Source of the DNA: a virus
Lineage: Duplodnaviria > Caudoviricetes
Reading direction: 5' to 3' (one strand)
Length of the DNA stretch: 64,000 nt
Virus record (IMG/VR): IMGVR_UViG_2974778606_000001
Location: 68,886-132,885 of that record
Of this stretch, positions 1 through 64,000 are shown one piece after another. Every line of letters starts with the position of its first letter. The first letter of the stretch is position 1. Both the position numbers and the translations under genes were made by a program. A model generated the notes under the pieces. It was not told where the DNA came from, made no database searches, and saw only the letters and a list, made by a program, of their open reading frames with translations.

Positions 1-2
1 AC

Positions 3-1298
3 TCAGAGCGAGAGGCTTGGGAGGGCTACAATCTCATCTATTGCGTACTTGACGAGATTTCCGGTTTTGCACTAGACTCCACGTCAGGAAACGAGCAGGC
101 CAAGACTGCTGACGCTGTCTATAAGATGTATCGAGCATCTGTGGACTCTCGATTCCCGCAGGAAGGAAAGGTAGTTCTACTATCATTCCCTCGATTTAAG
201 AACGACTTTATCTCACAGAGATATGACGCGGTAGTTGCGGAAAAGGAAGTCATAGAACGTAGTCACACATTCAAGCTAGACCCTGAACTACCTGATGAGA
301 TTGAAGAGAACAAGTTCACCATCAAGTGGGAAGAGGACCACATTGTTTCCTACAATGTGCCTCGTGTCTATGCATTGAAGCGTCCTACATGGGATGTCAA
401 TCCTACTCGTAAGATTGAAGACTTTACGACTGCATTCTTTACCGACCCAATTGACGCACTTTCTCGATTCGCCTGTATGCCACCTGACGCAATCGACGCT
501 TTCTTCAAGGACAGAGAGAAGGTAGAAGCTGTCTTTGTAAGACCTAATGGCGTTGATGAAGACGGCACATATCGTGCAGACTTTACACCAAAGGAAGGTG
601 TGCGCTACTATGTACATGTAGACCTTGCGCAGAAGCACGACCACTGTGCTGTAGCACTTGCGCATGTTGAAAAGTTTGTACAGAAAAAGATTGGTGGTCA
701 ACTGAATGAGGTGCTTCCTTATGTAGTTGTTGACGCTGTCCGATGGTGGACACCAAAGCCTGGCAAGGATATTGACTTTGCCGATGTAAGAGACTATATT
801 ACAGGACTGAAGCGAAGAGGTTTCGACCTCAAGCTAGTTACATTTGACCGTTGGAATTCCAACGACCAAATCAAATATCTGCGTGGTGCAGGCATCAGTT
901 CAGAAGTCTTGTCTGTTGCAAAGAAGCATTACGAAGACTTGAGCTGGGTTATCTATGACCAGAGAATTATGGGTCCAGATATCCCATTGCTCAGGAAAGA
1001 ATTGCTTCAGCTACGTATCATGCCAAATGACAAAATTGACCACCCTAGAACGGGGTCAAAGGACTTGGCGGATGCTACGTGTGGAGCAGTTCACAATGCA
1101 ATCACATATACGCCACGTGATGACTATGGTACCATCGAGGTACAGACATACGAGTCAATTCGACGTGCTGAGATTGAGGCACGCAAGGAGGCCCTTGACA
1201 TCGAGCGTGAACGTGATAATGTGATTGAAGCACCTCGTGAGAAGAGGGTTATGCCAGATGAGCTGGCTGACTATCTCACGAAACTTGAAATCATATGA
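3..1298 (+). CDS. terL: Terminase large subunit, 5' end outside window
   Basis: Frame open from nt 3; Walker B YCVLDE near the start; RNase H-type nuclease motifs HVDLA, FDRWNS and DHP..GSKDLADA. Confidence 0.85.
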   Translation, partial: SEREAWEGYNLIYCVLDEISGFALDSTSGNEQAKTADAVYKMYRASVDSRFPQEGKVVLLSFPRFKNDFISQRYDAVVAEKEVIERSHTFKLDPELPDEIEENKFTIKWEEDHIVSYNVPRVYALKRPTWDVNPTRKIEDFTTAFFTDPIDALSRFACMPPDAIDAFFKDREKVEAVFVRPNGVDEDGTYRADFTPKEGVRYYVHVDLAQKHDHCAVALAHVEKFVQKKIGGQLNEVLPYVVVDAVRWWTPKPGKDIDFADVRDYITGLKRRGFDLKLVTFDRWNSNDQIKYLRGAGISSEVLSVAKKHYEDLSWVIYDQRIMGPDIPLLRKELLQLRIMPNDKIDHPRTGSKDLADATCGAVHNAITYTPRDDYGTIEVQTYESIRRAEIEARKEALDIERERDNVIEAPREKRVMPDELADYLTKLEII

Positions 1299-1311
1299 CC
1301 GGAGGTATGCC

Positions 1312-1848
1312 ATGCCTGATTTAAAGCGTAAGCCGAAGGGAATCTCACGCGCTGAGATTTCTGAGATACTGGCAAAGCGCGACGGTTTCATATGTCAATA
1401 CCCAGGCTGTGACCTTCCATTTACGAAGGATAACGGACCTACCATCGACCACTGGATTCCTTTGAGCGGTGGAGGTACATGGGATATGGACAACTTGAAG
1501 CTGATGCACAAGAAGTGCAACTCTGCAAAGGGTGACCGACTACCACTTGACGACGGTACGTTGCCTGTGATAGAAAGGAAGCCTAGGGTCAGCCGAGCCA
1601 TCAAGCGAAGCGAACGACCTGAAGTCTGTGAGCGCTGCCAGTCTGGTAGGTCGCTCGGCCCGGAAGAGGAATGTGACCAATGCGGTAGCGGTCCGATGCC
1701 CCCAAGGTATCCTCAATGGGCTAAGGTGAAGCCAAACGAATGTACGCACGAAGGCATCTGGTGGTGCTGGTGCTGTATGAGCGGTGTGGTTGACAGAGTG
1801 CCAGCCAGTAAGATAGTTTTTGATGGAGGAGAGCCGGGGATAGACTAG
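1312..1848 (+). CDS. HNH endonuclease with C-terminal Cys clusters
   Basis: GGAGG RBS at 1301; CQYPGC..TIDHWIPLSGGG..N....HKKCN. Confidence 0.85.
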   Translation: MPDLKRKPKGISRAEISEILAKRDGFICQYPGCDLPFTKDNGPTIDHWIPLSGGGTWDMDNLKLMHKKCNSAKGDRLPLDDGTLPVIERKPRVSRAIKRSERPEVCERCQSGRSLGPEEECDQCGSGPMPPRYPQWAKVKPNECTHEGIWWCWCCMSGVVDRVPASKIVFDGGEPGID

Positions 1849-1875
1849 TCCCCGGCACCTCTAAAAAGGAGAGTA

Positions 1876-2478
1876 ATGACTGATGTAGATATTGTACTGA
1901 TTGTAGACCGTTCTGGTAGCATGGCTACTATCCAGATGGAAGCAGAAACGGCCATCAATCAGTTTCTCAAGGACCAGAAGGAACTTGAGGGTGACGTGTT
2001 CGTTACTTTCGTGCAATTCGACAACAAGTATGAGCAGGTTTTTGAGAAGGTGAATCTTCCCAATGTTCCTCGTGTGGAGATTACTCCTCGCGGCATGACT
2101 GCCCTGCTTGACGCAATCGGTCGAACCGTAGTGAACTATGTTCCACGAACTGAGAAGACTATCTACGTCATCATGACTGATGGCCTGGAGAATGCTTCTC
2201 AGGAGTGGACAAATGATGCGGTCAAGAATCTGATTGAAGAAGAAAAGCAGCACGGAAGTGAGTTTGTCTATCTTGGTGCAAATCAAGATGCTGTATCTGT
2301 AGGTGCTAAGATGGGAATTCCCGTTGCAAGCAGCCTAACATTTGCGGCAGACAAGCAGGGGCTTGACGCAGTATCTCGAAGTATGACAAGCTACGTATCA
2401 GCGACTCGCTCTGGACTCGCATATGAGTTCACCGATGAGGACCGCAAGAACGCTACTGGCTTGACAGACGAAGAGTGA
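1876..2478 (+). CDS. von Willebrand A domain protein
   Basis: MIDAS DRSGSM, T.L.DAIG, IMTDG.EN.S, YLGANQDA. Confidence 0.85.
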   Translation: MTDVDIVLIVDRSGSMATIQMEAETAINQFLKDQKELEGDVFVTFVQFDNKYEQVFEKVNLPNVPRVEITPRGMTALLDAIGRTVVNYVPRTEKTIYVIMTDGLENASQEWTNDAVKNLIEEEKQHGSEFVYLGANQDAVSVGAKMGIPVASSLTFAADKQGLDAVSRSMTSYVSATRSGLAYEFTDEDRKNATGLTDEE

Positions 2479-2489
2479 GCTGCTAAAGT
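2461..2489 (+). promoter_or_regulatory. Sigma70/HrdB-like promoter, representative of many (also near 3685, 6871, 9576, 13152, 15405, 21558, 24147, 28633, 33788, 34782, 42329)
   Basis: TTGACA-N17-TAAAGT; the same TTGACA-N17/18-TANNNT pattern recurs before tRNA and gene clusters. Confidence 0.75.
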
Positions 2490-2495
2490 AGTAAA

Positions 2496-2585
2496 TGTGG
2501 GTCGAACGAGATTCGGTTATCTCAAACAATTGGTGATTGAATCGCCCCGTGCAGGGGCTCTCCGAAGCTCAAATATTTATCCACA
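2496..2585 (+). ncRNA. Y RNA-like ncRNA 1
   Basis: GGGTCGAACGAG..CGGTTATCT; terminal stem TGTGGGT/ATCCACA with bulged C; starts 7 nt after a -10 box. Confidence 0.7.
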
Positions 2586-2589
2586 CAAT

Positions 2590-2660
2590 GCATCGGTAGT
2601 TTAATGGTAGAACGCCTGACTTCCAATCAGACAGCGCGGGTTCGATTCCCGCTCGGTGCT
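2590..2660 (+). tRNA. tRNA-Gly(TCC)
   Basis: Cloverleaf, anticodon loop CTTCCAA, T loop TTCGATT. Confidence 0.9.
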
Positions 2661-2782
2661 CTGACTGTTCTCTTGAAGTGCCAGCATTAGCAGAGAGAAT
2701 GCCGTTGGCGTCTGGCAACGCACGAATGGCGTCCGCTAGGTAGCACCTAGCAGGGAGAGGGCAATGTTTATCTCCCATACAT

Positions 2783-2853
2783 TCCCCTTTGGTGTAACGG
2801 CAACACAACAGACTCTGAATCTGTAGTTCCTAGTTCGAATCTAGGTTGGGGAG
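2783..2853 (+). tRNA. tRNA-Gln(CTG)
   Basis: ACAGA-CTCTGAA-TCTGT. Confidence 0.9.
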
Positions 2854-3060
2854 CTGGTCCGACTTCGTGATATCGGCGGAAATAACGGAACCGGAACTCA
2901 CATAATAACCATGGTAAAAGTGAGGAATGGCGAAGGGAAATATGCGGGAAGCGTAGGGTAAAACCACCTCGGACCGACAACTTGAAGGTGAGCAGGTTGC
3001 ATACTAGTTAGCGTAATCGAACCTCCTGCATTAACATTGGCGTACTAACACCTTCAACAT

Positions 3061-3131
3061 ATGTCCTAAGTGTTACGGTAGCACGGAAGGCTCCAACCCT
3101 TCAAGCGTGGGTTCGACTCCTACAGGACATG
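3061..3131 (+). tRNA. tRNA-Trp(CCA)
   Basis: GAAGG-CTCCAAC-CCTTC. Confidence 0.9.
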
Positions 3132-3178
3132 CTTAAAAGCCCCGACTTCGGTCGGGGCAAAACCATTTAGGAGGAAAG

Positions 3179-3688
3179 TTGGGATACTACACAGATTTCA
3201 GACTGAGTGTTGAAGGTTCTGGCCCGGTGTATGATAAGCTGATGGAGCAGAAGGATAAGGTCATCATCTCTCCTGGCGACTACGATTGGAATTTCGGCCG
3301 GTGGGTAAGTGACCACTATACCGAAAATGCAAAGTGGTACGACTGGGAAAGTGACATGAAATCATTCTCTCTCGAATGGCCAAACGTTCTGTTCATCCTT
3401 GAGGGAAGTGGCGAGGAGCCTGGCGACATGTGGAAGGCATGGTTCAGAAATGGTGCCATGCGTAAGATTGAAGCCAAGATAGTCTTTGAGACTATCGACC
3501 CAGAGCTTGACAAGTACCTTCCATACGACTATGATTTGGAGAAGAGGTTGGCCAAGAAGTACATGGACGACCTCAAGGAACGCAAGAAGTCTCTAGAAGC
3601 TGAGCTACACAGACTTCAGTCAATGCTTGACAACAGCGTCTCAGACGATGTAAGCTTCAAGAAGACGGGCGGCAAGGACAAGAGTTGA
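3179..3688 (+). CDS. Hypothetical phage protein
   Basis: AGGAGG RBS, TTG start, 169 aa. Confidence 0.7.
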   Translation: MGYYTDFRLSVEGSGPVYDKLMEQKDKVIISPGDYDWNFGRWVSDHYTENAKWYDWESDMKSFSLEWPNVLFILEGSGEEPGDMWKAWFRNGAMRKIEAKIVFETIDPELDKYLPYDYDLEKRLAKKYMDDLKERKKSLEAELHRLQSMLDNSVSDDVSFKKTGGKDKS

Positions 3689-3744
3689 CACCGCCGAGAG
3701 CGTCTGCTAAGATTAAGTACAACGCAGCAAGCGATTGCTGCTAT

Positions 3745-3816
3745 CAGGCACGGGGAAGATGGTAATCCGTTGGCTTTGGAAGCCTAAGACACTCGGTTCG
3801 ATTCCGAGGTGCCTGA
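3745..3816 (+). tRNA. tRNA-Pro(TGG)
   Basis: C1-G72, A73; loop TTTGGAA. Confidence 0.8.
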
Positions 3817-3951
3817 CCGAATGTAGCTCCTAGGGGCTACACGTCCTGCGAGGGTGAGTGGTGGAGCGCCTGAATCTTGCGAGGTTCGGGACCGAGTTCG
3901 AGTCTCGGCACACTGCGTACTGGGGCTGATACGATAACTCAGCAAATACTT

Positions 3952-4025
3952 CGGGATGTGGCGCAGTTTGGTAGCGCGGTGCGTTTGGGGCGCAATGGTC
4001 GCAGGTTCGAATCCTGTCATCCCGA
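3952..4025 (+). tRNA. tRNA-Pro(TGG)
   Basis: CGGGATG/CATCCCG acceptor; loop TTTGGGG. Confidence 0.9.
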
Positions 4026-4028
4026 CAA

Positions 4029-4178
4029 TTTGGGTCGAAAGAAAACGGTTATCTTACACAATGGATAATAGGTTCGATTCCTATCTGTGCCGTAACAAGC
4101 ACTGGTAAAGCCATCCGAGATGTGCGTGGTAGGATGGCATAAGGACTACGCTCTCTCCGTTCTCATCACTTACCTAAA
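4029..4178 (+). ncRNA. Y RNA-like ncRNA 2 (YrlA-like, contains T arm)
   Basis: GGGTCGAAAGA..CGGTTATCT; internal ATAGG-TTCGATT-CCTAT; 3' CTCCGTTCTCA..TTACCTAAA pairs with the 5' end. Confidence 0.75.
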
Positions 4179-4187
4179 GGATTTACT

Positions 4188-4709
4188 ATGACAGTACTTC
4201 TAAGGACAATCCACGGAAGCCATCTGTATGGCCTCGCTCACGCAGGGTCCGATAAGGATATCTACGAAGTCATTGCGACTAAGCGGACTGCGCGTAAGCG
4301 AAACATTAAGCAAACCATCGTGGATGGAGTTGACAAAACGGTCGTAGACCTGTCAACATTCATGCATATGGTTGACGAATGCGTACCTCAAGCACTTGAA
4401 GCGCTATGGACGCCGGTCGCTGAGATTGATGAAATCCACGAATTCCGGACACAATATCGAGTGAATCGCGCCAAGATGAAGGAAGTATACATTCGAACCG
4501 CTCTGAACTTTGCCAAGCAAAATGATGTTAAGCGTAGGCGTCACGCCATCCGCTTGCTTCTGAACCTTGGTGCAGCATTGGAATACGGGAAGTTTAATCC
4601 CAGACTCTCCAATATGGATAAGTTCATTCTCCGTTCATCACTCGGAGAATCTGGAGCATATGAGGACGTTTTTCTAGGCGTCCTTGATGAAGTACAAAAG
4701 TGGGTCTGA
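4188..4709 (+). CDS. DNA polymerase beta-family nucleotidyltransferase (RlaP-like)
   Basis: GSHLYG.....SDKDI motif. Confidence 0.8.
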   Translation: MTVLLRTIHGSHLYGLAHAGSDKDIYEVIATKRTARKRNIKQTIVDGVDKTVVDLSTFMHMVDECVPQALEALWTPVAEIDEIHEFRTQYRVNRAKMKEVYIRTALNFAKQNDVKRRRHAIRLLLNLGAALEYGKFNPRLSNMDKFILRSSLGESGAYEDVFLGVLDEVQKWV

Positions 4710-4726
4710 AAGACGGCTCACGCCAC

Positions 4727-4799
4727 TGGGCGGTGGCGAACCGGTGAACGCACCTCTCTGATAAGGAGGCATTGGAGGGTTCAACTCCCTCTCGCCCAA
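4727..4799 (+). tRNA. tRNA-Ile(GAT)
   Basis: CCTCT-CTGATAA-GGAGG. Confidence 0.85.
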
Positions 4800-4838
4800 C
4801 TGGTCTCAATGGTGAGACACTAACGAAATAACAATACA

Positions 4839-6656
4839 ATGGTAGATTTCGACAAGAGACATTCCAAGGAACTTGTGAAACGCCCTGACACAGACCTGGT
4901 TGATACCAGGTCTTTTCGGTCTTCCGGTCAGGGTGTATTTTCGCATGTCCGAAAAGGAATGAAAGTTACCACTAAGGCCATTCTGGATTGGGTCTACCTG
5001 AATGACTATAAGGAAGAGATTGCTAAGGCGAAGATTGATGGCAATTTGGAAAAGGCCCGAAAACTTAAGATTGAACAGGAAAAGCGCAGTGAGCCAAGGC
5101 GGAAGAGATTCTATTCTATTCTTGCTTTCCTGGCTGCCCTGACAGGATGGGCATACGTGACATGGAGCATCGTACCGATTCTCTTTGTTGCAGGTGCCGC
5201 GCTGGTTGTGATGTGGTTCGTAGGAAGTGGCTTCAAGCCATCTGAAGCCTTCTCTGCCATTACAGGAAGCATGGACGAGAAGGACGACCCTATGGAGCCT
5301 TTCCCAATTGCTGACGCTCGCAACAGAGACGAGGCTCAGGAATGCTTGAGGAGAGCGCTTCTTGCTGAGGGAATCACTCCCAGGGTTATCTTGGAACCAA
5401 CTCGTTACAATTGGGGATGGGAAATTCCGGTAGTTCTGAGAAAGGGTACTCCTGACGATGTAATGGCTAAGGCCAAGAAGATGGAAACTCTTATGAGACT
5501 TCCATCTGATGGAATGCTGGTAGCAGCTACTAGATTCCGGGCCGAAGTAATTATCAGACTTATGCAGACTGACCCATTTGCTGATATGACATCAGAGCCT
5601 AGAGCAGAACCATTGTCTCGTTCTATCAAGAACAAGTACAAGATTGCTCAGCGAATGGACGGTACGCCTCTTGAAATCTCTTTGCTGAGAAACCACGCAG
5701 TTGTTATTGCTGCGCCTGGTGGTGGTAAGTCAATGTTCATGCGTAAGCTGGCAGACATCACCACTAGCTGTAGAGACTGTGTAACTTGGGACATTGACCC
5801 TGGTGGTAATGGACTTGAGGTCTTCGGAAGGGCTATCGCACGACGTGGTAGGACGGAAGAGGAAATTGAGGAAATGCTTACCGAGGCTCTGGAGTACACC
5901 AAGATTCGTGCAAAGAAGCTGACGAAGCTGGGAATGGGTGACAACTGGCAGCCAACCAAGGAGCATCCTGCCCTCATCATCTTCATTGATGAGTTTATTC
6001 AGCTAAACAAGAAGTGCAAGGATTTGGCCATTCAGATTATCCGCAATGGACGTAAGTCTGCTATTACTGTCGTACTGGCTGCACAGCAGGCTACAAAGGA
6101 CACTCTTGGTGCCGCCATTGCAGATGCGGTGTCTATCAAGGTTATGTTTGCTTCTCGTCATGCTGACGTACCTCTCGTGTTTGGTGAGGGCATGTTGTCG
6201 CAGGGCTGGAGACCTGATAAGCTACATCCAGCATCAGGTGAGGATGTGGAAGACGCTGGTAAGTGCTACATTTTGGGCGGTGGCTCAAGAGAGCCTTACT
6301 TGTACAAGGTCTTCCCAATCGAACCAGATGAGGCAATCGAGATGGGTGATGAACGTGAAGCAGAGGGCATGCCCGAGCTTGACAAGGATACCTACCTAGA
6401 TGTTACAGTGACAGACACAACCGACAAGCGACTGCTTGAGGACGTGCTTGACATCTTTGAGAACTTCGACGAGAATGATTGGCTACCGGCCAGCATCTTG
6501 GTCAAGGAACTCAAGGGTTACGGTCACACCTTGACAGCCCGTCAGTTGCATGAGATTCTAGGGGATACCGGCCGAGAGAGCCGTATTTGGGAAGGGTCCA
6601 AGTACAAGGTGGCTGGTTACTTCCGAAAGAACATCGAGAAGCAATTGGAGAAGTAA
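4839..6656 (+). CDS. FtsK/SpoIIIE-family (TraB-like) DNA translocase
   Basis: Two N-terminal TM helices, Walker A APGGGKS, Walker B IFIDE, GRK..I.V.LAAQ, C-terminal HTH-like region. Confidence 0.8.
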   Translation: MVDFDKRHSKELVKRPDTDLVDTRSFRSSGQGVFSHVRKGMKVTTKAILDWVYLNDYKEEIAKAKIDGNLEKARKLKIEQEKRSEPRRKRFYSILAFLAALTGWAYVTWSIVPILFVAGAALVVMWFVGSGFKPSEAFSAITGSMDEKDDPMEPFPIADARNRDEAQECLRRALLAEGITPRVILEPTRYNWGWEIPVVLRKGTPDDVMAKAKKMETLMRLPSDGMLVAATRFRAEVIIRLMQTDPFADMTSEPRAEPLSRSIKNKYKIAQRMDGTPLEISLLRNHAVVIAAPGGGKSMFMRKLADITTSCRDCVTWDIDPGGNGLEVFGRAIARRGRTEEEIEEMLTEALEYTKIRAKKLTKLGMGDNWQPTKEHPALIIFIDEFIQLNKKCKDLAIQIIRNGRKSAITVVLAAQQATKDTLGAAIADAVSIKVMFASRHADVPLVFGEGMLSQGWRPDKLHPASGEDVEDAGKCYILGGGSREPYLYKVFPIEPDEAIEMGDEREAEGMPELDKDTYLDVTVTDTTDKRLLEDVLDIFENFDENDWLPASILVKELKGYGHTLTARQLHEILGDTGRESRIWEGSKYKVAGYFRKNIEKQLEK

Positions 6657-6657
6657 C

Positions 6658-6873
6658 ATGTGGACAGCGGGTGTAATCTTTTACCTCGCAGTCTGTGCTT
6701 ACCTTTGTAAGAAGAAGGGTTGGCAGATTCATTACATTGCCTGGGGCATGGTTGGTGGACTGATTCTCGCCACCATCGTTCCGACCCTTCCAGCACAGAC
6801 GAAGCAGACAATGGAAAACGCTGCTCAGGCAGTTGTTTCTATCTTCGAAAGTTCCGGCATCGGGCAGGGTTGA
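6658..6873 (+). CDS. Small membrane protein directly after the translocase
   Basis: Two hydrophobic segments; starts 1 nt after the translocase stop. Confidence 0.7.
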   Translation: MWTAGVIFYLAVCAYLCKKKGWQIHYIAWGMVGGLILATIVPTLPAQTKQTMENAAQAVVSIFESSGIGQG

Positions 6874-6931
6874 CAGCAACTCTGCCTCGCTGTAGGATAG
6901 ACTTAAACCTAGTCCTTGTGGGGCTAGCGGA

Positions 6932-7004
6932 GCGCCTGTAGCATAACGGTCGATGCATCTGTCTTATAAGCAGACGATAGGTGGTTCAATTCCACCCAGG
7001 CGCA
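6932..7004 (+). tRNA. tRNA-Ile(TAT)
   Basis: TCTGT-CTTATAA-GCAGA. Confidence 0.85.
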
Positions 7005-7031
7005 CTTCATAACTACAATCTAGGGGCAAGA

Positions 7032-7196
7032 ATGGCTCTTACGCATTCCCACGGTACACGGGTTGTTGTGCTCAAGGGAAGTCACCGAAATCAAGTTGGC
7101 ACTGTTACTGTCAAGGTCAGAATGAAGGTCATCATCCTTGACAAGGACAACGTCGAGCTGATGGGTGCCTCTGACGAAATGGTCAGGAAGCTGTGA
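7032..7196 (+). CDS. Small KOW/SH3-like protein
   Basis: GTRVVVLKGSHRNQVGTV. Confidence 0.6.
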   Translation: MALTHSHGTRVVVLKGSHRNQVGTVTVKVRMKVIILDKDNVELMGASDEMVRKL

Positions 7197-7550
7197 AGTG
7201 CAAGAAGTGTGGGGAATCTGAGAAGGAAGTGCGTGTTGCTCCCATCGTAGGTGACCCACTATGTGAGAGATGCTGGAACGACGTTCAGAATGATATGCGT
7301 CGGAAAGGTGCAAACTCTAAGAGCGAGTACGAAGAGTACGTCCGAACGCAATACAAGAGATGGCTGAGGAGCTGATTATGGAAAGTAAGAAGCACCTTGA
7401 GGTCGGAGACACCGTTTACGTTCTTCATGCACGGGCGGAAGTCTGGGACCTTGTTCCTTCCAACACTGCTATGATTAAGGTGTTGATGAAGGAAGGCCCT
7501 TCTGAGGGCCAGGTTTTCCCTGTAGTCCTTAAGCAAGTTGAGCGCGGCTG

Positions 7551-7754
7551 ATGTTTCAAAAAGGGGACATCATTCGTGTAAAGCCAGGTAATACCAAAAT
7601 GCCTAGAAAGTATTGGGGATTGACTGGTGTTATTTCTGGGCGAGAATCCTTTCTTGCTCGAAAGGTATTCCGGACAGATTACCTTATAGTTATGCATGGT
7701 AGTCTGGAACCTGCAACCTTTAAGGAAAGCGACATAGAGCTTTACCGCCCCTGA
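7551..7754 (+). CDS. Small KOW/SH3-like protein
   Basis: FQKGDIIRV...GLTGVI...F.ESDIE. Confidence 0.6.
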   Translation: MFQKGDIIRVKPGNTKMPRKYWGLTGVISGRESFLARKVFRTDYLIVMHGSLEPATFKESDIELYRP

Positions 7755-7764
7755 TGGGGCACAT

Positions 7765-7849
7765 GGAATGTAAGCGATTGGCTAGCAGGTATCTTGGAAC
7801 GGTACTAAGGGTTTTACAGCCCGGCTGGGTTCGATTCCCAGGCATTCCG
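7765..7849 (+). tRNA. tRNA-Ser(GGA)
   Basis: Loop TTGGAAC, long variable arm, G73. Confidence 0.85.
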
Positions 7850-7862
7850 CAGGAGGTGTGAT

Positions 7863-8081
7863 ATGATAATCTGTGGCGACACAGTGAAAGTAAAGCACGA
7901 CCGTCCTAACGTGGACCCTGCTTATTACGGTAAGCGTGGTAGGATTCATAAGAGGACTCGTATGCTTGGTGTTCTTGGTGCTGGGCAATACGAAATTATG
8001 TTCTTCGAAAGTGACCTGAATCATCCAATTATGGGTGTCATGGGTGGCTTCAATGAAGATGACTTGGAAGTTGAACGCTGA
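7863..8081 (+). CDS. Small KOW/SH3-like protein
   Basis: GGAGG RBS; GDTVKV...GKRGRI...FNEDDLE. Confidence 0.6.
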   Translation: MIICGDTVKVKHDRPNVDPAYYGKRGRIHKRTRMLGVLGAGQYEIMFFESDLNHPIMGVMGGFNEDDLEVER

Positions 8082-8090
8082 CTTCCCTAT

Positions 8091-8176
8091 GGAGGCACGC
8101 ATTGGTGGGCTTATCGGTCTTGAAAACCGTGATGGCGTAGTGATATGCCGTGGGGGTTCGATTCCCTCTGTCTCCG
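8091..8176 (+). tRNA. tRNA-Ser(TGA)
   Basis: CGGT-CTTGAAA-ACCG, long variable arm. Confidence 0.85.
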
Positions 8177-8555
8177 CTTCGCCCGGTACATAATGTACCG
8201 GGCATTTTTGTAGGAGCATAATGCTAGGAAAAGGAAAGAAGCAGAAGGACTGCTATCATGCCAGAGTAAGAGAAATATATGGTGACGAAATCATCGCCTC
8301 TGGCTATAAGCGCGCCTACTGCTACGATTGCAAAAGATACCTGCCCGAACTACCTCCAGAGAGAAGAAAGTAAATGGCCAAGGAGTTCCCCAAGGGGAAT
8401 AACAAGAGGGACTTCATCGAGTTCCTTGAGAAGAACAGAATTGAATTCTGGTGCTCCATCTGCAATACCGAAAACCCTCGCAAGTGTCAGTGCTGGACAG
8501 ACATTCAGCGATGGGAGCAGGTTGAGCTGTGGCAGGGTGAGGAGAGGCGCAAGAA

Positions 8556-8948
8556 GTGACAGCCGTTCTCATCGGTGTCCTGCTCCATTTCATTGGTGAT
8601 TATCTCATTCAGACAGACTGGATGGCACAGCTAAAGACAAAGCGCTGGCTACCGGCCATTGTCCACGGTGTCACCTATGGTGTCCCATTCATGTTTGTCA
8701 CGATGTCACCAATAGCTTTGGCTGTCATCATTGTCACTCACATTGTCATCGACCATTATCGACTGGCAAGACATGTTGTCTGGGCAAAGAACCAGCTAGC
8801 ACCAAAAGAATGGCGGTATTCATGGGCTGAGGGTAACCTCACTGGATATCGCAATGACGCACCACCATGGTTGACAACCTGGTTGATGATTATCGCGGAC
8901 AACACTCTGCATGTCATCATCAACACTCTAGCCATCCTCTATCTATGA
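8556..8948 (+). CDS. DUF3307-like membrane protein
   Basis: H.IGDY..QTDWMA..K, H...D, DN.LH. Confidence 0.75.
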   Translation: MTAVLIGVLLHFIGDYLIQTDWMAQLKTKRWLPAIVHGVTYGVPFMFVTMSPIALAVIIVTHIVIDHYRLARHVVWAKNQLAPKEWRYSWAEGNLTGYRNDAPPWLTTWLMIIADNTLHVIINTLAILYL

Positions 8949-8969
8949 GGATGGCTTTTGTCATTCTCA

Positions 8970-9055
8970 GGACAGTCTGTCACTTGTCCCGTGACATGTC
9001 CTGTGACACGATGACATGTCCAGTGACATCCATGTGACATGTCCTACGGCTGTCC
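8970..9055. repeat. Cluster of (G/A)TGACATGTCC repeats
   Basis: GACATGTC palindrome at 8993, 9013 and 9036, plus partial GTGACA copies at 9003 and 9023; non-coding. Confidence 0.85.
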
Positions 9056-9312
9056 TCGCAATTTGAGAAAGAGGCGGCGGCTCCGGAGGTCGCATTCGTT
9101 TTGTTCAATCCTCAGAGCGCGGCCCGGCGGCCTTGAGGACGGAAGAATGTCTTAGAGACCAGATACAAGAGAGAAGACCTAATAGGTTCAAGGAGGGAGT
9201 TGACAGGATTCTCAGAGGTCTGCTAAGGTGTAGTTACACTAGAAAAGAATAAAGAAAAATATCTAGAAAGAATCTAAACCGGTTCTAAATAATATAGAAT
9301 AGATTAGAGAAT

Positions 9313-9591
9313 ATGAGACTATTTGAACTTCATAGAGATATAGACTCCTCTGGAGTCTCTGGCACAGGCGTTGTTGCTCAAGGTGTTGAGTTTGACAATC
9401 GTCAGTGTTGTATGACATGGTTGACGGAGTGGAACTCAGTGGCTGTCTATCCCGACATCCAGACCCTTGAAGCTATCCATGGACACGGTGGCAACACTCG
9501 TGTAGTATGGGTGGAAGGCCCGGCGACACAGAAGTATGTAAGAGTTGCTGGTAAAGACAGACCAATTCAGAGAGTTGACAAGCTCTCTTGA
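9313..9591 (+). CDS. Hypothetical phage protein
   Basis: SGVSGTGVVAQGVEF..HGHGG; follows a promoter. Confidence 0.7.
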   Translation: MRLFELHRDIDSSGVSGTGVVAQGVEFDNRQCCMTWLTEWNSVAVYPDIQTLEAIHGHGGNTRVVWVEGPATQKYVRVAGKDRPIQRVDKLS

Positions 9592-9677
9592 GTCATGTAG
9601 AGTAAAACGTAGATGGTCGGCAAGCAGGTAAGAGAGGAACACAGGAGCTTGAGCGACAACCCCTCCACCATCACCTT

Positions 9678-9753
9678 GCCTCTGTAGTATAGTCTGGTCT
9701 AATGCACCTGATTGTCAATCAGGAAATCGCCGGTTCAAATCCGGTCAGGGGCG
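9678..9753 (+). tRNA. tRNA-Asp(GTC)
   Basis: CCTGA-TTGTCAA-TCAGG. Confidence 0.9.
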
Positions 9754-10373
9754 CATATGAAATGGGATATAGAGCTGGTATTGGAGCATCAACCGACAGG
9801 GTTTGCTCGACAGATAATGATGATAGGTCATCCAGCAGAATCCATGTTTGATATAGTAAGAACCCTGATAGAAAACTCAGCAGAACTAGCTGACGATGTC
9901 AGGGTCACTCACCTTGAAATAAGGGAGAATAATGGCAGCGATTCGATACTGCCCTAACTGCTTCAAGAATGTTCTCACACAGCCCTTGAAGCAGAGTTGC
10001 AGTGAGTGTGGACGAAAGCACACACTTCCTGTTGACAGAAGTCTTCCAATTCCGGAAGATAGAGGTAAGCACGATAGGTTTGTTGACTACCGAGAATACC
10101 GTGAGGATTAATGGCTGACAAGCAGTGGCTCGTAAAGGGTCATTACACCAAGGACGGAAAGCGAAAGCCTTTCGATAACGTTTATTCCGCTTCAAATAAG
10201 TCCGGTGCTGAACGGGCTGCCAAGGCTGACTATGATAGTTATGTCAATGGTGGATATGAGAAGGGGACCTTTGGCAAGCTCAATGTAACCCAGGTTAGTG
10301 AATGGACTGAGAAGGACCGCAAGGCTTTTCTCAAGTCTAAGGGTATTAAGTGAAGAAGGCCCGGAAGGGCTGA

Positions 10374-10444
10374 CCCGGCATAGTGTAGTGGAAACACGAT
10401 ACATTGTCAGTGTATTATCGAGGGTTCAATTCCCTCTGCCGGGA
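10374..10444 (+). tRNA. tRNA-Asp(GTC), atypical A73
   Basis: ATACA-TTGTCAG-TGTAT. Confidence 0.8.
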
Positions 10445-10448
10445 CTTT

Positions 10449-10558
10449 GCGGGTCGAAAGAGTAATCGGTTATCTTCCCAATTGAAATGAGAAACGGCAG
10501 GTTCGAATCCTGCAAGGGCCAAGGAACGGCCAACTCCGATTCTCACCAATATATCCGC
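10449..10558 (+). ncRNA. Y RNA-like ncRNA 3 (YrlA-like, contains T arm)
   Basis: GCGGGTCGAAAGAG..CGGTTATCT; GCAGG-TTCGAAT-CCTGC; 3' CTCCGATTCTCA..ATCCGC; about 770 nt upstream of Ro60. Confidence 0.8.
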
Positions 10559-10564
10559 TACAGT

Positions 10565-10888
10565 ATGAATACTGAAGAAAGAATTGCAAAGTTCAAGGAA
10601 CTCTGGAAGGAACATACATATTTCGAGGATGCCATGGGCTGGCTCGAAGATGAAATTCCAGAAGGAGAATTCAAGCCTAAGTGGGTTACCACTGTTGAAG
10701 AGGATGAGTCTCGCTGGATGATTCACACCCTTGAGGTGATGGAGATTGACGAAGGCGTATACGTTGGTGTACGCTGGGAGCGAGGCAAGACAGAGATGCA
10801 GGAAAACCTGTACGAAGACGACGATGTCTACCTTCTTGACAAGAAGATTGTTGAGAGAGTAGAGTGGGAGACTAAGAAGAGGCTATGA
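10565..10888 (+). CDS. Hypothetical acidic protein
   Basis: ORF after Y RNA 3; overlaps next gene (ATGA). Confidence 0.65.
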   Translation: MNTEERIAKFKELWKEHTYFEDAMGWLEDEIPEGEFKPKWVTTVEEDESRWMIHTLEVMEIDEGVYVGVRWERGKTEMQENLYEDDDVYLLDKKIVERVEWETKKRL

Positions 10889-11307
10889 AGAACTGGCTTG
10901 GACATGATATTGTCGTAGGCGCAGTTGTCTTTCGCGGTGGAAGGCAGGGAGACAGTTCCTCCTTCCGCGTCGGCGAAGTCGATGCAATCGACGAGACAAA
11001 GCGCACGGCTCGTGTAATCTGGCATTGGGTTCCTTGTCAACGGCCGGTGTGGGATAGTGACCAATATGAGTATTGGCATCAGGACGACAATCGGTATTAC
11101 GTAGAGGGCCCAAGTGAGGCCCATACCCAGAAAACTCGATATAACATCAACGACCTTGTTCGTCTTGATGATGAAACTCTTGAGCGCCTGAATAAGCGTC
11201 ATAAGCTTATCAAGGCAGCCATTCACTACAAGATTCGCAAGGAAGACTTTGCTCAGTTTGAGCACGATTTTGAAATGGGACTAATTCCCGAATACTCTAT
11301 GCCTTAG
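10885..11307 (+). CDS. Hypothetical protein
   Basis: 140-aa ORF in operon context. Confidence 0.65.
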   Translation: MKNWLGHDIVVGAVVFRGGRQGDSSSFRVGEVDAIDETKRTARVIWHWVPCQRPVWDSDQYEYWHQDDNRYYVEGPSEAHTQKTRYNINDLVRLDDETLERLNKRHKLIKAAIHYKIRKEDFAQFEHDFEMGLIPEYSMP

Positions 11308-11325
11308 AAAGGGCCGGTAAGAAAA

Positions 11326-12972
11326 ATGTCAAACGCACTTAATAACGCTGCCAAGAGTCTTAACAAGACTGCACAGACTCAGCGTGCTCGCAAGGACCAG
11401 GTCAAGAACAACGCTGGTGGATTCGTCTTCCAGGTTTCTGACCAGGCCAGGCTTGAGCGATTTCTGATTCTGGGTGTTGATGGTGGCACCTATTACGTAT
11501 CTGAAGTTGACCACGCAAAGCATAACGTCGACTTCCTCAATGAGATGATTGAGCGAGACGAATCCTCTGTACTTAACACCATTGTGGACGTGTCTGTCAA
11601 TGGTCGTGCGTACAAGCAGTCTCCTGCTCTGTTCGCTCTAGCCTCTGTTATTGCCCATGGCAAGGACAAGCAGGCGGTCAAGGCAGTATTCAATCGTGTC
11701 GTTCGTACAGGTACTCACCTGTATGAGTTGATGAACTACCTTACTTCACTCAATGTGGGTTGGGGTCGTTCAAAGCGAGAGATTGTTGCTTCTTGGTTTG
11801 ACCGAGATGCTGACAAGCTGGCTTACCAGGCGGTCAAGTACCGTTCTCGTAAGTTTGGCGAGCAGACTTGGACGCTCCGAGATGTAATGCGTCTTTCCCA
11901 CCCACGAGATGTGAACACGTCTGTTGCAGACTTTGTTCTGGGCAAGCCTCATGACGCTATAGATGACCTTCGGGTTATCGAGGGCTTCAAGAAGATGCAG
12001 AAGGCTCAGTCAGTGGACGATGTTCACAGCGTTCTCCGTGAGTACGAGATGCTTTCATGGGAGGCAATCCCAACTCAGTTCCTCAAGGATGTGAGTGTAT
12101 GGAAGCGAATCTTCGCTAACGGACAGCTTCGTGGCCAGGCTCTAGTCCGAAACATTACTCGCCTCGCGCGAATTGGTGCTTTCCAGGACATGCGCTTTGC
12201 TGCTGCTTATGCAGGACAGCTCACGAATCAGGAGATGATTGTACAGACTCGTCTGCACCCAATCAACTTCCTGAACGCGACTGTTGTGTATAATGAAGGC
12301 CAGATGAAGACCGTAAGGGACCGATTTGGCTGGGAGCGTGAGGAGCGTGTCAAGGACTGGACGACTGAGAGTGTTATCGTAGATGCCCTCAATGAGGGAT
12401 TCCACAAGGCATTCAAGGCTGTCGAGCCTGCTGGTAAGCGAACGATGCTAGCCATCGATGTTTCAGGTTCTATGAGTGCAAAGGCTAATGGTCTCGACCT
12501 TAGCTGTGCTCAGGTATCTGCTGCAATGGCAATGACCATCGCTCGTACCGAGCCTGCTCACATCATCCGTGGCTTCACGTGTGACGGTTACAGCTATAGG
12601 AACAGTGGTCTTACTGACCTGGGTATTTCTGCCAGGACCGACCTTGCTACGGCAATGCGTAAGGTTCAGCGAAGTAACTTTGGTGGCACAGACTGTTCTC
12701 TTCCTATGGTCTGGGCAAAGCAGAATGATGTAGAGGTTGACACATTCGTCGTTATCACTGATAACGAGACGTATGCTGGCAACATTCACCCATTCCAAGC
12801 GCTGAAGGACTACCGTAAGGCAACTGGTATTGACGCAAGGCTCGCTGTTCTAGGAGTCGCATCAACTCCATTCACCATTGCGGACCCATCAGACGCAGGC
12901 ATGATGGACTTCGTAGGATTTGACAGCAATGCGCCTCGTGTGCTGGCTGACTTCTCCGCAGGTCGCATCTGA
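11326..12972 (+). CDS. Ro60/Rsr RNA-binding protein (TROVE + vWA)
   Basis: QVKNNAGGFVF, LERFLILG..GGTYY, GWGR, LAYQAVKY..R, D..RLSHP, DVSGSM, GGTDCSLPM, TDNET. Confidence 0.95.
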   Translation: MSNALNNAAKSLNKTAQTQRARKDQVKNNAGGFVFQVSDQARLERFLILGVDGGTYYVSEVDHAKHNVDFLNEMIERDESSVLNTIVDVSVNGRAYKQSPALFALASVIAHGKDKQAVKAVFNRVVRTGTHLYELMNYLTSLNVGWGRSKREIVASWFDRDADKLAYQAVKYRSRKFGEQTWTLRDVMRLSHPRDVNTSVADFVLGKPHDAIDDLRVIEGFKKMQKAQSVDDVHSVLREYEMLSWEAIPTQFLKDVSVWKRIFANGQLRGQALVRNITRLARIGAFQDMRFAAAYAGQLTNQEMIVQTRLHPINFLNATVVYNEGQMKTVRDRFGWEREERVKDWTTESVIVDALNEGFHKAFKAVEPAGKRTMLAIDVSGSMSAKANGLDLSCAQVSAAMAMTIARTEPAHIIRGFTCDGYSYRNSGLTDLGISARTDLATAMRKVQRSNFGGTDCSLPMVWAKQNDVEVDTFVVITDNETYAGNIHPFQALKDYRKATGIDARLAVLGVASTPFTIADPSDAGMMDFVGFDSNAPRVLADFSAGRI

Positions 12973-12975
12973 GCG

Positions 12976-13000
12976 AATCCCCTCTTCGGAGGGGATTTTT
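12976..13000 (+). terminator. Intrinsic terminator
   Basis: AATCCCCTC-TTCG-GAGGGGATT followed by a T run. Confidence 0.85.
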
Positions 13001-13187
13001 GCTATACTGGATAGATGATAAGCAAAGAAGAAAGAAAAGAACTAAAGCTCGCAAGGTCAAAGGCAGAACTAGTAAGAACTGTGACTAGCATCTTCCAGAT
13101 GATTATTGCTTCTGCGACTCTCATCATCCTGGTCTACGTCAACTTCATGCGTTGACAGGCTGCGCGTCGTGGTGTAGAGTCTTACTC

Positions 13188-13574
13188 ATGGGAACGAAGA
13201 TTTCTATCCAAGAGCTGTACGAGCGTGACAAGGGAATCTGTGGACTCTGTGGTAAGCGCGTGACGCGCAAGCAGCTCCTTGCAGGACTTGCTAATCGAGA
13301 CCACATTGTTCCGGCCTCTAAGGGAGGAACTAATCGAGCTGATAACCTGCGCCTGACTCACTACGGCTGCAACATTCGTCGTGGCAATGGTGAGGACAAT
13401 GGTGAAAAGGGCCGCTTGGTCATCGAGAACAAGCGCAGGGAAATTTTCGAAAAGCAGGATGGCTTGTGCTACCATTGCACCAATCCAATCTCTGACGACA
13501 AGGAAACGGTCGCTCTGATTCGTGGAAGCTACCTCGCCCATCGGGAATGTATTCGTCGTGATAGGCAGAAGTAG
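13188..13574 (+). CDS. HNH endonuclease, probably leaderless
   Basis: CGLCG..DHIVP.SKGG.N...NL...H..CN; ATG 7 nt after the TAGAGT -10 box. Confidence 0.8.
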   Translation: MGTKISIQELYERDKGICGLCGKRVTRKQLLAGLANRDHIVPASKGGTNRADNLRLTHYGCNIRRGNGEDNGEKGRLVIENKRREIFEKQDGLCYHCTNPISDDKETVALIRGSYLAHRECIRRDRQK

Positions 13575-13964
13575 TGGATAAGAACGAACCAGGCGTATCA
13601 ATCCTCAGTCTATTGAGGATGCTCAAGCGCGCAAAGAAAATTCGGCCGGTAGTGGAAATGTCTACCTGTGGCCATTGTAAGACACAGTACGATATCCATA
13701 AGGGACATATGTGCCCTTACATCAGAGAACTCTATAAGAACATGGAGAATTCATGAGTGGCTACGAGACTCGTTACTACACCTTCAAGGGAAGTAACAAG
13801 CTGGCTGATGAGATTGCCTATCTTGCAGTCAAGAATCATTGTCGGGTTGCCAACCGTACGTGCACTGGCATTTTCAACAAGGAGCATCGCTTTGAGGTTT
13901 TTGGTGATGTCAGCGGCATGAACCGATTTGAAGTTGAAATGGCTGACGCTAAGCGGAGGCTTTC

Positions 13965-14348
13965 TTGAGCAACAGTTTTTACCATGCTCGCAGCTCTGCC
14001 CGGAAGTGGGGAGGTGAGCCAGAGGACTATATCGCCATTCATGAATGGATTGATGCATCCAAGGCTCATTTCGGAGACGCCCGGCACAGAGCATTGCGTC
14101 ATCACACAGAAGGATGCTGGGAGGCCGAACGAGTATTTGGCCTCACCATCACAGTAAAGAAGAGAAGGTCTGGCGTAGAAGTGCGTGTACCTGTTCGTGA
14201 AATTGCTGAACAGCACGTCTTTGAAGACCTGGGCTACATTCCAAGCCTTGCTGACTGGTTGAAAAACATGCAGCTAAAGGAATGGATGGGCGGCAAGGTA
14301 AAGACTGTCGTCTCGCGTTCTGATGTATTGAAGGGAAACAATGACTAA
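13965..14348 (+). CDS. DUF6915-like protein
   Basis: HARSSARKWGG.PEDY..IH.W.D.SK..RHRALRHH. Confidence 0.65.
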   Translation: MSNSFYHARSSARKWGGEPEDYIAIHEWIDASKAHFGDARHRALRHHTEGCWEAERVFGLTITVKKRRSGVEVRVPVREIAEQHVFEDLGYIPSLADWLKNMQLKEWMGGKVKTVVSRSDVLKGNND

Positions 14349-14847
14349 TCTATATGGCCGTAATCTTCGTGGCGAGCCACAGGACAATGATTCATGGCCG
14401 GAACAGGATGACACGAAGGTATTGATTGATGCAATCGATGCTTTGCTTGACCTGGACCATGTGAAGGCAGTAAGCTGGACCCAGCACACACCAAGCTTCA
14501 ACGATGGAGAGCCTTGCCGATTTGGCGTAGGAACTGTGTCTGTTAGCCTTGAGGGTGTTCAGCGCGAAGAAGACAGTGACTGGTATGACGATGAGCACGG
14601 ATACTTCCTGTCTGAGTACGACCTGTACAGCTACAAGGACAATGAAGACGGAAGCACCAATTGGGATGAAAAGGTGTGGGAAGTCTCTGGGGTGCCAACG
14701 AAGGAAATCTATGATAAGCTCAACGAGCTAGAGAAGATTCTCGACAATGGCGCTCACTATGCGTGGCTCATGACCTCTTTCGGAGACCCGGCAGAAGTAG
14801 TGGCTACAGAAGAAGACTTCATTGTCGAAAGATATGAAGGCGAGTAA
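14341..14847 (+). CDS. Hypothetical acidic protein
   Basis: WTQHTPSFNDGEPC; overlaps the upstream gene. Confidence 0.7.
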   Translation: MTNLYGRNLRGEPQDNDSWPEQDDTKVLIDAIDALLDLDHVKAVSWTQHTPSFNDGEPCRFGVGTVSVSLEGVQREEDSDWYDDEHGYFLSEYDLYSYKDNEDGSTNWDEKVWEVSGVPTKEIYDKLNELEKILDNGAHYAWLMTSFGDPAEVVATEEDFIVERYEGE

Positions 14848-15476
14848 GGAGCAACATGTCTTTGGAGCATATTGATGCAGAAGGAGTCCTTGACCTTATT
14901 TCAGGTACCATTGATGGTGGCTGGAATGATGGAATCAATGCTTTCGTTGGTGCATCAAATGATGGTGAATTCCTGAACGTCGAAGTTGAGGACGAGCACG
15001 GGAACAAGAAGACCTTCACTCTGACGATTGAAGAAAGCTGACAATTCATAACATCATCTATAGTACAATGTGACTATAAGGAGGTGTTATACATTGGCAT
15101 ACATCGAAATCAATAGCTTTCATTTCGATACCGAAACTGGAAACATCATTGTTCAGTTTTCTCGTCCAGTAAATGTTTCATATGAGCACGACGAAATGGC
15201 TTCTGCCTATGAAGTGCTCGAAGGAGAGCTATTCCTTGACGCTAACAGTACTGTGATTGGAAACTGGTGGCCAGCGTCCCTTGACGGAAACATCGAGCAG
15301 GGGTACTCTGGAAGACAGCAGGGAGAGACCAGGAACGTCATTCCTGAAACCCCACTGCATGATGTTCCAACTTCTGACCAAGTCCCTCAGCCTGAAGAGT
15401 GACTTGACAGGCCAAGCAAGACACGTTAGACTAGTAACACAGCGCAGGACGGAGCGCAGCAACTAAATCCGTTCAT

Positions 15477-15547
15477 GCCCCTATAGTCTAAGGGTAGGAT
15501 ACAAGATTCTCAATCTTGTGGTCGGAGTTCAACTCTCCGTAGGGGTA
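15477..15547 (+). tRNA. tRNA-Glu(CTC)
   Basis: CAAGA-TTCTCAA-TCTTG. Confidence 0.9.
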
Positions 15548-15548
15548 C

Positions 15549-15809
15549 GTGGCACCACCAAAGATACCAACTCAAATAGAAGCGAAATTAGTAGTGGCTA
15601 TACTCTGTGGAGTGATTGGCTCACTACTAGCAAGCTTTCTCATGATGGGTTGTATCGCAGAGACAAATGAAACTAGCAAGATGAAGGCATGTGTCTCTAA
15701 GGGTTATGAGTGGGTAGCAGCGCCCGGTGGTCCTGAGTGCAAGAAGCCGGTTGACATAGTGTTTCAACCAAGCTACGATAGTAACAACGAAACAGACAAG
15801 CCCCGTTAG
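15549..15809 (+). CDS. Small membrane protein starting 2 nt after tRNA-Glu
   Basis: TM helix; GTG start. Confidence 0.6.
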   Translation: MAPPKIPTQIEAKLVVAILCGVIGSLLASFLMMGCIAETNETSKMKACVSKGYEWVAAPGGPECKKPVDIVFQPSYDSNNETDKPR

Positions 15810-15874
15810 TCTAGCGGCCTAGGATTCCAGACTTTCAATCTGCGAGAACGTCGGTTCGAATCCGACACGGGGTA
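15800..15874 (+). tRNA. tRNA-Glu(TTC)
   Basis: CAGA-CTTTCAA-TCTG. Confidence 0.85.
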
Positions 15875-15950
15875 CGTACAAAGTGGTCCTGTCTGATGCG
15901 CAGGTTAAATACTATCAAGACGTTACTAGTGCGTCTGAAAGTGCCATTAT

Positions 15951-16023
15951 GCGGGTGTCGTCTAGCGGCTAAGGCCCCATCCTTACAAGATGGTCATCGG
16001 AGGTTCGAGTCCTCTCACCCGTA
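15951..16023 (+). tRNA. tRNA-Val(TAC)
   Basis: CCATC-CTTACAA-GATGG. Confidence 0.9.
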
Positions 16024-16110
16024 CGAGTCCCCGTCAGAGGCTAGAGGATGACGACCTACATTCTGACAGCAGTTGGGCACACCATAGTTAGGATAGCCAC
16101 GAACTGCATT

Positions 16111-16187
16111 GGGTTTGATTGGTATGACGTTAGTGAAAGCCGACAATGGACCGCTAACCGCAGAGGGTTCGAATCCCTCCAAATCCA
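16111..16187 (+). ncRNA. tRNA-like RNA resembling the tmRNA tRNA-like domain
   Basis: GGGTTTG/CAAATCC-A acceptor with G3.U70, stemless D loop, perfect T arm. Confidence 0.65.
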
Positions 16188-16367
16188 CGTTGGAAGGTGT
16201 TGAGGTGAGAGAAAAGTTGGTCACTCAGTATCTCTGCTCATTGTGTAAGGTCTAACCAACCATCACACCAGGCACGAATCTGGCCCTTCCGTAGACTTGA
16301 TGATAAAGACCCCTAAGCTGATATTCCATATCAGCCGGACACTTGGCGGTGACGCCTTTCATCATAT

Positions 16368-16442
16368 GCTCCCATAGACCAATTGGCAGGAGTCGCACGG
16401 CTTAGACCCGTGAATGTGTCGGTTCGAATCCGACTGGGAGTA
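16368..16442 (+). tRNA. tRNA-Leu(TAG), short variable loop
   Basis: CACGG-CTTAGAC-CCGTG. Confidence 0.85.
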
Positions 16443-16581
16443 CTCCATAACTACAAAGACAAGGATACAGGTGGCAGCCTGCCCCAAGGGTGGAAAGCAC
16501 GATTGGAAGATATGGTCTGGAAAGTATCGCTGTCGTAAGTGTGGTGAAACAAGTAAGATACAGCCTGCTTAGGTTGTTTAT

Positions 16582-16660
16582 GCGTCTGTGGTGGAATGGT
16601 AGACACGCTGGTCTTAGGAACCAGTTCTTCGGAGTGCAGGTTCGAGTCCTGTCAGACGTA
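16582..16660 (+). tRNA. tRNA-Leu(TAG)
   Basis: CTGGT-CTTAGGA-ACCAG, variable arm. Confidence 0.9.
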
Positions 16661-16713
16661 CTTTGACTGTCATCCGGAGTCAGTCAAATGCATATAGGGT
16701 CGCTCCCTATATG

Positions 16714-16841
16714 AGGAACATAGTTTAAATGGGAGAACGGCGAAATGCGCTGTCGAACGGGAGATGCTGCCGAGCTAAAGGTGGGTTCTTTGCTAGTAGA
16801 TAACAGAGTAGTCAGTGTCGGTTCGAATCCGGCTGTTCCGC
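16714..16841 (+). ncRNA. tRNA-like RNA with about 75 nt replacing the anticodon arm
   Basis: GGAACA/TGTTCC acceptor, D arm GTTT/GAAC, T arm GTCGG-TTCGAAT-CCGGC. Confidence 0.65.
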
Positions 16842-16980
16842 TAGCCTGCGACGACGTTTCGATGTAGGTCCCCTAGGGTTTGCGCAGACCCGAAGGGCAT
16901 TCGAGAAAGGTGCCTAGCTAGGTCCGTCTATCAATAGGGTGAGAGTTTTTCGCGGTTTTCCTCATAATTAAACCGTGCTT

Positions 16981-17052
16981 GGTCCTTTAGCTGAGATAGA
17001 TTAGCGATAGCCTGAAAAGCTTTAGAGGTCGGTGCGATACCGTCAGGGACCA
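16981..17052 (+). tRNA. tRNA-Phe(GAA), non-canonical T loop
   Basis: Loop CTGAAAA; T loop TGCGATA. Confidence 0.8.
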
Positions 17053-17182
17053 CAATGAATGGATGACTCATCTGATTTCGAATAGGATGTTGAATCCATG
17101 CAGGAGGCCCGGTATGCTAGCTAGGGTAACGGATGTTGCATGACGGCTTCGGACATCCAAAAACAAACAGGAAACCGTCCCC

Positions 17183-17253
17183 TCCGTAGTGGTGTAACGG
17201 TAACATACCTCCTTGCCAAGGAGGCGTCGCGGGTTCGATTCCCGTCTACGGGA
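17183..17253 (+). tRNA. tRNA-Gly(GCC)
   Basis: CCTCC-TTGCCAA-GGAGG. Confidence 0.9.
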
Positions 17254-17258
17254 CTCTT

Positions 17259-17333
17259 GCCCCAGTATTGGCCCGGCCTTCTAAGCCAGAGGCGCATAAT
17301 GGAAAGATGCAGGTTCGAATCCTGTCTGGGGTG
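17259..17333 (+). tRNA. Atypical tRNA-Arg(TCT) lacking a normal D arm
   Basis: GCCCCAG/CTGGGGT acceptor, GGC-CTTCTAA-GCC, canonical T arm. Confidence 0.6.
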
Positions 17334-18117
17334 CGTGAAGGTGAGAAAAATGGTCGTATATTACGACGGTGTCAGCGAAGAAGAGGAAGACAAGCTTATG
17401 GAAGCTGTAGAAAATATCCTCTGTCCGAATGCTGAAGAAGAGAATCATGAATGCAGAATGCATCTGATGACCTGGCAGACCGTTGACGACTACAACGATG
17501 AATGAAAATGCTCGGTAGAAAAGTCTGGAGAGGCCAGACGTTCGAGGACTCTCCGCTTAAAAACAAAATTTGGAGGCGTCGTGAACGAAGAGACTGGCAG
17601 CGAGAATGGAGTCATGACAGACTTGGTTCTGGCAGGAATTCTTCAGATTGAAGAGATAGAAGAAAATGGTGACATTCTACTATCTCTTGACTGGGAAAAG
17701 CTTTACGAATACGATTCAAACATCTACTACTACCTCAGAGAAGCTGAGCTAAACGGTGAGATGATACAATAGGGACATGAAGACCTATGAAATCGCAGTT
17801 AGCCTGTTGCTGTCAGTAGAAGCTCCTGACAAATCAGACGCACTTGAAGCAGTCAAGGACACGTTTGGTGAAGGTGAAATCTGCGGAATAGATATCAAGG
17901 ACATCGAGGTTGAAGTTGTCGATGAACTTTGATATGCTGTCTAACGTACCAGGTGTTGAGTTCTTCCTTAAGTGCACATTTTGCCCGGAAGAGTCAGACG
18001 GTAACTTGACAGTAGAGCTTGAACCTGGTATGTTTGTACCAATGCCAATCTGTGAAGATTGCTTGGAGCAGCAAGCCAAGAACTTCAATATGATTGAAAG
18101 TCCTGAATAAGGACTAT

Positions 18118-18192
18118 GGGCGGTTAGTGTTAATGGTAGCACGAGTGCTTTGCACGCATTAAGCAGGGGTTCGAATCCCCTACTGTCCACCA
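18118..18192 (+). tRNA. tRNA-Ala(TGC), CCA encoded
   Basis: G3.U70; AGTGC-TTTGCAC-GCATT. Confidence 0.9.
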
Positions 18193-18272
18193 GAACTGGG
18201 TTTGATTCAACAAAGGCTTAGGCTTAGAGGTGTACCACTCGGTTCTTAACTTCCTGCGCAGGGAGGTGCAAA

Positions 18273-18347
18273 ATGACACCAGAAAGAGCATTGGCAATTG
18301 GAATTCTAGCACTAGTGCTACTTGCAATTTTGTTTGCCGTTCTGTAA
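18273..18347 (+). CDS. 24-aa hydrophobic peptide MTPERALAIGILALVLLAILFAVL
   Basis: GGAGG RBS; single TM helix; below the ORF-track size cutoff. Confidence 0.6.
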   Translation: MTPERALAIGILALVLLAILFAVL

Positions 18348-18462
18348 AAATATTGGCTGGCCGATACGAACCCCATCGTATCCTTGCCCGAGGGTTAGGG
18401 ACCAGCATTTATTATGCCCGAGCTAGGTACTTAGGAGTCGGGAGAATGTAACCCTAGCGTAT

Positions 18463-18537
18463 GCTCCAGTCGCACAGTCTGGTAGTGCAACGGACTCTTA
18501 ATCCGTGTGGACGTCGGTTCAAATCCGACCTGGAGTA
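18463..18537 (+). tRNA. tRNA-Lys(CTT)
   Basis: ACGGA-CTCTTAA-TCCGT. Confidence 0.9.
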
Positions 18538-18591
18538 CATAAACCACCCAATCCCTAGTGGATTGGGTTTTTTCATGCTACAATAATTAGT

Positions 18592-19140
18592 ATGACTACA
18601 CCAAAGAAGTACACCCCAAGACCAGGTGACATTGGACTGACCCGAATCGGTGGCCTTACAGGCGTTCTAGTGGGCCTAGGGCAATTCATCTTGAGGGATG
18701 CGAGCAGATACACCCACGTCTTTGTTGTTTTGGACAACGAGGAAGTCATAGAGGCGATGCCAGCTGGAGCAATCATCAGCCCGCTGGACAAGTATGCTGG
18801 AACTACTAAGTATGGAAGTCCACTGGCAGCTTACCTAGACATCAAGTTGACACAGGAGCAGCGAGACGCTATCGTAAGAGAAGCCCGGCAGCTAGAGGGA
18901 GTTCCATATAGCTTCCTTGACTACGTTGCCTTGGCACTAGAACGTGTTGGCTTGCACTGGAAGTGGATTGAGAATAGAGTCACTTCTAGCAAGCATCTAA
19001 TCTGTTCCCAATTGGCCGATGAAGCCTATAAGCGTGCAGGTGTTCATCTGTTCGAAGATGGTAGGCTATCTCAAAAGGTCACTCCTGGGGACTTGACGTA
19101 CGTAGGATTTGACCAGAGGTACGATGAAGAAGTGCTCTGA
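18592..19140 (+). CDS. Permuted papain-like NlpC/P60 (YiiX-like) protein
   Basis: PGDI, YTHV, G.PYS, ICSQL..EAY, TPGDL. Confidence 0.75.
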   Translation: MTTPKKYTPRPGDIGLTRIGGLTGVLVGLGQFILRDASRYTHVFVVLDNEEVIEAMPAGAIISPLDKYAGTTKYGSPLAAYLDIKLTQEQRDAIVREARQLEGVPYSFLDYVALALERVGLHWKWIENRVTSSKHLICSQLADEAYKRAGVHLFEDGRLSQKVTPGDLTYVGFDQRYDEEVL

Positions 19141-19627
19141 TTGTAAAAGAGACAAGGCAGAGAGCGAGTTTTACAAGACCTCCAAAACTGGAGGTCTTCG
19201 CTCTTACTGCAAGGAATGTAGTAAGGTACGTAGTAGAAAATACCTGAAAGAAAACCCGGAACGAGAAAAACAGCATCAGCAAACCTATAGAGATAAGCAC
19301 AGAGAACAACTCAATGCATGGTTTGTTGAGTGGAGAAGGAAAAACAATTCAAGAGCTAAAGAAATTTCTGCAAAGGCGAGGGCCAAAAGAAAGGAAGCTC
19401 TAGGAGATTTTGAACTTCCTGTTGGGTTCTGGGACGTACTGCTTGACTTCTACGAGGGAGCTTGCCTCTCATGTGGAACTGATGGTAAGCTAGAGCTAGA
19501 CCACGTTGTTCCACTAGCAAAAGGTGGGACTCATTCCGTAGACAACTTTCAGATTCTTTGTCGCTCATGTAATGCTAGGAAGGCTACAAAGTCTACTGAT
19601 TACAGGAAGGGAAGAATCTTCAAGTGA
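19109..19627 (+). CDS. HNH endonuclease
   Basis: CLSCG..LELDHVVPLAKGG.H...N.Q.LC..CN. Confidence 0.85.
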   Translation: MTRGTMKKCSDCKRDKAESEFYKTSKTGGLRSYCKECSKVRSRKYLKENPEREKQHQQTYRDKHREQLNAWFVEWRRKNNSRAKEISAKARAKRKEALGDFELPVGFWDVLLDFYEGACLSCGTDGKLELDHVVPLAKGGTHSVDNFQILCRSCNARKATKSTDYRKGRIFK

Positions 19628-20108
19628 GTACGATGAAGTGCCTGGGCTGTAAGAAAGAAAAGCCCAGAAGTGATTTTGGAACGACCGGTACGGCGAAGGG
19701 CTTGTGCAAGTCCTGTCGCTCTGGTAGAGTGAGTAGCACAGGCAAGGGAAAGAGGTCAGGAAGCTGGCTCGATGGCGTTGGAGATGCTATCGGTGACTTC
19801 ATCGAGGCGATTCTACCTTGACTAGAACTCAACTACTTGCTATCCTAGACAGGAAGGCAAAGCTAGCGAAGAGAAACATGTCAGCCGCTAATCAGCGAGA
19901 TGACCGAGTTGAGACTCGTGCATATGCTGTTGAGCTGACTGAGACAAATGCATTCATTCAGGCACTGAAAAGACTCAAGAGCCTAGATTAGGAAGTAATG
20001 TATATTTACTACAAGTCCAGGGAACTGGCTTCTAAGTTGGGATGGTTCTTTCTCGGAAAGTACCGTGAGCTGAAGATGCGAAACATGTAAAATGCCCGAA
20101 AGGGCTAT

Positions 20109-20185
20109 TCCCACGATACACCTGTGTGGCTCGGTGTAGCAGACTGTTAATCTGCCGGTCGTTGGTTCGACTCCAACCGTGGGAG
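20109..20185 (+). tRNA. tRNA-Asn(GTT)
   Basis: GCAGA-CTGTTAA-TCTGC. Confidence 0.85.
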
Positions 20186-20528
20186 CTGGCCGCCAAAGCT
20201 TAGGGAGATAGCTACCCTAGGCAAGGATAAACCGGATGATAGCTTGTGATATTCTAGACAGGTCATAAGTGAAGACAAGGTGGAAACCCAGAGGCAAACT
20301 GGGGCACGGCCAACCACTTATAGCTTTACTAACAGCACGTAGATTGTCTGTGTACCTTTGGTTTTACGGCTTTTTAAATCTTAGGAGCAGGCATGAAGAA
20401 GGGTTTAGCGGCCCTACCCAATCAAGAGGAAGCCGTTGAGATTGGTCGTGCTAGAGTAAATAAGCGGCTGTTGGGACCGCTTCAAGCAAGAGACACCGCT
20501 CAAAGGTGGAGTGCTGCATCCCTTCCTA

Positions 20529-20600
20529 TGGCCTATAGCTTAACGGCAGAGCGATTGACTGTTAATCAATTAGGTGCTGGTTCGAATCCAGCTAGGTCAG
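20529..20600 (+). tRNA. tRNA-Asn(GTT)
   Basis: ATTGA-CTGTTAA-TCAAT. Confidence 0.9.
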
Positions 20601-20850
20601 CTCGCACAGAGATTGTATCAACGTGCTCTCGTCAGACCCCGGCACTAGTCGGGGTTTTTGGCGTATGGTATCCTTGCATAGAAGGAGGATACTATGATAA
20701 AGTTCGTTTCCGGACTGAAGCCCGGTGATGTTACAGGGTTTGGCACTGTTGTTGCCTCGCAACGAGGTCTTGACGGCAGAACCTACACCTTGGTACTATC
20801 AGAGGGTAGAGAAGTTCAACTCAACCGATTCAGACTAGTTAGGACTAGAC

Positions 20851-21213
20851 GTGAGTTTTAAGGAAACCATCAGGGCCAAGGGTTCCGAGTACGCCAAGAA
20901 GGGCGTCAAGGCTGCTGGTTCTGGTGCAAAGAGCGTTGCTCTTTCCGGCATCATGGCGAGCGGTAAGGGAATCAAGGCTGGCTGGGAGCTTGGCAAGAAC
21001 TATGCTCAGACAAAGAAGTATGCTGACCTCAAGGTTGGCGACTTCATTGAGCAGGGCCAGGTCGTGCAGAACATGCAGAATTTTTCAGACCGTAGGATGC
21101 GTGAAATCACTGTGACTGGTGAGCATACCGAAACCCTTACCGTAAAGGGTGGAGACCGAGTAAAGGTCATCACTGCTGTTCAGTGTGGTAAGCTTGCTGT
21201 AGACTTCGAGTAA
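20851..21213 (+). CDS. Hypothetical protein
   Basis: 120-aa ORF followed by a cTTCGg hairpin. Confidence 0.7.
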   Translation: MSFKETIRAKGSEYAKKGVKAAGSGAKSVALSGIMASGKGIKAGWELGKNYAQTKKYADLKVGDFIEQGQVVQNMQNFSDRRMREITVTGEHTETLTVKGGDRVKVITAVQCGKLAVDFE

Positions 21214-21234
21214 TCGAAGGGCCTTCGGGCCAAT

Positions 21235-21306
21235 GTCCCTATAGTTTAGAGGATAGAACGTCACTCTCCTAAAGTGAAGACGCAGGTTCGAGTCCTGCTG
21301 GGGATA
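21235..21306 (+). tRNA. tRNA-Arg(CCT)
   Basis: TCACT-CTCCTAA-AGTGA. Confidence 0.9.
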
Positions 21307-21307
21307 C

Positions 21308-21556
21308 ATGGACGATAAAGTATATCTAGTTTTTCAATGGACAGACAACGATGACCCCGATTACGAAACGGATATCGAATATCTGGGGGTCGCAATGTCA
21401 GAGAAGCGAGCGAAGGAAGTCATCGACGCCTTTAATCCTGGTCCTGATTGGGAAAAGAATGGCGAATATGAATGGCGCTGGACCGAAAAGCAGTCCAATG
21501 GCTGGACACGTTGGGCCGAGACTGGTGTGACATACACCCCTCTTGACATCCTGTGA
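21308..21556 (+). CDS. Hypothetical protein starting 2 nt after tRNA-Arg
   Basis: 82-aa ORF. Confidence 0.7.
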   Translation: MDDKVYLVFQWTDNDDPDYETDIEYLGVAMSEKRAKEVIDAFNPGPDWEKNGEYEWRWTEKQSNGWTRWAETGVTYTPLDIL

Positions 21557-21810
21557 GTTGACAAGAGGCCCAGCGCAGAGTAGAGTAGTCAACAGATGGA
21601 CACCTCCTAGTGTCTAGAGTACACATCAATAGGAGGAAAAATGAAGGTATGGCTCATCGTTGACGGTTGCGGATGCGGCTGGTACGATGGAGAAGTAATC
21701 AAGGGCGCTTACACTTCTGAGAAGAAGGCAAAGGAAGCACTTGATAACATTGAAGATGGCTACTACCTTGACATCAAGGAGCTGGTAGTCGAATAAAGCC
21801 GAAAGGCTAT

Positions 21811-21883
21811 GGGGATGTAGCTCAATTGGAAGAGCAGTTCAATGGCATTGAACAGGTTGTGGGTTCGAATCCCATCTTCTCCA
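21811..21883 (+). tRNA. tRNA-Ala(GGC)
   Basis: G3.U70; GTTCA-ATGGCAT-TGAAC. Confidence 0.85.
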
Positions 21884-22054
21884 CGCAGTTTTATCAGTTT
21901 CTGGCACAACATGAAACTGAACGAGGCAGGTTCTAGCAGACCTAATTGGTAGCAAGGTGTAGCCCGTACACCCCTTGCAGCGTACAGACCACATGTGCTA
22001 GCATGGTACGTATATTAGGGAATGTGCGGCTGGTCCCCAATCATTCCCAACCAA

Positions 22055-22127
22055 GCTCCGGTAGCTCAGTTGGTAGAGCAGGCGGCTCTTAACCGTCGTG
22101 TCGCTGGTTCAAGTCCAGTTCGGAGTA
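22055..22127 (+). tRNA. tRNA-Lys(CTT)
   Basis: GGCGG-CTCTTAA-CCGTC. Confidence 0.9.
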
Positions 22128-22254
22128 CAAAACGAGGTTGCAAACTCGTTCAATCATGTTGGGGTTCGATTCCCTCTGGTGAAACAACATGGTGTAATTG
22201 AGAGGAAAAGGCGGGGGCACATAATAAAGCCCTGCTGTCTAGCCACTCTTTTAT

Positions 22255-22329
22255 GGTCCGGTCGCACAGTCTGGTAGTGCAATTGACTTTTAATCTTTGA
22301 GGACGTGGGTTCGAATCCCACCCGGACCA
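22255..22329 (+). tRNA. tRNA-Lys(TTT)
   Basis: Loop CTTTTAA; weak anticodon stem; strong acceptor and T arms. Confidence 0.8.
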
Positions 22330-22330
22330 C

Positions 22331-22489
22331 ATGGGTAATAAGGTATGGAATAAGGGTGATAAGGTCATCCGAAACAATAACACTGATGCTGGTACTGTTG
22401 AGAAGCAAGACGGCCGGTGGGTGATAGTTACCCTTGACACTGGTGGCCAGAAGCGTCTTGGTGCCAACGATTTGAAGCGAAGGCGTTGA
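22331..22489 (+). CDS. Small SH3/KOW-like protein (52 aa)
   Basis: MGNKVWNKGDKV...GTVEK; overlaps next gene (TGATG). Confidence 0.6.
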   Translation: MGNKVWNKGDKVIRNNNTDAGTVEKQDGRWVIVTLDTGGQKRLGANDLKRRR

Positions 22490-22641
22490 TGGCATTCAAA
22501 GTACATGATAAGGTAAAAGTAGTCAGTGGTCCTCACGCTGGCAAGACTGGTAAGGTCTTGGCAGTCACAGGAAAGACCTGTACAGTGAAGACAAAGGAAG
22601 GTACTTATCACATCCATGAGAACGACCTCAGAGGGAACTGA
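22489..22641 (+). CDS. KOW-motif protein (50 aa)
   Basis: FKVHDKVKVVSGPHAGKTGKV. Confidence 0.75.
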   Translation: MAFKVHDKVKVVSGPHAGKTGKVLAVTGKTCTVKTKEGTYHIHENDLRGN

Positions 22642-22649
22642 GGTTTTAT

Positions 22650-22722
22650 CTCCTCTTAGCTCAATGGATAGAGCGACAGGCTTCGAACCTGTGCGTAGGG
22701 AGTTCGATTCTCTCAGGGGAGG
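22650..22722 (+). tRNA. tRNA-Arg(TCG)
   Basis: ACAGG-CTTCGAA-CCTGT. Confidence 0.9.
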
Positions 22723-22780
22723 CTTGACATAGCCAACATGGCATGTCAGACTAAAGGCAGGCAGACGGACAAGGAGAACA

Positions 22781-23146
22781 GTGGTTCAAGGTCCATGCAT
22801 TCTGTGGACCGGCAATACTATTGAAACACATGGCAATACCTACGGGATTTTGCCCGGTAAGAAGATAGTCCTTGCCCACAGAGTTGCTTATGAGAAGAAG
22901 CATGGGAAGATTCCTGACGGTCTAGTAATTGACCACTTGTGCAGGAACGGACTGTGTGTTAACGTTAAGCATCTAGAGGCAGTCACCAATGTAGAAAATG
23001 TAATGCGTGGTGAAGGTGCTCCAGCAAAGAATGCTAGAAAGACTCATTGTCTGAGGGGCCACGCGCTTACTCCAGACAATATTTACAATCGCAGAAACGG
23101 TCGAAGAGACTGTAAACTCTGCAACAAAATAAGGCGTGACAAGTAA
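22781..23146 (+). CDS. HNH homing-type endonuclease
   Basis: AHRVAY..G.IP.GL.IDHLCRN..CVN..HLE.VT..EN. Confidence 0.85.
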   Translation: MVQGPCILWTGNTIETHGNTYGILPGKKIVLAHRVAYEKKHGKIPDGLVIDHLCRNGLCVNVKHLEAVTNVENVMRGEGAPAKNARKTHCLRGHALTPDNIYNRRNGRRDCKLCNKIRRDK

Positions 23147-23356
23147 GCGGTCGGACAAGGCTATGGAGTGTGAGAGTAGTTCAAGCGGTGGTAACTTAAA
23201 TGCCCACTTAATGATGCTCAACAAAACTGTGGGATGCGAGTGGACCAGCCTTACTTGACACAAGCGGGGAACATGAGTATGCTAACCTCTAAGAGGAACG
23301 ACGACTACAAGTTCCCCGCTTTTCAATAAACAAATCTAGTAACTAGGAGTTACATA

Positions 23357-24145
23357 ATGAGTTTTCTGCGTAAGATGAAGAACTTCACGCCTGCCGCTCA
23401 CCTGTCTCCCAAGAAGACAGTTGCGCTGACGCGAATCAATTCTGGTCAGCCTGCTGCAAACGTGAGTCTCATCAAGCAGAACGGCGTCTCCTTCGAGAAG
23501 AAGGTTGCTAGCGCTGTGTCTCTTCAGAAGAGCATGGGCGTTGAGAATCGATTTGATGTCATTGCTCTGATTGACGAGTCTGGCTCAATGGGCGGACTTT
23601 TCCGCGATGGAACTGTTCAGTCTCTTGCAGAGCGTGCTCTAGCATGGACAGCCGGTGTGGATGCGGATGGCATGGCCCCTGTTGGTGGCTTTGCTTCTGG
23701 CTTCAAGTGGCACGGAGAAATCAGTCTGTCCAACGTTATGGGATGCGCTGCAAATTGGCGTACCTGGGGCAGCACTGACCTGACTGCTGGCCTGAAGGCG
23801 GCTCTGGAAGTTGCAAAGGGTGCTGACAATCCTGTCTACCTCTTTGTTATCACTGATGGCTCTCCTGATGACCGAGGCTCTGCCGTTAAGCTTATCAAGG
23901 AGATGTCTCAGTATCCTATCTTCATCAAGTTCTTGCTAGTTGGGAATGACCGATGGGGCAAGGAGTTCCTTGAGTACGTGGACGACCTTGAGCAGCACGA
24001 GCCTGGTGGTCGACTGTTTGACAACGTCGACACTCAGCACATCGTGAACGTCTCTCGCGTCAGCGACGACGATTTCAACAAGGCGATGACTGAGGAAGTT
24101 GCATCATCCGTTGCTGCAATGAAGCAGGTTGGCCTGGTTCGTTGA
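23357..24145 (+). CDS. vWA domain protein (TerF-associated type)
   Basis: DESGSM..LF.DGTVQ.LAER, FVITDG, PIF.KF..VG, DN. Confidence 0.8.
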   Translation: MSFLRKMKNFTPAAHLSPKKTVALTRINSGQPAANVSLIKQNGVSFEKKVASAVSLQKSMGVENRFDVIALIDESGSMGGLFRDGTVQSLAERALAWTAGVDADGMAPVGGFASGFKWHGEISLSNVMGCAANWRTWGSTDLTAGLKAALEVAKGADNPVYLFVITDGSPDDRGSAVKLIKEMSQYPIFIKFLLVGNDRWGKEFLEYVDDLEQHEPGGRLFDNVDTQHIVNVSRVSDDDFNKAMTEEVASSVAAMKQVGLVR

Positions 24146-24378
24146 GTTGACACAACTCACTACATGATGTAGAGTAGTACTCATAACCAGCTCAAGCTTG
24201 GCCGAAAGGCCCGGCGGCGTTCAGGGAAGCTGGGATGTGTGATAGAGTGAACGTACTCACACAAAGGCCACAGTAGAAAGTCCCCGAACTGGTCTTGACA
24301 CATTGCAGGGCAAGCGCTACAGTCGAAGAGGTGGAGCGAAAGCAGAGAAGCCGATGACTCGACCAAAAGCGCTTATAT

Positions 24379-24448
24379 GGCAGCAGGGCGCTGGTGTGCC
24401 AATAGCTCTCATAAGGCTAAGGGGAAGGTTCGAAACCTTCTGTTGCTA
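24379..24448 (+). tRNA. tRNA with CAT anticodon (Met or Ile2)
   Basis: TAGCT-CTCATAA-GGCTA. Confidence 0.75.
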
Positions 24449-24451
24449 CAA

Positions 24452-24520
24452 AGCGGATTAGTGAAACGGTATCACGCGAGGCTCATAATCTCGTATTCCT
24501 GTTCGAATCAGGGTCCGCCC
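24452..24520 (+). tRNA. tRNA-Met(CAT), initiator-like 1:72 mismatch
   Basis: CGAGG-CTCATAA-TCTCG. Confidence 0.75.
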
Positions 24521-24905
24521 CCACTTATAATAAGCAGTACAACCAACAAGGAGAATAAAATGCCTGGTCCCCTCTCTACCCCGAACGCTTCCAAGCCGAT
24601 GACGCAGAAGGAGCTTCGCGAGCGGGTTGAGAACCTGATGCGCGGTAAGGTCCCTACGACTGGCAAGACTGCCAAGGTTAAGGGCCACTGACCTCAAGGA
24701 GGTTAAATGGCTGACAAGTACCGAATCAAGGAACATCTCGAAACGGTATACGATAAGGACAAGGTTCAAGAGAGAATCGATGCTCTGCAAAGCATAGTTG
24801 ACAACCGCAAGCGCGGTGGTAAGATTATCGCAGAGCACAAGCAGACGGGACGGAAGCACCAGTGGCTTCTATGGTACGTCAAGCAGTGAGGCCCTTCGGG
24901 GTCAA

Positions 24906-24987
24906 GCATGAGCGGCGAAGTTGGAGAGTCGCGGTGGTCTGTAAAACCATTTCTTCGGGTGAGTCAGTTCGAATCTGGCCTCATGCA
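24906..24987 (+). tRNA. tRNA-Tyr(GTA)
   Basis: GTGGT-CTGTAAA-ACCAT, long variable arm. Confidence 0.9.
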
Positions 24988-25176
24988 CGCAACAGGCAAA
25001 GTCATACCTTAACTAGCTAGGGGTCCTGGAGAAAAGTGACTGGCTGAGCGGGAAGCGATTCCCCTTCTGGGCTGACAACCGCGACTGTCAATCCGTGCGC
25101 GGCACACGGAAAAGCTATCGAGTTTACCCATCAGGGCGACGGTCCAAAATGCGTAATCAGATAGCATGCCCCATCT

Positions 25177-25248
25177 GCATGTAAGCCAGGGATAAGCTAG
25201 GCGGGCCTGTAAAGCCCTACCTCGATGGTTCGAATCCGTCTACATGCA
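25177..25248 (+). tRNA. tRNA-Tyr(GTA), short variable loop
   Basis: GGGC-CTGTAAA-GCCC. Confidence 0.8.
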
Positions 25249-25251
25249 CTT

Positions 25252-25333
25252 GCAGGTGATAGGCCAATGGATGGCTCAAACGCTTAAGCGTGGATATCTG
25301 AGAAAGCACGGTTCGATTCCGGCATCATCTGCT
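25252..25333 (+). ncRNA. tRNA-like RNA with 9-bp acceptor and no canonical anticodon loop
   Basis: GCAGGTGAT/ATCATCTGC, D arm, TTCGATT T loop. Confidence 0.55.
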
Positions 25334-25336
25334 CTT

Positions 25337-25408
25337 GGTGGCTATAGCATAAAAGTAATGTTCAAGGCTGTGAACCTTGAGAAGAGGGGGCGGTACCCTC
25401 TAGTCACC
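25337..25408 (+). tRNA. tRNA-His(GTG), G-1:C73, odd T loop
   Basis: CAAGG-CTGTGAA-CCTTG. Confidence 0.8.
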
Positions 25409-25519
25409 CTTTGCAGGCTAGAATCTACTCTATGGTTAGACTAAGGTAGACTATGAAAAGGAGTCGTACGCTCCTAGCACCCCTCTCCAGTAGGTGTCTG
25501 CAAGAACTGGAAAACTTAA

Positions 25520-25606
25520 GCTGCCGTAGCTCAAGCACCTGCCTATAAGCGGGAAAGAGCGTCTATTCGTGGAGAATAGAAGATGCTGAATTAACGGCCG
25601 GTGGCG
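25520..25606 (+). ncRNA. tRNA-like RNA with a hairpin inserted in the D loop
   Basis: GCTGCCG/CGGTGGC acceptor, TA-GCTC..GAGC D stem. Confidence 0.5.
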
Positions 25607-25609
25607 CAT

Positions 25610-25685
25610 GGGGTTGGTAGCTCAATTGGACAAGAGCGCTGCGTTGTGGTCGCAGTGGTTGCGGGTTCGAGTCCCGTCCTTCCCA
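25610..25685 (+). tRNA. tRNA-His(GTG)
   Basis: CTGCG-TTGTGGT-CGCAG; two T.T mismatches in acceptor. Confidence 0.8.
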
Positions 25686-25686
25686 C

Positions 25687-26016
25687 ATGAATAGAATGAG
25701 AAAGGCGGTCGGTGTTGCTAGCCTTCTTCTCGTTCTTGTTGGATGCGGTAGCGATAACAAGGATAGTCTTACAACTAGAGACAAAGCGTATGTAAATACT
25801 CTGAGAGAAGAAATCACTGGCGTCAAAGATATGAGCGACACCAAGCTAGTAGCCCTAGGCAGAGAAGCTTGTGCAAGCTCAGACAATGGTGATAACTTCA
25901 ATGAGACCGTTCGCAAAGTAAGCAACTATGGTTTGACAGAAAGTGATTCTGCTTATCTGACAGGAGCTGCATTCGCTGCTTATTGTCCAAGCAACGTCCC
26001 AAAAATCGGAAGCTGA
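25687..26016 (+). CDS. DUF732-like lipoprotein
   Basis: Lipobox LVGC; D.AY...L, LG.EAC, AA.AAYCP. Confidence 0.75.
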   Translation: MNRMRKAVGVASLLLVLVGCGSDNKDSLTTRDKAYVNTLREEITGVKDMSDTKLVALGREACASSDNGDNFNETVRKVSNYGLTESDSAYLTGAAFAAYCPSNVPKIGS

Positions 26017-26276
26017 CATGATGCAAATAGACATTAGATATTCATTTGGCAATGGCCCCTACACTGTAGGTGGAGAGATTGACAACATCCCATTTGAAAT
26101 GACATATTTCTATGGGGAAGCATATCTGATTGTCTTGACAGAGGATTTCGTTCTTCGAACTGGATGCATGTACAATCCGATTGCTGGCAAGCTGGACAAC
26201 ATTATGACAGGTCAGTTGATATTCAATCTGGCCAGGCAGCTTGACAGCGAGCTGTAAGTAATGTAATGTAGTTAAT

Positions 26277-26350
26277 GAGGTAGAAGCAGCGGGTGCTGCC
26301 GACAGTCTGCAAAACTGTTTGTATTTGGAGTTCGACTCTCCTCTATCTCT
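26277..26350 (+). tRNA. tRNA-Cys(GCA)
   Basis: ACAGT-CTGCAAA-ACTGT, U73. Confidence 0.85.
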
Positions 26351-26367
26351 CTGGTATAATTACCAAT

Positions 26368-26442
26368 GCCACGTTAGCTCATTTGGTGTAGAGCGACGCT
26401 CTTGTAAAGCGTAGGTGGTCGGTTCGAAACCGACACGTGGCT
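26368..26442 (+). tRNA. tRNA-Thr(TGT)
   Basis: ACGCT-CTTGTAA-AGCGT. Confidence 0.9.
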
Positions 26443-26535
26443 CAATGAGGCGTCATGCTGGGGAGAATGCAACCGAACTAGCCTCTGGCAAATCAGGACG
26501 GTCTAGTAGCTAGTTGCAGGCGAACGGCCTTTAAT

Positions 26536-26607
26536 GCCCCCATAGTGCTAGTGGTAACACATATCCTTGGTACGGATATATCGTCAGTTCGATTCTGACT
26601 GGGGGAT
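26536..26607 (+). tRNA. tRNA-Thr(GGT)
   Basis: TATCC-TTGGTAC-GGATA. Confidence 0.85.
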
Positions 26608-27167
26608 TCGAAATAAACCGAAAGGTGTGTTTTAATGAGTACTCTAGGACTCAGGCTAAAGGCGCTATTCCTTAAGGCCAAGCCTTACCTTCCACTAGCT
26701 CTTGTCTGGTGGAAAAATCGTAAGAGGAAGTAATGCCAACAATAAATTACCAAGGGCGCAATGGTGAACTAACCATTGAGTCAGAATCTCATTCGGTTTA
26801 CGGATATGAAACTTCGTGGGATAAGAATTGGAAAATTAAGGACAGCGCAGGGCATTGGCATTTCTATGGTTCTGATGATGACCCGTTTCCAACTCTTTAC
26901 AGTAAGCCGTGGAAGGTTTATGACGAAGACAATCCCGACGATGAATGGGAAGAGACAAAGTATTTCTGCAAAGAATGTCATGTAGAGGTCACTCCAAAGC
27001 AAACAAGACAACAGGTTTTCAAGGAAATCAAGGGTGACACTCGTTACATTTTGACTCGTGAAGTGTCAGAAGAAGAGGCAATGGCATGGCTTCAAGAGCA
27101 ACAAATAGGGTAATTCGACGGAAGCGACGAATTATTAAATGACCGTCCACTTCGGTGCCCTATTTAT

Positions 27168-27239
27168 CTCTCCATAGGCTAACGGATAAACCGTAGGACT
27201 ACGAATCCTAAATTGAAGGTTCGAATCCTTCTGGAGAGG
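27168..27239 (+). tRNA. tRNA-Arg(ACG)
   Basis: TAGGA-CTACGAA-TCCTA. Confidence 0.9.
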
Positions 27240-27519
27240 CTGGCCCAAGTCAATATGACTTGGGCCTTAATTCATGTTAGGGAATGATTAACATGCACGA
27301 AATCAACCGGTGGGAAGGTGAAGGCGGACTAGTGTACGACCTGACTCATAGAGAAAAGCTCATGAGAATGCTTCGTCAAGCCGGTATTCGTTTTGAAGAA
27401 GATACATTTGGAGAGGAAGGAACAGGCAACGACATCACTGTTTATCCAAGCAACGAGGAGAGAGTCTACTTTTCTTTCACTTCTGATGGATTCCTCAGTG
27501 GTATCGACGCCTTTTACTC

Positions 27520-28077
27520 ATGAAGATATTTTACGATACAGAATTTTTTGAGTGCGGACCCAAGCAGCCCATCAGGTTCATCAGTCTTGGCGCGGTACGT
27601 GATGATGGTAACGAGCTGTACCTCATCACCAACAACCTCTATACGCTCAACAGAGCAAATCAGAATCCATGGCTGGCGGAGAACGTCATCAAGCATTTGC
27701 CGGTAAAGCAGAAGGACGATGGAAGGCTTGCTTGGGACACTCAGCACGCTGACTATCATCGAGTTCTGCCGAACGAGGTGATTGCTGGACTATGGAGAGA
27801 CTTTGTGGTGGACTATGACCACGAGTCAGAGTTTGACAAGCCTGAGCTGTGGGCATACTATGGAGCCTATGACCACGTAGTCATCAGTCAGCTCTTTGGC
27901 AAGATGATTGACTTGCCAGATGGCCATCCGATATATACGATGGACATTAAGCAACGATGGCACAACGAAGGCCAGCCTGGTCTGCCCGAGCAAGAAGCCA
28001 ATGCTCACAGAGCACTTGACGACGCCCGGTGGAACAAGCTAGCATATGAGTATCTTGATGAGTACGCCAACAGGTGA
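27520..28077 (+). CDS. DEDDh 3'-5' exoribonuclease (Rv2179c/RNase AS-like)
   Basis: FYDTEF, ISLG.V, AYYGAYDHV...QLFG.M, HRALDDA.WN. Confidence 0.85.
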   Translation: MKIFYDTEFFECGPKQPIRFISLGAVRDDGNELYLITNNLYTLNRANQNPWLAENVIKHLPVKQKDDGRLAWDTQHADYHRVLPNEVIAGLWRDFVVDYDHESEFDKPELWAYYGAYDHVVISQLFGKMIDLPDGHPIYTMDIKQRWHNEGQPGLPEQEANAHRALDDARWNKLAYEYLDEYANR

Positions 28078-28086
28078 CTCATCTAT

Positions 28087-28354
28087 GGGAGTGACCAGGT
28101 TTCGACTGGTGTGGATGATTGTAGTTTGCAGCCTGACATTGAGGAGATGTCATTAAAAAGCCTCAACCCTATAAATGCCAACTCTAAGTTCGCATTCGCT
28201 CTTGCTGCCTGACGGTAGCTGAGCGGGGCTAGTGGAGCGGCCTGGCAACAGAAGGCTCCACCCACAAACTTTCTCGCAACACCCCTTGACACATGGCTGT
28301 GTATAGACTACTGTTTGAAGCGTCAGGACGGGGGTTCGATTCCCCCCACTTCCA
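28087..28354 (+). ncRNA. ssrA: tmRNA, tag (A)ANSKFAFALAA encoded at 28177-28212
   Basis: GGGAGTGA..GGTTTCGAC 5' end, G3.U70, GGAC-GGGGGTTCGATTCCCCC 3' end, ATAAAT before the GCC resume codon, LAA-stop. Confidence 0.95.
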
Positions 28355-28673
28355 CTGGAGGAATAATGCCTAAATGGATGAGGCTCAAGTCAACTGGTGA
28401 TTATCCGTTTCATCAGCGAGTTCTCTCGTCATATGAGAATGGTTTCGATGAGGGCCCGGTGGCTAAGTTTACCGCCTTCGTCATTGCTGTTATCGTCATA
28501 GTACTGGGAATGGTAGTCTTTATCATCCCACTACTCATCTGGTTTGCAATCAGGGACGGAGTGAAGAAGCTCTTTGGACTACGAAACGCTGATGACAAAG
28601 TGGATGGAAGCAATCCGCAGGATTAAGCAAGGTTGACACAAGACAAGACATCGAGTACAGTTGTACGATATGT

Positions 28674-28786
28674 GAGCCTACCGACCTATTAAGAGGAGAT
28701 TCGTTTCCTCGAAAAGAAAGAAAGCTCAAGAACAACTGAATAGGACAAAATTAGGATTCCCGACGAATACCTAGTTGCGTAGGCTC
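28674..28786 (+). promoter_or_regulatory. Structured 5' leader of the NlpC/P60 gene
   Basis: GAGCCTAC/GTAGGCTC closing stem with nested CCTATT/AATAGG and GAGGA/TCCTC, between the promoter at 28633 and the RBS. Confidence 0.5.
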
Positions 28787-28804
28787 CACTAACATTGGAG
28801 TTAT

Positions 28805-29263
28805 ATGTATAAGTCAGCGATAGCTGCGATAATGGTCGCCTCTGCTATTGTGGTGGTAACGCCCGGTACGTCAGAGGCAGCAACATTGAAGTCAAAGGCC
28901 CTTACTGTGGCAAAGGCACAGAAGGGAGATAGGTACCTATATGGTGCTGAAGGACCGAATGCTTTCGATTGTTCCGGTCTGACGTATTACTCATACAAGA
29001 AGGCTGGCAAGACAATCAAGCGCGTGGCTAATGACCAGTACAATGCCTCAAAGAAGCTTTCTTCGGGCAGTGTACAGCCTGGAGACCTTGTGTTCTTCAA
29101 GAGGAGTTCAGGCGCAAAGGTCTTTCACATGGGAATTGTGTCTCGTAAGGGGTACATGATTCATGCAAACGCTGGCGGTTACTACGGCAAGAAGGTAATC
29201 GAAGAGAAGATTGCGCCATACTGGGACAAGAATTACATCACTCTGTATGGCTCCGTAAAGTAG
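28805..29263 (+). CDS. Secreted NlpC/P60 (C40) cell-wall peptidase
   Basis: Signal peptide; Y.YGA.GP.AFDCSGL, PGDLVFF, HMGI, IHA. Confidence 0.9.
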   Translation: MYKSAIAAIMVASAIVVVTPGTSEAATLKSKALTVAKAQKGDRYLYGAEGPNAFDCSGLTYYSYKKAGKTIKRVANDQYNASKKLSSGSVQPGDLVFFKRSSGAKVFHMGIVSRKGYMIHANAGGYYGKKVIEEKIAPYWDKNYITLYGSVK

Positions 29264-29271
29264 GAGTGAAA

Positions 29272-29595
29272 ATGGCTCGTGAGTACAAGATTTGGGTTGA
29301 CGATGAGCGACCCGCACCAGACGAAACATGGACGAGGATGAAGAACAGTACTGTTGCTGTTCTTATACTCAAGGCATTGAGGCGTCGTGGTCTTGTGCCA
29401 CGGGCCATTTCTCTTGACCATGACCTTGGCCTGTCCAGGACTACAGGTCTTGAGGACACGACTCGTCCTGTGGTACTGTGGATGTGTGAGGAGGACTTCT
29501 GGCCTACAGAGGTCTATGTTCACACGGCAAACCCGGTGGGCCGTGAGTGGCTTGAGGGTATGGTAAATCGATACGGACCAGGAGTGTCCCGATGA
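29272..29595 (+). CDS. Cyclic-phosphate-processing receiver-domain protein
   Basis: IWVDDER.AP, ISLDHDLG, VHTANPVG. Confidence 0.75.
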   Translation: MAREYKIWVDDERPAPDETWTRMKNSTVAVLILKALRRRGLVPRAISLDHDLGLSRTTGLEDTTRPVVLWMCEEDFWPTEVYVHTANPVGREWLEGMVNRYGPGVSR

Positions 29596-29763
29596 GAACG
29601 TATGAGCCCGACGAGTGGACTCTTGAAATGGCGCTTGGCAGGGCCATGGACAACGATGGCTTGACCTACGGTGAAGCCCTTGCTATCCTTCTTATCACAG
29701 AAGGACGAATCCCCTGGAACAACAATCCTGGAGTTTTCAAGGGGTATAAGCTTAAGGAGCAGA

Positions 29764-30171
29764 ATGCGTACCAGGACGGTTGTGAAATCGGTCGCTAAGC
29801 TGACTCCACAAGAGTACAGAAAATGCTATAGCCTGAACCTGAGATGGGGTGGCTATATGCAGGAAGAACTTATGTTCGCTCGTCGTGGACAGCGAAACAA
29901 AGCCAGCGCGGTGATGATTTTCGATGAAAATGAACGTCTCATCGCCTGGTCCCTTGTTTATGAAAAGTCTGAGGGTCAGATGGTAGCTCACTACTATACC
30001 CGAAGGACTTGCAGGCGACAGGGGTTCGGTGATAAGCTGATGAAACAAGTTCAGCGAATCGCCCCAAAGCCAACCGTTGTGCCGGGTGAAGACATCATGA
30101 GCCAGCGGTTCTTCTCAAAACACCAAGACAATCTGACGTTCGGTAACGTCTACGCTCTATATGGAGGATAA
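29764..30171 (+). CDS. GNAT-like acetyltransferase
   Basis: YYT...RRQGFGDKLM acetyl-CoA motif. Confidence 0.65.
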   Translation: MRTRTVVKSVAKLTPQEYRKCYSLNLRWGGYMQEELMFARRGQRNKASAVMIFDENERLIAWSLVYEKSEGQMVAHYYTRRTCRRQGFGDKLMKQVQRIAPKPTVVPGEDIMSQRFFSKHQDNLTFGNVYALYGG

Positions 30172-30416
30172 TTAAATGACCACCAAGGTTAAGGCTTTCG
30201 AGCTTCGCAAGACCGACAAGGACAACACCTTCAACCTGTACGTTCAGGGTCGATGGGTTGGTCTGGTCGAGACCAGCAAGGCTCCGAACCGTAAGACCAA
30301 CTTCCGCCTTCACGGTGGGCGTGGTAATTGGGAGGACGTTGTTGGTACTAAGAAGGACTTCGAGACCTTCGCCAAGGACAAGTTCTCCAAGTAGTGCCTA
30401 GGCCCGAAAGGGTCAA

Positions 30417-30486
30417 TGTTACGTAGCTTAATTGGCAAAGCTGTCCAAGGCCATGGACGATATGGGTTCAAATCCCATCGTAACAG
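30417..30486 (+). ncRNA. tRNA-like RNA with 6-nt anticodon loop
   Basis: TGTTACG/CGTAACA acceptor, D and T arms normal, GTCCA-AGGCCA-TGGAC. Confidence 0.65.
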
Positions 30487-30565
30487 CAATATTTATTAGA
30501 CTTCATAATCTCTCCCCTGCTATACTGTAGATGCCTAATCCATCAGAGGCAGGAGGATTGATTAA

Positions 30566-30991
30566 ATGGATTTTGTAGAACATCTGGGCTACCAATACCT
30601 TACTGACCTTCTGACGGAAATCCGCGTAGGCCAGCAGGGATTGGAGGAAAGAATGGCAGACCTAACAACTGAGGTTGCAAACCTCCGTGAGGCAGTAAGC
30701 GGTGTTAGCGCACGTGTAGATGCTCTTGTTGGACCACTAACGGACGCCGTTAGAGAGGCACAGGATGCACTAGCAGCCGAGCGTGAAGCAGCAGCGAATC
30801 TTGCAGCAGCAGAAGATGCTGAGGACGTTGCGCAGAACCAGGCTCTAGCAGACGCACAGGCCGCTACAGATGCAGCTCTAGCTAATGCTCAGCAGGCAGC
30901 CGACGAAATCGGTGTAGAAACCGCTCGTCTAAACCAGGTTGCACAGCCAGCTCAGCCAGAGCAGCCAACAGAGCCACCAGTCGAAGGCTGA
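30566..30991 (+). CDS. Ala-rich coiled-coil protein
   Basis: Heptad-like composition; own promoter. Confidence 0.7.
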   Translation: MDFVEHLGYQYLTDLLTEIRVGQQGLEERMADLTTEVANLREAVSGVSARVDALVGPLTDAVREAQDALAAEREAAANLAAAEDAEDVAQNQALADAQAATDAALANAQQAADEIGVETARLNQVAQPAQPEQPTEPPVEG

Positions 30992-31043
30992 TAATTCGAC
31001 TATTGACAACCAGCTTAGCAACATGTTAGGCTGGTTGTCTCAT

Positions 31044-31177
31044 GCCGGGGAAGTTCTTTGGTAAGAACAGTCTCTCTATAGTGTTCATTTGACTGTGCAC
31101 GGTCTCTTGACGCCTCCTAGTAGCGCTGCTAGGATGACAGAGTAGAAAGGTTGGAGGTTCGATTCCTCCTCCCGGCT
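31044..31177 (+). ncRNA. tRNA-like RNA with about 80 nt replacing the anticodon arm
   Basis: GCCGGGG/TCCCGGC acceptor, D arm GTTC/GAAC, T arm GGAGG-TTCGATT-CCTCC; promoter at 31003. Confidence 0.7.
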
Positions 31178-32199
31178 CTATAATGATAACTATAAACTCG
31201 AAGAGTGGAAGGAGCGTAATGATTTACGACCCTGGTTAGTGTAACCACACTAATTGAAGGAGTGAATTATTATGGCAACTGGCAAGGAGCGCGGCTTCAA
31301 GGATTGGAAGCTTTCCAAGGAATTCAAGCGCAGCGCTCGTAACTACACTGAATCCGACACCATTAACCGTGGTCGCAAGAAGAAGAACACGCGTAAGTGG
31401 TGCAAGGGCGTCGAAGGACGTAAGCACACTCTCGCGCTTTACAACAAGTATTCCTGGAGTCACAGCCACAAGTGTGTTAAGTGTGGCAAGGAAATCTGGG
31501 GTCCTGTAAAGCGTGAAGAGTTTGATTTCGTTCCCATGCGTTGGGAAGACTTTCACTGATGCAACTCAAGATGTACGCGATTGCCTGTGACCAAGCAGAA
31601 GCTATCAAAAACTGCTACACAGGCAAGTACACAAATCAACCATTCTGGCCAGAGCACAAGACTCTGGTTCCATATCTAGAAAAGGCCAGGGAGGAAAATC
31701 CTGACCTTCCACTAAAAATCTTTGTCATTAAGGTGAGTGGATGAATGTAAAAGTTGGAGACGTAGTCTGTGACTGTAGATATCTTCACTTGAAGATAGTC
31801 AAAATTTGTGAAGATGGTGACACGGCAATACTCGAAGATGGTTCGAGCTGTTCTATTCGTCACTGTCTTGACTATGCAAATCATGAATGGTCACATCCAG
31901 AAAACATCTCTGTGAGGTAAAAAATGGCCGGTAACAAGAACAGCCGTAAGAAGTGGCTTTGCCTTGACTGCAAGGTAGACACTGGTAGGATTGGTGAACA
32001 CTTCTTTCTCGACATGAGTGTCTGGTCCTTGACAGGACTTGGGCACGAAGGTATGCTCTGTGTAGAGCACGTTGAGAAGCGAATCGGCAGGCGTCTTGTT
32101 CCGGCCGATTTTACTTCCGCCTACATCAACCGCTTGAACAACGGATTCAAGTCTGCTAGGCTTGTCTCACGAATCAAGGGTAACTAACAAGGAGGACCG

Positions 32200-33300
32200 A
32201 TGAAGTTCACCAAGATTTTCTCTCAGGACTTGCTTGACCAGATGGTCAACGAGGGTTTTGTTCGGGTGCAGACTCATCCGGTCCTCCCTCTGCGAATCCT
32301 GAACTACTCTGAGAAGGCTCAGTTCGCTGGCAAATGGAACGCTTGCACGCTGGCGTGCCGTGGCCTTATCATCGACGAGTTTGACAATGTCATTGCTCGT
32401 CCGTTTGAGAAGTTCTTCAACATGGGGGACTCTCACGCTGCTGACATTGACTGGGATGCTCCAGTTGAGGTAACGGATAAGAAGGACGGCTCTATGGGCA
32501 TCCTTTACTCCGTAATGCCATACGATGACTCAATTCCGCCTTACGGTTTTCAGTACGGAATTGCTACTCGTGGTAGCTTTAACTCAGACCAGGCAATTCA
32601 CGCTACGAAGCTGTGGCTTGAGCGATACAAGAACACTGCCGTGCCTCACGACTGGACGTTTATTTTCGAGATTGTCTACCCTGACAACCGAATCGTTCTG
32701 GACTATGGAGACATGGACGACCTCATTCTTTTGGGTGCGGTCAACAAGGAGCACGGCTACGTGTACGGTCCTCGTGAGGCTGCGGCTTTGCTGGATTGGC
32801 AGGGGCCGGTAACCGAGGTGTTCGATTACAAGAATATTCACGAGGCTGTTGGTGCACCTTACCGCAGCAATGCTGAGGGTCTTGTAATCCGTTCTGGTAG
32901 CAAGATGGTCAAGCTTAAGCAGGCTGACTATGTTGAGCTACACCGACTGATTTCAATGCTTTCCGAGCGCTCTGTATGGAGTCAGCTCGCTGAGGGCAAG
33001 ACGATTCTGGAGATTTGTGAGGCTCTGCCTGACGAGTTTCACCAGTTCGTCAAGGATGTCGGTGGGCAGCTTCTTCGGAAGTTCCAAGACATGGAGATTC
33101 TTGCCTGGGACAACTACAATGCAGTAATCGAGAGGCTTCCAAAGAACTTCACTCGACGTGATTTCGCAATGGAGGCCAACAAGGTTGACTACTTCCGTAG
33201 CCACATGTTCATGCTGCTTGACGGCAAGAGCATCGATGAGCTAATCTGGAAGCAGTTGAAGCCAGAGGCTAAGAAGGAGGATGGCTACCCAATCGGGTAG
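32200..33300 (+). CDS. RNA ligase, T4 Rnl1 family
   Basis: CRGLI, PFEKFFN, KKDGS (motif I), TRGS, FEIVYPDNRIV, EGLV, KLK...Y. Confidence 0.9.
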   Translation: MKFTKIFSQDLLDQMVNEGFVRVQTHPVLPLRILNYSEKAQFAGKWNACTLACRGLIIDEFDNVIARPFEKFFNMGDSHAADIDWDAPVEVTDKKDGSMGILYSVMPYDDSIPPYGFQYGIATRGSFNSDQAIHATKLWLERYKNTAVPHDWTFIFEIVYPDNRIVLDYGDMDDLILLGAVNKEHGYVYGPREAAALLDWQGPVTEVFDYKNIHEAVGAPYRSNAEGLVIRSGSKMVKLKQADYVELHRLISMLSERSVWSQLAEGKTILEICEALPDEFHQFVKDVGGQLLRKFQDMEILAWDNYNAVIERLPKNFTRRDFAMEANKVDYFRSHMFMLLDGKSIDELIWKQLKPEAKKEDGYPIG

Positions 33301-33844
33301 CCTCCCAATTAACAAGGAGAAATAAAAAACAATGTCTGACACTGCTCGTACTGCCGATGAGGCCGTTTCAAACGTAAAGCTTATCGGCATGGCCGTTTGG
33401 ACGTGGCTGAGCGCCCATCCTGCGGTCCTCGCTGTTCTGTTCTTCCTGCTCGGTTTTCTCATTGGCTAAATCATGAGGAATGTATTTCGGGCGGCGGCGC
33501 AGAAGGCTGTCAGAGAAGGTATATGCACACCTGCTATAGGGTGTGGACAACCAATCAGGGAGGAAGACTTCACAGATGATGTGTCTCGCAGAGAGGCCAA
33601 AATCTCAGGTCTTTGTCAGTCCTGTCAAGACAGGGTGTACGCAGACGACCCCGAGGATGGGTGAAGAGGCATTTAAGTGCATGGATTGTGGACAACCATA
33701 TCCAAACCATGAACTAACGTGTCCTTGGCATCCAAACAATCTCAAGTAAACAGAGGGCCCTTCGGGGCCCTCTGTTGCGTCTAGGGGTTGACACAGCCCG
33801 TATAACCGACTAGAGTAGAGCTAACAACAACGAAGGGAAACAAC

Positions 33845-34741
33845 ATGGCACAGCTTCTCATCCTCCGGGGCGTTCCGGGATGCGGAAAGTCCACTTTTGC
33901 TCACCAGTGGCTCAAGGAAGGTGAGCGTCGTGCCCGCGTAAACCGTGATGACATTCGCATGCAGTTCTTCGGTAAGGAGACTGGTGTAGATGAGGACATG
34001 GTTACCAAGATTGAGCACATGCAGGTTGACAGCCTGCTCAAGGCTGGATACTCTGTGGTTGTCGATGACACCAACATTCGTCACAAGTACATCACAGAGT
34101 TTGTGAAGATTGGTATGCGTCATGGGATTTACGCTTCAGTGAAGCAGTTTGCGGTTGATGTAGAAACTGCAATCGAGCAGAATCGTAAGCGTGCTGCGGC
34201 TGGGGGACGAAATGTTCCTGAGCACGTCATCCGTAAGATGCACCAGTCTATGAAGTCTAGTGGACTGTACAAGTACAGCTCTGCTCTGGAGGATGCGCGG
34301 GCTGTCAAGCCTTACATTCGCCCGGAAGGTGCAGAGAAGGTTTACCTCTTTGACATTGATGGCACTCTTGCTGCTATGTCTGACAGGTCTCCCTTTGACT
34401 GGTCTCGTGTTGGTGATGATGACCCTCGTAAGCAGGTCATTCTGACAGCGCAGGCCCTTGCGAAGGCTGGCTACAAGATTATCGTCATGAGCGGTCGTGA
34501 TGGCTCGTGTCGCAATGAAACAATCAAGTGGCTTCAGTTCTACGATGTTCCTTTTCACGTTCTGTTTATGCGTGCTGAGGGAGACATGCGCAAGGACAGT
34601 ATTGTCAAGCAGGAGCTGTTCGACAAGCTGATTCGTGATACATACGATGTTGTGGCTGTCTTTGACGACCGCAACCAAGTTGTCGAGATGTGGCGTGCAA
34701 TGGGCGTAGACTGCTTCCAGGTTGCGCCGGGAGATTTCTGA
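33845..34741 (+). CDS. pseT: Polynucleotide 5'-kinase/3'-phosphatase (PseT-like)
   Basis: GVPGCGKST, NRDDIR, DDTN; HAD DIDGT, SGR, FDDR.QV. Confidence 0.92.
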   Translation: MAQLLILRGVPGCGKSTFAHQWLKEGERRARVNRDDIRMQFFGKETGVDEDMVTKIEHMQVDSLLKAGYSVVVDDTNIRHKYITEFVKIGMRHGIYASVKQFAVDVETAIEQNRKRAAAGGRNVPEHVIRKMHQSMKSSGLYKYSSALEDARAVKPYIRPEGAEKVYLFDIDGTLAAMSDRSPFDWSRVGDDDPRKQVILTAQALAKAGYKIIVMSGRDGSCRNETIKWLQFYDVPFHVLFMRAEGDMRKDSIVKQELFDKLIRDTYDVVAVFDDRNQVVEMWRAMGVDCFQVAPGDF

Positions 34742-34840
34742 GATTGCGGGCCTTCGGGCCCGCTTTCTTGGGTAGAAGGGGTTGACACCCCATCAGAGAC
34801 ACGATAGAGTAGTACCAACAACAACGACGAAGGGTCAAAA

Positions 34841-35302
34841 ATGAAGAACACGCTCATCCCGTCCGCTCTCGCTGTTACCGTTGTCGGGGCTCTGGTCCTG
34901 ACTGGATGTGGTGACAAGCCGAGCGACGACTTCGATAAGCGTTGTAAGAAGGCGCATGGTAAGGTCGTTCGTGAGAATGACTTCGAGGGCGAGACGCTGG
35001 GAATGGCTCCGATGGCCTTCTCTGCTGGTAAGGGCGGCGGCGGTAGTCGTGGTGGCTCCCGAGGCTCTGGTTCTGGCTCCAACGATGGTGGCGGCCTGCT
35101 TGGTGGCCTCTTTGGCGGAGACGGCGACAGCAAGAAGTCGAAGCCTAAGTCCAAGACTCCTTCTTCTAAGAAGAACGATGGATGGAAGCTTGCTGACGGC
35201 TCCAAGGGTTCCAAGAAGCCCAAGGGCAAGAAGTCAAAGAGCGACGACAACGACTTCCTGTGTGTCAAGAACGACACGGTTCTGTTCGAGGAGGACGAGT
35301 AA
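34841..35302 (+). CDS. Gly/Lys-rich lipoprotein
   Basis: Lipobox LTGC; low-complexity middle. Confidence 0.75.
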   Translation: MKNTLIPSALAVTVVGALVLTGCGDKPSDDFDKRCKKAHGKVVRENDFEGETLGMAPMAFSAGKGGGGSRGGSRGSGSGSNDGGGLLGGLFGGDGDSKKSKPKSKTPSSKKNDGWKLADGSKGSKKPKGKKSKSDDNDFLCVKNDTVLFEEDE

Positions 35303-35700
35303 AATATGGGAATCATGGACCTTCTGAGCGGTGTAGCCAATCCGCTCAGTGCAACCTCTCGCGCCGGTCGTAAGATGGAGGTTGAAGCACTTCAGTGGGC
35401 TTGTAACCGATGCAAGCTTCACACTCCATATTACGTTCGAGCTGAGATTGCTGACCGCCACAAGTCTACATACTCTGGTACGAATCCTGACGGATATGTG
35501 TACTTTGAGTATATCTTTGTGAAGAAGACGAAGATTCACAAGATTCCTATCACTGCCCATGGTGCACGAGCAAATCAGATTTACTACTACCATGGTGGTG
35601 AAATCACCGATAAGCGTCCGAAGAACTATCTCACGAATAAGCAGCTCAAGGAACTTGAGGACCGCATCATTCGTGAGACGAGTGGATTCACCTTCGACTG

Positions 35701-35865
35701 ATGACAAACAAGTACAAAGAGAAAGACCGTGTCGAATTCATACGCGGCCAATACGATGGTCGTAAGGGCACGGTCAAGTTTGTAACGGCTCATGGTTTTC
35801 TCCTGGTTGACCTGGGGGATGGCAGTGATGTATACTGTAAACCTGAAGACGTTAAGCCTGCGTAA
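35701..35865 (+). CDS. KOW-motif protein (54 aa)
   Basis: KDRVEFIRGQYDGRKGTV. Confidence 0.65.
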   Translation: MTNKYKEKDRVEFIRGQYDGRKGTVKFVTAHGFLLVDLGDGSDVYCKPEDVKPA

Positions 35866-35876
35866 GCAGGCACCAA

Positions 35877-35958
35877 GCGCCCATGGTGGAATGGCAGACA
35901 CACTAGGCTGAGACCCTAGGCTCGAATGAGCGTCCGAGTTCGATTCTCGGTGGGCGTA
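35877..35958 (+). tRNA. tRNA-Leu(GAG)
   Basis: CTAGG-CTGAGAC-CCTAG, variable arm. Confidence 0.9.
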
Positions 35959-35959
35959 C

Positions 35960-36163
35960 GTGGCAAAATACAGAGTAGGTCAGCAGATTGTAGTGACGCA
36001 GTTCGTGCAAAAGGGGGTTGAGTATTCTGGCAGAAGAGGCTTCGTTGAAATTGTAGAAACGCGAGGTCGCTATACGGTCCTGTTGTACGAAACGACATAC
36101 AACGGTATGAAGGTACCCGAATGCACGATTGATGTTAAGGAGAATAACATCAGGAAGGCTTAA
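35960..36163 (+). CDS. Small SH3/KOW-like protein starting 2 nt after tRNA-Leu
   Basis: YRVGQQIVV...SGRRGFV. Confidence 0.65.
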   Translation: MAKYRVGQQIVVTQFVQKGVEYSGRRGFVEIVETRGRYTVLLYETTYNGMKVPECTIDVKENNIRKA

Positions 36164-36234
36164 ATCCGCTTAGCTCAATGGTAGAGCGCTTGCTCGACAC
36201 GCAAGAGACGTGAGTTCAATTCTCTCAGTGGGTA
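36164..36234 (+). tRNA. tRNA-Val(GAC)
   Basis: CTTGC-TCGACAC-GCAAG. Confidence 0.8.
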
Positions 36235-36659
36235 CTGTCGATAAAGGAGAAAAATGTTCAGCATTTATGATATTGCAGCACACGCGCTTGGTGTTGCGTA
36301 TCCAAATGCACCACAAGAATGGCTTGACAGAGCAGCGCGAGAAACAGTAAGCTTCTCTACAAGGCATAAGAATCCAACACCAGAGCAGCGAGACGCATTT
36401 AACGCTCGCATTGAGAGAATGTGTACAACAGGAGAGTGGTAAATGTTTGACAGTGACAGTGTTAAGGTTGGCATTCTGGTTCTTCTCGGATTTCTCGGTT
36501 TCGTTTTCGCTATCACTGGTGGAATCGTTGCTGACAAGTACATGGACAATCAGCGAGTCAGCGAATGTATTTCGGCCGGAAAGATTTGGGCCGAGGATTC
36601 ATGTGTAAACAATGTCAATGAACTTCGGTACGTTGACAACGACTGATTCGTCAGTCCCT

Positions 36660-36733
36660 GGCCCTGTAGCAGAATGGCATATGCGGCTCCCTCAAAAGGA
36701 GTGTCAATGTGGGTTCGAGTCCCATCAGGGCTA
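36660..36733 (+). tRNA. tRNA-Leu(CAA), short variable loop
   Basis: GCTCC-CTCAAAA-GGAGT. Confidence 0.85.
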
Positions 36734-36969
36734 CGTGGAATATAAATTGGGTAAAGCGCCGGAAGGCTATGAGTGGTCTCTTGAGAATGCAGATGGAGAC
36801 CCGTTGTTCTCTGGACGTAAGGGAACAACCTATGGAATCATCGTCACTAAGAACAAGAAGTTCGTAGAACGACGTGGAGTCTTTGTTCCAGAAGAGAGGG
36901 CTGGGGACACCCAGTCTTTCATTACTGCAATGGAAGAAAGCCTGCGCCAGTCCCTCTGAGGGACACCTT

Positions 36970-37054
36970 GGAAGGTGAGCGAGAGGTCTCGCGGACAGTT
37001 TGCTAAACTGTTGGGCTCTGAATTGGGCTCGGGGTTCGAATCCTCCGCCTTCCG
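36970..37054 (+). tRNA. tRNA-Ser(GCT)
   Basis: ACAGT-TTGCTAA-ACTGT, long variable arm. Confidence 0.9.
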
Positions 37055-39039
37055 CGTGTATTATATCAACTGCTCACGATGTGGACCGCATATGGCAACT
37101 TCATATTATATGGAGAATGGCGTATGTGGTCCTTGTCTTTTGGTTGCAATCACAGAAGAACTAGGACTGTATGAAGGGAGGTCAAATGAAGAAGAAGTGG
37201 GTTCCCATGGGGAACAGGGTCATGGATAAGGCGTACATGTATGACAAATCAGGCAACGTACACACTGGTGAAGCTCTGCTACTTGCGCTACTATTGCATA
37301 CGAAGGGCAAGACCAAGCGAGGCCAGGAAGAGATGGCTGAGGTTGGTAAGATTATGAAGGACCGTAACCTACCAAAGGAAAGGAAGAATGGCAACAGGCG
37401 AAGGACCCAAGCTCGTTAGTTATTACGAGTGGTGGTACTGTGACATTGAAGAATTCGTGAAGAATCTCTGGGGTGACAAAGCAAAGTGGGAGGGTGGAGC
37501 AGCAATGTACTTCCCTGCCCAAGACACTTATCACGATGTCGATGTTGATGGCGGATGGGTTGGCGAAGGTTACGACGGCTCAGGCAAGATAATCAATACT
37601 AGGTGGCTGACAGAAGACCTGACCTATGAAGAGGGTAAGGCCATCATTGACAGGTTTAGGGAGCATGGAATGCCTCGTGAGGAGGGCGCTAGCCCCAGCG
37701 TAGAACTTTTGCTCAACTGGCTAGCGTTTGAAAACATCATTCCTACTGGCAAATACCGAGTGACGGTGTATTGGTAATGGGATGGGGTTCAGGAACCAGC
37801 TACTTTGACTATCCTCTAGACCTCATGCTAGAGTATGTCCCAGAAGACAAGCGCAAGGAAGTCATCGAGAAGCTGTACCGAAGCATCAGAGATGGTGACT
37901 GGGATACAGTCGATGAGTCTGCTTACTTCAACCTTCTTGTCAAGTATGACATTGATGGGTATGGTGAGTTGAAGAATGACCCTGACTATCTTGCAGAACT
38001 TAGTGAAGATGAGAAGAAGGAACTTCAAGATGACTAATTATGTTCAACAAGTCAAGGATGCTCTGGCCGAACTTCATCCTCGGATGGAATCAGAGCTGCT
38101 TGACGTGTACACTCTGCTTGTGTTGGTAAAGGGAGAGGCCGTTACGCTCAAGGATGTCCATGACGCGTGGTCTGTCTGGAAAAATAACATTCGTCCAGAC
38201 CACCGTTCATTGATTGAATTTGATGAGCTGACTCCAGAGGTTCAGGCACTCGACCAGCGATATGCTGATAGCATTGCTCTGGTCGCAAAGATTCGAGAGA
38301 TTGTCCTTGCGAACAAGACAACGTAATCTTGGTAGATGTAAGTGTGGTCGGCCAATCTTGACTGGCCACCTTCGTCAATACAATGGTGAAAACACCAAAC
38401 TTTGCCCGGCATGCAATGCTGAGGCTATGATTGAGGAGGTTAGGAATCGTGTCCGGCCCGAGGGTCTTGACAGCACTGATTCTGACGGGTACGATACTTA
38501 ACATAACCTTCCTCGCTCTCGCTGCAAACGAGGTAAATAAGGCGATTGAGGGAGTTAGCGATGACGTACAGCGAAATGCGTGTAGATATGCGAATCCGGA
38601 ACTTGAAGACTGGTCTCAAAGCGACCATTGCCACCAAAGAAAATGGCAAGTTTCGAATCGTTGACGAAAATGGCCACGTAGAAGATATCGACCGATATCA
38701 TGCTGGCGATTGGGAACCGATAAGGTGAATTGACATGTCTGACCCGAAAGTGTACGATGCCCTAGTACGTCTTGAGTACGACTATGAAAACGAATATGGC
38801 GATTCAAGGCGCGGCTGGGTTACTTTCGTAGGGGAGTGGCATAGCAATGTGCCAGTTCCTGCTATGATTAACAAGATTGCTTCAGAGCTGGAGAGCCAAG
38901 CAAAGCAGGGCGAGACTCCAGACCAGAAGAATCTGAAGAATTTCATAGTCACGAACTACAATTTCGAAGAGGCGATTGATGTTTAAAGGAGAAGGTAACC
39001 GGTCTTTCTAATAAGGACCGGTCTTTTCTGTCTCTGGCG

Positions 39040-39354
39040 ATGGAACTCAGTTTGAAGAGTAACATGAAGCAGAGGCACGGAGCAGTCGTTGTGAAGGGCG
39101 GTAGGGTGCTCTCACAGGGCTGGAACCTATTGAAGAATGACCCTAACAACGTGAGCGACGAGCATCTTATACGCTTTTGCTCAGTGCACGCTGAACGGAT
39201 GGCGCTGGCTCGTTGCAAGAATGCTGCTGGTGCTACAGTCTACGTAGCACGCAACAAGTCTGGACGAGAACGTTTCTCCAAGCCTTGTGATGCATGTCAT
39301 GCTGCCCTTGAGGCGGCTGGTGTGGCAAGGGTTGTGTACACGGTAGACCTCTGA
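39040..39354 (+). CDS. Cytidine/dCMP deaminase-family protein
   Basis: HGAVVV....GWN, VHAE, KPCDAC. Confidence 0.85.
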   Translation: MELSLKSNMKQRHGAVVVKGGRVLSQGWNLLKNDPNNVSDEHLIRFCSVHAERMALARCKNAAGATVYVARNKSGRERFSKPCDACHAALEAAGVARVVYTVDL

Positions 39355-39399
39355 TAGACTCAAGCATGTAAGCGGCTCACAACAACCAAGGAGAGAATC

Positions 39400-41322
39400 A
39401 TGGAGCCTAACGCTATTTACGCCGAGCGCCAGGGAAATCTGGGCGGCGAGACTGTTGCAATGAGTGTTGATGCTGCCAGCATGGCGCATGTCATGAGTAT
39501 CCTGACGGACCTCTATTCAGACCCTGTTCTGGCTGTCATTCGGGAATACAGCACCAATGCCTTTGACTCTCACGTCGAAGCCGGTGTGAAGCGACCCATT
39601 GAGGTCTCTCTTCCGAATAATCTGTCTCCCTTCTTCAAGGTTCGAGACTATGGCGTTGGCCTGAGTGTTGAGGACATTCGGAATGTCTATTCCAAGTACG
39701 GTGCCTCCACAAAGCGGACCACCAATGAGCAGGTCGGAATGCTTGGACTGGGATGTAAGTCTGCTCTGACTTACACTCAGCAGTTTACTGTTCGTTCTGT
39801 CAAGGGCGGCAAGCTCGCTCACGTTGCCATTTCTCGTACTGAAGATGGCTCTGGTGTGATGCAGGTTGTTCAGACAAAGGAAGTCGATGAGCCCAACGGC
39901 GTAGAGATTTCCGTTCCTGTTCACAGGACGAACGATTTCGATTGGAAGGCGCGAGACTTCTTCCGATTCTGGGAGCCCGGCACTGTTCTTGTTGATGGTG
40001 CTGAGCCTGAGCGCATTGACGGAATTGACCTTGGTGATGGTATTAAGGTCATCAAGTCTCGTCAGACTGACTATGTTGTCATGGGTAACGTTGGTTACCG
40101 TGTCAGCAAGGAACATGCTCTTTTCCAGGACCATCAGTCTTATCGTGGTCGAAACTTCGGCATTGTTGCCCAAGTTCCGATTGGGAGCGTGAACTTCACT
40201 CCCTCACGTGAAGACCTGCATTACACTGACAAGACGCTTGCCACTCTTGAAGAGGTGCGAGACATTGTCAGGAAGCGTCTTCTGGACAAGGCTCAGGAGC
40301 GAATTGATGCAAAGGCGACACACGAGGAGGCTCGGCAGGAGTGGATTGAATGGCGTCAGATGACTGGCAACAATCTCTCTGGGCTTACTTATAAGGGCGA
40401 GTCTATTCCTGGTGAGATTCAGGTTCGTCACATTCGCTACCGTACTGACTATGGTCGTGGTAGTGTTGCTGACTACGGACACATCAACTTCAATGAGCTG
40501 TCTCGATGCATCTTCATTCATGGGTACGAGAAGACTGATATTTCTACTTCTCACCGTGCAAAGATGCGTCTGTGGGCAGACCAGAACAGCTTTAGTGGCC
40601 GCACCTTCATTGTCACAAAGGACCCTATTGAGCAGAAGTGGTTTAAGTCTGCACAGGTGGGCACGTGGGAAGAGGTTTTTGCCACAAAGAAGCCTCGTGA
40701 GCCTCGTGACTCTGGCGCTACGGAGACTTTCATTGTCTCTGAGCCTGGTTCTCGATATGGTCGTAACAAGACCATTTCAGAGATTGACAAGGGCAAGACT
40801 CTTATCGTCTGGTCCTCTGGTGACCCTCTGTACGAGGACATGATTGGTGATATTGTCGCACTGCATGGCAACGCCGTTGGTATCCGCCTTGCAAAGAACC
40901 GCTGGGATAAGTTCCTGCGCGAGAACGCCAATGCCGTTAAGGTCACTGAGGTCATTCCTCAGATGGTTAAGAAGGCATTCGACGCGCTGTCTGCTGACGA
41001 GAAGATGAGTATGAGTATTGAGTACAACGACCGTAACTATCTCATGCTCCTTGACCCGAAGCGTCTTGACGACCCGGAACTGAAGCGGTACACTGAAGTG
41101 GTACAGAGCATCAAGAGGACTCCTGCCATTGACCACTTCAATTCTGTGGCAAATGTCTGCTCTCGACTTCAGTTCCACCGTCCTACGGTTGACAAGGTAA
41201 AGAGCCCCCAGGTAAAGTATCCTCTGCTGGTTGCTGTAAATGGCTACTCCAGCAAGGCGCTTGAGCACTTCTACATGTACGCAAACACTGTCTACGCAAA
41301 GGAAATTTCAGACAATGACTGA
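39400..41322 (+). CDS. rIIA: rIIA-like protein (N-terminal GHKL ATPase)
   Basis: LYSD...AVIREYSTNAFDSH, RDYGVGLS, YGASTK, G.LGLG.KS, PSRE.L. Confidence 0.85.
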   Translation: MEPNAIYAERQGNLGGETVAMSVDAASMAHVMSILTDLYSDPVLAVIREYSTNAFDSHVEAGVKRPIEVSLPNNLSPFFKVRDYGVGLSVEDIRNVYSKYGASTKRTTNEQVGMLGLGCKSALTYTQQFTVRSVKGGKLAHVAISRTEDGSGVMQVVQTKEVDEPNGVEISVPVHRTNDFDWKARDFFRFWEPGTVLVDGAEPERIDGIDLGDGIKVIKSRQTDYVVMGNVGYRVSKEHALFQDHQSYRGRNFGIVAQVPIGSVNFTPSREDLHYTDKTLATLEEVRDIVRKRLLDKAQERIDAKATHEEARQEWIEWRQMTGNNLSGLTYKGESIPGEIQVRHIRYRTDYGRGSVADYGHINFNELSRCIFIHGYEKTDISTSHRAKMRLWADQNSFSGRTFIVTKDPIEQKWFKSAQVGTWEEVFATKKPREPRDSGATETFIVSEPGSRYGRNKTISEIDKGKTLIVWSSGDPLYEDMIGDIVALHGNAVGIRLAKNRWDKFLRENANAVKVTEVIPQMVKKAFDALSADEKMSMSIEYNDRNYLMLLDPKRLDDPELKRYTEVVQSIKRTPAIDHFNSVANVCSRLQFHRPTVDKVKSPQVKYPLLVAVNGYSSKALEHFYMYANTVYAKEISDND

Positions 41323-42295
41323 CCTTCAGTACAGCCTGATTCGGAACTCAGGTGGAGAGGTTATCACCGTCTTCTATGACGGCAAGATGCTTTCTGCAAC
41401 TGACGCGCATCCGAACTGGGCTGAAATCAAGGCCGGTGTCGAAGCGGATGACGTAAATGTCATGTCGCTTTTCGACCCTGGCATGGTTGCTCAGTCTCGT
41501 TTTGAGCGTCTTTCCGACCGGGTGACTGTGAAGTCTGGTAAGGTCTTCTGGGACAACCAGCCTGTTCACAATGCTCTTACCGAGCAGGTTATTCGATTTC
41601 TCAAGGATGGCCAGGAGGACTTCACTCCTCTGGTCAACTTCTTTGAGAAGGTTCAGACGAACGAGAATGAGCACAGCCGAGAGCAGCTTTTCGATTGGCT
41701 GAATGCTCACGACTTCACCATTCTGCCCAACGGTAACTTCATTGGTTACAAGGGTGTTCGTAAGAACGGTGACTCTTTCGAGAGCATTTCTCACGGTACT
41801 GCTATCTCCAATGGCATTGAGTACAATGGCGCTATCCCTAACCCCCTGGGAGCCATTGTAGAAATGCCTCGTGACCAGGTGCAGCATGACCCTTCTGTGG
41901 GTTGTCACACTGGTCTGCATGTCGGTACTTGGAGCTACGCTTCTGGGTTCGCTCGGGGCGCAGTTCTCAAGGTCGAGGTAAACCCTCGTGACGTTGTTTC
42001 TGTTCCGACCGATTGTGGTCACCAGAAGCTTCGTACCTGCCGATACACTGTTCTTGAAGTCATTGACGCACCTGTCGCTGGTCCTCTGGATTACGACTAT
42101 GCTGAGGACGACTATGACAGTGACGACAACCCTTATGGTATTTACGATGAGGACGAAGACGACTACGGCTTTGACCTTCCAGTTGAGGCGGAGAAGTCAG
42201 TCGTTCAGACCATGGCTGGACCTGTGGATACTCGATTCAATCACCTTCGTCAGAAGCGTGACAAGTACGGTCGATTCATCCCAAAGAGCAAGTGA
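41315..42295 (+). CDS. rIIB: rIIB-like protein
   Basis: F.GYKGVR, VEMPR..V..DP...C..GLHVG, V.VNPRDVVSVP.D....K.R.CRY. Confidence 0.88.
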   Translation: MTDLQYSLIRNSGGEVITVFYDGKMLSATDAHPNWAEIKAGVEADDVNVMSLFDPGMVAQSRFERLSDRVTVKSGKVFWDNQPVHNALTEQVIRFLKDGQEDFTPLVNFFEKVQTNENEHSREQLFDWLNAHDFTILPNGNFIGYKGVRKNGDSFESISHGTAISNGIEYNGAIPNPLGAIVEMPRDQVQHDPSVGCHTGLHVGTWSYASGFARGAVLKVEVNPRDVVSVPTDCGHQKLRTCRYTVLEVIDAPVAGPLDYDYAEDDYDSDDNPYGIYDEDEDDYGFDLPVEAEKSVVQTMAGPVDTRFNHLRQKRDKYGRFIPKSK

Positions 42296-42389
42296 TGTTG
42301 GGCCCCTTCGGGGGCCCTTCGTCATCTCTTGACATAGCCATCTACATGATGTTAGAGTTAGTACAACGACGAACGAAAGGAAGGGCGTC

Positions 42390-43157
42390 ATGAAGATTGT
42401 CATCGCAGGTGACTGGCATGGTGACACGAATCACGCTCGAAAGGTTGTCCGTCTCGCGGCTCAGAATGGTGTCAAGGTCATCATGCAGGTTGGTGACTTT
42501 GGCTATTGGGAGCACGAGGTTGAAGGATTCAACTATCTTGACGCTCTGAATGATGAGTGTCGCAAGCATGGTGTCAAGGTCTACTTTGTGGCTGGTAACC
42601 ATGAGAACTGGGACCGTCTAGACTGGATGGAGAAGAATAACCCAAAGACCTACGCAGGTCTGACCGTTATCCGTTCTCACATTCGCTACACTGGCCGTGT
42701 GAAGCGCTGGAGTGTGAATGGCAAGTGGTTCCAGGCTGTTGGTGGTGCTGTCTCTGTCGATAAGGCACACCGAAAGCTTGGTAAGTCTTGGTGGGCTCAG
42801 GAGGCTGTACCTGAGAATGTGGTAAGGGGTCTTGAGAATGCTGGTCGTCAGTCTGACTACCTTCTTACTCATGACGCTCCAACCTGTGCCCCATTCAGGT
42901 TCCGTCTCAAGAATGACCCTGACTCTCAGATGCATCGAGAGTTGATGAATCGAATCGGCCGAGTCGTAAAGCCAAAGATTTGGTTTCATGGACATTACCA
43001 CACGTGGATGGAGAACTATCCTTTCATGCACCAGAGCGGCTACAGCAGCGTTTATGGTCTTGAAATGAATGGAGACTTCTACCACTGTGTTGTCCTTGAC
43101 ACTGAGAACGATTCAGTGGAGACTAGGACTGGTAAGGTCATCGAGCTAGAGCAGTAA
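42390..43157 (+). CDS. Calcineurin-like metallophosphoesterase
   Basis: GDWHG, GDFG, GNHE, THDAP, HGHYH. Confidence 0.9.
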   Translation: MKIVIAGDWHGDTNHARKVVRLAAQNGVKVIMQVGDFGYWEHEVEGFNYLDALNDECRKHGVKVYFVAGNHENWDRLDWMEKNNPKTYAGLTVIRSHIRYTGRVKRWSVNGKWFQAVGGAVSVDKAHRKLGKSWWAQEAVPENVVRGLENAGRQSDYLLTHDAPTCAPFRFRLKNDPDSQMHRELMNRIGRVVKPKIWFHGHYHTWMENYPFMHQSGYSSVYGLEMNGDFYHCVVLDTENDSVETRTGKVIELEQ

Positions 43158-43244
43158 CCTCCGCTTCATAATCAAGTCTGTGTTACTCTTTTAGAGAATT
43201 CTTCAAGAATGCGCAGACTTGAGGAGAAGGAGGTGAAAGTAAAA

Positions 43245-43622
43245 ATGGCAGATAACAAGTACGAATACAAGCCAAAGACATCTCAGGATGTTGTTGCACC
43301 GCATCTTGACCCACTAGCAGGTGAAGACGCAAAGCTGGCAGAAGACGCAAACGTAAAGGACGCAGCATTTGTTGACTATGAGGAAGCTCTAGACAACTAC
43401 CAGTCTCGTCCAGACGTTGAGACTCTGGCCGCACGTCGTGCACGTGAGGGTGGATGGAAGTTTGAGGACGCTGCGTTCCGTCGTTCTACAAAGGACGACG
43501 AGCTAACTGGTGGTGGCGTAGTCACCTCCGATGAAAGTGCTCCTACCAGAACTTCTGACTCAAAGAGTGTTGACCAGGACCAGAAGTCCTCTTCATCACC
43601 AGCACGTAAGTCCAGCAAGTAA
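43245..43622 (+). CDS. Hypothetical acidic protein
   Basis: AAGGAGG RBS; followed by a terminator hairpin. Confidence 0.7.
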   Translation: MADNKYEYKPKTSQDVVAPHLDPLAGEDAKLAEDANVKDAAFVDYEEALDNYQSRPDVETLAARRAREGGWKFEDAAFRRSTKDDELTGGGVVTSDESAPTRTSDSKSVDQDQKSSSSPARKSSK

Positions 43623-43921
43623 GCATAGACTTTAAAATTGAACAGGGAGGTTAATAGCCTCCCTGTTCGTCATCAGCAAGAGAAAAGAGAAAGCGATTAT
43701 GTCTGTTGTTCTAGACTACAACTCAGTTGACCAGTTCGTTACTTCCCAGAAGGAAAAGGGAAATGACGTTCGCTGGGAGGGCTGGGACCTTATCTTCTTC
43801 CGTGCAAGCCGTAACCATGGCGGTTGGTCAAAGCGTGAAGGCGCTTACCGCAATGGTAACTGGGGATTCCAGACGCGCGTAACGGTTGGAAGCGATGGCA
43901 AGTGGAGGGTTCCTAACCGTA

Positions 43922-44362
43922 ATGTACGGTCTGCCTGATAGATTTCTCGAAAAGATTACCATTGACTCCTCTGAGTGTTGGATTTGGAACTCAGTAAAGG
44001 ATGCTGGTGGATATGGTTTGTTTCGAGTAAACGGTAAGTGGGTAAAGACCCACAGATACACTTTTGAAATGGCAGGCGGGACGCTCAACGAGTCCCTAGT
44101 TATTGACCATCTGTGTAAGGTAAGAGAGTGTTGCAATCCGCATCACCTTGAACAGGTCACAATGGGAGAGAACACTAGGCGTGGCAATGCAGTAAAGAAT
44201 CGTAAGGCTCAGGCCGCAACGATTACTAAATGCGTGCAGGGTCACGAATTCACTCCTGATAACACATATGAATACAAAGGTAGGCGTATGTGTAAAGCGT
44301 GTCGTGCCAGTCGTAGAAATGTGGCAAGAGACGCGAGGAGGAAAAATGTCAAGCATTCTTGA
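43922..44362 (+). CDS. HNH homing-type endonuclease
   Basis: CWIW, GYG.F, HR, IDHLC....CCNPHHLE.VT..EN. Confidence 0.85.
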   Translation: MYGLPDRFLEKITIDSSECWIWNSVKDAGGYGLFRVNGKWVKTHRYTFEMAGGTLNESLVIDHLCKVRECCNPHHLEQVTMGENTRRGNAVKNRKAQAATITKCVQGHEFTPDNTYEYKGRRMCKACRASRRNVARDARRKNVKHS

Positions 44363-44654
44363 GCAAAGGGGCATAAGTCCAGAGGAAATTGAGTGGGAAG
44401 ACCTGGCACTATGTCGTGGTCTTCCCACTTCTTTCTTCTTTGAGACTTATGAGCAGGACAAGATTTCTGCCCGGTACGTAGACGAGATGTGCCTTAGCTG
44501 TCCAGTAATGAAGCAATGTGCAATGGCAGCCAAGGATAACAATGGCTTTGGAGTTTGGGGCGGCGTTTATTGGAACGCTGCAAAGGTAGACACTTATCGT
44601 AATGCCCACAAGACTCCAGAGGTGTGGAAGAGAATCAAGGAGAGGTTGTCATGA
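44346..44654 (+). CDS. whiB: WhiB-family transcription factor
   Basis: ALC....FF, C..CPV..QC, GVWGG. Confidence 0.88.
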   Translation: MSSILEQRGISPEEIEWEDLALCRGLPTSFFFETYEQDKISARYVDEMCLSCPVMKQCAMAAKDNNGFGVWGGVYWNAAKVDTYRNAHKTPEVWKRIKERLS

Positions 44655-45341
44655 GTGTCGAGAACGCTTGGGCCTTGATGCAGATGCAGAAGACTGAGGA
44701 GCTGTTCAGGGAATTCAGTTTTGAACCAGGTACAGGATTCACCTGCGACCTTGTTAAATACCCTGCAACGCAGCACGACGTTCCTAACTATGCACTCAGG
44801 GCGTACAGCAGCACCTATGACAATCTCACTGAGCACCAGAGGATGCTAATCGCAGAACAGATTGGCAGACTCATTCAGTCGATTCGTTCCCTTGGTGTAA
44901 ACTGTATATTGGAGGTCCATGATGCACCGGGAAAGTCAGGTAGTAAGGGTAGAAACGGATGAAGGTCTGGCGCTCGGAATAATTGAGAAGGTATTGGCGT
45001 TTCATTGTCTGGTGAAGTATTGGGATGATGAGGGCGAATGGCAGCTTGATTACTTCGAGCATGACGACGTTGAGGTCATTGGCGAAATAGGATATGAGGT
45101 AGAGTGAGAGAACTAGTTTGTGATAGCTGTGGGGGTCAGAGGTTCAGCCTAACTTCTGTGCAGTCAAAACTTCTCGGAACCATGTCTTTCAATCTGTGCA
45201 ACGGATGCAAGGACGATGGAAGAGAGCCACGATGGCTCATTGTTTTGGCGGCACGGAATGGTCAGGATGTGAGTCCCTGGCTTGACAACAAGCTATACGA
45301 TGGAGCAGAAATCAAGCAGGAGGATTTGAATTAAGCCTCCA

Positions 45342-45397
45342 GGCCGGGTATACTAGGCACATCTAGGGAACTATGGGGTTCGAATCCCTACCGGCCG
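45342..45397 (+). ncRNA. Minimal 56-nt tRNA-like element
   Basis: GGCCGG/CCGGCC acceptor, GGG-TTCGAAT-CCC T arm, single central hairpin. Confidence 0.45.
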
Positions 45398-45704
45398 CAA
45401 TACAATCCCCTTGAGGGGAGGAAAGTGTACGTTGAAAGCGATGAAGATGTATCTCAGTGTATAAGAGATTTGACTAAGGAGATTTGGGCAACTATTAAGA
45501 TGGTGCTGAGGGCCCAAGCAACATCAGAGCAAATATCTGATGCTGCTTCTAGGGCTAAATTTCTCCGTCTATACATTGACCGATATCGCTTCAAGAGGTT
45601 CGATTCGCTGACCGAAACTGAACTTTGGTTGGCTCAGGAGGTCGCAGACGCGGTTGAAGACTTGATTGATTGACTTTTAACTCATCTGTGATTACAATTC
45701 AGGT

Positions 45705-46106
45705 ATGTCCAGGATATCAACAGCACTAGTGAAGATTTTCAAGCATCCTCTCATAGTTGTAGAGGTGATTATTGCTGCTGGTTTGCTGGTCTCAGGATTG
45801 TACGCAGTAGGTCCATGGTATGTAGCCAATGCCACCACACCGATTGGTCAAGCAATTGATTCGACCGGTGTGAGAATGGCAATTGGTGGGTTTTATACTA
45901 TAAGCGCAGTTACTTCGCTGTGGGGAGCGTTCAAGTTTCAGGATGAGAACAGGTCAATAGGACTGTTTCTCATGTTCCTATCGTATTCTTTCATGACCAT
46001 TCTTAGATGGATGGCAATAGGTTTCACTCCTTTGACTTGGGTATTCAGCCTTACCTTGGCACTCATTGTGGCATTCCTATACTTTAGGATAAGGTTGCTG
46101 AAATAA
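45705..46106 (+). CDS. Membrane protein (4 TM)
   Basis: Hydrophobic segments. Confidence 0.7.
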   Translation: MSRISTALVKIFKHPLIVVEVIIAAGLLVSGLYAVGPWYVANATTPIGQAIDSTGVRMAIGGFYTISAVTSLWGAFKFQDENRSIGLFLMFLSYSFMTILRWMAIGFTPLTWVFSLTLALIVAFLYFRIRLLK

Positions 46107-46415
46107 ATGCCCGAGATTACTACGGCTTGGATAGCCTTGATTGGTACAGTGCTGGGTGGGGTTGGACTGAAGTTTGTCGAACACTGGCTCAGTCGTAGCA
46201 AGGTTCGGGACGACACAGCCGCTCAGCTCAGAAACGAATTGAGGACCGAAATCCAAGGACTCAAGCAAGAGCTGAACAATGTCGAAGCCGACCTAGACAA
46301 GTGGCGTGGAAAGTATTACGAATTGATGGACAACTTTATCAAAGTCAAGAGTGAACTTGAGACGGCCATGCGGCAGCTACAAAACAACAACAACACAGGC
46401 CCTAGCGCAAGCTAG
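46107..46415 (+). CDS. TM plus coiled-coil protein (possibly lysis-related)
   Basis: N-terminal TM, C-terminal heptads. Confidence 0.6.
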   Translation: MPEITTAWIALIGTVLGGVGLKFVEHWLSRSKVRDDTAAQLRNELRTEIQGLKQELNNVEADLDKWRGKYYELMDNFIKVKSELETAMRQLQNNNNTGPSAS

Positions 46416-46888
46416 GGCGTTGTGCTATCGTAAGGAGCATGATGATGGAAGCAGTGATGGAACGTCCTCTTCGTAAGACTGAGGACAGATGTGACAAGTG
46501 CAACGCTCAGGCGTTCATGATTGCAGAGAAGGGCACAATGGCGTTGCTGTTCTGCGGTCATCATGGTAAAAAGTACAGCGAGTCACTTGAGCAGCAGGGA
46601 TGGGAGCTGCTTGACTTCACCGACGAGATTGGCTAGAGTGGAGACATGGACAGCGAGCAGATGTACCTTGTTGGCGACATCGTTGAGATTTTCTTCAGCA
46701 GCTCTGGCAACCGAAAGTGGGTTGGACTCAAGGCGGAGGTGCTTCCTTGGCCAGAGAATGAGGAGCAGTATGAAGATGGCGAGCTTCACAATTGGCTGAA
46801 GCCTCTTTCTGACCGGCCTGATGGGCTTGAGCGAATTGAGTTCATGTGGTCTACTAGGAATCTTCGTAAGGTCGGGTAACCGACCCAT

Positions 46889-46968
46889 TCCCCAGTTGCT
46901 CTGTTTGGTAGGGGCCGCCTGACTTTGAATCAGGATTAGCGACGTTGGTTCGAATCCAGCCTGGGGAG
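46889..46968 (+). tRNA. tRNA-Gln(TTG)
   Basis: CCTGA-CTTTGAA-TCAGG. Confidence 0.85.
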
Positions 46969-47515
46969 CATGCTTAGTGATAAGGACAATATAGAATTCG
47001 ACAACATCGACATCTCTGCCGAGGGAGGCTTTCTTGTTATTGTCTTCAAGGCAGGGGATGAGCCTGTTGGCCGTTGGCGAATCGAAAAGAAGAATCGCGG
47101 AAAGATTATTTGGACGATGTGGAAGATGCACAGGAGGGCATTGAAGTGGCGGAATATTCCTTCACAGACCACCGAGGGCGACGGGTCAACAAAGGAGACC
47201 GAGTAAAGGTCTTCAAGGCTCCCAAGGGCAATGAAGCATGGATTGGGTGCACTGGTGTGGTGACAAGCATTAAGCTGCCATATGAGAGCCTGGTTCAACT
47301 CTTTGACCTTGAGGGGCAACCCAAGTCGTATAAAGACAGGTTCGTCTATCATCCCGCTGAGTTTCTGGAGAAGGTGTGATAAGTAAGCTGGAAGCTGTTG
47401 CAATTTCGGGACTGGGGTTTGCGGTTCTGGGATTCGGTTGGATTGTTTTTGTGTACAAGAAGTTCGTTGAGGGCCAGGGTTGATTCCCTGGCCTTTGGCC
47501 ATGTAAGGAGACAGA

Positions 47516-48121
47516 ATGAATTTCGAAGAATTGAATAATAATATTCCATACGTGGTGGGAGGGAAGAAGCATATTCTTTCTACCTGTCCCTATGAGGGCG
47601 TTACCCTGCGAATGCCAGGACGCCATGAGAACGACACTGAAAAGCCTGGTGGTGACTTCGTTGTAGAGATTACAGATGACACCACAAGTTGGGAGTCTAA
47701 GCAGTTCACACATCAGCACATCTTTGATGACTTCCAGAGTAAGACTGACTTGGACGCTGATGCTGCCAAGGAACTGATGCACTTCTATGCACGTGTGGTT
47801 CTTGAGGGTGTAGACGTGGACAGGCTGATTGTTTTTACACCAGACGTGTGGGAAGGCACGGTTAATCCCACAACGCTTCTGGCGGCCCTACAGTGTCTTG
47901 CAGTGGCCGAGCACAGGCGCTATGCTAGGTACGAGGCGAAGATGGGTGGACGTTTTCTGCCCGCCCGTTTTGTTGCTGGCATCGTCTATGGACAGTGGAC
48001 GGCAGATGATGCTAAGCTGGTAGTACGTAAGGGAAGGCCCGGTGTTGAGATGCTTGAACGTCTCAACGGCAAACCTCCAACGCTACAGGAGCTAGCTAAT
48101 GGACTACAAGCAACTCTGTAA
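47516..48121 (+). CDS. Hypothetical protein
   Basis: AAGGAG RBS, 201 aa. Confidence 0.7.
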   Translation: MNFEELNNNIPYVVGGKKHILSTCPYEGVTLRMPGRHENDTEKPGGDFVVEITDDTTSWESKQFTHQHIFDDFQSKTDLDADAAKELMHFYARVVLEGVDVDRLIVFTPDVWEGTVNPTTLLAALQCLAVAEHRRYARYEAKMGGRFLPARFVAGIVYGQWTADDAKLVVRKGRPGVEMLERLNGKPPTLQELANGLQATL

Positions 48122-48989
48122 CAACGTATACGAAGAGGAAACTCTAGAGAAGCTAGAACGTATGGTCAACTGTGACTATGCTAAGCACCACCACCTGTAT
48201 TGGCAGGGAGCAAATGACGCCCTGCAAACATTCAAAGACATGCTATGGAATAGGAGGAGCGGTGGCCGAGCCTAATAGGCCGAGGATTGACTTTAATGCA
48301 AAGGAACGTGCGACAGAGATTGCTTTGCTGAAAGACCTAAAGGACGCAAAGCGATTTAAGGATGTTTACCCCTTGCGTTTGAAGGAAGCCGAAGACAACC
48401 TTGCCGAGCTTTACAGGCTTGTAGAGGCCAGATATCGCGCCGGTAAGTAATGGAAGAAAGAGAAGCATTTGTATTGACACCCAGTTCTGCGATAGTTGAT
48501 TCTCCAGAAGAGGCTATTCGTGTTCTGAACATTTCCGTCTCATTGCTTTCTGCAATTGTTCAAGACCTGCTCTTGACATTCGAAGATGGAATAGACGACG
48601 ACACAATAGACGCAATTGGAATCGTCAAGCAGTCAACTGAAGGCGTCAATATGTATCTAGAAAGGCTAGGACTATGGAATTCGAAGGACTAGCCAAGGAA
48701 TTCAAAGCAGTCTTTGATGCTAGAAAGTATCAGTGGAAGATTGATGGCACCTTGACAGTGCCATCAGAACAGGATATCCTTGATACGTTGAAAGAGATGG
48801 CTGAGCGAATGGGTACGCTGCCTGACGGTACTCAGATGGAGCTTGGCCATATCATCTTCATCAAGGCTGGCAGTCTCATTGATGTGTATCTGCATCATGG
48901 TACTGTGGAAAGGCACAATGAACAACCCGATACGGAGCCTGTACTTTAGGCTCCGAAAAGCAATTTATAACCATCTGTGAGGAAAAGAC

Positions 48990-49409
48990 ATGGACTTCGT
49001 TTACACCAATTCAATCGCCACCACCAACAGCAGCGCCCTTCAGGGTGTCTACTGGAACAAGAACTCTGAGGAGCTGGTTGTTCAGTTCTGGAGCGGTAAC
49101 GTAACAAAGTACGTTAACTTCGATGAGGACGACTATCGAGCGTTTGCCAGTGCTCTGAGCAAGGGCCGCTTCTACGCTCAGTACGTGAAGGGCAACTTCC
49201 GTGGTGAGCGACTGGACGAGAACACTAACTTCGTTCACGAGCAGGATGTAGTTACTCCCCTCTCTGAGGTCAAGGAGCTGACGGCAGAGGTTGGTCCTTC
49301 TGTTGAGGTGACTATCAACATCTACGTAAACGGCAATCCCGAGGACATTGCCAAGGCTGTAGAGCGTCTTGCGCCTAGCGTGCGAGCGGTACAGAATTGG
49401 AGGGGTTAA
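48990..49409 (+). CDS. KTSC-domain protein
   Basis: SSAL..V.W......L.VQF..G...Y......Y.AF..A.SKGRFY...VKG. Confidence 0.75.
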   Translation: MDFVYTNSIATTNSSALQGVYWNKNSEELVVQFWSGNVTKYVNFDEDDYRAFASALSKGRFYAQYVKGNFRGERLDENTNFVHEQDVVTPLSEVKELTAEVGPSVEVTINIYVNGNPEDIAKAVERLAPSVRAVQNWRG

Positions 49410-49713
49410 TATCCTAGTAAAGGTAGATGCACTCAAGGATTTTGAGTCATACACCAGCAGAGAGGCGCTAGTCGTTTTCTCTGCACCAGATACCTGCATT
49501 CCTTGCAGGCGTCTACAGCCTCAGCTTGATAAGCTTGCTGAGATGCTTGACTATCCGATTGTCTATGTTGACATTGGTCATGAGGATGACGGCATTGGCA
49601 AGCTTTATGAAGTACAGTCGATTCCGACTGTCTATAAGTTTGAGGATGGAAAGCCAGTGGCCACAGTAAATACTCGTATTGCTGGTGCTATGGCTAAGGA
49701 ACTGGCCGCCTAG
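49369..49713 (+). CDS. Thioredoxin-like protein (start uncertain)
   Basis: FSAP.TCIPC, YVDI, VQSIPT..F.DGK. Confidence 0.8.
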   Translation: MRLACERYRIGGVNILVKVDALKDFESYTSREALVVFSAPDTCIPCRRLQPQLDKLAEMLDYPIVYVDIGHEDDGIGKLYEVQSIPTVYKFEDGKPVATVNTRIAGAMAKELAA

Positions 49714-50119
49714 AAATAGGCGGCCTTTGCCGTAGATTGACTTTGATTGTACAAAGGCGTACCATATGCATATGGAAACGGTGCTGATGTACATCATAGG
49801 CTTGCTGCTAGGTCTGACAGGCATTGGCTTGGCAGAGCTGTCTTATGTTTTCATCAAGCGCTATGACATTCCTGGCTTTTATTGGCCAGACATAGAAGAG
49901 GATGAGGATAGTGACGTGTGAACAATGTGGTTCCACGTGTGACGACAGCATTTGCTTCGATACTCTGATGAAGAGAGTATTCTTCTGCTGCCTGCCACAT
50001 CGTGTGGCTTGGTTCTTTGGATGGTTGTGAAATGTTTTTTATGATTGGAGGGCTCCTATGGGTCCTCCTCATTCTTTTAATCTGTCGATGGTTCTACGTG
50101 ATTAGTGAAAGGCGAGAAC

Positions 50120-50599
50120 ATGACACCAGTACAACCAATCGTAAAGTTTGATGGAGAGTACCGATGGCTATCAAACTTCTATGAGAGGCCGGTACGAGTA
50201 GGCAACCTGACGTTTGCGAATAACGAAGCTGCGTTCCAGGGTGCCAAGTACAAAGCTGCAAAGTGTGACCAGACAGAGCAGTACCGATACCTTGAGAAGA
50301 TGGTTCAGGCTGACGCACAGACAGCAAAGAACATGGGCAGGCGCATCCCTCTAGACCTTGACAAGTGGGAGTCCATCAAGGTAACGTGTATGAGAGAGGT
50401 AGTCAAGGCGAAGTTCGACCAGCACGCTGACCTACAGATGAAGCTTATTGAAACTGGTGCTGCTCTGCTAGTTGAGGGCAATCATTGGGGAGATAAGTTC
50501 TGGGGCCGGTGCGAAGGCAAGGGCTTGAATGTTCTTGGCTCTATCTTGATGGAACTAAGAGGCTACTACTTCTGGAAGGAATACCAGAGTATATGGTAA
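50120..50599 (+). CDS. NADAR (YbiA-like) protein
   Basis: LSNFY, E..FQ..K, AKF.QH, TG...LVEGN.WGD.FWG, G.N.LG.ILMELR. Confidence 0.9.
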   Translation: MTPVQPIVKFDGEYRWLSNFYERPVRVGNLTFANNEAAFQGAKYKAAKCDQTEQYRYLEKMVQADAQTAKNMGRRIPLDLDKWESIKVTCMREVVKAKFDQHADLQMKLIETGAALLVEGNHWGDKFWGRCEGKGLNVLGSILMELRGYYFWKEYQSIW

Positions 50600-50765
50600 A
50601 AAGAATTAAAGTTACATTTGTTGGTGATGTAACAAAGACTTTTCATTTCTCATCGAAGCCAGATAGGACAAGGACAGATGATGGACTAATCGTCCTACTC
50701 ACTAAAAGCGGAAAGAGAATTGAAATTAATCGTTCGCTAGTTCTCTTTGTAGAGGAGCTTGATTA

Positions 50766-51263
50766 ATGTCTGTACTCAATGACATCAGGCGTATGCGTGA
50801 CCTGCCTGATGCTGAGGTCTCATCCAAGTTCAAAGGACTTGTTGATGGCTATGTAAGGGACTTGACTAAGAACAAGTCAAAGGGCAATCCTGGCTCAGGC
50901 TCCATCCCTTCTGTGCGTGTTGGTAAGATTCGCAGAAAGAAGGGGCAGCTCGTTCCCTCAGAGATTCTTTTCGCAATGCGAGAGAGCCTGTGGAAGATGG
51001 GATGGACACAAGGCGTTTTGCAGAATGCGGAAGGTCACATGTGTTTGCGTGGTGCTATGGTGTATATTAGCCAAAAAGGTTATGCTCACAACGATGACCT
51101 ACAAATTGCTGCACAGTACCTACATGATGAGGTGCGTCGCAAGAATGGTGATGGTCAGAAGTACAATTTCATCTATTGGAACAATGACCCTAAGCGTACT
51201 CTTGCTGATATCCTCAAGATTCTAGAGGATTGTGGTAATCGTGCCCGACTCGCAGGAGAATGA
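50766..51263 (+). CDS. Hypothetical protein (DUF6197-like)
   Basis: GWTQG, CL.GA, WN.DP.RT. Confidence 0.55.
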   Translation: MSVLNDIRRMRDLPDAEVSSKFKGLVDGYVRDLTKNKSKGNPGSGSIPSVRVGKIRRKKGQLVPSEILFAMRESLWKMGWTQGVLQNAEGHMCLRGAMVYISQKGYAHNDDLQIAAQYLHDEVRRKNGDGQKYNFIYWNNDPKRTLADILKILEDCGNRARLAGE

Positions 51264-53873
51264 GTGGGAAGACCTTGGATATACGACTGAGGTCAATATA
51301 GAGATACCAGAGATTGATTGGGATGCATTCAGAGAGGCAATGAATAACCTCTCTGATTCCATTCGTGCAATTCGACCCCAGATGGAAGAACAAGTACGTC
51401 GTCTACGGTTGGAATTCAATGGAGTTCATTCAATACACTCTGAGTATCAGATAAGAAGAATCAGAGAGAGTGAATCAATGGCAGTAGACATTAGGCATGG
51501 AGAGTATCCATCCTGGGATAGTTATGGAACGTACTGGTATGACCCTTCTGGATTTCATTCTGATGAACCTCACGTATGTTTCATCTGTAGCAGACCAACT
51601 GGTCGCATCGATATCGATTTTCATGGAGCGTTCTGCAATTCAGAAGAGTGCAACGAAGTAATCAGGCAAGACCTGGAGAGGGCCAATGGAGGGCCAGAGA
51701 ATGAAGAGGTATAGAATTCATCTGAGTCTCAAGTCAGGTAAGCTGGTCTATTCAGACCCTATCGACATAGGAAAGATGGACCACGAAGAGGTCGTAAGCA
51801 CCCTTGAGAAAATGGTAGAAATCGTTGGCGATGGTGGATGTCTCAGTCTCTCGGTCAATGGCCAGACGAAGACGTACCTGAATCACTCCATAGAATCTAT
51901 CTGGTGGACTGACGGCAGTTGACAATTTCGTAATGTGTGCCTTAGCATGAAAACATTATGAGATATACAATTGTCAAAGAGCCTCTTAAACGAGGCCGGA
52001 CTGTAGAGGGCTACAACTGGGCCGTTACTGATACCAAAGTAAACAAGGTTGTAGTCCGATATGGTAATGAATTCAGAGCTGAGTTCATCAAGGACTCTTT
52101 CAATGAGGCAGGCGTAAGCAGCAGATTCGAATTTGAAGTAGCTGGCAATGAGACCTTTGAAGACCTCGATGAGTCAGCATTCAAAGGGGAATGAATGCTA
52201 GAGAAGTGGGCATGGTGGGTTCTGGCCCGGCGCATGGAGAAGCATCGTAAGGCCAAGAGACACCACCAAGCAGACCATATAAGAGCAGCGCTAGCCACAA
52301 GAGAGCAGAAACAGTGTTACTTGTGCTGCATCCTGGAAAACACAGATTGGCTAGCATGGGCAACAAGGTTCGACCCAACGTCCAACATGGACAAGGACAG
52401 TGAGCTATATGCAAGTGTTATTGAAGATGAATCCCGGTTTGGAGATGTGGTTCGGAGAAGTGGTCTGGACTGACGAATACTGGGATGACGATGAGGACTG
52501 GCCAGAAGATGGCTGCTTGGGAGTAGGCTATGCCTACTCCCCCTTTTCGTTTTTGCATAGCCTGATTTGGTTTCATGATTTTTTAGTCATGGAATTTTTA
52601 GTCAGATTTTTAGTCGGCAGAGCCGACTGCCAGCGCAGCGAAAACGCCCGGTAGCGAAGCGGCCTCATACCCCTATATACATTACCTCTTATCAACCCCT
52701 ATAGAAGGACACACCTACTATATACACAAAGGCGTTGAGGCATAGAGCATAGTGCACATCGTCTTGAATCGATGAATGTATGGGCTTGCTTGTAGGCTAT
52801 TGCTTGTCAACCAAAGTTGCAACTTATCCACAGATAAATCCATAGCCTGTGGATAGTAGGCTTTGCCTACAATAACTTTTGTGAATGCACACAATTCAGT
52901 TGTGCACAATATAATAGTGAGCTATGGGTGTGTAATTATGGGGGTATGTTCCGCGCCGGAACATAATGCTTCCCCCTCCCTATATAACCTAGCAGACACA
53001 TCTGACCCCGAATCCAAGCAAAATAAGCCTTCCAAGCATCGAAATCAGCCCTGAAAAATGGCTCAAAAATGGGAAAAATCACGATATTTTGCCCCGAAAT
53101 CGGACATTTCGCCCCTAAAATGGCCCAAAATCCCGCAATTTTGACAAGCATTCGTAAAGAGACCTGGACTCAAGGAAAATCAGCCCGCAATCCATCAAAT
53201 CTAACCATCATATCCCTGGAAATATAGGCATTCATCGTAAATGGGCCACCAATCCGAAGTCCAATCAGTCTGACAGACCTTAGACTCATCAGAATACCTC
53301 TGCGATTCATAGAAACAGACTTGAGATTCATTGTCAGAGTGTCGATTCTCCCTATATACACAAGCAATAGATGATATTGAAAAGCCCGGCAGTTTCAAGA
53401 GGTCTTCGTAAATGAACTAGATAGATACACACCTATTATAGGTCTATGTATATAGGGGAGAGGGACACCCATAGCTACCGGGCCTTGTTAAGAATCATGA
53501 ATCCAACATCGTTTATTGAGCATGTATATAGCAGCAGACAACACTAAAGCCACCCCGAAGGGTGGCTGTTTTTGCACTCAAAAATCTCTGTAAAAATCTC
53601 AAAACTCCTGGGAATTTGACCCCTGACTTAAAGGGCGAAATCCCTGGAAAATTTGAGGCCCATCGTAAATGGGGAAAAGTCGGACAACTCGGACAAATCG
53701 CTGTTGATATTGGCAGACATCGGGAAGTTAGTTAGAGTAGGTAACGAACCGGGGCGGTCTGAAATTGAAAGGTCCCCAGGGAGCGGCCGACCTTCCGCTA
53801 ATTAAGCCCTCGCCAGATTGACTGATAGGGCCCCTGGGGACACACTTTGAACTACTCTTCTATGTTAGCAAGG

Positions 53874-54125
53874 TCACTCTGCCTTGTCAAGGTTACGGAG
53901 AGTTTCTCCGAACAGACGCTCTACCTCCCAGTCTTCCAAGAGATAGGCAGTGTAGGTGGGAGAGGGTACAGGGATACTGACAGACCTTCCCCACTTCTTT
54001 GCCGGTTCGTTCCACACCTTACCAACGAAAGAGTTGGGAGTGATACCCACCACCTTGAAGTAGAAGCTACCAGAGGCAACAAGGTTACCCATGGACAGTT
54101 CGATGCTTTCCTTTACCGGCTTCAT
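53874..54125 (-). CDS. Hypothetical protein
   Basis: 83-aa ORF just after a TAGACT -10 box (leaderless). Confidence 0.6.
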   Translation of the reverse strand: MKPVKESIELSMGNLVASGSFYFKVVGITPNSFVGKVWNEPAKKWGRSVSIPVPSPTYTAYLLEDWEVERLFGETLRNLDKAE

Positions 54126-54222
54126 GAGTAGAGTCTATCAGTTCAAGGGTGGCCTGTCTACCCACCGGGCCGGGGCGGCCAAAATCCCCTAGGCCCGTAG
54201 GCCCAGGGGACTGGCTTGCTGC

Positions 54223-55245
54223 TTACGCAGCCTTGGCGAACTCCTGAACGGCCTTCAGGATTCGGTTCTTTTCGGTGTTGACCACCGGGTCGAAACCGGA
54301 AGCCGCAATGAACAGGTTGTCCACGTTGCCACCACGGGGCATCCGGTACCAGTCGATACGCTCGGTCAGAGCGTTCAGAGCACCGGCCGCAGTCCCCTGA
54401 AGAGACTGAGTGGTCTTCGGACCGTCGCCCGTGTCGGTGTAGATACCCATGGTCAGGTCACGCTTGGTCTCCCACTTGACCATGCTGCCCTTGACATCCT
54501 TCTCAGGCTTGGGGTACAGCGTGGCGAACAGCGTGTCGAACTGGTCCTTAGAGACCGGCACGTCAGCCAGACCCTGCATGACCCGCTCGAACTCATCCGC
54601 GTAGGCGAACGTGATGTTCAGAGCCTCACGAGCCGCAGCCATGCGACCCTCGATGGTCTGCGTGTGGCGCATCTTGAACTGCTGCTTCACACCGTTACGG
54701 AGTGCGAAGTTGAGCGTGTTCTGACACACGACACGAACCGGAGTGATGGACGCCTGAACGGCCACGGAGCCGTCGTGAGAGGTGTTGACCAGAAGATACA
54801 GCTTGGTCACGTCGTCGTCACCGATGACGATGTCACGAGAGATGGACAGAGAACCGAACACCACGCGACCGTCACGGATGCTGCCAGCCGTCTCCCACGT
54901 GCCACCGCCCGCGAGGATGCCGTCACCGAAGCTGAACAGCTCCTCGTTCTGAACGACCTTGTACCGCTCGCCCACGGTGGCCAGAACATCGTTCTGACCG
55001 GTGTTGAACGGGTTGTCACGGACGACCATGTAAGGCTCCGTGACGAAGTTGTACGAGTCGGAGAGCATGCCCACGATGTCCTTCACGGACTCCAGGCGGA
55101 CGTTCCAGCCCTTCAGGTGGGCCAGCGTCAGCATCTCGTCGGTGGTCAGCTCACCCTCGAACACGGTTCCGAGGTTGTGCCACGCGGGCTCCTGGCGAGA
55201 AGCGAACGCGACCTGACCCTTGGAACCAATCTCAAGACCGTGCAT
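54223..55245 (-). CDS. DUF932 / TIGR03299-like phage-plasmid protein
   Basis: AWH.LG, V..RY..VQN.E.F, ETAGS...G, NTSHDGS, TPVRVVCQNTL. Confidence 0.88.
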   Translation of the reverse strand: MHGLEIGSKGQVAFASRQEPAWHNLGTVFEGELTTDEMLTLAHLKGWNVRLESVKDIVGMLSDSYNFVTEPYMVVRDNPFNTGQNDVLATVGERYKVVQNEELFSFGDGILAGGGTWETAGSIRDGRVVFGSLSISRDIVIGDDDVTKLYLLVNTSHDGSVAVQASITPVRVVCQNTLNFALRNGVKQQFKMRHTQTIEGRMAAAREALNITFAYADEFERVMQGLADVPVSKDQFDTLFATLYPKPEKDVKGSMVKWETKRDLTMGIYTDTGDGPKTTQSLQGTAAGALNALTERIDWYRMPRGGNVDNLFIAASGFDPVVNTEKNRILKAVQEFAKAA

Positions 55246-55436
55246 GTTGTGCCTCCAAAGGCAGAGTTGGTTGGGGCAGGTACTTCCCGCCCTTCGATGT
55301 CTCTAGTCTAGCAGTAGTCTGGGGCCGATGTCTACCCACCTGGTGTGTCTGCAATGTCCGTTTTGCCCTTTATGTCCGGGCCGGGGCGGCCCAAAACACG
55401 AAAGCCCCTCCGAAGAGGGGCCACGTGCTGAGTCTC

Positions 55437-55925
55437 TTAGAACGGAGGCTCATCCGAGTAATTGGCCGGGAAAACGGACGGGCAGGGACCGTGCGGCTGC
55501 TCCAGAATCTCACGCTCCCAGTCGGCCAGACCGGCAGTCAGGTTCGTGACGTACACGTCCACGATGTCCTTCGACTCCTTGAGACCCAGACCTGTGGCGT
55601 TGCGCACGTCCTTGATGACCTGAATCTTGCGCTTGGTTCCGTGCTTCTGAACCGCGTCCCGCACGACTTCCGCAGCACGACGGAGCTGGAAGTTGTAGAC
55701 GCGCTCCATCTTCTGGAACTCCCACTGCTCGGGCGTGGGGATGGAGGTCAGGGACTTGCCCACCTCGTGACCGGACGTGTAACCCTCGTCGTAGCCGTTG
55801 CTGTGGGCCTCTCGCACACCGGCCGTGTGCAGTTCCATGATGTTGCGAGCGATGTGCATCGCCTCGTGCAAGGTCAGACCACCCGCACGCTCGGAAAGAA
55901 TGTCGAGGATGTCACCGAGGTGCAT
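55437..55925 (-). CDS. Protein with ribosomal L7/L12 C-terminal-like domain
   Basis: KIQVIKDVRNATGLGLKESKDIVD. Confidence 0.8.
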   Translation of the reverse strand: MHLGDILDILSERAGGLTLHEAMHIARNIMELHTAGVREAHSNGYDEGYTSGHEVGKSLTSIPTPEQWEFQKMERVYNFQLRRAAEVVRDAVQKHGTKRKIQVIKDVRNATGLGLKESKDIVDVYVTNLTAGLADWEREILEQPHGPCPSVFPANYSDEPPF

Positions 55926-56051
55926 GTCAGCTCCGTTTCTCAGGGAGTCCGTCTCCCTTTCGATGTCTCTATCTTAGCAGTATCAGGGGGATGAGTACAA
56001 CCCCTCATGCCGGGCCGGGGCGGCCCGAAGGCCCCCGAAGGGGCCAACGGA

Positions 56052-56498
56052 TTACCAGCGAACTCCCACACCGTTTCCGCTCAGGGACTCGATGATGGAC
56101 TTTGCGGCACGCAGGTCCATCGTGGGGTAGGTCTCACGCAGCTTCTTGATGCATCGAATCTTCCGCTCCAGGTCACGGTAGCTGAACTCGCCCTCGGCCC
56201 AGATGGAAGCCACGGCCACGAGCTTGGTGTGGTCGATTTCGGCGGTGAAGGTGTTCAGACGCTCACCGTGAGCCTTGCCCTGCTGGTATCCGTCCTCGAA
56301 AGCGGCCTCCACACGACGGTCCGCCTCCTTACGGGCCACGTCCCAGATGTTGTTCTCCACCTCGTTGAGGCGGTTCAGGTGGGCCTCGAAGATGATGCGA
56401 GCCACATCGAACGCCTTCTTGAGGCTCATCTTCACACCGTTCCCGTTGAAGATACGCAGGATACGGGCCTCGTCGAACTCAAACATGGTCGCCTCCAC
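56052..56498 (-). CDS. Paralog with divergent L7/L12 C-terminal-like domain
   Basis: KIRCIKKLRE....MDLRAAKSIIE; N-terminus similar to the neighbour. Confidence 0.65.
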   Translation of the reverse strand: MEATMFEFDEARILRIFNGNGVKMSLKKAFDVARIIFEAHLNRLNEVENNIWDVARKEADRRVEAAFEDGYQQGKAHGERLNTFTAEIDHTKLVAVASIWAEGEFSYRDLERKIRCIKKLRETYPTMDLRAAKSIIESLSGNGVGVRW

Positions 56499-57116
56499 TC
56501 TCTGGGGTATCTCCCCTTCGATGTACTAAGCTTAACAGGTCTAGCGGGCAGATACAAGCCCTTCAAAACAGGCCGGGGCGGCCCAACGGGCCCCGTGTCA
56601 AGGGGCCCGGCAGGTCAAGGGTTCGTGTGTCCCCTTTTCAGTAGGATTTGTTCGATGACGAATTTCGAATCCATCACTCGATTGTATTCGTCGTCTGAGC
56701 GGCTTTCCTTTCTGCCTGCCCATGCATTCAACAGGGAAATGATGAATTGGAACATCACCACCTGCACAGGCTCAGGATAGGTCGAAAGCAGATAGGCGAA
56801 TGCATGAGGGTCGAATGACCGCTTATCCATTTCGTCAATCAGCTTATTGGCCAGACGCTCATACGAGGTAGGCCGTGGTGTTACGAGTCGCGCACCCTCA
56901 TACATGTCAGGTGCGATGATGCTTACTCGTTTGAACGGACTACGCGTCACCCTCTCCCCCAAAATCCTTCGTTGTGCCGTATCCGTCTGAGACGCTGACA
57001 GACACCTCCAGGAACTTTGCCATGAACTCTGCCGTAGCAGTAGCAAAGGGCCAGGAGGTGTCGTGCGCGTCATCGTCCGGAATGTCCAGTTCGATGACGA
57101 TGTTCATGACTCTATC

Positions 57117-57635
57117 CTATCGGGTGTGAATCTCGACGTCCATCCCCAGCACCACCGGGGAGCCACAGGAGCAGTGCGACAGGCTGTAACCGCACTTGCA
57201 CGCCTCGCGCTCACTCAGAACGATTCGCTTGTTGCCGTACCAAGCGAAGTACTCAGTGCGAGACGAACGGGTCGGAGCAGCGTGCGGACGAACGTCCTTA
57301 CCGGTGACCTTGACCTTGACACCGGGCGCAGCCGGGGTCACTTCCGGGTTGTCCGCCTTGTAAGCGGCCAGCACCTCAGCGGACAGACGGCCACGCGCGT
57401 TGACCTGGAGTCCCTTGGACTTTGCCCACGCACGGACAGCCTTGGCATCGAACTGACCGGCCTTGGGAGCGGCCTTGACAGCAGCACGCTTGACAGGCGC
57501 GTCAGCGTCAGCGAAGACCATGCCATCGGCCTCAGCCTTGGCAATGGCTTCATAGGCAGCCTTGGACATGCGACCACGCGCATCCTTAGCGAGGTTCAGC
57601 GAAACGGCGTACGCGCGACGGGTCATGGCAGACAT
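57117..57635 (-). CDS. lsr2: Lsr2-like DNA-binding protein
   Basis: VRAWAKSKGLQVNARGRLSAEVLAAY; second RGR at the N-terminus; C-terminal CxC..CxC. Confidence 0.8.
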   Translation of the reverse strand: MSAMTRRAYAVSLNLAKDARGRMSKAAYEAIAKAEADGMVFADADAPVKRAAVKAAPKAGQFDAKAVRAWAKSKGLQVNARGRLSAEVLAAYKADNPEVTPAAPGVKVKVTGKDVRPHAAPTRSSRTEYFAWYGNKRIVLSEREACKCGYSLSHCSCGSPVVLGMDVEIHTR

Positions 57636-57665
57636 TTGGGGTTCCTCTCCCTCGGTGATGTCTCT

Positions 57666-57695
57666 AGTCTAAGGCATTGAAGGGGGTCGAGTCAA
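57666..57695 (-). promoter_or_regulatory. Cassette promoter (representative)
   Basis: Minus strand TTGACT-N18-TAGACT followed by an AGAGACATC leader; equivalents precede most genes at 54-62 kb. Confidence 0.75.
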
Positions 57696-57805
57696 CACGT
57701 CTAAATGTCCGTTTTGCCCGACTTGTCGGGCCGGGGCGGCCCCGAAGGCCCCTTCCTTAGAACTTAGGACACTGGACGTGATGACCGTTTTTCTGGTAGC
57801 AGGAA

Positions 57806-58555
57806 TCACACATTGTTGACCTTCTTTCTCCTAGGAACCTTAGAAGCGAATCGCACATCGGCCTTGCCAAAGATGCAAAGACCACACGTGAAGCATGCAC
57901 CACCCTTTTCGGTGATAAGGGGAATGCGCTTGGCATTCTCAGGGCAGATAGCGCCAGGCTTGCCAGTTTCAGCAAGCATGAATTCCTTGCCCTTGTCATG
58001 CGTTTCTGCCAAATAGGCCAGACGCACGCCCTTGTATGTGTTTTTGACGTACAGGGCAGCATCCTCATTCTCACTGTCTACACTCAGGTAAACAGCAAGG
58101 TTTGGGATTCCATTGATATACGACACGAACTCAAAGGAACGTGTGTAAATCCAGAATTGCACGTCAGGAAACATGTAAGCAATCTTGTTGATTGCCATTG
58201 CGTAGTCCGCAGAGAAGATGTCACCATCCGCGTGCCAGCGGAATACCTTGCTGATGTTGAACCTTGCGCATTCCTGAGAGAATTCCGCAATCATCTCTCG
58301 CAGCAGGTCCACCATTTCACTGAGAGATGCATCTTTCAGCAATTCCCAATTGTGCAGTGCGAGTTCACGGAATGCCGGATACATCTTTTCCAGCTTACCG
58401 GCATAGCAGACGCCCTCACACACGCCGGTCGCGCCAGGGCAGGAAAATGCCTTACCGCTGGGCAGAGAGAATGCATTTTTGAGAAGGGACTGAGTACCTG
58501 CCTTGTTGACACGCGCAGTCGTCTTACGGTCATGCGAGCGCTTGAGCTTAGACAT
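57806..58555 (-). CDS. Gp88-like (radical-SAM-related) phage protein
   Basis: FSLP....CPGA...C...CYA, FRWH..GD, FWIYTRS, C..CGLC. Confidence 0.75.
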   Translation of the reverse strand: MSKLKRSHDRKTTARVNKAGTQSLLKNAFSLPSGKAFSCPGATGVCEGVCYAGKLEKMYPAFRELALHNWELLKDASLSEMVDLLREMIAEFSQECARFNISKVFRWHADGDIFSADYAMAINKIAYMFPDVQFWIYTRSFEFVSYINGIPNLAVYLSVDSENEDAALYVKNTYKGVRLAYLAETHDKGKEFMLAETGKPGAICPENAKRIPLITEKGGACFTCGLCIFGKADVRFASKVPRRKKVNNV

Positions 58556-58661
58556 GGCGGTCCTTTCGTTGACGTAAGACGAGTCTAGCAGACATGGGGG
58601 ACGTAAACAAGCCTTTGAAATGTCCGATTTGTCTGACCGCCCCGGCCCGAAGGCCGCTCAG

Positions 58662-59006
58662 TCAGGCAGCGCTACGTTCCTCCGAACGGCTGTAGGGAAG
58701 TTCCGTGTTACGAACAATGGTGCTGAGAGAAACAGCGTTGATTGTCTTGTGTCCCAGCAGCCAAGCCATAACCACTCGATGCTGACCATTGTAGACAGTG
58801 CCATTCTGGAAATTGATAGGCATCTGAATACCATCACGCTCACAAGAGATGATGAAATCATCGCTCATCTCAAAGAACAGCCGAGTGAAAAGGTCCATCG
58901 TGCTCTCACCCTCCTCGCGGTCTGCGAAGTCGGCACGGGCAACGATTGCGTCTACACTCAGCGTCTTCATAGGGATGAGTCTAGCAGAGTACACAGTCAT
59001 GCGCAA
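58662..59006 (-). CDS. Small ParB/Srx-like protein
   Basis: GI..PI, VYNGQHRV..AWLLG. Confidence 0.6.
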   Translation of the reverse strand: MRMTVYSARLIPMKTLSVDAIVARADFADREEGESTMDLFTRLFFEMSDDFIISCERDGIQMPINFQNGTVYNGQHRVVMAWLLGHKTINAVSLSTIVRNTELPYSRSEERSAA

Positions 59007-59233
59007 GACCTCAATTATGTCCGTTTTGTCTGGCCGGGGCGGCCTAAATGACTAAGGGCCCCGAAGGGGCCCGGTGGTCAGACGAACAGAACAGGAAGGC
59101 AGAGGAACACGACCAGCACGACGAACAGGACCATCAGAAATTCTTCAAGGTCCATTACTCACACACCTCCCGGTACCAAGCGTAGTGCGTGTACAGATAG
59201 AAGTGAAGCCAAGTTGTGAAATACATGACGCTC

Positions 59234-59533
59234 CTAGAAGAGTTCCGGTCCCGATTCGCTGTCTTCCGTCCAGTCATCAGTATACTCGATGAACTCGACA
59301 TTGAGCAACCATGCAATCAAGACGCGGTGATGCCCGTTGAAGACAGTGTTGGATTCGGGAAGATAGATGATGGGGTCAAGGATGCCACGGGTACACGAGT
59401 CGATGAACTCAGGATTGCCGATGAACAGGTCATCGAACTTCTCTTCGAGCATCTGCATCGTGGTGTGGTCTTTGGCAACAGCATCATTGAAGATAGCCGA
59501 CTCAATCAGCTTCGCAACAGATACCTTTGCCAT
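59234..59533 (-). CDS. Small ParB/Srx-like protein
   Basis: GILDPI, VFNGHHRVLIAWLL. Confidence 0.6.
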   Translation of the reverse strand: MAKVSVAKLIESAIFNDAVAKDHTTMQMLEEKFDDLFIGNPEFIDSCTRGILDPIIYLPESNTVFNGHHRVLIAWLLNVEFIEYTDDWTEDSESGPELF

Positions 59534-59645
59534 GGCCCCTCCTTGGCTTGATAAGACTACTCTACACGACTACCGGGCCTGTTGTCTAGTGCTACAACAA
59601 AATGACCGGGGCGGCCCAAAGGGGCCCCGAAGGGCCCCGATTGAC

Positions 59646-59915
59646 TCAGTCGTCCAGTTCCTTGGACGAACGCAGCTCCGGACGCTTGAGCAGCGAGGGG
59701 TCAGCCATCTTGACCTTGCCCTTGGACCGACCGACCCGAACCATCGGGAAGTTCTTCAGAACGTCGTCCACGCGCCTGGCGTCGGCGTCGAAGATGTCGA
59801 ATCGCTGGTACGGAGCCTTGGTTGCGATGTCACCGAACTCCACATCGATGCCCTGCACGATGAGGGCGACCCGGAGGGAGAGGGACTGAGAGACGGGAAC
59901 GATACCGGCACGCAT
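59646..59915 (-). CDS. Hypothetical cassette protein
   Basis: AGGAG RBS; terminator hairpin after the stop. Confidence 0.65.
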   Translation of the reverse strand: MRAGIVPVSQSLSLRVALIVQGIDVEFGDIATKAPYQRFDIFDADARRVDDVLKNFPMVRVGRSKGKVKMADPSLLKRPELRSSKELDD

Positions 59916-60459
59916 GTGAACTCCTGAGAGTCGAAGTAAGCTGGGGTATTCAGTTATCAGAGACTTTGGCAGGAAGGGAAAAACCTCACGTTGCGAGGCC
60001 CTGTGGCCTGTCCCCTTGTGCTTAGCTAGAGTCTAGCAGGCTGACCTACTCGCAGTCAACCAGGTACTCGGGCTCGTCGTCCTCGGAGGTGGTCCACACG
60101 TCGGACAGCCAGCCCTTACGGTAGAGAACCGGACCCTCGGTAACCTCGTCCTCGTTACCGAACAGCATCGAGCGAAGGTCTTCCATAACACTCTCCTCTC
60201 TCGGGGAGGTTTCCCTCCCTTTCGATGTTCTAAGTCTACATGACGGATGCGACAGTGGCAAGCACCCATTTTGGGCCGGGGCGGCCCCGAAGGGCCTTTC
60301 GCTAGTCTCCCATGTCGTCCAAGTGGGCATCGGGCGCAGGCTCGAACTCAAGGAAGGTGTCTTCGAAAAGCACCATCCATGCGTAGCCCTCACGATTGTC
60401 CGGATTGCACTTGCCCGTGTGTATCTCACCCATGGGTGCACCGCAGTCCATGCACATTC

Positions 60460-60690
60460 TCAGACTCCGTTCCACGGCATGGCCACGAACATGTCCACGT
60501 TCTTCGTGTGAATGGCGATGCGGTTGCCGTTCTGGTCGGTGAGGTTGAACAGCAGCTCACCAGTGTCCACCGCGAGGTTCCATGCGGTGTTCATGCTGTC
60601 GGGAGTGGTGTCCTTGACCAGAATCTCGATGAACTTGTCACGCATGGCGTAGTAGACACGAACACGAACACCGAACATGATTGCCTCCAT
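60460..60690 (-). CDS. Hypothetical cassette protein
   Basis: Promoter and RBS upstream. Confidence 0.65.
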   Translation of the reverse strand: MEAIMFGVRVRVYYAMRDKFIEILVKDTTPDSMNTAWNLAVDTGELLFNLTDQNGNRIAIHTKNVDMFVAMPWNGV

Positions 60691-60797
60691 TCTCAGGGAG
60701 ATTTTCTCCCTTTCGATGACTCTAGTCTACATGACTGATGAGACTTGCACAAGTGGGCCGGGGCGGCCCAAAGGGCCCCCGAAGGGGCCCAGTGGGA

Positions 60798-61079
60798 TTA
60801 CTTCTTGACCTTGCGGCGGTTGCTGTGGTTGCCGTTCATCAGGGCCGTGAAGTCCAGCATGATGTTCTGCTTGAAGTTGGTCGCTCCGTGGAACTTGCCG
60901 TCCTGGTCACGGATGACGATGCGAACTTCGGTGTTGTCGCTGCCCGGAGTGGTCTTCCAGGTCTCCAGCCGGATGCTGTAGGTGGCCTTGGAGCCCTTGA
61001 CCTTGAAGCCCTCGGAGATGGCGACGGAGGAGACGATGTTCTTGAACTCGGTGTCGGTGTTCTTCGCCAGAGAGACCAT
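60798..61079 (-). CDS. Hypothetical cassette protein
   Basis: GAGGAG RBS; terminator and box downstream. Confidence 0.7.
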   Translation of the reverse strand: MVSLAKNTDTEFKNIVSSVAISEGFKVKGSKATYSIRLETWKTTPGSDNTEVRIVIRDQDGKFHGATNFKQNIMLDFTALMNGNHSNRRKVKK

Positions 61080-61224
61080 GAAAGCTCCTCAGAGTCTTAG
61101 CTTGGGGTTCCTTCCCCCTTGCTGATAGCTAAAGTCTACACGACCCAAGGGACATCGTGCAACCCATCTAGCTACCGGAATTTTGGGCCGGGGCGGCCAA
61201 AAGGCCCCCGAAGGGGCCAGTTGG

Positions 61225-61509
61225 TCAGCCGTTCTCCTTTTCCTCCTGAGCCCTGCGCAGGTACGAAAGGTCTTCCAGAGTGCGAGAGATGGCGTTCAGC
61301 GTCTCATACGCTTCGGCCTTGCTGAAACCGATGTACCCACGGTCACCCGTGCCAGGTGCAGCCGAACCGCCCTCTACGAACACACGGTGAGCAATGCCCA
61401 TGGAGGGCGTACCTTCCTGATAGGACAGCTCCAGCTCAATGCCCATGGCTTCCCAGTTGCGACGGTAACGCTCAAGAGCGGTGATGATGTCAGCCTTGGA
61501 AACGCGCAT
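61225..61509 (-). CDS. Hypothetical cassette protein
   Basis: Promoter and RBS upstream; terminator and box downstream. Confidence 0.7.
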   Translation of the reverse strand: MRVSKADIITALERYRRNWEAMGIELELSYQEGTPSMGIAHRVFVEGGSAAPGTGDRGYIGFSKAEAYETLNAISRTLEDLSYLRRAQEEKENG

Positions 61510-61608
61510 TTGGGGTTCCTTCCCTCTCGGTGTAAGTAGAGTCTAACACAGTCCAGGGGCTGAGTACAACACCCAATTTAGGCCGGGGCGGCCCCGAAGG
61601 GCCTCCCG

Positions 61609-61938
61609 TTACTTCAGCTTGGCCAGAAGAGAGCTGATTTCCTGCCGAAGCTCCGATTCCGGACGCAGGCCGCGCTCCTCCTTCATCATACGCTCGAAAT
61701 ACGCCTTCAGCTCCGTCTTGTTGTACGGACCGTACACGCCCTTGTCAGTGGTGTAATTGATTTTCTCGAAGGGCATCGGGCAGGAGCAACCAGAGTCGCT
61801 TGCCACGTAGTAACGTCCTCGCGCTTCCTTCCACACCTGAGTGATGTTGAACTGCCAGCTCTCCTGGTCCCAGTCGAACGAACCGATGTACTCCAGGGAG
61901 TCAAGCAGGACGAGCGGAGGCTTCGAAATGTCGGTCAT
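61609..61938 (-). CDS. Hypothetical cassette protein
   Basis: DSGCSCP.PFE motif. Confidence 0.7.
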   Translation of the reverse strand: MTDISKPPLVLLDSLEYIGSFDWDQESWQFNITQVWKEARGRYYVASDSGCSCPMPFEKINYTTDKGVYGPYNKTELKAYFERMMKEERGLRPESELRQEISSLLAKLK

Positions 61939-62049
61939 GGCGTTCCCCTCTCGGATTTCTTAGTCATAGTCTAGCAGGCCGATTTTTTAGTCGCAAGCCC
62001 AAACTCAAGATTTTTAGTCTGGGCCGGGGCGGCCCCGAAGGGCCGACCC

Positions 62050-62361
62050 TCACTCATAGGGTCGGTATTCGTCCCAATCCGCTCCCTCGTGGTTTTCGAA
62101 CTCGATACGAACCGTGTCGCCCAGACGGTGATTCACGCTCCAAATCTCTCGATTGGAGCCCTGGTAGCGCCTCTGAGCCTTGGCCCACTTGTAGGTCTTT
62201 TCAGCGCGCTTGCGGGAACGGTGCTGCCAGGATTCGACACAAACACCGTAGTTGAACCAGCGCCCGCCCTCTTCCGGACCACCATAGGCACGGTCGATGA
62301 AGTAGACGTTGACCCAGTGCTTGTTCCGACGACGCTGACCGGAACGAAGACGCTTAGCCAT
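62050..62361 (-). CDS. Hypothetical cassette protein
   Basis: GGAGG RBS; RAYGGPEEGG.W. Confidence 0.7.
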   Translation of the reverse strand: MAKRLRSGQRRRNKHWVNVYFIDRAYGGPEEGGRWFNYGVCVESWQHRSRKRAEKTYKWAKAQRRYQGSNREIWSVNHRLGDTVRIEFENHEGADWDEYRPYE

Positions 62362-62469
62362 TTGGCCTCCCTTGTTGATGACCTAAGTCTAACAGAAGCC
62401 TAGGACAGACACAACATGCTTGCCAGGATATGTAAGCATCGAACCGCCCCGGTCCAAAAAATTCAGCAT

Positions 62470-62533
62470 AAAATTCACCCCTGTTTTCAACAGGTTTTCC
62501 CTTAGAAATTCCTTGAAAACAGGGGTGAATTTT
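62470..62533. repeat. Perfect 21-bp inverted repeat with 22-nt spacer
   Basis: AAAATTCACCCCTGTTTTCAA ... TTGAAAACAGGGGTGAATTTT. Confidence 0.9.
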
Positions 62534-63077
62534 TTCTATGAAGTTTTTTCGAAGGTCAGAAGGGCACGATTTCGTTACTTCCATCGCCACAAAGGCAATG
62601 TTTCGAGTGTCGCGCCCCAACGGGGGTCATTCCACTTTCCCGAAACCGAACAATCATGTTCGGAAAGGAAGAAGTGGACATTACGCCCGATTCGGTCCGC
62701 AGACCGGCCCTCTCAAGAATCAGAGAGCCGGAATGCGTGAATCGAGGGGCTTTCTTCTTTCGAAGCATGTTTGCCCCTTTTTACATCAGACGAGTTCGGA
62801 CATGTGCGGGTAGGCGTCCCAGTCGAAGCCGTCCACACGGTCCGCATCCTGCACGTCCGAGGCAGGCAGTTCGATGGTGCTCAGAACGCCAGCGTCACGG
62901 GCCTGCTCAAGAAGGTCACGAAGGTCCATGGTGTGTACTTCCTCTCGCTTGGTGTAGTACCAGTCTAGCCCATGGGATGGGTAGATGCAAGCACGTAAAT
63001 CGTGGGAATTTTTTGAGGGCCTTCGTACACGCGCGGGGGAAATGTGGGGAATCTACGTAATGCCCCTTAAAAGAGGT

Positions 63078-63180
63078 CTATATGGGTATACCCCATATGG
63101 GTGATATGCACTATATGGGTAGGTATGCACCTATATGCCCTATATGTACCCATATGTACCAGTATGGGTAGGTATGTCCC
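63078..63180. repeat. Imperfect tandem array of (C/T)ATATG units
   Basis: TATATGGGTA, CATATGGGTG, TATATGGGTA, TATATGCC, TATATGTAC, CATATGTAC. Confidence 0.8.
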
Positions 63181-63348
63181 CAATGTCCGTTTTGTCCACC
63201 CCAGATTTGAGGGTGTCCGATTTGCCCCATATGTCGGGCCGCCTCGGTTCGTTACCAATCCTTTACCTAGAATCTTGCTGAATCTAGGGTTTAGCCCCTG
63301 TGGAGCGGGTACTATGTAGGCATAGCCACTACACACCAGGGAGACACG

Positions 63349-63813
63349 ATGAACGCCACCGCCACCGCCCCGGTCACCACGCACAACGCTGACAACCACC
63401 AGTGCCGAGCAGATGAGCGCACGGCCGGTAGCAAGTACCGTAGGCAGATGGTCGCTACCATCCTGTACCTTGCCTCCCTCACTGGCCACAGTGACGGTAA
63501 GACCTACGCTGTGTGTGTGGGTTGTGGTGAGAATGCCTACCTTGACCGTTCCCCCCGTGCTATGGACGCGTTCAACATGGGGCACGTGCAGAGTGACGCT
63601 ACGGGTGGCACGTACTGTGTGGCCAACATGCTTCCCCTTTGCCGACAGTGCAACGCTGACATGGGCAGTGACCACATGATGGACGTTCTCATTCCTCTTT
63701 ATGACAATCGGGACATGTGGGATGGCAAGCTGCTGCGTGACCCCGGCATGGTCAAGGAAGAGGCGCACGCGAACCGTGGCCGTGCCTCTTGGAAGCGCCC
63801 TGAGAGCGTCTGA
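63349..63813 (+). CDS. HNH-like protein
   Basis: CVGCG, GHV....GG....N..PLCRQCN. Confidence 0.65.
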   Translation: MNATATAPVTTHNADNHQCRADERTAGSKYRRQMVATILYLASLTGHSDGKTYAVCVGCGENAYLDRSPRAMDAFNMGHVQSDATGGTYCVANMLPLCRQCNADMGSDHMMDVLIPLYDNRDMWDGKLLRDPGMVKEEAHANRGRASWKRPESV

Positions 63814-64000
63814 GACGCTTTTCTCCCCTCCCTGGGAGTGGTGGCCCAGGGAGGGGAGATAGGCCCGGAGACGGGCGCACAGGGCTTTTGAAAGCCGTTT
63901 TCAAATGGCCTGCCCGGCATCGTGGAACCTTCCCCGGAGAGTTTGTCAAGGGGTATGGGCGCACTATCTGAATTGTTACAAAGGTATGCGGAGCATGTAT

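What the first reader, a model, noticed from the sequence alone, without database searches (positions are those of the whole stretch)
2496..12972. Phage Ro60 with a family of three divergent Y-RNA-like genes
Seen: three non-coding loci (2496-2585, 4029-4178, 10449-10558) share GGGTCGAA-N-GA, CGGTTATCT, a CAAT, and a 3' CTCCG..CTCA. In each the 5' and 3' ends pair with one bulged C, and the terminal stem sequences covary between copies. The distal modules differ: copies 2 and 3 carry a true T arm (TTCGA), copy 2 has an extra long hairpin, and copy 1 has only two small hairpins. Known: Ro60 binds a bulged-C helix, and bacterial YrlA RNAs have a GNCGAAN(0-1)G motif plus a tRNA-mimic module. Inference: one phage Ro60 (11326-12972) is programmed by three interchangeable Y RNAs with different effector modules, which could tether different nucleases or ligases or decoy host factors.
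Basis: partly seen in the sequence, partly recalled or inferred. Interest (0 to 1): 0.85.

Follow-up and report, generated by a model that had tools for sequence, protein, structure and literature searches.

The report
Three Y-RNA-like genes beside phage Ro60
A Streptomyces phage carries three small structured RNA genes, each butted against a tRNA gene upstream of its Ro60 gene, that share one conserved two-helix "handle" and carry different heads; they look like the phage's own Y RNAs, a known kind of Ro60 partner, in a form that the curated RNA family models do not detect.

Summary
GGGTCGAA-N-GA...CGGTTATCT occurs three times in 64 kb, with none expected by chance. A covariance model built from relatives finds only these three sites in the whole 132,885-bp phage genome.

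Each element has:
- a 6-7 bp closing stem, whose sequence differs between the copies but stays complementary;
- an unpaired C followed by GAA;
- a second covarying stem;
- GGUUAUC, then a variable head.

The window is a Streptomyces cluster-BE-type phage. Its 548-aa ORF is a bona fide Ro60 (TROVE plus Ro60-vWA; E 7.5e-98 to Deinococcus Rsr).

The same handle model finds 276 matches in 71 of 75 further Ro60 loci (71 viral, 4 MAG). All lie on the Ro60 strand, mostly in tandem arrays just upstream, and 132 non-training matches are 94% paired with heavy compensatory change.

The elements sit 1-7 nt from tRNA genes, which suggests release by tRNA-processing enzymes.

Rfam YrlA and Y_RNA do not detect the three copies, so they are Y RNAs by architecture and context, not YrlA members. 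Expression and Ro60 binding are untested.

Phage Y RNAs, and several Y RNAs per Ro60, are already published. This scan has also noted similar handle arrays on other phage DNA. I rate it a new variant of a known kind, of moderate interest.

The parts
2461..2489 (+). Promoter-like site TTGACA-17-TAAAGT with TG extension. It ends 6 nt before c1, so c1 is probably the first gene of a c1 / tRNA-Gly / tRNA-Gln / tRNA-Trp transcription unit.
   Evidence: Consensus scan, 10 of 12 matches. The -35 hexamer and the extended -10 are conserved in 8 related phages. Consensus match only; no transcript data.
2496..2585 (+). Y-RNA-like gene c1 (90 nt). Closing stem 2496-2502 with 2579-2585. Unpaired C 2503. 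GAAC 2504-2507. Stem 2 GAG-A-UUCGG 2508-2516 with CCGAA-G-CUC 2562-2570. GGUUAUC 2515-2521. Head: hairpin 2517-2536 (UUAUC/GGUGA) and hairpin 2544-2558 (GCCCC/GGGGC).
   Evidence: R1 covariance model 61.1 bits, E 3e-12. RNAalifold on 9 orthologues independently predicts both handle stems. tRNA-Gly starts 4 nt downstream. No Rfam match at E<=10.
4029..4178 (+). Y-RNA-like gene c2 (150 nt). Closing stem 4029-4035 with 4172-4178. Unpaired C 4036. Stem 2 4041-4048 with 4157-4164. GGUUAUC 4047-4053. T arm 4068-4084. Hairpin 4087-4102. Stem A 4110-4116 with 4132-4138. Stem B 4124-4130 with 4145-4151. Stems A and B overlap topologically, so they form either an H-type pseudoknot or alternative folds.
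   Evidence: R1 78.8 bits. In 13 distinct orthologues 98% of cells are paired, with compensatory changes in stem 2, the T arm, stem A and stem B. It starts 2 nt after tRNA-Pro. Its 3' stem strand overlaps the Shine-Dalgarno AAAGGA (4176-4181) of the next gene.
10449..10558 (+). Y-RNA-like gene c3 (110 nt). Closing stem 10449-10454 with 10553-10558. Unpaired C 10455. Stem 2 GAG-U-AAUCGG 10460-10469 with CCGAUU-CUC 10536-10544. GGUUAUC 10468-10474. T arm 10497-10513. Four-bp hairpin with a 7-nt GG-containing loop at 10517-10531 (D-arm-like).
   Evidence: R1 75.7 bits. The T arm is 100% paired, with 3 of 5 pairs compensatory; the D-like hairpin is 90% paired. It starts 3 nt after tRNA-Asp. The tRNA model scores only 15.3 bits against a cut-off of 29. 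One GenBank record (Mildred21) mislabels the orthologue as tRNA-Ser.
11326..12972 (+). Ro60 (Rsr) orthologue, 548 aa: TROVE ring plus Ro60-type vWA domain.
   Evidence: Pfam vWA_Ro60 E 1.1e-59 and TROVE E 3.3e-31. PDB 2nvo (D. radiodurans Rsr) E 7.5e-98; Xenopus and human Ro60 E about 1e-79. K171, R175 and H192 align with Xenopus K170, R174 and H187.
10565..11307 (+). Two small conserved ORFs (10565-10888 and 10885-11307) between c3 and Ro60, probably in the same operon.
   Evidence: phrog_13073 and phrog_2596, both of unknown function. No Pfam match. Present in Mildred21 as gp129 and gp130.
12981..13004 (+). Terminator-like hairpin plus T tract just after the Ro60 stop codon.
   Evidence: Consensus scan. 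Pattern match only.
4188..4709 (+). RlaP-like nucleotidyltransferase gene immediately downstream of c2.
   Evidence: Pfam PF10127 RlaP (RNA repair pathway pol-beta family) E 5.7e-6, 26.6 bits against a cut-off of 23. phrog_388 nucleotidyltransferase E 1.4e-22.

Best explanation
The three loci are paralogous Y-RNA-type non-coding RNA genes of a Streptomyces cluster-BE-type phage.

**Shown by comparative analysis**
- Each folds into a conserved handle: a closing stem formed by the 5' and 3' ends, an unpaired C followed by G-A/G-A, an internal loop, a second stem, then near-invariant GGUUAYC.
- This handle occurs only next to Ro60 genes and on their strand.

**Inferred**
- The handle is the binding site of the phage Ro60. 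This rests on analogy with the bulged lower stem (GGUCCGA or GNCGAAN0-1G) that Ro60 recognises in animals and bacteria.
- The RNAs are transcribed within tRNA operons. c1 sits directly behind a conserved promoter. c2 and c3 sit directly behind a tRNA.
- They are cut out by the host tRNA-end enzymes (RNase P, RNase Z), because only 2-4 nt separate them from tRNA genes.
- The heads give one Ro60 ring three alternative adaptors or gates. c1 has two hairpins. c2 has a T arm, a hairpin and a D-like or pseudoknot module. c3 has a T arm and a D-like hairpin, that is, a tRNA elbow without an acceptor stem.
- The most likely partners are a 3'-5' exoribonuclease (host PNPase, as in Deinococcus, Salmonella and Thermus phage phiLo, or the phage's own RNase T-like enzyme) and tRNA-handling enzymes.
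- The setting is a phage RNA-maintenance island: 40 tRNAs, a tmRNA, an Rnl1-type ligase, PNKP and a nucleotidyltransferase.
For: **Motif and copy number**
- Three motif matches against none expected.
- R1 finds only these three sites in the complete 132,885-bp genome.
- In five related complete or partial genomes R1 finds only sites within 10 kb upstream of Ro60 on its strand.

**Structure on an unfitted MAFFT alignment of 32 elements**
- 84% of cells are paired, against 33-44% in slid controls.
- 84 doubly changed cells against 29 in shuffles; 0 of 500 shuffles reach the observed value.

**Independent matches**
- 132 non-training matches from Ro60 loci of 36-60% protein identity are 93.8% paired.
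- They hold 601 doubly changed cells against 188 in shuffles.

**Co-occurrence**
- 276 matches in 71 of 75 further Ro60 loci, 276 of 276 on the Ro60 strand.

**Link to YrlA**
- Family members with a full tRNA-like head give full-length sub-threshold matches to Rfam YrlA: L005:6239-6353, 34.8 bits, E 2e-6 locally; L008:8237-8334, 39.1 bits.

**Position relative to tRNAs**
- Elements lie 1-7 nt from tRNA genes or 9-16 nt from each other.

**Protein and context**
- Ro60 identity.
- RNA-repair neighbours.

**Literature**
- Bacterial Ro60 binds two or more Y RNAs made in tRNA-containing precursors (PMC4201824).
- A phage Ro60 binds two phage Y-like RNAs and host PNPase (PMC12135203).
Against:
- Rfam YrlA and Y_RNA fail to match c1, c2 and c3 even at E<=10 in searches of 108-168 nt.
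- c1 and c2 lie 8.8 and 7.1 kb from Ro60. That is farther than the 4 kb used for published YrlA calls (PMC4201824).
- The near-invariance of GGUUAYC is partly built in. My first regex required TTATC, and R1 rewards it.
- The A7 pair counts were made on an alignment fitted to the model, which leans towards the structure.
- The elements always accompany tRNA genes, so a role tied to the tRNA operon rather than to Ro60 cannot be excluded by sequence alone.
Confidence: 0.8

Rival explanations
1. The elements are cis-acting processing or punctuation signals of the tRNA operons. They would be structured spacers that guide RNase cleavage or stabilise precursors, with no dedicated protein partner. Their nearness to Ro60 would be incidental to the layout of the tRNA island.
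For: Every element abuts a tRNA gene or another element by 1-16 nt. The elements lie inside a 45-kb tRNA island.
Against: Only 3 of the 40 tRNA genes in the window have such a neighbour, and all three lie upstream of Ro60. The roughly 30 tRNAs downstream of Ro60 have none. In distant phages the arrays sit directly upstream of Ro60, on its strand in 276 of 276 cases, even where few tRNAs are near. The handle carries the published Ro-site motif (PMC4201824).
Confidence: 0.07
2. The elements are decayed tRNA genes (pseudogenes) left over from duplication in the tRNA array. They would retain T arms by descent and have no present function.
For: c2 and c3 keep canonical T arms. The tRNA model gives weak alignments: 12.7 bits for c2 and 15.3 bits for c3. 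One GenBank record annotates the c3 orthologue as tRNA-Ser.
Against: The conserved part is the non-tRNA handle. It shows compensatory changes in both stems across phages whose Ro60 proteins share only 36-60% identity, which is purifying selection on structure. c1 and many relatives have no tRNA-like part at all. ARAGORN calls none of the three.
Confidence: 0.03
3. c2 and c3 act mainly as mRNA leaders or riboregulators of the genes that follow them. c2 would control the nucleotidyltransferase gene. c3 would control the ORF-ORF-Ro60 operon, for example through Ro60 autoregulation by binding the handle in its own mRNA. On this view they are not free-standing RNAs.
For: The 3' closing-stem strand of c2 overlaps the Shine-Dalgarno sequence of gene 4188-4709 in all 14 orthologues. 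c3 lies between tRNA-Asp and the first ORF of the operon that ends with Ro60 and a terminator-like site.
Against: c1 is followed by a tRNA, not by an ORF. In distant phages the elements form tandem arrays of up to 11 copies with 9-16 nt spacers, which does not fit a leader. This role is also compatible with the best explanation rather than exclusive of it.
Confidence: 0.1

Closest known systems
Bacterial and mycobacteriophage YrlA/YrlB and Deinococcus Yrn1/Yrn2 Y RNAs with Rsr (Ro60) (Chen et al. 2014, PMC4201824; Rfam RF02553)
   Same: - Encoded upstream of Ro60 on the same strand.
- A GNCGAAN0-1G motif lies near the 5' end, within a stem formed by the 5' and 3' ends.
- Two or more Y RNAs per Ro60, one or more with T-arm or tRNA-like parts.
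- Made in precursors together with tRNA (Yrn2-tRNAAsp-Yrn1).
- Relatives in the same handle family that carry a full T arm, acceptor hairpin and D arm give full-length sub-threshold YrlA matches.
   Different: - c1, c2 and c3 are not detected by RF02553 at any threshold tried.
- None has the complete circularly permuted tRNA domain.
- The handle has a second covarying stem capped by near-invariant GGUUAYC, which is absent from the YrlA consensus shown.
- c1 and c2 lie 7-9 kb from Ro60.
- The elements are butted against tRNA genes with 2-4 nt spacers.
Thermus phage phiLo Ro60 with Yrl1 and Yrl2 (PMC12135203, 2025)
   Same: A phage-encoded Ro60 has more than one phage-encoded Y-like RNA upstream of the gene. 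The paper describes a 5'-3' stem flanking a bulge with a CGAA motif. It shows binding to the phage Ro60 and ternary complexes with host PNPase in vitro.
   Different: I did not compare the phiLo RNA sequences, which are not held here, so whether they share stem 2 and GGUUAYC is unknown. This phage has three copies, dispersed in a tRNA island, with partial tRNA mimics as heads. Nothing here is tested biochemically.
Metazoan Y RNAs (Rfam RF00019) bound by Ro60 (review PMC11277228)
   Same: A lower stem is formed by the 5' and 3' ends. A conserved 5'-strand motif (GGUCCGA) includes a critical bulged C. A variable distal part is thought to recruit other proteins. In the alignment, phage Ro60 K171, R175 and H192 fall opposite Xenopus K170, R174 and H187. 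That these residues matter for RNA binding is from my own memory of mutant studies, not checked here.
   Different: No match to RF00019. There is no oligo-U or La site. The elements have tRNA-type heads and are made in tRNA operons rather than as pol III units.

Membership tests
Y RNA in the broad sense (Ro60-partner ncRNA) | Encoded close to a Ro60 gene, on the same strand | tested here: met
   c3 ends 768 nt upstream of Ro60; c1 and c2 lie 8.8 and 7.1 kb upstream. All are on the + strand and are the only R1 matches in the 132,885-bp genome. In 71 of 75 other Ro60 loci, 276 of 276 matches are on the Ro60 strand.
Y RNA in the broad sense (Ro60-partner ncRNA) | The 5' and 3' ends pair into a stem that carries a conserved unpaired C and a GGUCCGA or GNCGAAN0-1G-type motif | tested here: met
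   GUCGAACG in c1; GUCGAAAG in c2 and c3. Closing stem covariation. The C is unpaired in 132 of 132 matches. Whether the bulge is one or two nucleotides is unresolved.
Y RNA in the broad sense (Ro60-partner ncRNA) | Stable small RNA physically bound by Ro60 | not testable with these tools
No protein-RNA tool is available.
YrlA (Rfam RF02553) | Scores at or above the curated gathering score (69 bits) with the family covariance model | tested here: not met
   No YrlA match to c1, c2 or c3 at the gathering score, nor at E<=10 in 11.5 kb or in 108-168 nt searches.
YrlA (Rfam RF02553) | Complete tRNA-like domain: T arm, acceptor-like stem-loop and D arm | tested here: not met
   c1 has none of these. 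c3 has a T arm and a D-like hairpin but no acceptor stem-loop. c2 has a T arm, a short hairpin and an enlarged D-like or pseudoknot module. Relatives L005:6222-6370 and L008:8222-8349 do have the full set.
Metazoan Y_RNA (Rfam RF00019) | Match to the family covariance model | tested here: not met
   No match at E<=10.
tRNA (Rfam RF00005; ARAGORN) | Cloverleaf scoring at or above 29 bits, or called by ARAGORN | tested here: not met
   c2 scores 12.7 bits (partial) and c3 15.3 bits. c1 has no match. ARAGORN calls none of the three.
Ro60 / TROVE protein (the ORF 11326-12972) | TROVE domain plus Ro60-type vWA domain above the Pfam cut-offs, and homology to solved Ro60 structures | tested here: met
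   PF05731 109.4 bits (cut-off 23). PF25045 201.5 bits (cut-off 27.7). 2nvo E 7.5e-98 and 1yvp E 2e-79, both over the full length.

The most novel reading that the evidence does not exclude
The handle (closing stem, unpaired C, G-R-A, stem 2, GGUUAYC) defines a distinct Y RNA class that is widespread in Ro60-encoding phages and is absent from Rfam. I also found no description of it in the papers I could search.

Members of this class are cut out of tRNA operons by tRNA-end enzymes. They display a graded series of partial tRNA mimics: the full permuted tRNA, an elbow only, a pseudoknot, or plain hairpins.

In this phage the three heads would load one Ro60 ring with different clients or partners. 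The purpose would be to police or protect the phage's own tRNA pool, for example as decoys or sensors for host tRNA-cleaving defences. They would work with the neighbouring RlaP-like nucleotidyltransferase, Rnl1 ligase, PNKP and RNase T-like exonuclease.
Probability: 0.2. Interest if true: 0.75.

Novelty: new variant of a known kind. Interest (0 to 1): 0.5.

Why it matters
**Annotation.** Ro60 genes are annotated in more than 100 sequenced Streptomyces BE phages. Their RNA partners are not. In the GenBank records listed in full, the three loci carry no RNA annotation, apart from one tRNA-Ser mislabel and one overlapping HNH CDS.

**Experimental use.** The handle is defined here with its covarying stems and a working covariance model. 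That gives a concrete, testable Ro60 binding site. It also gives a natural panel of three heads on one scaffold, in phages that are easy to grow and engineer.

**Wider pattern.** Handle arrays of 2-11 copies accompany Ro60 in most viral contigs that encode it. Multi-RNA programming of Ro60 may therefore be the rule in phages.

**Biology.** The placement beside tRNA-repair genes suggests a role in the contest over tRNA integrity during infection.

Tried and rejected
- **Rfam.** I ran the whole window at the gathering score, 11.5 kb at E<=10, and each copy alone at E<=10. No YrlA or Y_RNA match fell on the three loci. The only YrlA-like hit in the region (3886-3979, 21.8 bits, E 0.8) covers a different tRNA-like piece.
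- **Rfam on distant loci.** A gathering-score search on 7 distant Ro60 loci returned only tRNAs, so the curated YrlA cut-off misses these phage elements in general.
- **Resemblance to human Y1.** I recalled from memory a similarity between c1 (GGUUAUCUCAAACAAUUGGUGAUUG) and human Y1 RNA. No tool supports it and I do not rely on it.
- **Unconstrained single-sequence folding.** This gave weak z-scores (-2.05, -0.56, -0.77) and did not find the true closing stems for c2 and c3. Comparative analysis was needed.
- **A loose regex.** It produced many false candidates, including window 56808. R1 does not match that site, so I rejected it.
- **Promoter reading of the shared 5' motif.** I rejected this because the motif pairs with a covarying 3' partner 70-140 nt away. 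A separate conserved promoter lies upstream of c1.
- **Literature word search** for the GGUUAUC motif returned only unrelated microRNA papers.
- **Two Y RNA reviews** (PMC10870794, PMC6047535) and the supplements of Chen et al. 2014 are not held. I could not check how many Y RNAs per phage were listed there.

Full report
**What the window is.** The window covers bases 68,886-132,885 of a 132,885-bp virus record with direct terminal repeats. Its DNA matches 106 Streptomyces phage records of the cluster BE / Samistivirus type at 83-89% identity. It holds 40 tRNA genes and one tmRNA, all on the + strand. The ORF at 11326-12972 is a full-length Ro60:
- Pfam vWA_Ro60, E 1.1e-59, and TROVE, E 3.3e-31.
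- D. radiodurans Rsr (2nvo), E 7.5e-98; Xenopus and human Ro60, E about 1e-79, aligned end to end.
- GenBank relatives already call this gene 'Ro-like RNA binding protein'.

**The observation.** The pattern GGGTCGAANGA-N(3-12)-CGGTTATCT occurs three times, at 2499, 4032 and 10451 on the + strand. None was found in 100 shuffles.

| Copy | 5' strand | 3' strand |
|---|---|---|
| c1 | UGUGGGU 2496-2502 | AUCCACA 2579-2585 |
| c2 | UUUGGGU 4029-4035 | ACCUAAA 4172-4178 |
| c3 | GCGGGU 10449-10454 | AUCCGC 10553-10558 |

The shared 3' 'CTCCG..CTCA' is the 3' strand of a second stem. It pairs with the bases just before UUAUC (UUCGG/CCGAA, AACGG/CCGUU, AAUCGG/CCGAUU, plus GAG/CUC). Unconstrained single-sequence folding did not reveal this. 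Comparison did.

**Comparative test of the handle.** I fetched the Ro60 neighbourhoods of 10 related viral contigs (55-93% Ro60 identity) and found 3-6 such elements in each.
- On a plain MAFFT alignment of 32 elements, the two-helix structure (9 + 6 pairs) is 84% paired, against 33-44% when partners are slid.
- It has 84 doubly changed cells against 29 in shuffles; 0 of 500 shuffles reach that value.
- There are 19 distinct closing-stem sequences, all complementary. Examples are GUGGGU/AUCCAC, GCGGGU/AUCCGC, UUGGGU/ACCUAA, GUGAGU/AUUCAC and GUGAGC/GCUCAC.
- RNAalifold on nine c1 orthologues predicts the same two stems without guidance.

**A model and where it hits.** I built covariance model R1 from that alignment.
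- It finds exactly three sites in the window and in the whole phage genome.
- In five related genomes it finds 3-6 sites each. Every significant match is within 10 kb upstream of Ro60 and on its strand.
- A Ro60 profile found 221 viral contigs that encode a relative and 4 MAG contigs.
- In 75 new loci R1 gives 276 matches at E<0.1 in 71 loci. All are on the Ro60 strand, most lie in tandem arrays directly upstream, and one locus holds up to 11.
- Of the four loci without a match, one has 21 nt and one has about 3 kb of upstream DNA.
- 132 matches from the more distant loci (Ro60 identity 36-60%) are 93.8% paired, with 601 doubly changed cells against 188 in shuffles. That alignment is fitted to the model, so it leans towards the structure.
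- In those matches UUA is 131-132 of 132, the following Y-C is near-invariant, and the C after the closing stem can never pair.
- The base after CG (A or G) covaries with the base 5' of the closing stem's 3' strand: AU 59, GC 34, GU 27, AC 4. The bulge may therefore be CG rather than C alone. GC content could confound this.

**Relation to YrlA.** The curated YrlA model does not match c1, c2 or c3 at any setting, and neither does Y_RNA. Two relatives of the same handle family carry a full T arm, acceptor hairpin and D arm. They do give full-length YrlA alignments below the cut-off: L005:6239-6353 at 34.8 bits, and L008:8237-8334 at 39.1 bits. The handle family therefore overlaps the YrlA concept through some members. 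The three copies in this window are not YrlA members. Their motifs GUCGAAAG and GUCGAACG fit the published GNCGAAN0-1G Ro-site motif (PMC4201824).

**The heads.**
- *c1*: a hairpin that starts with UUAUC (UUAUC/GGUGA) and a GC-rich hairpin whose stem covaries in orthologues (CCCC/GGGG, CUCC/GGGG, GCCA/UGGC).
- *c2*: a T arm (AUAGG-UUCGAUU-CCUAU, one compensatory pair) and a short hairpin of variable sequence. Two further stems, GCCAUCC/GGAUGGC and GCGUGGU/ACUACGC, each have compensatory changes. They cannot nest, so they form either an H-type pseudoknot or alternative folds. One relative (L004) lacks the T arm but keeps this module.
- *c3*: a T arm (100% paired, three compensatory pairs) followed by a 4-bp hairpin with a 7-nt loop containing GG. 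This resembles a D arm, giving a tRNA elbow without an acceptor stem.

**How they are probably made.**
- c1 ends 4 nt before tRNA-Gly.
- c2 starts 2 nt after tRNA-Pro.
- c3 starts 3 nt after tRNA-Asp.
- Across 39 elements, spacers to tRNAs are 1-7 nt and spacers between elements are 9-16 nt, with few exceptions.
- A promoter-like site, TTGACA-17-TG-N-TAAAGT, ends 6 nt before c1 and is conserved in eight phages.
- c3, two small ORFs and Ro60 are followed by a terminator-like hairpin.

The inference is that the RNAs are released from tRNA-containing precursors by RNase P and RNase Z. This is as described for Deinococcus Yrn2-tRNAAsp-Yrn1 and for processing of M. smegmatis YrlA and YrlB (PMC4201824). 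No transcript data could be obtained.

**Context.** The same tRNA island encodes:
- an RlaP-like nucleotidyltransferase right after c2, whose Shine-Dalgarno sequence overlaps c2's closing stem;
- an Rnl1-type RNA ligase;
- PNKP;
- an Rv2179c/RNase T-like 3'-5' exoribonuclease next to the tmRNA.

This fits an RNA-maintenance role and offers phage-encoded candidates for head-specific partners. Host PNPase is the precedent (PMC4201824; PMC12135203).

**What is known and what is new.**
- Phage Y-like RNAs have been in print since 2014: 22 phages, mostly mycobacteriophages.
- A Thermus phage Ro60 was shown in 2025 to bind two phage Y-like RNAs and PNPase.
- Several Y RNAs per Ro60, with the suggestion that they widen the range of complexes, is also published.
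- I found no description of Y RNAs in Streptomyces BE phages.
- In the GenBank records listed in full, the loci carry no RNA annotation, apart from one tRNA-Ser mislabel (Mildred21) and one overlapping HNH CDS.
- The handle with stem 2 and GGUUAYC is not represented in Rfam.
- Earlier notes of this scan report similar handle arrays beside Ro60-like genes in other phages. This is therefore not the first sighting within the scan.

I rate it a new variant of a known kind. The comparative support for the RNA family and its link to Ro60 is strong. There is no experimental support yet for binding or function.

Noticed in passing
window 3851-3914 (and 3886-3979): An unannotated tRNA-like piece with a T arm lies between the two tRNA-Pro genes. 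It gives weak Rfam matches: mascRNA-menRNA 21.3 bits, and YrlA partial 21.8 bits, E 0.8. ARAGORN does not call it.
   Followed up: no
L005:3154-3236, L006:1303-1385, L007:1115-1195: In some relatives an 81-83 nt insert separates tRNA-Pro from c2. It has a T-arm-like CCGG-UUAAAUU-CCGG, a long hairpin and an encoded ...GGGGCUCCA end. It may be a further tRNA-like RNA.
   Followed up: no
window 27520-28077, 32200-33300, 33845-34741: The tRNA island also encodes an Rv2179c/RNase T-like 3'-5' exoribonuclease (directly before the tmRNA at 28087-28357), a T4 Rnl1-type RNA ligase and a PNKP kinase-phosphatase. Together these form a tRNA repair set.
   Followed up: partly
window 4172-4181: The 3' strand of c2's closing stem (ACCUAAA) overlaps the Shine-Dalgarno AAAGGA of the RlaP-like nucleotidyltransferase gene (start 4188). 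This is conserved in all 14 c2 orthologues aligned. It could couple RNA folding or excision to translation.
   Followed up: partly
window 1800-13200, + strand: Nine promoter-like sites have a perfect TTGACA -35 hexamer and a 17-18 nt spacer (for example 2461, 3685, 6870, 9575). Several lie just upstream of tRNA genes. In all, 24 sites were found against 12 expected.
   Followed up: partly
L001:10377-10448 (Mildred21 GenBank record): The c3 orthologue is annotated as tRNA-Ser(tga) in Mildred21. In the other listed records the c1 and c3 loci carry no RNA annotation; one record has an HNH endonuclease CDS over the c3 match.
   Followed up: yes
L048:6256-9948; L008:7999-8349 and 9643-9949: Distant Ro60 phage contigs carry long tandem arrays of handle RNAs: 11 copies in L048 and 6 in L008. 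Spacers are 9-16 nt where measured (L008).
   Followed up: partly
L016, L017, L018 (MAG contigs): Handle matches also flank Ro60 homologues (36-39% identity) on contigs binned as bacteria. In L016 they lie on both sides of the gene. I did not determine whether these contigs are prophages or chromosomal loci.
   Followed up: no
window 30417-30487: ARAGORN reports a tRNA of undetermined identity with a two-base anticodon. Rfam tRNA scores it at 46 bits.
   Followed up: no
window 2494-2587 versus relatives: c1 is the fastest-evolving copy. It is at most 77% identical to any other phage record, while the flanking DNA is 83-89% identical. The handle is still kept.
   Followed up: partly

Follow-up and report, generated by a model that had tools for sequence, protein, structure and literature searches.

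How are genes translated whose start codons lie directly against the 3' end of a tRNA? This question is raised by a 64,000-nt stretch of viral DNA (positions 68,886 to 132,885 of IMG/VR record IMGVR_UViG_2974778606_000001; hereafter, the window), the source of which is a Streptomyces cluster-BE phage. ARAGORN and Infernal/Rfam found approximately 41 tRNAs and one tmRNA in the window, all on the + strand, and were concordant on the tRNA 3' ends, where the Rfam matches stop at the discriminator N73 and C74 follows. A first-pass annotation had proposed that nine ORFs begin exactly at discriminator, C and start codon, and this geometry was reproduced with both programs: an ATG or GTG stood exactly at tRNA position 75, after N73-C74, behind eight ARAGORN tRNAs and a weak ninth, Arg(TCT)-like element (Table 1). 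At these flush junctions the start codon follows C74 immediately (0 nt), so that neither a promoter nor a terminator would fit in between. The ORFs that they open encode 52-109 aa and likewise all lie on the + strand, and flush tRNAs make up ~15-20% of the phage's tRNAs (8-9 of ~41 in the window). An ATG or GTG that begins an open frame of 40 codons or more is found at 1.2% of + strand positions in the window; on this baseline, the probability that at least 8 of 40 tRNAs would be flush by chance was 2.7e-8. Duplication of one module was rejected as the source of the pattern because the nine ORFs are not paralogues (blastp).

Table 1. tRNAs and flush ORFs at the nine junctions (window coordinates; tRNAs are given through C74).
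Feature	Coordinates	Strand	Evidence
tRNA-Glu(CTC)	15477..15548	+	ARAGORN; Rfam 63.3 bits, N73 = 15547
Flush ORF after Glu-CTC, GTG, 86 aa, membrane protein-like	15549..15809	+	PHROG 15436, E 1e-40
Arg(TCT)-like tRNA, atypical D region	17259..17334	+	Rfam 29.5 bits
Flush ORF after Arg(TCT)-like, GTG, 56 aa, start ambiguous	17335..17505	+	PHROG 30926 profile begins at residue 1
tRNA-Arg(CCT)	21235..21307	+	ARAGORN; Rfam 66.6 bits
Flush ORF after Arg-CCT, ATG, 82 aa	21308..21556	+	Borderline DUF7336
tRNA-Lys(TTT)	22255..22330	+	ARAGORN; Rfam 57.0 bits
Flush ORF after Lys-TTT, ATG, 52 aa	22331..22489	+	Flush in 3 relatives, dN/dS 0.11
tRNA-His(GTG)	25611..25686	+	ARAGORN; Rfam 57.2 bits
Flush ORF after His-GTG, ATG, 109 aa, DUF732 lipoprotein	25687..26016	+	Pfam DUF732, E 3e-14
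tRNA-Leu(GAG)	35877..35959	+	ARAGORN
Flush ORF after Leu-GAG, GTG, 67 aa	35960..36163	+	dN/dS 0.13
tRNA-Leu(CAA)	36660..36734	+	ARAGORN; Rfam 54.9 bits
Flush ORF after Leu-CAA, GTG, 74 aa	36735..36959	+	PHROG 13443 aligns from residue 1
tRNA-Ser(GCT)	36970..37055	+	ARAGORN
Flush ORF after Ser-GCT, GTG, 57 aa, zinc-ribbon-like	37056..37229	+	Two CxxC pairs
tRNA-Gln(TTG)	46889..46969	+	ARAGORN; Rfam 38.9 bits
Flush ORF after Gln-TTG, ATG, 78 aa	46970..47206	+	PHROG 37606 aligns 1-78 of 78, E 1e-33

Sequence comparisons mark the flush ORFs as genuine genes: seven families were tested, and their median dN/dS values were 0.11-0.35, at dS values of 0.6-1.6 (2.8 in the sole two-member family). The family of 15549..15809 has a flush GTG in 4 relatives (dN/dS 0.14), and that of the DUF732 lipoprotein, whose product in the window carries a signal peptide and an LVGC lipobox, is flush in 8 relatives (dN/dS 0.14). 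The stop codon of 35960..36163 adjoins tRNA-Val(GAC), which starts at 36164, and this ORF therefore has a tRNA on either side. The stop codon of 15549..15809 is a TAG at positions 8-10 of the next tRNA, tRNA-Glu(TTC). An RNase P cut at this tRNA would strip the stop codon from the ORF, a counterpoint to the mechanism that we propose below.

The alignments with relatives likewise indicate that the flush codon is the true start, with the possible exception of the Arg(TCT)-like junction. N-terminal residues were conserved right up to the flush codon, in-frame indels beside the start left the junction flush, and the first codon of the flush families switched only between ATG and GTG, an alternation that is seen in the family of 35960..36163. 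True starts at downstream codons led by a Shine-Dalgarno (SD) sequence, which would have spoken against the first-pass annotation, were not seen outside the possible exception. The first alternative in-frame start of 21308..21556 does not occur before codon 30, no alternative in-frame start was found within the first 40 codons of 46970..47206, and the first CxxC pair of 37056..37229 lies upstream of the next in-frame ATG. The Arg(TCT)-like element at 17259-17333 was uncalled by ARAGORN and barely passed the Rfam threshold (29.5 vs 29 bits), and its ORF has a rival in-frame ATG at 17350 preceded by an SD-like AAGGTGAG; in three relatives this junction retained a flush GTG, GTG and ATG, with an in-frame indel. 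Three of these starts are flush in the annotation of phage Anedea, including that of the counterpart of 22331..22489, and two were moved downstream.

The arrangement recurred across a comparison set of 14 related contigs with 400 tRNAs, in which 57 of the 59 ATG or GTG triplets at position 75 opened an ORF of at least 40 codons. Counted by offset from the discriminator, such starts numbered 57 at offset 2 and 11 at most at each of the remaining offsets between 1 and 60, in agreement with the earlier observation that the spacing is identical each time. Junctions with leaders of 1-3 nt between the processed-end position and the start were few, and offsets 3, 4 and 5 held 2, 5 and 7 ORF starts in the 14 contigs. 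Flush ORFs belonged to 25 protein families unrelated to each other and followed 14 tRNA species as called by ARAGORN, or 15 counting the Arg(TCT)-like element. Arg-CCT, Leu-GAG and Glu-CTC each had three different ORF families flush behind them (for Arg-CCT, two families in relatives besides that of the window), and the DUF732 family was flush behind three different tRNAs, i.e., Phe-GAA, His-GTG and an atypical Phe-like element. The exact spacing was kept in relatives down to 55% identity of the anchor protein. The tRNAs of the 14 contigs that lack a following ORF showed no common motif at positions 75-77.

Flush genes lack an SD, and their displaced homologues have acquired one. In the 20 nt upstream of the flush starts, the median energy of the anti-SD duplex was -3.1 kcal/mol, vs -3.6 kcal/mol for random sequence, and pairing was thus no stronger than by chance; the first-pass annotation had argued that any SD-like sequence in the paired acceptor stem would be occluded. 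In two flush families, 6 of 6 homologues sitting 14-311 nt from a tRNA had an SD (-7.4 to -12.4 kcal/mol): the two displaced homologues of 36735..36959, the family of which is flush in 6 relatives, have GGAGG or AGGAG upstream, and the SD was present in 4/4 displaced homologues of 37056..37229. Start codon choice was also restricted, as all 57 flush starts were ATG (~73%) or GTG and none was TTG, and 0 of 28 TTG triplets at position 75 opened an ORF. Actinobacteria translate leaderless mRNAs efficiently in an ATG/GTG-dependent manner, and in mycobacteria a 5' ATG or GTG suffices, while TTG fails (Shell et al. 2015, PMC4633059).

The position of the junctions corresponds to a cut known from actinobacterial hosts. 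Differential RNA-seq in S. coelicolor showed that tRNA 3' processing leaves downstream products with a 5'-monophosphate, the 5' ends of which lie directly after C74, both in CCA-encoding tRNAs, which are cut "between the Cs", and in CCA-less tRNAs (PMC4681348, text and Table S4). The tRNA precursors of P. acnes are likewise cut after C74, without an RNase Z homologue (PMC3848588). Host tRNAs follow a pattern in which C74 is encoded and CCA is added later (PMC4681348, Table S4). Among the phage tRNAs of the 14 contigs, C74 was present in 391 of 400, with no encoded CCA; in the window, only 2 tRNAs encode a full CCA. A search of the phage genome found no CCA-adding enzyme of the PolyA_pol family (PF01743). 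The first-pass annotation had noted a constant C between the discriminator and each start codon, with the processed end expected at the start codon or 1 nt before it. The constancy stands; since the S. coelicolor cut follows C74 and not N73, however, this C is part of the tRNA rather than a leader, and the RNA would begin at AUG or GUG. Mycobacteriophage Bxz1 has C74 in 32/32 tRNAs yet only 1 flush ORF, and C74 alone is therefore insufficient for the arrangement. In the control phages, coliphage T5 and Vibrio phage KVP40, there were 0 flush ORFs among 51 tRNAs, and CCA was encoded in 50 of the 51.

Because the flush starts fall at the exact Streptomyces cut site, tRNA trimming probably frees a leaderless message. 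We propose that the tRNA array and the intervening small genes would be transcribed as long + strand RNAs, that a host tRNA 3'-processing endonuclease (RNase Z SCO2547 is one candidate) would cut each precursor directly after C74, and that the host CCA-adding enzyme would then finish the tRNA. Where ATG or GTG occupies position 75, this cut would at the same time yield a downstream RNA that carries a 5'-monophosphate and begins exactly with the start codon, and actinobacterial ribosomes could translate this RNA as a leaderless mRNA, without an SD. Everything that this model predicts at the level of sequence was observed, i.e., the spacing, the true starts and the absence of an SD; we infer from these the cutting of phage precursors at the C74 site and the translation of the products. 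RNase J and RNase E act preferentially on RNAs with a 5'-monophosphate, and mRNAs released in this way might therefore not last long. Giliberti et al. (2012) reportedly dealt with the requirement of leaderless translation for a 5'-phosphate.

The flush codons might instead be true starts that are used by SD-less internal initiation on unprocessed polycistronic RNA, e.g. before the tRNA folds or on molecules escaping processing, and their position would then reflect compaction only. We regard this as unlikely. A weak SD, or none, is found in many of the leadered genes annotated in these phages, and SD-independent internal initiation therefore occurs in this system; in addition, the genomes are densely packed, and the overlap of at least one flush ORF with the next tRNA points to translation of RNA that has not been processed. 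However, with compaction as the sole cause, a range of small offsets would be expected, not the sharp peak at position 75 over its neighbors, and TTG is absent among the flush starts. Homologues displaced by just 14-33 nt acquired strong SDs, which argues that these genes do not by default rely on internal initiation without an SD. Furthermore, given the mRNA channel of the 30S subunit, 30S binding should be blocked by a folded tRNA lying 2 nt upstream.

It is improbable, in our view, that the junctions arose neutrally, as a side effect of recombination at conserved tRNA sequences, with tRNA-plus-gene modules exchanged as units and a spacing that plays no role in expression. The occurrence of one tRNA with different ORF families, and of one ORF with different tRNAs, does show modular exchange at the tRNA boundary, but a neutral origin leaves unexplained how a gene without SD and leader is translated, why the first codon is constantly ATG or GTG, why the junction is unshifted despite adjacent in-frame indels, and why displaced copies gained an SD.

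A promoter within each tRNA gene could direct transcription from position 75 and yield primary leaderless transcripts with a 5'-triphosphate, and elsewhere in the phage some leaderless genes do seem to be driven by promoters, with TACAAT-like hexamers lying 6-7 nt upstream of ATG (e.g. at 13015, 17777, 18592 and 45705). This is very improbable for the flush junctions: no -10-like hexamer at -12 to -7 recurs among the 3' halves of the 14 tRNA species, all that these have in common is the T loop, with its end 15 nt upstream, and the register tracks the tRNA end, not any promoter motif. Finally, the ORFs are short and mostly without known function, but the scarcely credible idea that they are chance frames or annotation artefacts, with triplet 75-77 serving as a tRNA trailer signal, was rejected by the offset counts, the dN/dS values, the DUF732 and PHROG family matches, the rate at which ATG and GTG at position 75 open long frames and the lack of a common 75-77 motif in tRNAs without a following ORF.

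Altogether, the release of leaderless mRNAs by tRNA processing after C74 is probably the best explanation of these junctions. If it is correct, what sets the translatable 5' end would be the processing nuclease, rather than a promoter or ribosome-binding site, and a fifth of tRNA-adjacent genes would be mechanically coupled to tRNA processing, independently of an SD. This would be a translation-start route undescribed for bacteria or bacterial viruses; as the first-pass annotation had stated for phages, we found no published account, in a literature search that covered a minority of subscription journals. The unusual cut after C74 in actinobacteria would gain a function, and disagreement among gene callers and annotators on starts, as in Anedea, would be accounted for. 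In addition, tRNA-C-ATG would serve as a compact design rule when genes are to be expressed without an SD in Streptomyces, and the system would be a tractable bacterial model of tRNA-punctuated gene expression.

We lean toward the view that the tRNA punctuation of mitochondria has a bacterial form, used by large Streptomyces phages and probably by many other phages rich in tRNAs. In animal mitochondria, for which tRNA punctuation was reportedly described by Ojala, Montoya and Attardi (1981), as in the phage, tRNAs in a polycistronic transcript mark cleavage sites, and their excision would release leaderless mRNAs. Both have contiguous tRNAs and mRNAs on one strand, and start codons that coincide with the processed 5' end, predicted in the case of the phage, or lie a few nt from it (57 flush). 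In contrast, the phage is a bacterial virus relying on host bacterial enzymes, only the minority of its tRNAs noted above are flush, its other genes are leadered, and its predicted cut follows C74 rather than N73. Mitochondrial mRNA 3' ends adjoin the next tRNA, often with incomplete stops, whereas the flush ORFs of the window have complete stops and most end 7-22 nt before the next tRNA, with only 35960-36163 ending flush. In plant mitochondria, tRNA-like t-elements are said to set mRNA ends via cleavage by RNase P or RNase Z (Forner et al. 2007); these are organellar and mostly non-functional tRNA mimics, whereas nearly all of the phage elements are full tRNAs with anticodons.

Among bacterial systems, MazF of E. 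coli is a stress toxin that cuts at ACA, leaves a 5'-OH and yields leaderless mRNAs (PMC3848588). As in our proposal, an endonuclease makes leaderless mRNAs post-transcriptionally; unlike with MazF, the phage site would be set by tRNA structure, no ACA is common to the junctions (as the cases with G73 and GTG show), and the product should carry a 5'-phosphate. Actinobacterial cleavage after C74 (PMC4681348, PMC3848588) occurs at the position that the phage junctions imply, and on the same N73-C74 without CCA, an architecture of host-type tRNA genes that the phage tRNAs share; those studies concern host tRNA maturation alone and tie the downstream product neither to translation nor to phages. 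The primary leaderless mRNAs of actinobacteria (PMC4633059) arise by transcription initiation, with a 5'-triphosphate and a promoter ~7 nt upstream, whereas the phage mRNAs would have a processed 5'-monophosphate end and the tRNA 3' halves at the flush junctions share no -10-like hexamer at that distance. In their 5'-terminal ATG or GTG, their lack of an SD and their avoidance of TTG, the two are alike.

The phage is a member of the Streptomyces cluster BE, with Anedea as its closest record (~94% identity); its genome of 132,885 bp bears terminal repeats, and the window covers the right-hand 64 kb. Related phages infect S. lividans, S. griseus, S. viridochromogenes and S. mirabilis. ARAGORN predicted 40 tRNAs and one tmRNA, all on the + strand, and Infernal added three weaker tRNA-like elements, including an Arg(TCT)-like RNA at 17259-17333. 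The tRNAs are interspersed with a set of six RNA-repair genes.

The first-pass annotation had claimed that nine ORFs open directly behind the discriminator base (N73) of a tRNA and a single C (here C74), and had inferred that tRNA processing releases them as leaderless mRNAs. Rfam matches to tRNAs stop at N73 while ARAGORN calls run on through CCA-matching bases, and both place the discriminator, then C, then an ATG or GTG triplet at eight of these junctions, behind tRNAs Glu-CTC, Arg-CCT, Lys-TTT, His-GTG, Leu-GAG, Leu-CAA, Ser-GCT and Gln-TTG (ORFs of 52-109 aa, hereafter called flush). Because ATG or GTG opens at least 40 codons at 1.2% of + strand positions, 8 flush tRNAs out of 40 would arise by chance with P = 2.7e-8. 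The ninth junction, behind Arg-TCT, was also found to be flush (GTG at 17335), with a competing in-frame ATG at 17350 that has AAGGTGAG upstream; relatives retain the flush GTG or ATG, and in one of them the SD-like stretch is gone. The nine flush proteins showed no kinship to one another. Near-flush junctions were also observed: tRNA-Asp(GTC) is followed by C74-AT-ATG and a 66-aa ORF from 9757 (window 9678-9957), where a cut after C74 would give a 2-nt leader, and similar leaders of 1-3 nt occur in relatives, e.g. C-GTT-ATG behind Arg-TCT in three phages. In one metagenomic relative, a counterpart of the element with the GAA anticodon loop (see table) lies flush in front of the DUF732 gene.

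Additional tRNA-like elements, the tmRNA and RNA-repair genes in the window
Feature	Position	Basis or class	Remarks
Extra tRNA-like element	16981-17052	Rfam tRNA, 44-46 bits, without ARAGORN call	GAA anticodon loop, odd T loop; C74 next
Extra tRNA-like element	25338-25408	Rfam tRNA, 44-46 bits, without ARAGORN call	C74 next
RlaP-type nucleotidyltransferase	4188-4709	RNA-repair set	
Ro60 (TROVE + vWA)	11326-12972	RNA-repair set	
Rv2179c-like 3'-5' exoribonuclease	27520-28077	RNA-repair set	adjoins tmRNA
T4 Rnl1-like RNA ligase	32200-33300	RNA-repair set	
Polynucleotide kinase-phosphatase	33845-34741	RNA-repair set	
Metallophosphoesterase	42390-43157	RNA-repair set	
tmRNA	28087-28355		phage-encoded

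We gathered tRNA regions from 13 related IMG/VR contigs, a sample that reaches metagenomic relatives with an anchor protein just 55-62% identical, and counted 400 tRNA instances (14 contigs in all). Position 74 was C in 391 of the 400, and ATG was the most frequent triplet at positions 75-77. When ATG or GTG occupied these positions, it opened at least 40 codons in 57 of 59 cases. The spacing seen in the window held across related genomes, with 57 such starts at the flush offset versus a maximum of 11 at any other offset from 1 to 60 (2, 5 and 7 starts at the three offsets that follow). The 57 flush ORFs sort into 25 mutually unrelated families and are preceded by 14 tRNA species (15 with the Arg(TCT)-like tRNA missed by ARAGORN), which argues that the arrangement recurs and is maintained, rather than reflecting a single inheritance. 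Three tRNAs, Arg-CCT, Leu-GAG and Glu-CTC, have three different families flush behind each of them. In the window the DUF732 lipoprotein gene (ORF 25687-26016) is preceded at 25611-25686 by a His(GTG) tRNA with two acceptor-stem mismatches, as in Anedea; the family is flush behind tRNA-Phe(GAA) in seven relatives, and in one metagenomic contig the element in front of it is an atypical Phe-like one. At this locus the tRNA was exchanged and the flush junction retained.

Comparative data indicate that the flush ORFs are genes and that the flush codon is their start. Median pairwise dN/dS was 0.11-0.35 in the seven families tested, at dS of 0.6-1.6 (2.8 in the sole two-member family). Six flush proteins matched PHROG families, with three matches from residue 1 and a fourth from residue 3 versus profile position 2, and one flush protein carries Pfam DUF732 and a lipoprotein signal peptide; the products of the ORFs at 21308, 22331, 36735 and 46970 lack a signal peptide. 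In flush families the first codon is variable, but it is always ATG or GTG. Four families have in-frame insertions of one to three codons immediately past the start, and the Arg-TCT family has a one-codon deletion at this place; the junction was unmoved in every case. Several flush ORFs have no further in-frame start for 30-40 codons, and the first CxxC pair of the Ser-GCT ORF precedes its next ATG.

The 20 nt upstream of flush starts are the 3' part of the tRNA. Their anti-SD pairing (median -3.1 versus -3.6 kcal/mol for random sequence) exceeded neither random sequence nor other tRNA 3' ends. Stronger evidence comes from a natural experiment: six displaced homologues from other phages, belonging to the Leu-CAA (ORF 36735-36959) and Ser-GCT (ORF 37056-37229) families, lie 14-311 nt from the tRNA, and 6/6 have a GGAGG-type SD (-7.4 to -12.4 kcal/mol) with the usual spacing to the same start codon. 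Since the SD is present in every displaced homologue and absent when flush, genes of these two families appear to need it only away from the tRNA. Flush genes may instead be started by SD-independent internal initiation, a less likely alternative that is kept because leadered genes with a weak SD are common in these phages.

In our main model, which is probable, tRNA 3' processing after C74 would free a leaderless mRNA, as in mitochondrial tRNA punctuation; a cut at the flush junction would yield a downstream RNA beginning pAUG... or pGUG.... Romero et al. 2014 (PMC4681348) mapped 5'-monophosphate ends in S. coelicolor, which are the 5' ends of downstream products; they report that CCA is absent from 53/65 tRNA genes and that the cut lies 'between the Cs' in most tRNAs with an encoded CCA, and in nearly every S. 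coelicolor row used from their Table S4, CCA-less tRNAs included, the cut falls directly past the C after the discriminator. The same group found the same cut in P. acnes, which is without an RNase Z homologue (PMC3848588). The near-invariant C74 of the phage tRNAs fits this host rule, and a search of the phage genome for a PolyA_pol-family CCA-adding enzyme found none. Mycobacteria translate leaderless mRNAs efficiently if, and only if, ATG or GTG stands at the 5' terminus, and TTG fails (PMC4633059); here each of the 57 flush ORFs starts with ATG or GTG. We infer that phage tRNA precursors are cut after C74 and the products translated. A point against the model is that RNase J and RNase E are drawn to monophosphorylated 5' ends. 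Some other genes of the phage appear to be leaderless and driven by promoters of their own, because TACAAT/TATACT-like -10 hexamers lie 6-7 nt upstream of the ORF-opening ATG at 13015, 17777, 18592 and 45705 (also 3242).

Some ORFs also meet the next tRNA at their 3' ends. The stop of ORF 15549-15809 is supplied by U8-A9-G10 of the following tRNA (15800-15809), and a TAG from tRNA positions 8-10 ends 17 upstream ORFs, this one and those at 16 other tRNAs in related contigs, with a 10-nt overlap. RNase P cleavage at such a tRNA would strip the stop codon and leave a non-stop message, which also counts against the model. In the stretch 35960-36235, ORF 35960-36163 is bounded by tRNAs on both sides, starting at position 75 of tRNA-Leu(GAG) and stopping one base before tRNA-Val(GAC); excision of both would leave an mRNA without any untranslated bases. 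Its flush 3' side was found in no relative.

Each of the three components, tRNA punctuation, leaderless translation and the cut after C74, is known on its own. Our literature searches, consistent with the first-pass annotation, found no paper describing phages that combine them to express genes, and some CDSs flush to tRNAs are already in existing annotations without comment. An IMG/VR scan for T-arm-N11-CATG returned many unrelated contigs; among the matches listed, 54 lay at tRNA 3' ends, and at 28 of the 54 C74-ATG junctions the ATG opened at least 40 codons (contigs of 29-59% GC), in a sample that is pattern-selected and whose ORFs are known as open frames only. This hints that the flush arrangement may extend well past actinobacterial phages. 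C74 without CCA is common in unrelated viral contigs (29-59% GC), e.g. 17/20, 12/12 and 20/20 tRNAs per locus. Coliphage T5 and Vibrio phage KVP40 encode the full CCA in 50 of 51 tRNAs, and none of the 51 has an ORF start within 5 nt of N73. In mycobacteriophage Bxz1, 32/32 tRNAs carry C74, yet there is a single flush ORF; its tRNAs are tightly packed, with few intervening genes.

Follow-up and report, generated by a model that had tools for sequence, protein, structure and literature searches.

Comparative sequence analysis identifies a 77-nt element at 16111-16187 (+) in the genome of a Streptomyces phage as a real, conserved and unannotated RNA gene. It supports the assignment of this gene as a tag-less mini-tmRNA, composed of the tRNA-like domain (TLD) of tmRNA, helix 2a, an A-rich loop and a helix 2b stub. 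Positions refer to the window, i.e. the whole 64-kb stretch of DNA analysed; the phage genome from which it was taken measures 132.9 kb and has direct terminal repeats. The source is a cluster-BE Streptomyces phage (Stanwilliamsviridae, Boydwoodruffvirinae), whose nearest record is Mildred21.

The element and its place in the tRNA array

About 40 tRNA genes and one full tmRNA were found on the + strand of the window with ARAGORN and Rfam. The element at 16111-16187 is called neither by ARAGORN nor by Rfam at gathering thresholds, and none of the short ORFs running over it matches an annotated CDS in the 18 relatives fetched. The sequence quoted in the initial annotation and each of its pairings were verified at these positions on the + strand. 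The element, its parts and its surroundings are as follows:

15751-15779 (+), promoter-like site TTGACA-17-TACGAT, 5' of the tRNA-Glu/Val/mini/Leu run, by consensus match alone
15951-16024 (+), tRNA-Val(UAC), upstream neighbour in the same array (ARAGORN)
16111-16187 (+), putative mini-tmRNA element, 77 nt, between tRNA-Val(UAC) and tRNA-Leu(UAG)
16111-16117 (+), 5' strand of the acceptor stem, G1-G7 (GGGUUUG), with G3 of the G3.U70 wobble; 7/7 pairs kept in 10 BE variants, 5:68 covarying from U-A to C-G
16118-16124 (+), stemless D-loop analogue AUUGGUA with an invariant GG (BE alignment)
16125-16135 (+), 5' strand of helix 2a, U15-G25, including the GAC base; double changes in 5/7 core pairs (GUUAGUG/CGCUAAC)
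16136-16139 (+), 5' side of the A-rich internal loop, AAAG; invariant in BE phages, family consensus (U/A)AAG
16140-16149 (+), apical hairpin CCG-ACAA-UGG, the helix 2b stub with its tetraloop; 95.5 % paired in 53 sequences
16150-16151 (+), 3' side of the internal loop, AC; A40 invariant in BE phages, next base C or A
16152-16162 (+), 3' strand of helix 2a, C42-A52, abutting the T stem without a variable loop (BE alignment, model search)
16163-16179 (+), T arm GAGGG-UUCGAAU-CCCUC; 50:64 covarying from A-U to U-A in BE phages, 99.6 % paired in the family
16180-16186 (+), 3' strand of the acceptor stem, CAAAUCC with U70, pairing as G1-C72, G2-C71 and G3.U70
16187-16188 (+), discriminator A73 and an encoded C, no full CCA; C after A73 in 52/53 family members
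16368-16443 (+), tRNA-Leu(UAG), downstream neighbour in the same array (ARAGORN)
28087-28357 (+), resident full-length tmRNA with the tag ANSKFAFALAA* (ARAGORN; RF00023 90.8 bits)

As described in the initial annotation, the acceptor GGGTTTG/CAAATCC-A provides G1-C72, G2-C71, G3.U70 and A73, all of them kept in relatives, the D region is stemless and contains GG, and the T arm is perfect. The T loop agrees with the GUUCRANYC of tmRNA. The 7-bp helix GUUAGUG/CGCUAAC also stands, but the 16-nt loop that had been placed on it resolves into the internal loop AAAG/AC, the 3-bp stem CCG/UGG and a tetraloop, and the CGCA taken for a 4-nt linker is base-paired to the last nucleotides of the D region (U15-A52, G16-C51 and an A17.G50 mismatch). 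Helix 2a is about 11 pairs long and lies against the T stem as does helix 2a in tmRNA. At its base U15-A52 and the A17.G50 mismatch are invariant among the BE variants, and 16:51 covaries; in the D-loop analogue of the same variants G11, G12 and U13 never change, and U..A at positions 9 and 14 is exchanged for C..G in concert. All three pairs of the apical stem demonstrate double changes in the 53-sequence alignment and the tetraloop varies (ACAA, ACGU, AAGA, CACG and others), so that the hairpin reads CCC-ACGU-GGG in Tomas and Naboo and CCC-AAGA-GGG in one IMG/VR relative.

The features of a cloverleaf were not found: the element has no D stem and its apex is the variable tetraloop. The mRNA-like domain is missing, the whole element comprising 77 nt with 16 nt between the strands of helix 2a, and no tag was reported by ARAGORN. 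There is no room in the mini for a resume codon or a tag frame, and there are no pseudoknots.

The D-loop analogue is 1-2 nt shorter than the canonical GGUUUCGAC of tmRNA and most mini-tmRNAs. The D region of the window element retains GG and GAC, UUC is missing, and of the tandem G.A/A.G only A17.G50 is kept. The tandem G.A/A.G at the base of helix 2a (GAC...GGA) is kept in the Karimac and Tomas types, as in helix 2a of tmRNA; the window lineage has CGCA in place of the GGAC linker. The window variant thus appears somewhat derived, having drifted from the canonical SmpB-facing motifs, and its recognition by SmpB could be altered.

tRNA-Val(UAC) adjoins the element in all fetched BE relatives, its end lying 4 nt 5' of the element in Samisti12, and tRNA-Leu(UAG) starts 6 nt 3' of the element in Warpy and Jay2Jay. 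Among the 3' ends read in the window, CCA is encoded in tRNA-Ala(UGC) at 18118-18207 (+) and is not encoded in tRNA-Glu(UUC), tRNA-Val(UAC), tRNA-Ala(GGC), the tmRNA or the mini. The first 10 nt of the mini, GGGTTTGATT, recur at 18198, 5 nt 3' of tRNA-Ala(UGC). A second copy of the mini at that position was considered and rejected, as there is no model match there and a 24-codon hydrophobic ORF with a ribosome-binding site is present instead.

Several other tRNA-like sequences were observed on the + strand of the window. A 72-nt sequence at 25177-25248 combines a T arm and a perfect 7-bp acceptor (GCAUGUA/UACAUGC) with what looks like a CUGUAAA anticodon loop (GUA, Tyr), but the long variable arm found in bacterial tRNA-Tyr is missing; the sequence is not called by ARAGORN or at the Rfam gathering score and reaches 19 bits with R1, the covariance model built from the BE elements (see below). 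An 80-nt sequence at 10442-10521, right after tRNA-Asp (10374-10445), has a good T arm and an imperfect acceptor with an A3.G mismatch; it has no ARAGORN or Rfam call and reaches 22 bits with R1. The 58 nt at 45341-45398, far from the tRNA array, form a GGCCGG/CCGGCC closing helix and a T-arm-like hairpin GGGGUUCGAAUCCC (16.6 bits with R1) and may be a minihelix-like element or a product of chance.

Three tRNAs, at 16981-17052, 17259-17333 and 25338-25408 (+), are found by Rfam alone (44, 29.5 and 45.6 bits) and missed by ARAGORN, and two of the three have the unusual T loops GGUGCGAUACC and GGGGGCGGUACCCUC. The gene at 30417-30487 (+), 'tRNA-???' with a 2-nt anticodon (6-nt anticodon loop) in ARAGORN, is a tRNA in Rfam at 46 bits. 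A long variable arm is typical of bacterial tRNA-Leu. It is present in the Leu(GAG) gene at 35877-35959 and missing from the two tRNA-Leu(UAG) genes at 16368-16443 (76 nt) and 16582-16661 (80 nt) (+).

Conservation and kinship with tmRNA

BLASTN located the element in 80 Streptomyces phage records (81-99 % identity). Its position between tRNA-Val(UAC) and tRNA-Leu(UAG) is shared by these phages, and nearly all of the records have no annotation under it. Among the sequencing runs listed as containing the region none is recorded as RNA, and four metagenome runs gave only short contigs from related phages. The 18 relatives fetched represent three genera, Samistivirus, Karimacvirus and Tomasvirus. 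The flanks cannot be aligned between genera; conservation starts exactly at G1 and stops at A73 and one C. Ten distinct BE-phage sequences constituted alignment A1, and the structure tested comprised the acceptor, the extended helix, the apical 3-bp stem and the T arm. In this alignment 97.7 % of cells were paired and 11 pairs showed compensatory double changes. When the partners were slid by 1-3 columns, 0-3 double-change pairs were obtained, and none of 500 shuffles reached the observed values. The folding-energy z-score of -1.7 is unremarkable on its own.

The covariation that the initial annotation had proposed to look for in related phages is therefore present, in support of every helix. 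The compensatory changes and the sharp borders of conservation show that the element is under selection. The decayed tRNA-Val(GAC) which the annotation had named as the outcome that would speak against it was not seen in the relatives: the GAC forms the base of helix 2a, and where AAG or GAU takes its place the partner strand compensates. An intron-containing tRNA and a decoding tRNA lacking the D arm were rejected along with the decayed tRNA-Val(GAC), on account of the variable tetraloop at the apex and the position of the GAC within a covarying helix.

R1, built from BE elements only, recognises a single mini in the window (101 bits) and ranks a tRNA second (29 bits). In one related genome, Coruscant (NC_070782), the mini was not found, the best R1 match (25.5 bits) probably being a tRNA, and no tmRNA was found above threshold (best RF00023 match 16.6 bits). 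An unannotated tRNA match lies in Coruscant at locus L019 721-791, where relatives carry tRNA-Val. Karimac (MH590599) has further R1 matches at 96026-96129 and 100232-100313 (33.7 and 30.4 bits; 104 and 82 nt), both near the full tmRNA of that phage; these may be additional tRNA-like RNAs.

At permissive thresholds the tmRNA model RF00023 aligns with the element end to end if its middle 306 positions are skipped, with a score of 21.6 bits (E 5e-7 over the region searched), and in an E-value scan it outscored all other tRNA-clan families on the element; RF00005 gave no match at its gathering score. The original reading as the tRNA-like domain of tmRNA without the mRNA domain agrees with this end-to-end match and with the silence of ARAGORN and RF00005. 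Among the homologs, the Karimac type scores 42.1 bits with RF00023 and the other BE types tested 30-35 bits, and the Tomas element has no match at E 0.01 or better. The RF00023 gathering threshold of 47 bits is reached neither by the window element (21.6) nor by those of other BE phages (30-42).

The 12 pairs of helix 2a in the RF00023 consensus lead into a 3-nt 'GAa' internal loop, beyond which lies helix 2b. The mini has this layout, and its AAAG/AC loop and CCG stub are therefore a remnant of tmRNA beyond the TLD. Bacterial tmRNA (SsrA, RF00023) and the mini have in common the TLD, the alanine identity elements, helix 2a with its non-Watson-Crick base pair(s) and the A-rich loop before helix 2b, whereas the mini is without the resume codon, tag ORF, stop codon and pseudoknots (about 190-300 nt) and cannot template a tag.

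The TLD of the resident tmRNA is unlike the mini, with the acceptor GGGAGUG/CACUUCC and 20.3 bits on R1. A recent internal deletion of this tmRNA was rejected as the source of the mini, since its TLD reaches 20 bits on R1 vs up to 60 bits for the minis of other phages. An attP or ssrA fragment was also rejected, as the element has both halves of the acceptor, with covariation between them, and does not lie in an integrase context.

Relatives in other phages and in organelles

The initial annotation was made unaware that this type of molecule is already published and is widespread in phages. "Mycobacterium phage DS6A (TLD only)" was listed by Hudson, Lau and Williams in 2014 (PMC4131195). According to PMC4131195, which cites Mao et al. 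2009, a molecule similar to that of DS6A is a strong inhibitor of tmRNA in E. coli whether or not it can be charged, and may act by titration of SmpB. The 2025 tmRNA database paper repeats the inhibition and adds CDS-less plastid and mitochondrial forms; no Streptomyces phage form is named there (PMC11915505). The DS6A type is thus a known, little-studied kind, and the window element is a new and somewhat derived member of it, unusual in standing beside a full tagging tmRNA.

The DS6A gene (JN698994 28478-28560; tmRNA Website tmID 11587) reaches 43.2 bits with RF00023 and 37.3 bits with R1, the best R1 match outside the BE family and above every tRNA. Like the BE mini it is a phage-borne gene of about 80 nt that has no tag frame and combines a 7-bp acceptor containing G3.U70 with a C after A73 and a stemless, GG-containing D loop. 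It likewise has helix 2a, an AAA/AC internal loop, a CCG-CACG-CGG stub with a tetraloop, and a T arm. Unlike the window mini it keeps the canonical GGUCGAC D loop (RF00023 43 vs 21.6 bits). The mini is the sole RF00023 match in the DS6A record and no full tmRNA was found there, while the BE mini is accompanied by a full tagging tmRNA. The DS6A gene lies between the protein-coding genes gp33 and gp34, the BE gene within an array of about 40 tRNA genes, and DS6A encodes a tyrosine integrase whereas the BE phages are described as lytic (PMC12509530).

The IMG/VR viral contigs were scanned with the motif TCGAC, 25-50 nt, GTTCRANTC, 8 nt, TCCA, which gave at least 120 matches. Among the matches listed, about 70 are complete 65-92-nt genes with a perfect 7-bp acceptor, and R1 recovers at least 45 members at 31-60 bits. 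The family occurs across phages of very different G+C content. Canonical minis are also present, unannotated, in another group of cultured Streptomyces phages (LuckySocke, GiJojo, Alone3, pSt2308 and BRock). Alignment A2 was made of 53 family sequences; 90.9 % of its cells are paired and 20 of the 24 pairs demonstrate double changes. G1-C72, G2-C71 and G3.U70 are present in 53/53 sequences, where U70 was fixed by the search pattern and G3 was free (A3-U70 would have passed the filter). A73 is followed by C in all sequences but one and CCA is encoded in 10/53, neither of which was constrained by the pattern.

Most minis are solitary, with no tRNA nearby at 32 of the 45 IMG/VR loci, and ARAGORN misses them. 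The minis of 12 near-complete carrier genomes score 41-67 bits with RF00023, ten of them above the gathering score of 47 bits though they are without the tmRNA middle, and a full tmRNA stands beside the mini in one of the 12. In a group of very small viral genomes, the contigs L076 (mini at 1844-1921), L050, L089, L116 and L152 (about 16 kb, rated complete), the mini lies between the large terminase and portal genes and hence inside the late structural operon. A conserved neighbour protein was not found in an all-against-all comparison of neighbouring ORFs, in which at most 8 of the 45 loci share one; these eight belong to one small phage group, with terminase, portal and prohead protease as neighbours.

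CDS-less tmRNA of jakobid and other mitochondria was reportedly described by Jacob et al. in 2004. These organellar forms (jakobid and other mitochondrial RF02544; Mallomonadaceae plastid forms of about 65 bp, PMC11915505) are likewise reduced to the tRNA-like part, have no tag frame and are kept with SmpB. They are often permuted and in two pieces and come from reductive evolution of the resident ssrA, whereas the phage mini is an extra gene in a cell with a full tmRNA. Engineered TLD fragments are known from crystal structures with SmpB and on the ribosome (Gutmann 2003, Bessho 2007 and Neubauer 2012, as cited in PMC3968760). They share with the mini the acceptor, the T arm, the D loop and a loop-closed helix 2a, and in vitro, according to the same source, they bind SmpB, accept alanine and reach the A site together with EF-Tu. 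The natural phage mini differs from these laboratory constructs in that it also keeps the internal loop and the helix 2b stub.

Possible action on ribosome rescue

Trans-translation is the main bacterial ribosome-rescue pathway and a drug target. The mini probably diverts or blocks this host rescue-and-tag system. The mechanism which we favour, with a confidence somewhat better than even, is that the mini-tmRNA is made with host factors, competes with full tmRNA for SmpB and stalled ribosomes, and inhibits or short-circuits trans-translation. The mini would be transcribed with the neighbouring tRNAs and cut by RNase P at G1, its 3' end would be trimmed to A73(C) and completed by the host CCA-adding enzyme, and host AlaRS would charge it with alanine via G3.U70 and A73, the known determinants of this enzyme (PMC3968760). 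Host SmpB would bind the D-loop/T-loop elbow and helix 2a; for the TLD, a crystal structure of alanyl-TLD-SmpB-EF-Tu on the stalled ribosome is available (Neubauer 2012, as cited in PMC3968760). The complex would compete with full-length tmRNA for SmpB; together with EF-Tu it would also compete for stalled ribosomes, whose A site is empty. As the mini has no message to resume on, no proteolysis tag could be added, so that it would act as a competitor of full tmRNA and trans-translation would be inhibited or short-circuited during infection.

SmpB (PF01668), RF-1/ArfB (PF00472) and Pth (PF01195) are all absent from the source phage genome, and SmpB is absent from all 45 other carrier records. 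Since no carrier phage has its own SmpB, any SmpB partner must be that of the host.

Strict selection acts on the alanine identity set and on the C that begins CCA, which argues that charging matters. Inhibition in E. coli needs no chargeable molecule (as reported in PMC4131195), and SmpB titration therefore leaves the strict alanine identity set unexplained. As titration needs no charging, an action at the level of the ribosome, through blocking or through tag-less rescue, is a serious alternative. The co-resident tagging tmRNA would need the same host SmpB, which is awkward for a pure inhibitor unless the two RNAs act at different times or to different ends; its presence in BE phages is explained by neither version. 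A bolder proposal, possible but doubtful, is that alanine charging is essential and that the mini acts on the ribosome, as a tag-less rescue RNA or a 'poison' substrate and not as a passive SmpB sponge. In BE phages it would then form a two-RNA system with the tagging tmRNA, and the A-rich loop would be a contact to the ribosome or SmpB.

Productive tag-less rescue, taken by itself, seems unlikely, although it has several observations on its side. Alanyl-mini with SmpB would take over the nascent chain and the peptidyl-RNA would be released or hydrolysed (Pth, ArfB or drop-off); ribosomes would be recycled, truncated and possibly phage-encoded proteins would gain one alanine and no degradation tag, and the mini would complement the tagging tmRNA. 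The strict conservation of the alanine identity set and of the encoded C74 would be accounted for, these being unneeded for pure SmpB titration (PMC4131195), as would the fact that BE phages and one further large phage have both the mini and a full tmRNA. CDS-less tmRNAs kept with SmpB in mitochondria and some plastids are assumed to have a rescue role (PMC11915505), and in one subgroup the gene between terminase and portal stands among heavily translated late genes. Against this, the only experiment cited saw inhibition of tmRNA and not rescue (Mao 2009, as cited in PMC4131195), and the source phage has no Pth or RF-1/ArfB-type protein with which to release the product. Such release would have to proceed without a stop codon. 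We know of no mechanism by which peptidyl-TLD would be released in this way, which also counts against this explanation.

It is distinctly improbable that the mini is a tRNA-shaped alanine carrier or decoy for another target, such as AlaRS, EF-Tu, the CCA-adding enzyme, a defence toxin aimed at tRNA acceptors or an aminoacyl-tRNA-dependent transferase. AlaRS needs the acceptor helix alone, so that any G3.U70 minihelix-like RNA is chargeable (PMC3968760), the motifs facing SmpB have diverged from the canonical form in the BE variant, and BE phages have other non-canonical tRNA-like genes. However, the conserved GG of the D loop, helix 2a with its A.G, the A-rich loop and the helix 2b stub are specific to tmRNA and are not determinants of AlaRS, and the carriers, diverse in G+C and without a common partner gene, fit a target common to all bacteria, such as SmpB and the ribosome.

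The 3' part of ssrA serves as attP in many mobile elements, and the gene lies within a tRNA array and is not called by standard gene finders. Nevertheless, a decayed tRNA or tmRNA pseudogene, a processing signal of the tRNA array or an ssrA-type attachment site left behind with no role of its own is hardly credible and is largely refuted by the covariation, with compensatory changes in every helix across three phage genera and dozens of unrelated contigs, both ends of conservation sharp and both acceptor halves present, a reportedly lytic life style of BE phages (PMC12509530), a solitary position or one between terL and portal with no integrase beside it elsewhere, and minis of other phages (60 bits) closer to the element than the resident tmRNA (20 bits).

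With inhibition or short-circuiting of trans-translation as the favoured role, a phage RNA reduced to the tRNA-like head of tmRNA would be a natural competitor of this pathway, ready for use. DS6A is no isolated case, as about 80 cluster-BE phages, another group of Streptomyces phages and dozens of unrelated viral contigs carry a gene of this design without annotation; such genes escape the pipelines used to annotate phages (ARAGORN, tRNAscan, Rfam at the gathering score). The strict selection on the chargeable end points to a charging-dependent function which the published SmpB titration leaves unexplained. BE phages are a good system in which to ask for the roles of the mini and the tagging tmRNA. 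If the proposal of two RNAs acting on the ribosome is true, one RNA would tag and the other would spare or block, and together they would adjust what becomes of the products of stalled ribosomes in the course of infection.

Follow-up and report, generated by a model that had tools for sequence, protein, structure and literature searches.

The terminal-repeat array

The window considered here is a 64,000-nucleotide stretch (genome positions 68886–132885) of a lytic Streptomyces phage of cluster BE1, whose genome is 132,885 bp long. Its right end is one copy of a long direct terminal repeat (DTR), and the entire array of a short recurring box (53747–63249) falls within this repeat. The array comprises about 14 self-contained minus-strand transcription units of one to three small ORFs each. 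The repeat, the genes and two boxless promoters are as follows.

52938–64000: right copy of the exact DTR, 11,063 bp; the genome's first 11,063 bases equal its last
63349–63813, plus strand: HNH endonuclease gene at the head of the array, 154 aa, CxxC...H...N...CxxCN (PF01844, PF14279, phrog_7426)
62961–62966, minus strand: -10 TAGACT of the array's first unit; no upstream hairpin, no box
62786–62929, minus strand: ORF, 47 aa (phrog_7139)
62556–62768, minus strand: ORF, 70 aa (phrog_7190)
62050–62361, minus strand: ORF, 103 aa, basic (phrog_7302)
61609–61938, minus strand: ORF, 109 aa, DUF7574; unrelated ORF instead in Anedea and Riptide
61225–61509, minus strand: ORF, 94 aa; unrelated ORF instead in Anedea and Riptide
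60798–61079, minus strand: ORF, 93 aa, GC3 0.94 (phrog_7442)
60302–60690, minus strand: two ORFs (76 and 51 aa; phrog_6054, phrog_7276), the 482-bp cassette missing from Anedea and Riptide
60046–60186, minus strand: ORF, 46 aa (phrog_8237)
60030–60059, minus strand: internal promoter TTGACT-18-TAGACT within the 3' end of the preceding ORF; no hairpin, no box
59646–59915, minus strand: ORF, 89 aa (phrog_7391)
59234–59533, minus strand: ParB-N-like paralog 1, 99 aa (phrog_4635; annotated 'ParB-like nuclease domain' in relatives)
58662–58970, minus strand: ParB-N-like paralog 2, 102 aa, leaderless (phrog_4635; 7 nt from TAGACT to ATG)
57806–58555, minus strand: GP88-family protein, 249 aa (PF17338, E 2.7e-61)
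57117–57635, minus strand: Lsr2-like DNA-binding protein, 172 aa (PF23359, phrog_6269)
56615–57107, minus strand: two ORFs of the Lsr2 operon, 55 and 111 aa (phrog_7273, phrog_7210)
56052–56486, minus strand: phrog_5819 paralog, 144 aa
55437–55925, minus strand: phrog_5819 paralog, 162 aa, with a ribosomal L7/L12 C-terminal-like stretch (PF00542, E 6e-10)
54223–55245, minus strand: DUF932 protein, 340 aa (PF06067, E 1.7e-48)
53874–54125, minus strand: last array ORF, 83 aa, leaderless (6 nt from TAGACT to ATG), with no family matches

Read on the minus strand, 13 junctions follow the order that a sequence-only reading had described: stop codon, GC hairpin (mostly cUUCGg), box, -35, TAGACT, leader and next gene. 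Each unit has a host sigma-HrdB-type promoter (TTGnnn-17/18-TAGACT), and its start is either leaderless, as in two units of the array, or lies behind a 5' hairpin leader. The codons of the ORFs resemble those of the host, and almost all units have the box at their head. The conserved leader noted earlier is likewise real, the word CATCGAA[AG]GG having five occurrences in each DTR and none in the rest of the genome, and the two adjacent paralog pairs prove to be phrog_5819 and phrog_4635, each present twice. Considering the host-type promoters, the two leaderless units and a GC3 of 0.73 versus 0.51 in the remaining genome, the array would appear to be an early class. Its placement inside a long DTR, a likeness to T5 and SPO1, and a cargo of small ORFs that differ between relatives also fit the modular early or host-takeover array first proposed.

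The box: sequence, spacing and direction

A search of the window for CCGGGGCGGCC gave the 12 exact matches that had been claimed, every one on the plus strand (54170 to 62034), and none in 100 shuffles; allowing one mismatch added 53749 (plus), 58635 (minus) and 63237 (minus). The real unit is a 13-mer, GGCCGCCCCGGCC (GGCCG-CCC-CGGCC), a 5+3+5 dyad often extended to 15 nt as GGGCCGCCCCGGCCC, and each DTR holds 12 exact 11-mer cores and four variants. The earlier inventory was thus right in its exact copies and in the reality of its variants, but it missed both the full unit and a further plus-strand variant at 63237–63249. Of its two inverted variants, the one at 58635 stands with one mismatch, whereas the one placed at 62441 is a two-mismatch copy. 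The boxes are listed below.

63237–63249, plus strand: variant GGCCGCCTCGGTT, the sixteenth box, 112 nt before the HNH start codon; no hairpin ahead
62442–62454, minus strand: variant GACCGGGGCGGTT, centre GGG, two mismatches; 50 nt ahead of the 103-aa gene unit's -10
62022–62034, minus strand: GGCCGCCCCGGCC, overlapping the 3' arm of a cUUCGg hairpin; 48 nt to -10
61581–61593, minus strand: box overlapping a hairpin arm; 35 nt to -10
61186–61198, minus strand: box 4 nt (TTTT) past hairpin; 47 nt to -10
60756–60768, minus strand: box 4 nt past hairpin, 26 nt to -10; upstream side of the crossover in the 482-bp indel
60274–60286, minus strand: box 35 nt to -10; downstream side of the same crossover
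59604–59616, minus strand: GGCCGCCCCGGTC, 39 nt to TAGAGT; Anedea/Riptide similarity stops at its 3' edge
59032–59044, minus strand: box 11 nt past hairpin; 48 nt to -10 of a leaderless unit
58635–58647, minus strand: variant GGCCGGGGCGGTC, centre flipped versus Anedea/Riptide; 47 nt to -10
57729–57741, minus strand: box overlapping a hairpin arm; Lsr2 operon -10 follows after 57 nt
56571–56583, minus strand: box 36 nt to TAAGCT
56013–56025, minus strand: box 36 nt to TAAGAT
55379–55391, minus strand: box 12 nt past hairpin; DUF932 gene -10 follows after 68 nt
54168–54180, minus strand: box after TTTT past a long hairpin; 30 nt to -10 of a leaderless unit
53747–53759, minus strand: terminal variant GACCGCCCCGGTT past the last hairpin; no promoter recognised downstream

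At the site orthologous to 62442–62454, group B phages have a box of their own type, and the terminal place, about 750–800 bp from the left end, holds a lineage-type box in all relatives. The genome-wide check of count and strand bias that had been suggested returned 24 exact copies, 12 per DTR copy, all on a single strand; the unique 110-kb region contained no exact box and no box-like dyad in the whole-genome search. That region has about 20 cUUCGg terminators without a box, some of them followed by TTGACA-17-TAGAGT promoters. Pairwise identity is 94% within the 13-mer versus 29–48% in the flanks (adjoining terminator hairpins and spacers), a mark of constraint on sequence rather than on structure.

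Structure is nonetheless at the heart of one alternative, in which the box would be a small RNA or single-stranded DNA hairpin (5–6 bp stem, CCC loop) serving as part of an early terminator, or marking 3' ends or processing sites in read-through transcripts. The box starts 0–12 nt past a terminator hairpin with a short U-tract (3–4 U) in 14 of 14 minus-strand junctions, and RNAfold draws a separate box hairpin in most of them. Arm positions 2 and 12 covary (G:C 45, A:T 21, T:A 23), and sense-strand G:T combinations (21) far outnumber A:C (4), a pattern typical of RNA pairing. However, terminators outside the DTR work without a box, and the neighbouring hairpins, where structure alone counts, vary freely in sequence while the box does not. 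In the Watermoore lineage positions 4 and 10 never pair, so that the stem is lost, yet the box stays. The plus-strand box before HNH has no preceding terminator, and promoter spacing would be irrelevant at the RNA level. We consider this explanation very unlikely.

Distances from box to -10 in this phage (n=13) are 26, 30, 35, 35, 36, 36, 39, 47, 47, 48, 48, 57 and 68 nt, with R = 0.70 at a 10.5-bp period in a Rayleigh test (p ~0.001–0.003). Among 17 phages, 160 distinct spacers cluster at 24–30, 35–39, 44–52, 55–60 and 68–70 nt with the gaps empty, and their periodic signal is highest at 10.5 bp; since orthologous modules among these spacers are not independent, a small number of ancestral module types may in part account for the classes. 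Two promoters are boxless and the terminal box is promoterless, so that the association of the box with hairpins is no looser than that with promoters.

The centre of the dyad-like site is fixed and asymmetric, and box direction matches the transcription of its unit, including the plus-strand copy before the HNH gene. Anedea and Riptide, ~92% identical here, carry the box orthologous to 58635–58647 with its centre the other way round; orientation thus appears to switch easily between relatives, and the opposite facing of the two outermost boxes, correctly reported for this phage, should be read with this in mind. A polar loading or guiding motif for an FtsK/TraB-like translocase, the first part of which had been put forward from the sequence, or a Chi/KOPS-type signal of genome direction, would suit the ~90% of copies that are oriented alike. 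Against this, the copies are confined to two direct repeats, facing the interior at one end and outward at the other, and they sit strictly at unit boundaries. Their orientation also tracks the local gene, and close relatives differ in the direction of the centre at one and the same site. The FtsK proposal was therefore not upheld, and such a motif is extremely improbable.

Exchange of units at the junctions

Compared with the nearest relatives, Anedea and Riptide, the 482-bp cassette indel has its switch point within a shared GGGCCGCCCCGGCCCA, inside the box, and at the 3' boundary of a box another replacement begins. Elsewhere the swaps have their breaks at a hairpin or start codon, which is where most mapped breakpoints lie. 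The box is the longest stretch of identity common to all junctions and therefore acts as a crossover point for deletion, duplication and exchange of cassettes. The proposed role as a recombination site is shown for one event, the single crossover inside the box that the comparison of breakpoints among relatives brought out, but it is not exclusive, because the other exchanges break elsewhere in the junction and no gene for a tyrosine or serine recombinase is present in the genome.

PeSL-type cassettes have been documented in T4-type phages (PMC2839356), and the array could be regulatory cassettes of this kind only, with no trans-acting partner for the box, unequal crossing-over keeping it uniform and cassette shuffling as the main effect. 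Besides this precedent, the in-box crossover, the tandem paralog pairs and the gain, loss and relocation of units across 17 phages speak for it, as does the flipped centre at 58635–58647, such flips being a tendency of quasi-palindromes; nor would it need the recombinase that the genome lacks. Yet the majority of breakpoints avoid the box, and gene conversion would hardly homogenise a 13-bp island whose flanks are 29–48% identical. The 10.5-bp classes, the conserved promoter-less terminal box and the box before the opposite-strand HNH gene would also be left unexplained, and we judge this account unlikely.

Lineage-specific boxes and a candidate partner

The version of the box differs from one BE lineage to the next; each stands at orthologous junctions and only in the DTRs of its lineage, and control patterns for these versions gave zero matches. 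The version is GGCCGCCCCGGCC in this phage, Anedea and Riptide, GTCCG-SSS-CGGAC in Angela-like phages, RRCCGCCCCGGYY in BE2 phages, GACCGGCCCGGTC in Tomas and GGCGCCCGGCGCC in Coruscant. Different versions occur in phages isolated on the same hosts. MulchRoom and MiniFlayer, satellites of BE helpers, have no box. An inner core, CCG-NNN-CGG, is common to four of the five lineages, and for this reason the partner of the box may be a host factor.

The HNH gene is found in the DTR of 87 of 87 matching BE-type phage records, and every lineage has an own-type box at -110 to -121 from its start, in HNH sense orientation; groups A and C carry copies inside the first HNH codons as well. The HNH protein of this phage is 58–65% identical to those of BE1 group B and 70–74% to those of BE2. 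Of seven other DTR proteins in the comparison, DUF932, Lsr2, the 103-aa and 111-aa ORFs, p47 and p70 all stand nearer to group B, and GP88 is uninformative. By its box, this phage belongs to the BE2 type. Watermoore combines a divergent HNH (69–76%) and divergent boxes with a backbone that is mostly 83–99% identical (GP88 68–75%). HNH phylogeny thus appears to conflict with the backbone and to track box type, in two or three discordances; against a link between HNH and box type, HNH genes are frequently mobile, and the place of this one beside the genome end would equally suit a packaging role.

The same covariation would be expected if the box were not regulatory but the recognition site of the DTR HNH nuclease, nicked or cut at unit heads for DTR processing, concatemer formation or recombination. 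The HNH gene is a core gene of the DTR with boxes just before it, a dyad-like site with a fixed asymmetric centre suits a strand-specific enzyme, and one crossover maps in the box. By analogy, T5-like phages with similar DTRs have strand-specific nicks in their virion DNA (PMC10644984). A nuclease site, however, gives no reason for helical-turn spacing to promoters, and boxes are absent from the DTR boundaries, where a packaging nuclease would be expected to act. If the enzyme made double-strand cuts, 15 sites per repeat would lead it to destroy the phage's own DNA, and the covariation of HNH and box is based on few events. This reading is quite unlikely.

The earlier observation as a whole is confirmed, and its interpretation is partly supported. 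Among its three proposed roles, the shared operator appears best supported, given the restriction to the DTR, the lineage-specific sequence, the helical-turn spacing and the orientation matching each unit. New here are the lineage versions of the box, the ~10.5-bp spacing steps, the unit-wise orientation, the in-box crossover and the HNH/backbone discordance. The box, a motif for which no description was found in the literature, is most probably where a phage protein docks. In its full form, our preferred explanation is a tentative one: the box would be a class-specific protein-binding site controlling a pre-early array, with the HNH endonuclease of the same repeat as leading candidate partner, and secondarily a recombination hotspot.

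Under this protein-binding explanation, host RNA polymerase would transcribe the array, as a pre-early or host-takeover class, before phage tRNAs are available. A phage-encoded sequence-specific protein would then bind on one helix face upstream of the promoters, at about -45, -55, -66, -76 and -87 from the start site, a position that would coincide with where the preceding unit ends. The box lies upstream of the core promoter and not over it, which makes simple steric repression unlikely. By handling the whole DTR array as one regulon, such a protein would coordinate its units, most plausibly through shut-off or insulation of the pre-early units, although activation is possible.

The box and the probable early units of the terminal repeat

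The complete genome of this phage, a Streptomyces siphovirus of cluster BE, is 132,885 bp long and carries direct terminal repeats (DTRs), the window being its right 64 kb. Since the first 11,063 bases of the genome are also its last 11,063, window positions 52938-64000 correspond to the right-hand repeat. Anedea and Riptide, both cluster BE1 Streptomyces phages, are the closest records, at about 92% identity here, and about 90 BE1/BE2 phages match more distantly, twice per record and thus once per repeat. Previous work has described the BE repeats of about 11 kb as the longest among actinobacteriophages, similar in size to those of T5 and SPO1, with 20-25 ORFs that include an lsr2-like gene (PMC5764925, PMC7650747), and BE phages have been described or predicted as virulent (PMC7650747, PMC10690885). 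No integrase is encoded in the complete genome. The literature searched did not mention the box motif described below, and a search for descriptions of BE terminal repeats likewise gave nothing relevant.

An initial sequence-only reading had proposed that a conserved box separates the gene cassettes of this region, and the box array was confirmed. Its 11-mer, CCGGGGCGGCC, occurs 12 times between 54170 and 62034, always on the plus strand, with no occurrence in 100 shuffles. The copies at 53749, 58635 (opposite strand), and 63237 differ from it by one mismatch, and the copy that the earlier reading placed at 62441 proved to be a two-mismatch variant. The box is in fact a 13-mer, GGCCGCCCCGGCC, which forms a 5+3+5 dyad (GGCCG-CCC-CGGCC), frequently one pair longer, and is present in 15-16 copies per DTR. 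It stands out as an island of identity, with 94% pairwise identity within the 13-mer versus 29-48% in the 13-30 nt on each side. The genome-wide motif count that had been suggested found every copy within the DTRs. The 110-kb unique region has no copy, nor does the dyad GNCCG-N3-CGGNC or CCGCCCCGG occur there.

The proposed order of elements was also borne out at 13 minus-strand junctions, each of which reads stop codon, GC hairpin, box, spacer, promoter, leader, and next gene. GC hairpins are found at 14 of 14 minus-strand junctions, mostly with cUUCGg loops and with short U-tracts, and a generic terminator scan accepts few of them. The gap between hairpin and box is 0-12 nt, commonly TTTG or TTTT, and in four cases a hairpin arm overlaps the box. 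Could the box simply be a part of the terminator or of the promoter? Both ideas were ruled out by the unique region, where about 20 cUUCGg terminators occur without a box and where junctions made of a hairpin followed by GGGGTTGACAC-17-TAGAGT are likewise boxless. Two promoters within the repeat (62961-62966 and 60030-60059) also lack it. Taken together, these boxless terminators and promoters indicate that the box marks the units of the terminal repeat as a class. Moreover, the hairpins vary freely within the genome, as if structure suffices, while the box is constant, which favours sequence-specific recognition.

The promoters at the 13 junctions consist of a TTGnnn-type -35 region, 17-18 nt, and TAGACT. 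The Streptomyces -10 consensus is TAGAPuT, and judged by sequence the array promoters are of the host principal-sigma type. Two units have an ATG 7 nt (window 58968-58983) and 6 nt (54123-54137) past the TAGACT hexamer, and their mRNAs are probably leaderless; because this spacing is the geometry of actinobacterial leaderless mRNAs, it gives independent support for the -10 calls. An N4-type hairpin promoter (5-bp stem, 3-nt loop) was considered for the box and dropped, since the box is followed at variable distance by ordinary -35/-10 promoters, two of which lead to leaderless starts. Six other leaders start with ATCGAA(A)GGG or ATCAGCAAGGGGG, are folded into a GGGAG...CTCCC-type hairpin near the RNA 5' end, and carry a second Shine-Dalgarno-like GGAG after that hairpin. 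The 5' hairpin element may serve as a 5' stabiliser or a translational element.

Conserved leaders of the array
61079-61132, minus strand, conserved leader
60690-60725, minus strand, conserved leader
60186-60232, minus strand, conserved leader
56486-56528, minus strand, conserved leader
55925-55970, minus strand, conserved leader
55245-55304, minus strand, conserved leader

Other repeated sequences occur in the DTR. An iteron-like cluster at window 63075-63176, flanked by the array's first promoter and the divergent HNH endonuclease gene, holds about eight copies of CTATATGGGTA / TACCCATAT in both orientations. The heptamer CGGACAT (minus strand) occurs at window 55354, 55372, 57705, 58620, 59017, and 63183, often as AAAACGGACAT; four units have it between box and -35, the head region carries it too, and CGGACA forms the outer half of the box of one group of relatives (group B below). 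It is not enriched across the whole window (10 found versus 6.6 expected), six of the 10 being on the DTR minus strand. The first 800 bp of the repeat (window 52938-53740) are non-coding and contain a 34-nt repeat in three copies (53212, 53640, and 53697), several further direct and inverted repeats, and a bidirectional cUUCGg hairpin at 53548-53567. Such elements may act as signals for packaging or for end recognition, and the untranslated part of the T5 repeat, itself rich in repeats, is comparable.

About 14 promoter-bearing units and 21 small ORFs lie inside the 11,063-bp DTR. All of the small ORFs except the last match a Pfam or PHROG family (20 of 21), which indicates that they are real genes. 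The cargo includes DUF932, GP88-family, and Lsr2-like proteins, two ParB-N-like paralogs, two phrog_5819 paralogs, and about a dozen small proteins without an assigned function; the adjacent paralog pairs noticed earlier correspond to phrog_5819 and phrog_4635, each present twice. Except for Lsr2, the DNA-binding domains sought among the small proteins of the array were not found. A 162-aa protein of the array (55437-55925) contains a stretch matching the ribosomal L7/L12 C-terminal domain (PF00542, E 6e-10), with no such match in its neighbouring paralog. The L7/L12 C-terminal domain contacts translation GTPases.

Mean GC3 is 0.73 (0.57-0.94) in the array ORFs (window 53874-62361) versus 0.51 (0.40-0.64) in 38 long ORFs of the unique region, and overall GC is 55-60% in the array versus 48% in the rest of the genome. 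As the phage has dozens of tRNA genes that serve its low-GC codons, the host-like codons of the array fit genes translated before those tRNAs exist. Alternatively, the high GC and GC3 could mean that the genes came from high-GC sources. This difference in GC3, together with the Lsr2-like protein and the L7/L12-like domain, is an indirect sign of a possible early, host-directed role, and from such sequence features we infer that the array is probably a pre-early class.

Lineage versions, spacing, and orientation of the box

The repeats of 16 other BE phages were compared with that of this phage (17 phages, from about 90 BE genomes). In 16 of the 16 other DTRs a box occupies the same junctions, in a lineage-specific sequence. 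In every genome tested, the lineage's own pattern is confined to the two repeats, at 12-15 copies per repeat, while control patterns gave none.

Versions of the box among cluster BE phages
Group A (this phage, Anedea, Riptide): GGCCGCCCCGGCC
Group B (Angela, MulchMansion, Daubenski, Mildred21, NootNoot, Jay2Jay): GTCCG-SSS-CGGAC
Watermoore: looser GTCSGGSYCSGACA
Group C (Karimac-like BE2 phages): RRCCGCCCCGGYY
Tomas: GACCGGCCCGGTC
Coruscant: GGCGCCCGGCGCC

Phages from the same hosts carry differing versions, which favours a phage-encoded partner. An inner CCG-N3-CGG common to four lineages would suit a host factor instead, an explanation weakened by the arm sequences that differ among phages sharing hosts. 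The satellites MulchRoom and MiniFlayer, whose BE helpers are MulchMansion and MindFlayer, have no copy of their helpers' box type, and satellite cross-talk was accordingly dropped.

The two arms covary, with positions 2 and 12 paired as G:C in 45, A:T in 21, and T:A in 23 of 133 distinct sense-oriented copies. Such a dyad might act in the transcript as an RNA hairpin. In favour of this are its tight association with the short-U-tract terminators and a sense strand on which G:T (21) outnumbers A:C (4). This idea is weakened by the Watermoore-type boxes, which keep their place after the stem is lost, by the boxless terminators of the unique region, and by the box upstream of the HNH gene, which no terminator precedes.

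At the 13 junctions, the box ends 26, 30, 35, 35, 36, 36, 39, 47, 47, 48, 48, 57, and 68 nt before the -10 hexamer. A Rayleigh test on these spacings gave a peak period of 10.5 bp (R = 0.70, analytic p ~0.001), and the result held against random distances with periods scanned from 9.5 to 11.5 (p 0.003). Across the 17 phages, 160 distinct spacers cluster at 24-30, 35-39, 44-52, 55-60, and 68-70 nt, with the gaps empty and the peak again at 10.5 bp, although these spacers are not independent and the distance classes may in part be inherited module types. Box centres would lie near -45, -55, -66, -76, and -87. Spacing by helical turns is the pattern expected of a factor kept on one helix face relative to RNA polymerase.

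The box is also oriented. Its C-rich centre lies on the sense strand in 11 of the 13 array boxes and, with the variant at 53747-53759 counted, in 12 of the 15 boxes on the minus strand. The plus-strand box 110-121 nt upstream of the oppositely oriented HNH gene is sense C-rich as well, in every lineage. In the box at 58635-58647 the centre is flipped relative to its orthologue in Anedea and Riptide, with the flanks conserved. Orientation that follows the local unit, together with flipping in place between relatives, argues against a signal for genome direction of the FtsK or Chi type, and the earlier suggestion of a loading motif for an FtsK-like motor is unsupported on these grounds, the HNH box included. 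The meaning once attached to the opposite-facing outermost boxes was likewise dropped, since other lineages carry either orientation there and centres flip in place.

Class specificity, sequence conservation, lineage versions, helical-turn spacing, and orientation together point to the box as a putative protein-binding regulatory site, that is, an operator. We give this reading, tentatively, somewhat less than an even chance of being right.

Cassette turnover and the HNH endonuclease

Breakpoints were compared between the repeat of this phage and those of Anedea and Riptide, which revealed six larger differences. The first is a 482-bp cassette (promoter, two ORFs, and hairpin), equal in length to the box-to-box spacing, that is missing in both relatives. 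In the relatives, the remaining junction matches the upstream copy until the box is reached and thereafter the downstream copy; the switch falls in the shared GGGCCGCCCCGGCCCA, the sole identity between the two junctions there. In the second difference, a ParB-like cassette is replaced from the 3' edge of the box at 59604-59616 to the stop codon and hairpin. The third and fourth are swaps of two ORFs for unrelated ones, from start codon to hairpin, with box and promoter retained. The fifth is a 278-bp gene inserted in Riptide between an ORF and its hairpin, and the sixth a 58-bp indel adjoining a hairpin. Among the 17 phages, units are also tandemly duplicated, lost, and relocated.

These swaps, duplications, and losses indicate that whole junctions act as portable homology, much like the PeSLs of T4-type phages discussed below. 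The box had been proposed as a recombination site, and this holds in part: one crossover falls inside it, that of the 482-bp indel, while other breaks fall at the hairpin or start codon. It is the best-documented crossover point here, among others. Were the box purely a recombination module, its uniformity within the genome and the crossover would both be accounted for, but the spacing, the conserved terminal box that lacks a promoter, and the box near the HNH gene would be left unexplained. Integron-like site-specific recombination (attC plus integrase) was rejected, as no tyrosine or serine recombinase is encoded (no PF00589 or PF00239 match in the complete genome, with control genomes positive).

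A candidate for the phage-encoded partner lies at the head of the array.

63349-63813, plus strand, HNH endonuclease gene (154 aa, PF01844, phrog_7426)
63237-63249, plus strand, the box upstream of it

All 87 matching BE-type phage records have the gene in their repeat. Its protein is 97% identical to that of Anedea and Riptide, 58-65% to those of BE1 group B, and 70-74% to those of BE2 group C, whereas six of seven other DTR proteins (DUF932, Lsr2, a 103-aa ORF, a 111-aa ORF, and two HNH-adjacent ORFs) are clearly nearer group B; GP88, the seventh protein compared, does not discriminate. With its fixed CCC centre and a pyrimidine at position 12, the box of this phage belongs to the group C family; in group B boxes, position 12 is A and the centre varies. 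Similarly, Watermoore has a backbone mostly 83-99% identical (GP88 68-75%), yet its HNH protein is at 69-76% and its boxes are deviant. In two or three cases HNH type thus agrees with box type and disagrees with the backbone phylogeny, and on these few events the HNH protein is the leading candidate partner of the box. A comparison of its sequence with solved structures gave no match.

HNH genes are often mobile, and a packaging role like that of HK97-type HNH proteins would also be consistent with the position of this gene beside the genome end. A box-like CACCGCCCCGGTC lies within the HNH coding sequence (63349-63400) of groups A and C, 8-23 nt past the start codon, and is lacking in group B. 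BE2 and some BE1 phages have extra plus-strand boxes just past the gene, 470-720 nt after the HNH start in BE2 and about 60 bp beyond the repeat end of the phage studied here; HNH is therefore bracketed by boxes in those phages.

A nuclease target is a possible identity for the box. In its fullest form, the box and the HNH enzyme would be a cognate pair, with the enzyme nicking one strand at each early-unit head, so that packaged DNA would carry T5-like strand-specific interruptions. The nicks might insulate or time the pre-early units and render the junctions recombinogenic; exchange of cassettes would then be driven by the nuclease, and enzyme and site would co-evolve to give each lineage its private version. 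We consider this whole scheme unlikely.

Known systems and the significance of the array

Several known systems resemble parts of this arrangement. The first is the promoter-early stem-loop (PeSL) cassettes of T4-type phages (Arbiol et al. 2010, PMC2839356). These too are repeated intergenic modules in which a host-type early promoter is joined to a terminator-like stem-loop; they cluster where small genes of unknown function make up a plastic region, and recombination between modules accounts for indels and replacements among close relatives. PeSLs differ in having no separate conserved box, in a stem-loop whose position varies in and around the promoter, in an AT-rich tract upstream, and in phage group and host (T4-type versus cluster BE Streptomyces siphovirus). 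To this plan the BE repeat adds a discrete GC dyad between hairpin and promoter that is lineage-specific, confined to the DTR, and helically spaced.

A second comparison is with the stoperators and operators of Cluster A mycobacteriophages such as L5 and Bxb1 (PMC6550527, PMC9283540). Here too a 13-14-bp site occurs in many copies in short intergenic gaps (20-30 per genome versus 15-16 per DTR in BE), the sites are oriented with transcription, and the consensus varies by lineage, in Cluster A together with the cognate protein. Stoperators have no dyad symmetry, unlike the 5+3+5 BE box with its covarying arms, and are spread genome-wide, whereas the BE box is found only in the terminal repeat. 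Moreover, stoperators bind the immunity repressor of a temperate phage, whereas the BE phage lacks an integrase and none of its proteins was identified as a repressor.

A third comparison is with first-step transfer in T5 and host takeover in SPO1, where a 10-13-kb DTR of small genes likewise has its own host-type promoters and terminators, read in BE from sequence. The left repeat of T5 also has an HNH endonuclease gene and repeat-rich non-coding stretches. In SPO1 there are 12 early promoters and 24 genes, with TF1 binding sites at early promoters. For neither phage has a box common to every junction been described, and the BE cargo (Lsr2-like, DUF932, GP88, ParB-N-like) is unrelated. Finally, the conserved inverted repeats (CIRs) of the Streptomyces phage phiC31 are reportedly about 17 bp long and bind a temperate-phage repressor; they are said to be numerous, highly conserved intergenic operators of the early region, with a different sequence and not limited to a terminal repeat.

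By analogy, the BE architecture would work like PeSL cassettes and the T5/SPO1 early arrays, while the site itself appears most like the Cluster A stoperators. The BE element departs from each, from PeSLs by the extra box and from stoperators by its dyad and its confinement to the repeat.

More than 85 genomes of the large cluster BE family have been sequenced, and its biology is nearly unexplored. The box is one short, lineage-specific DNA word on the early units, and it offers an experimental handle on how the first genes are organised and timed. If it is an operator, it would define an early regulon that is new, and Streptomyces engineering might gain a set of orthogonal, portable parts (insulator, promoter, and leader). 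If it is the HNH target, it would connect the turnover of cassettes in an array of accessory genes with a nuclease and might illuminate the long-unexplained nicks of T5-type genomes. On either reading, the array is a clean natural example of the unit-by-unit exchange of anti-host gene sets.
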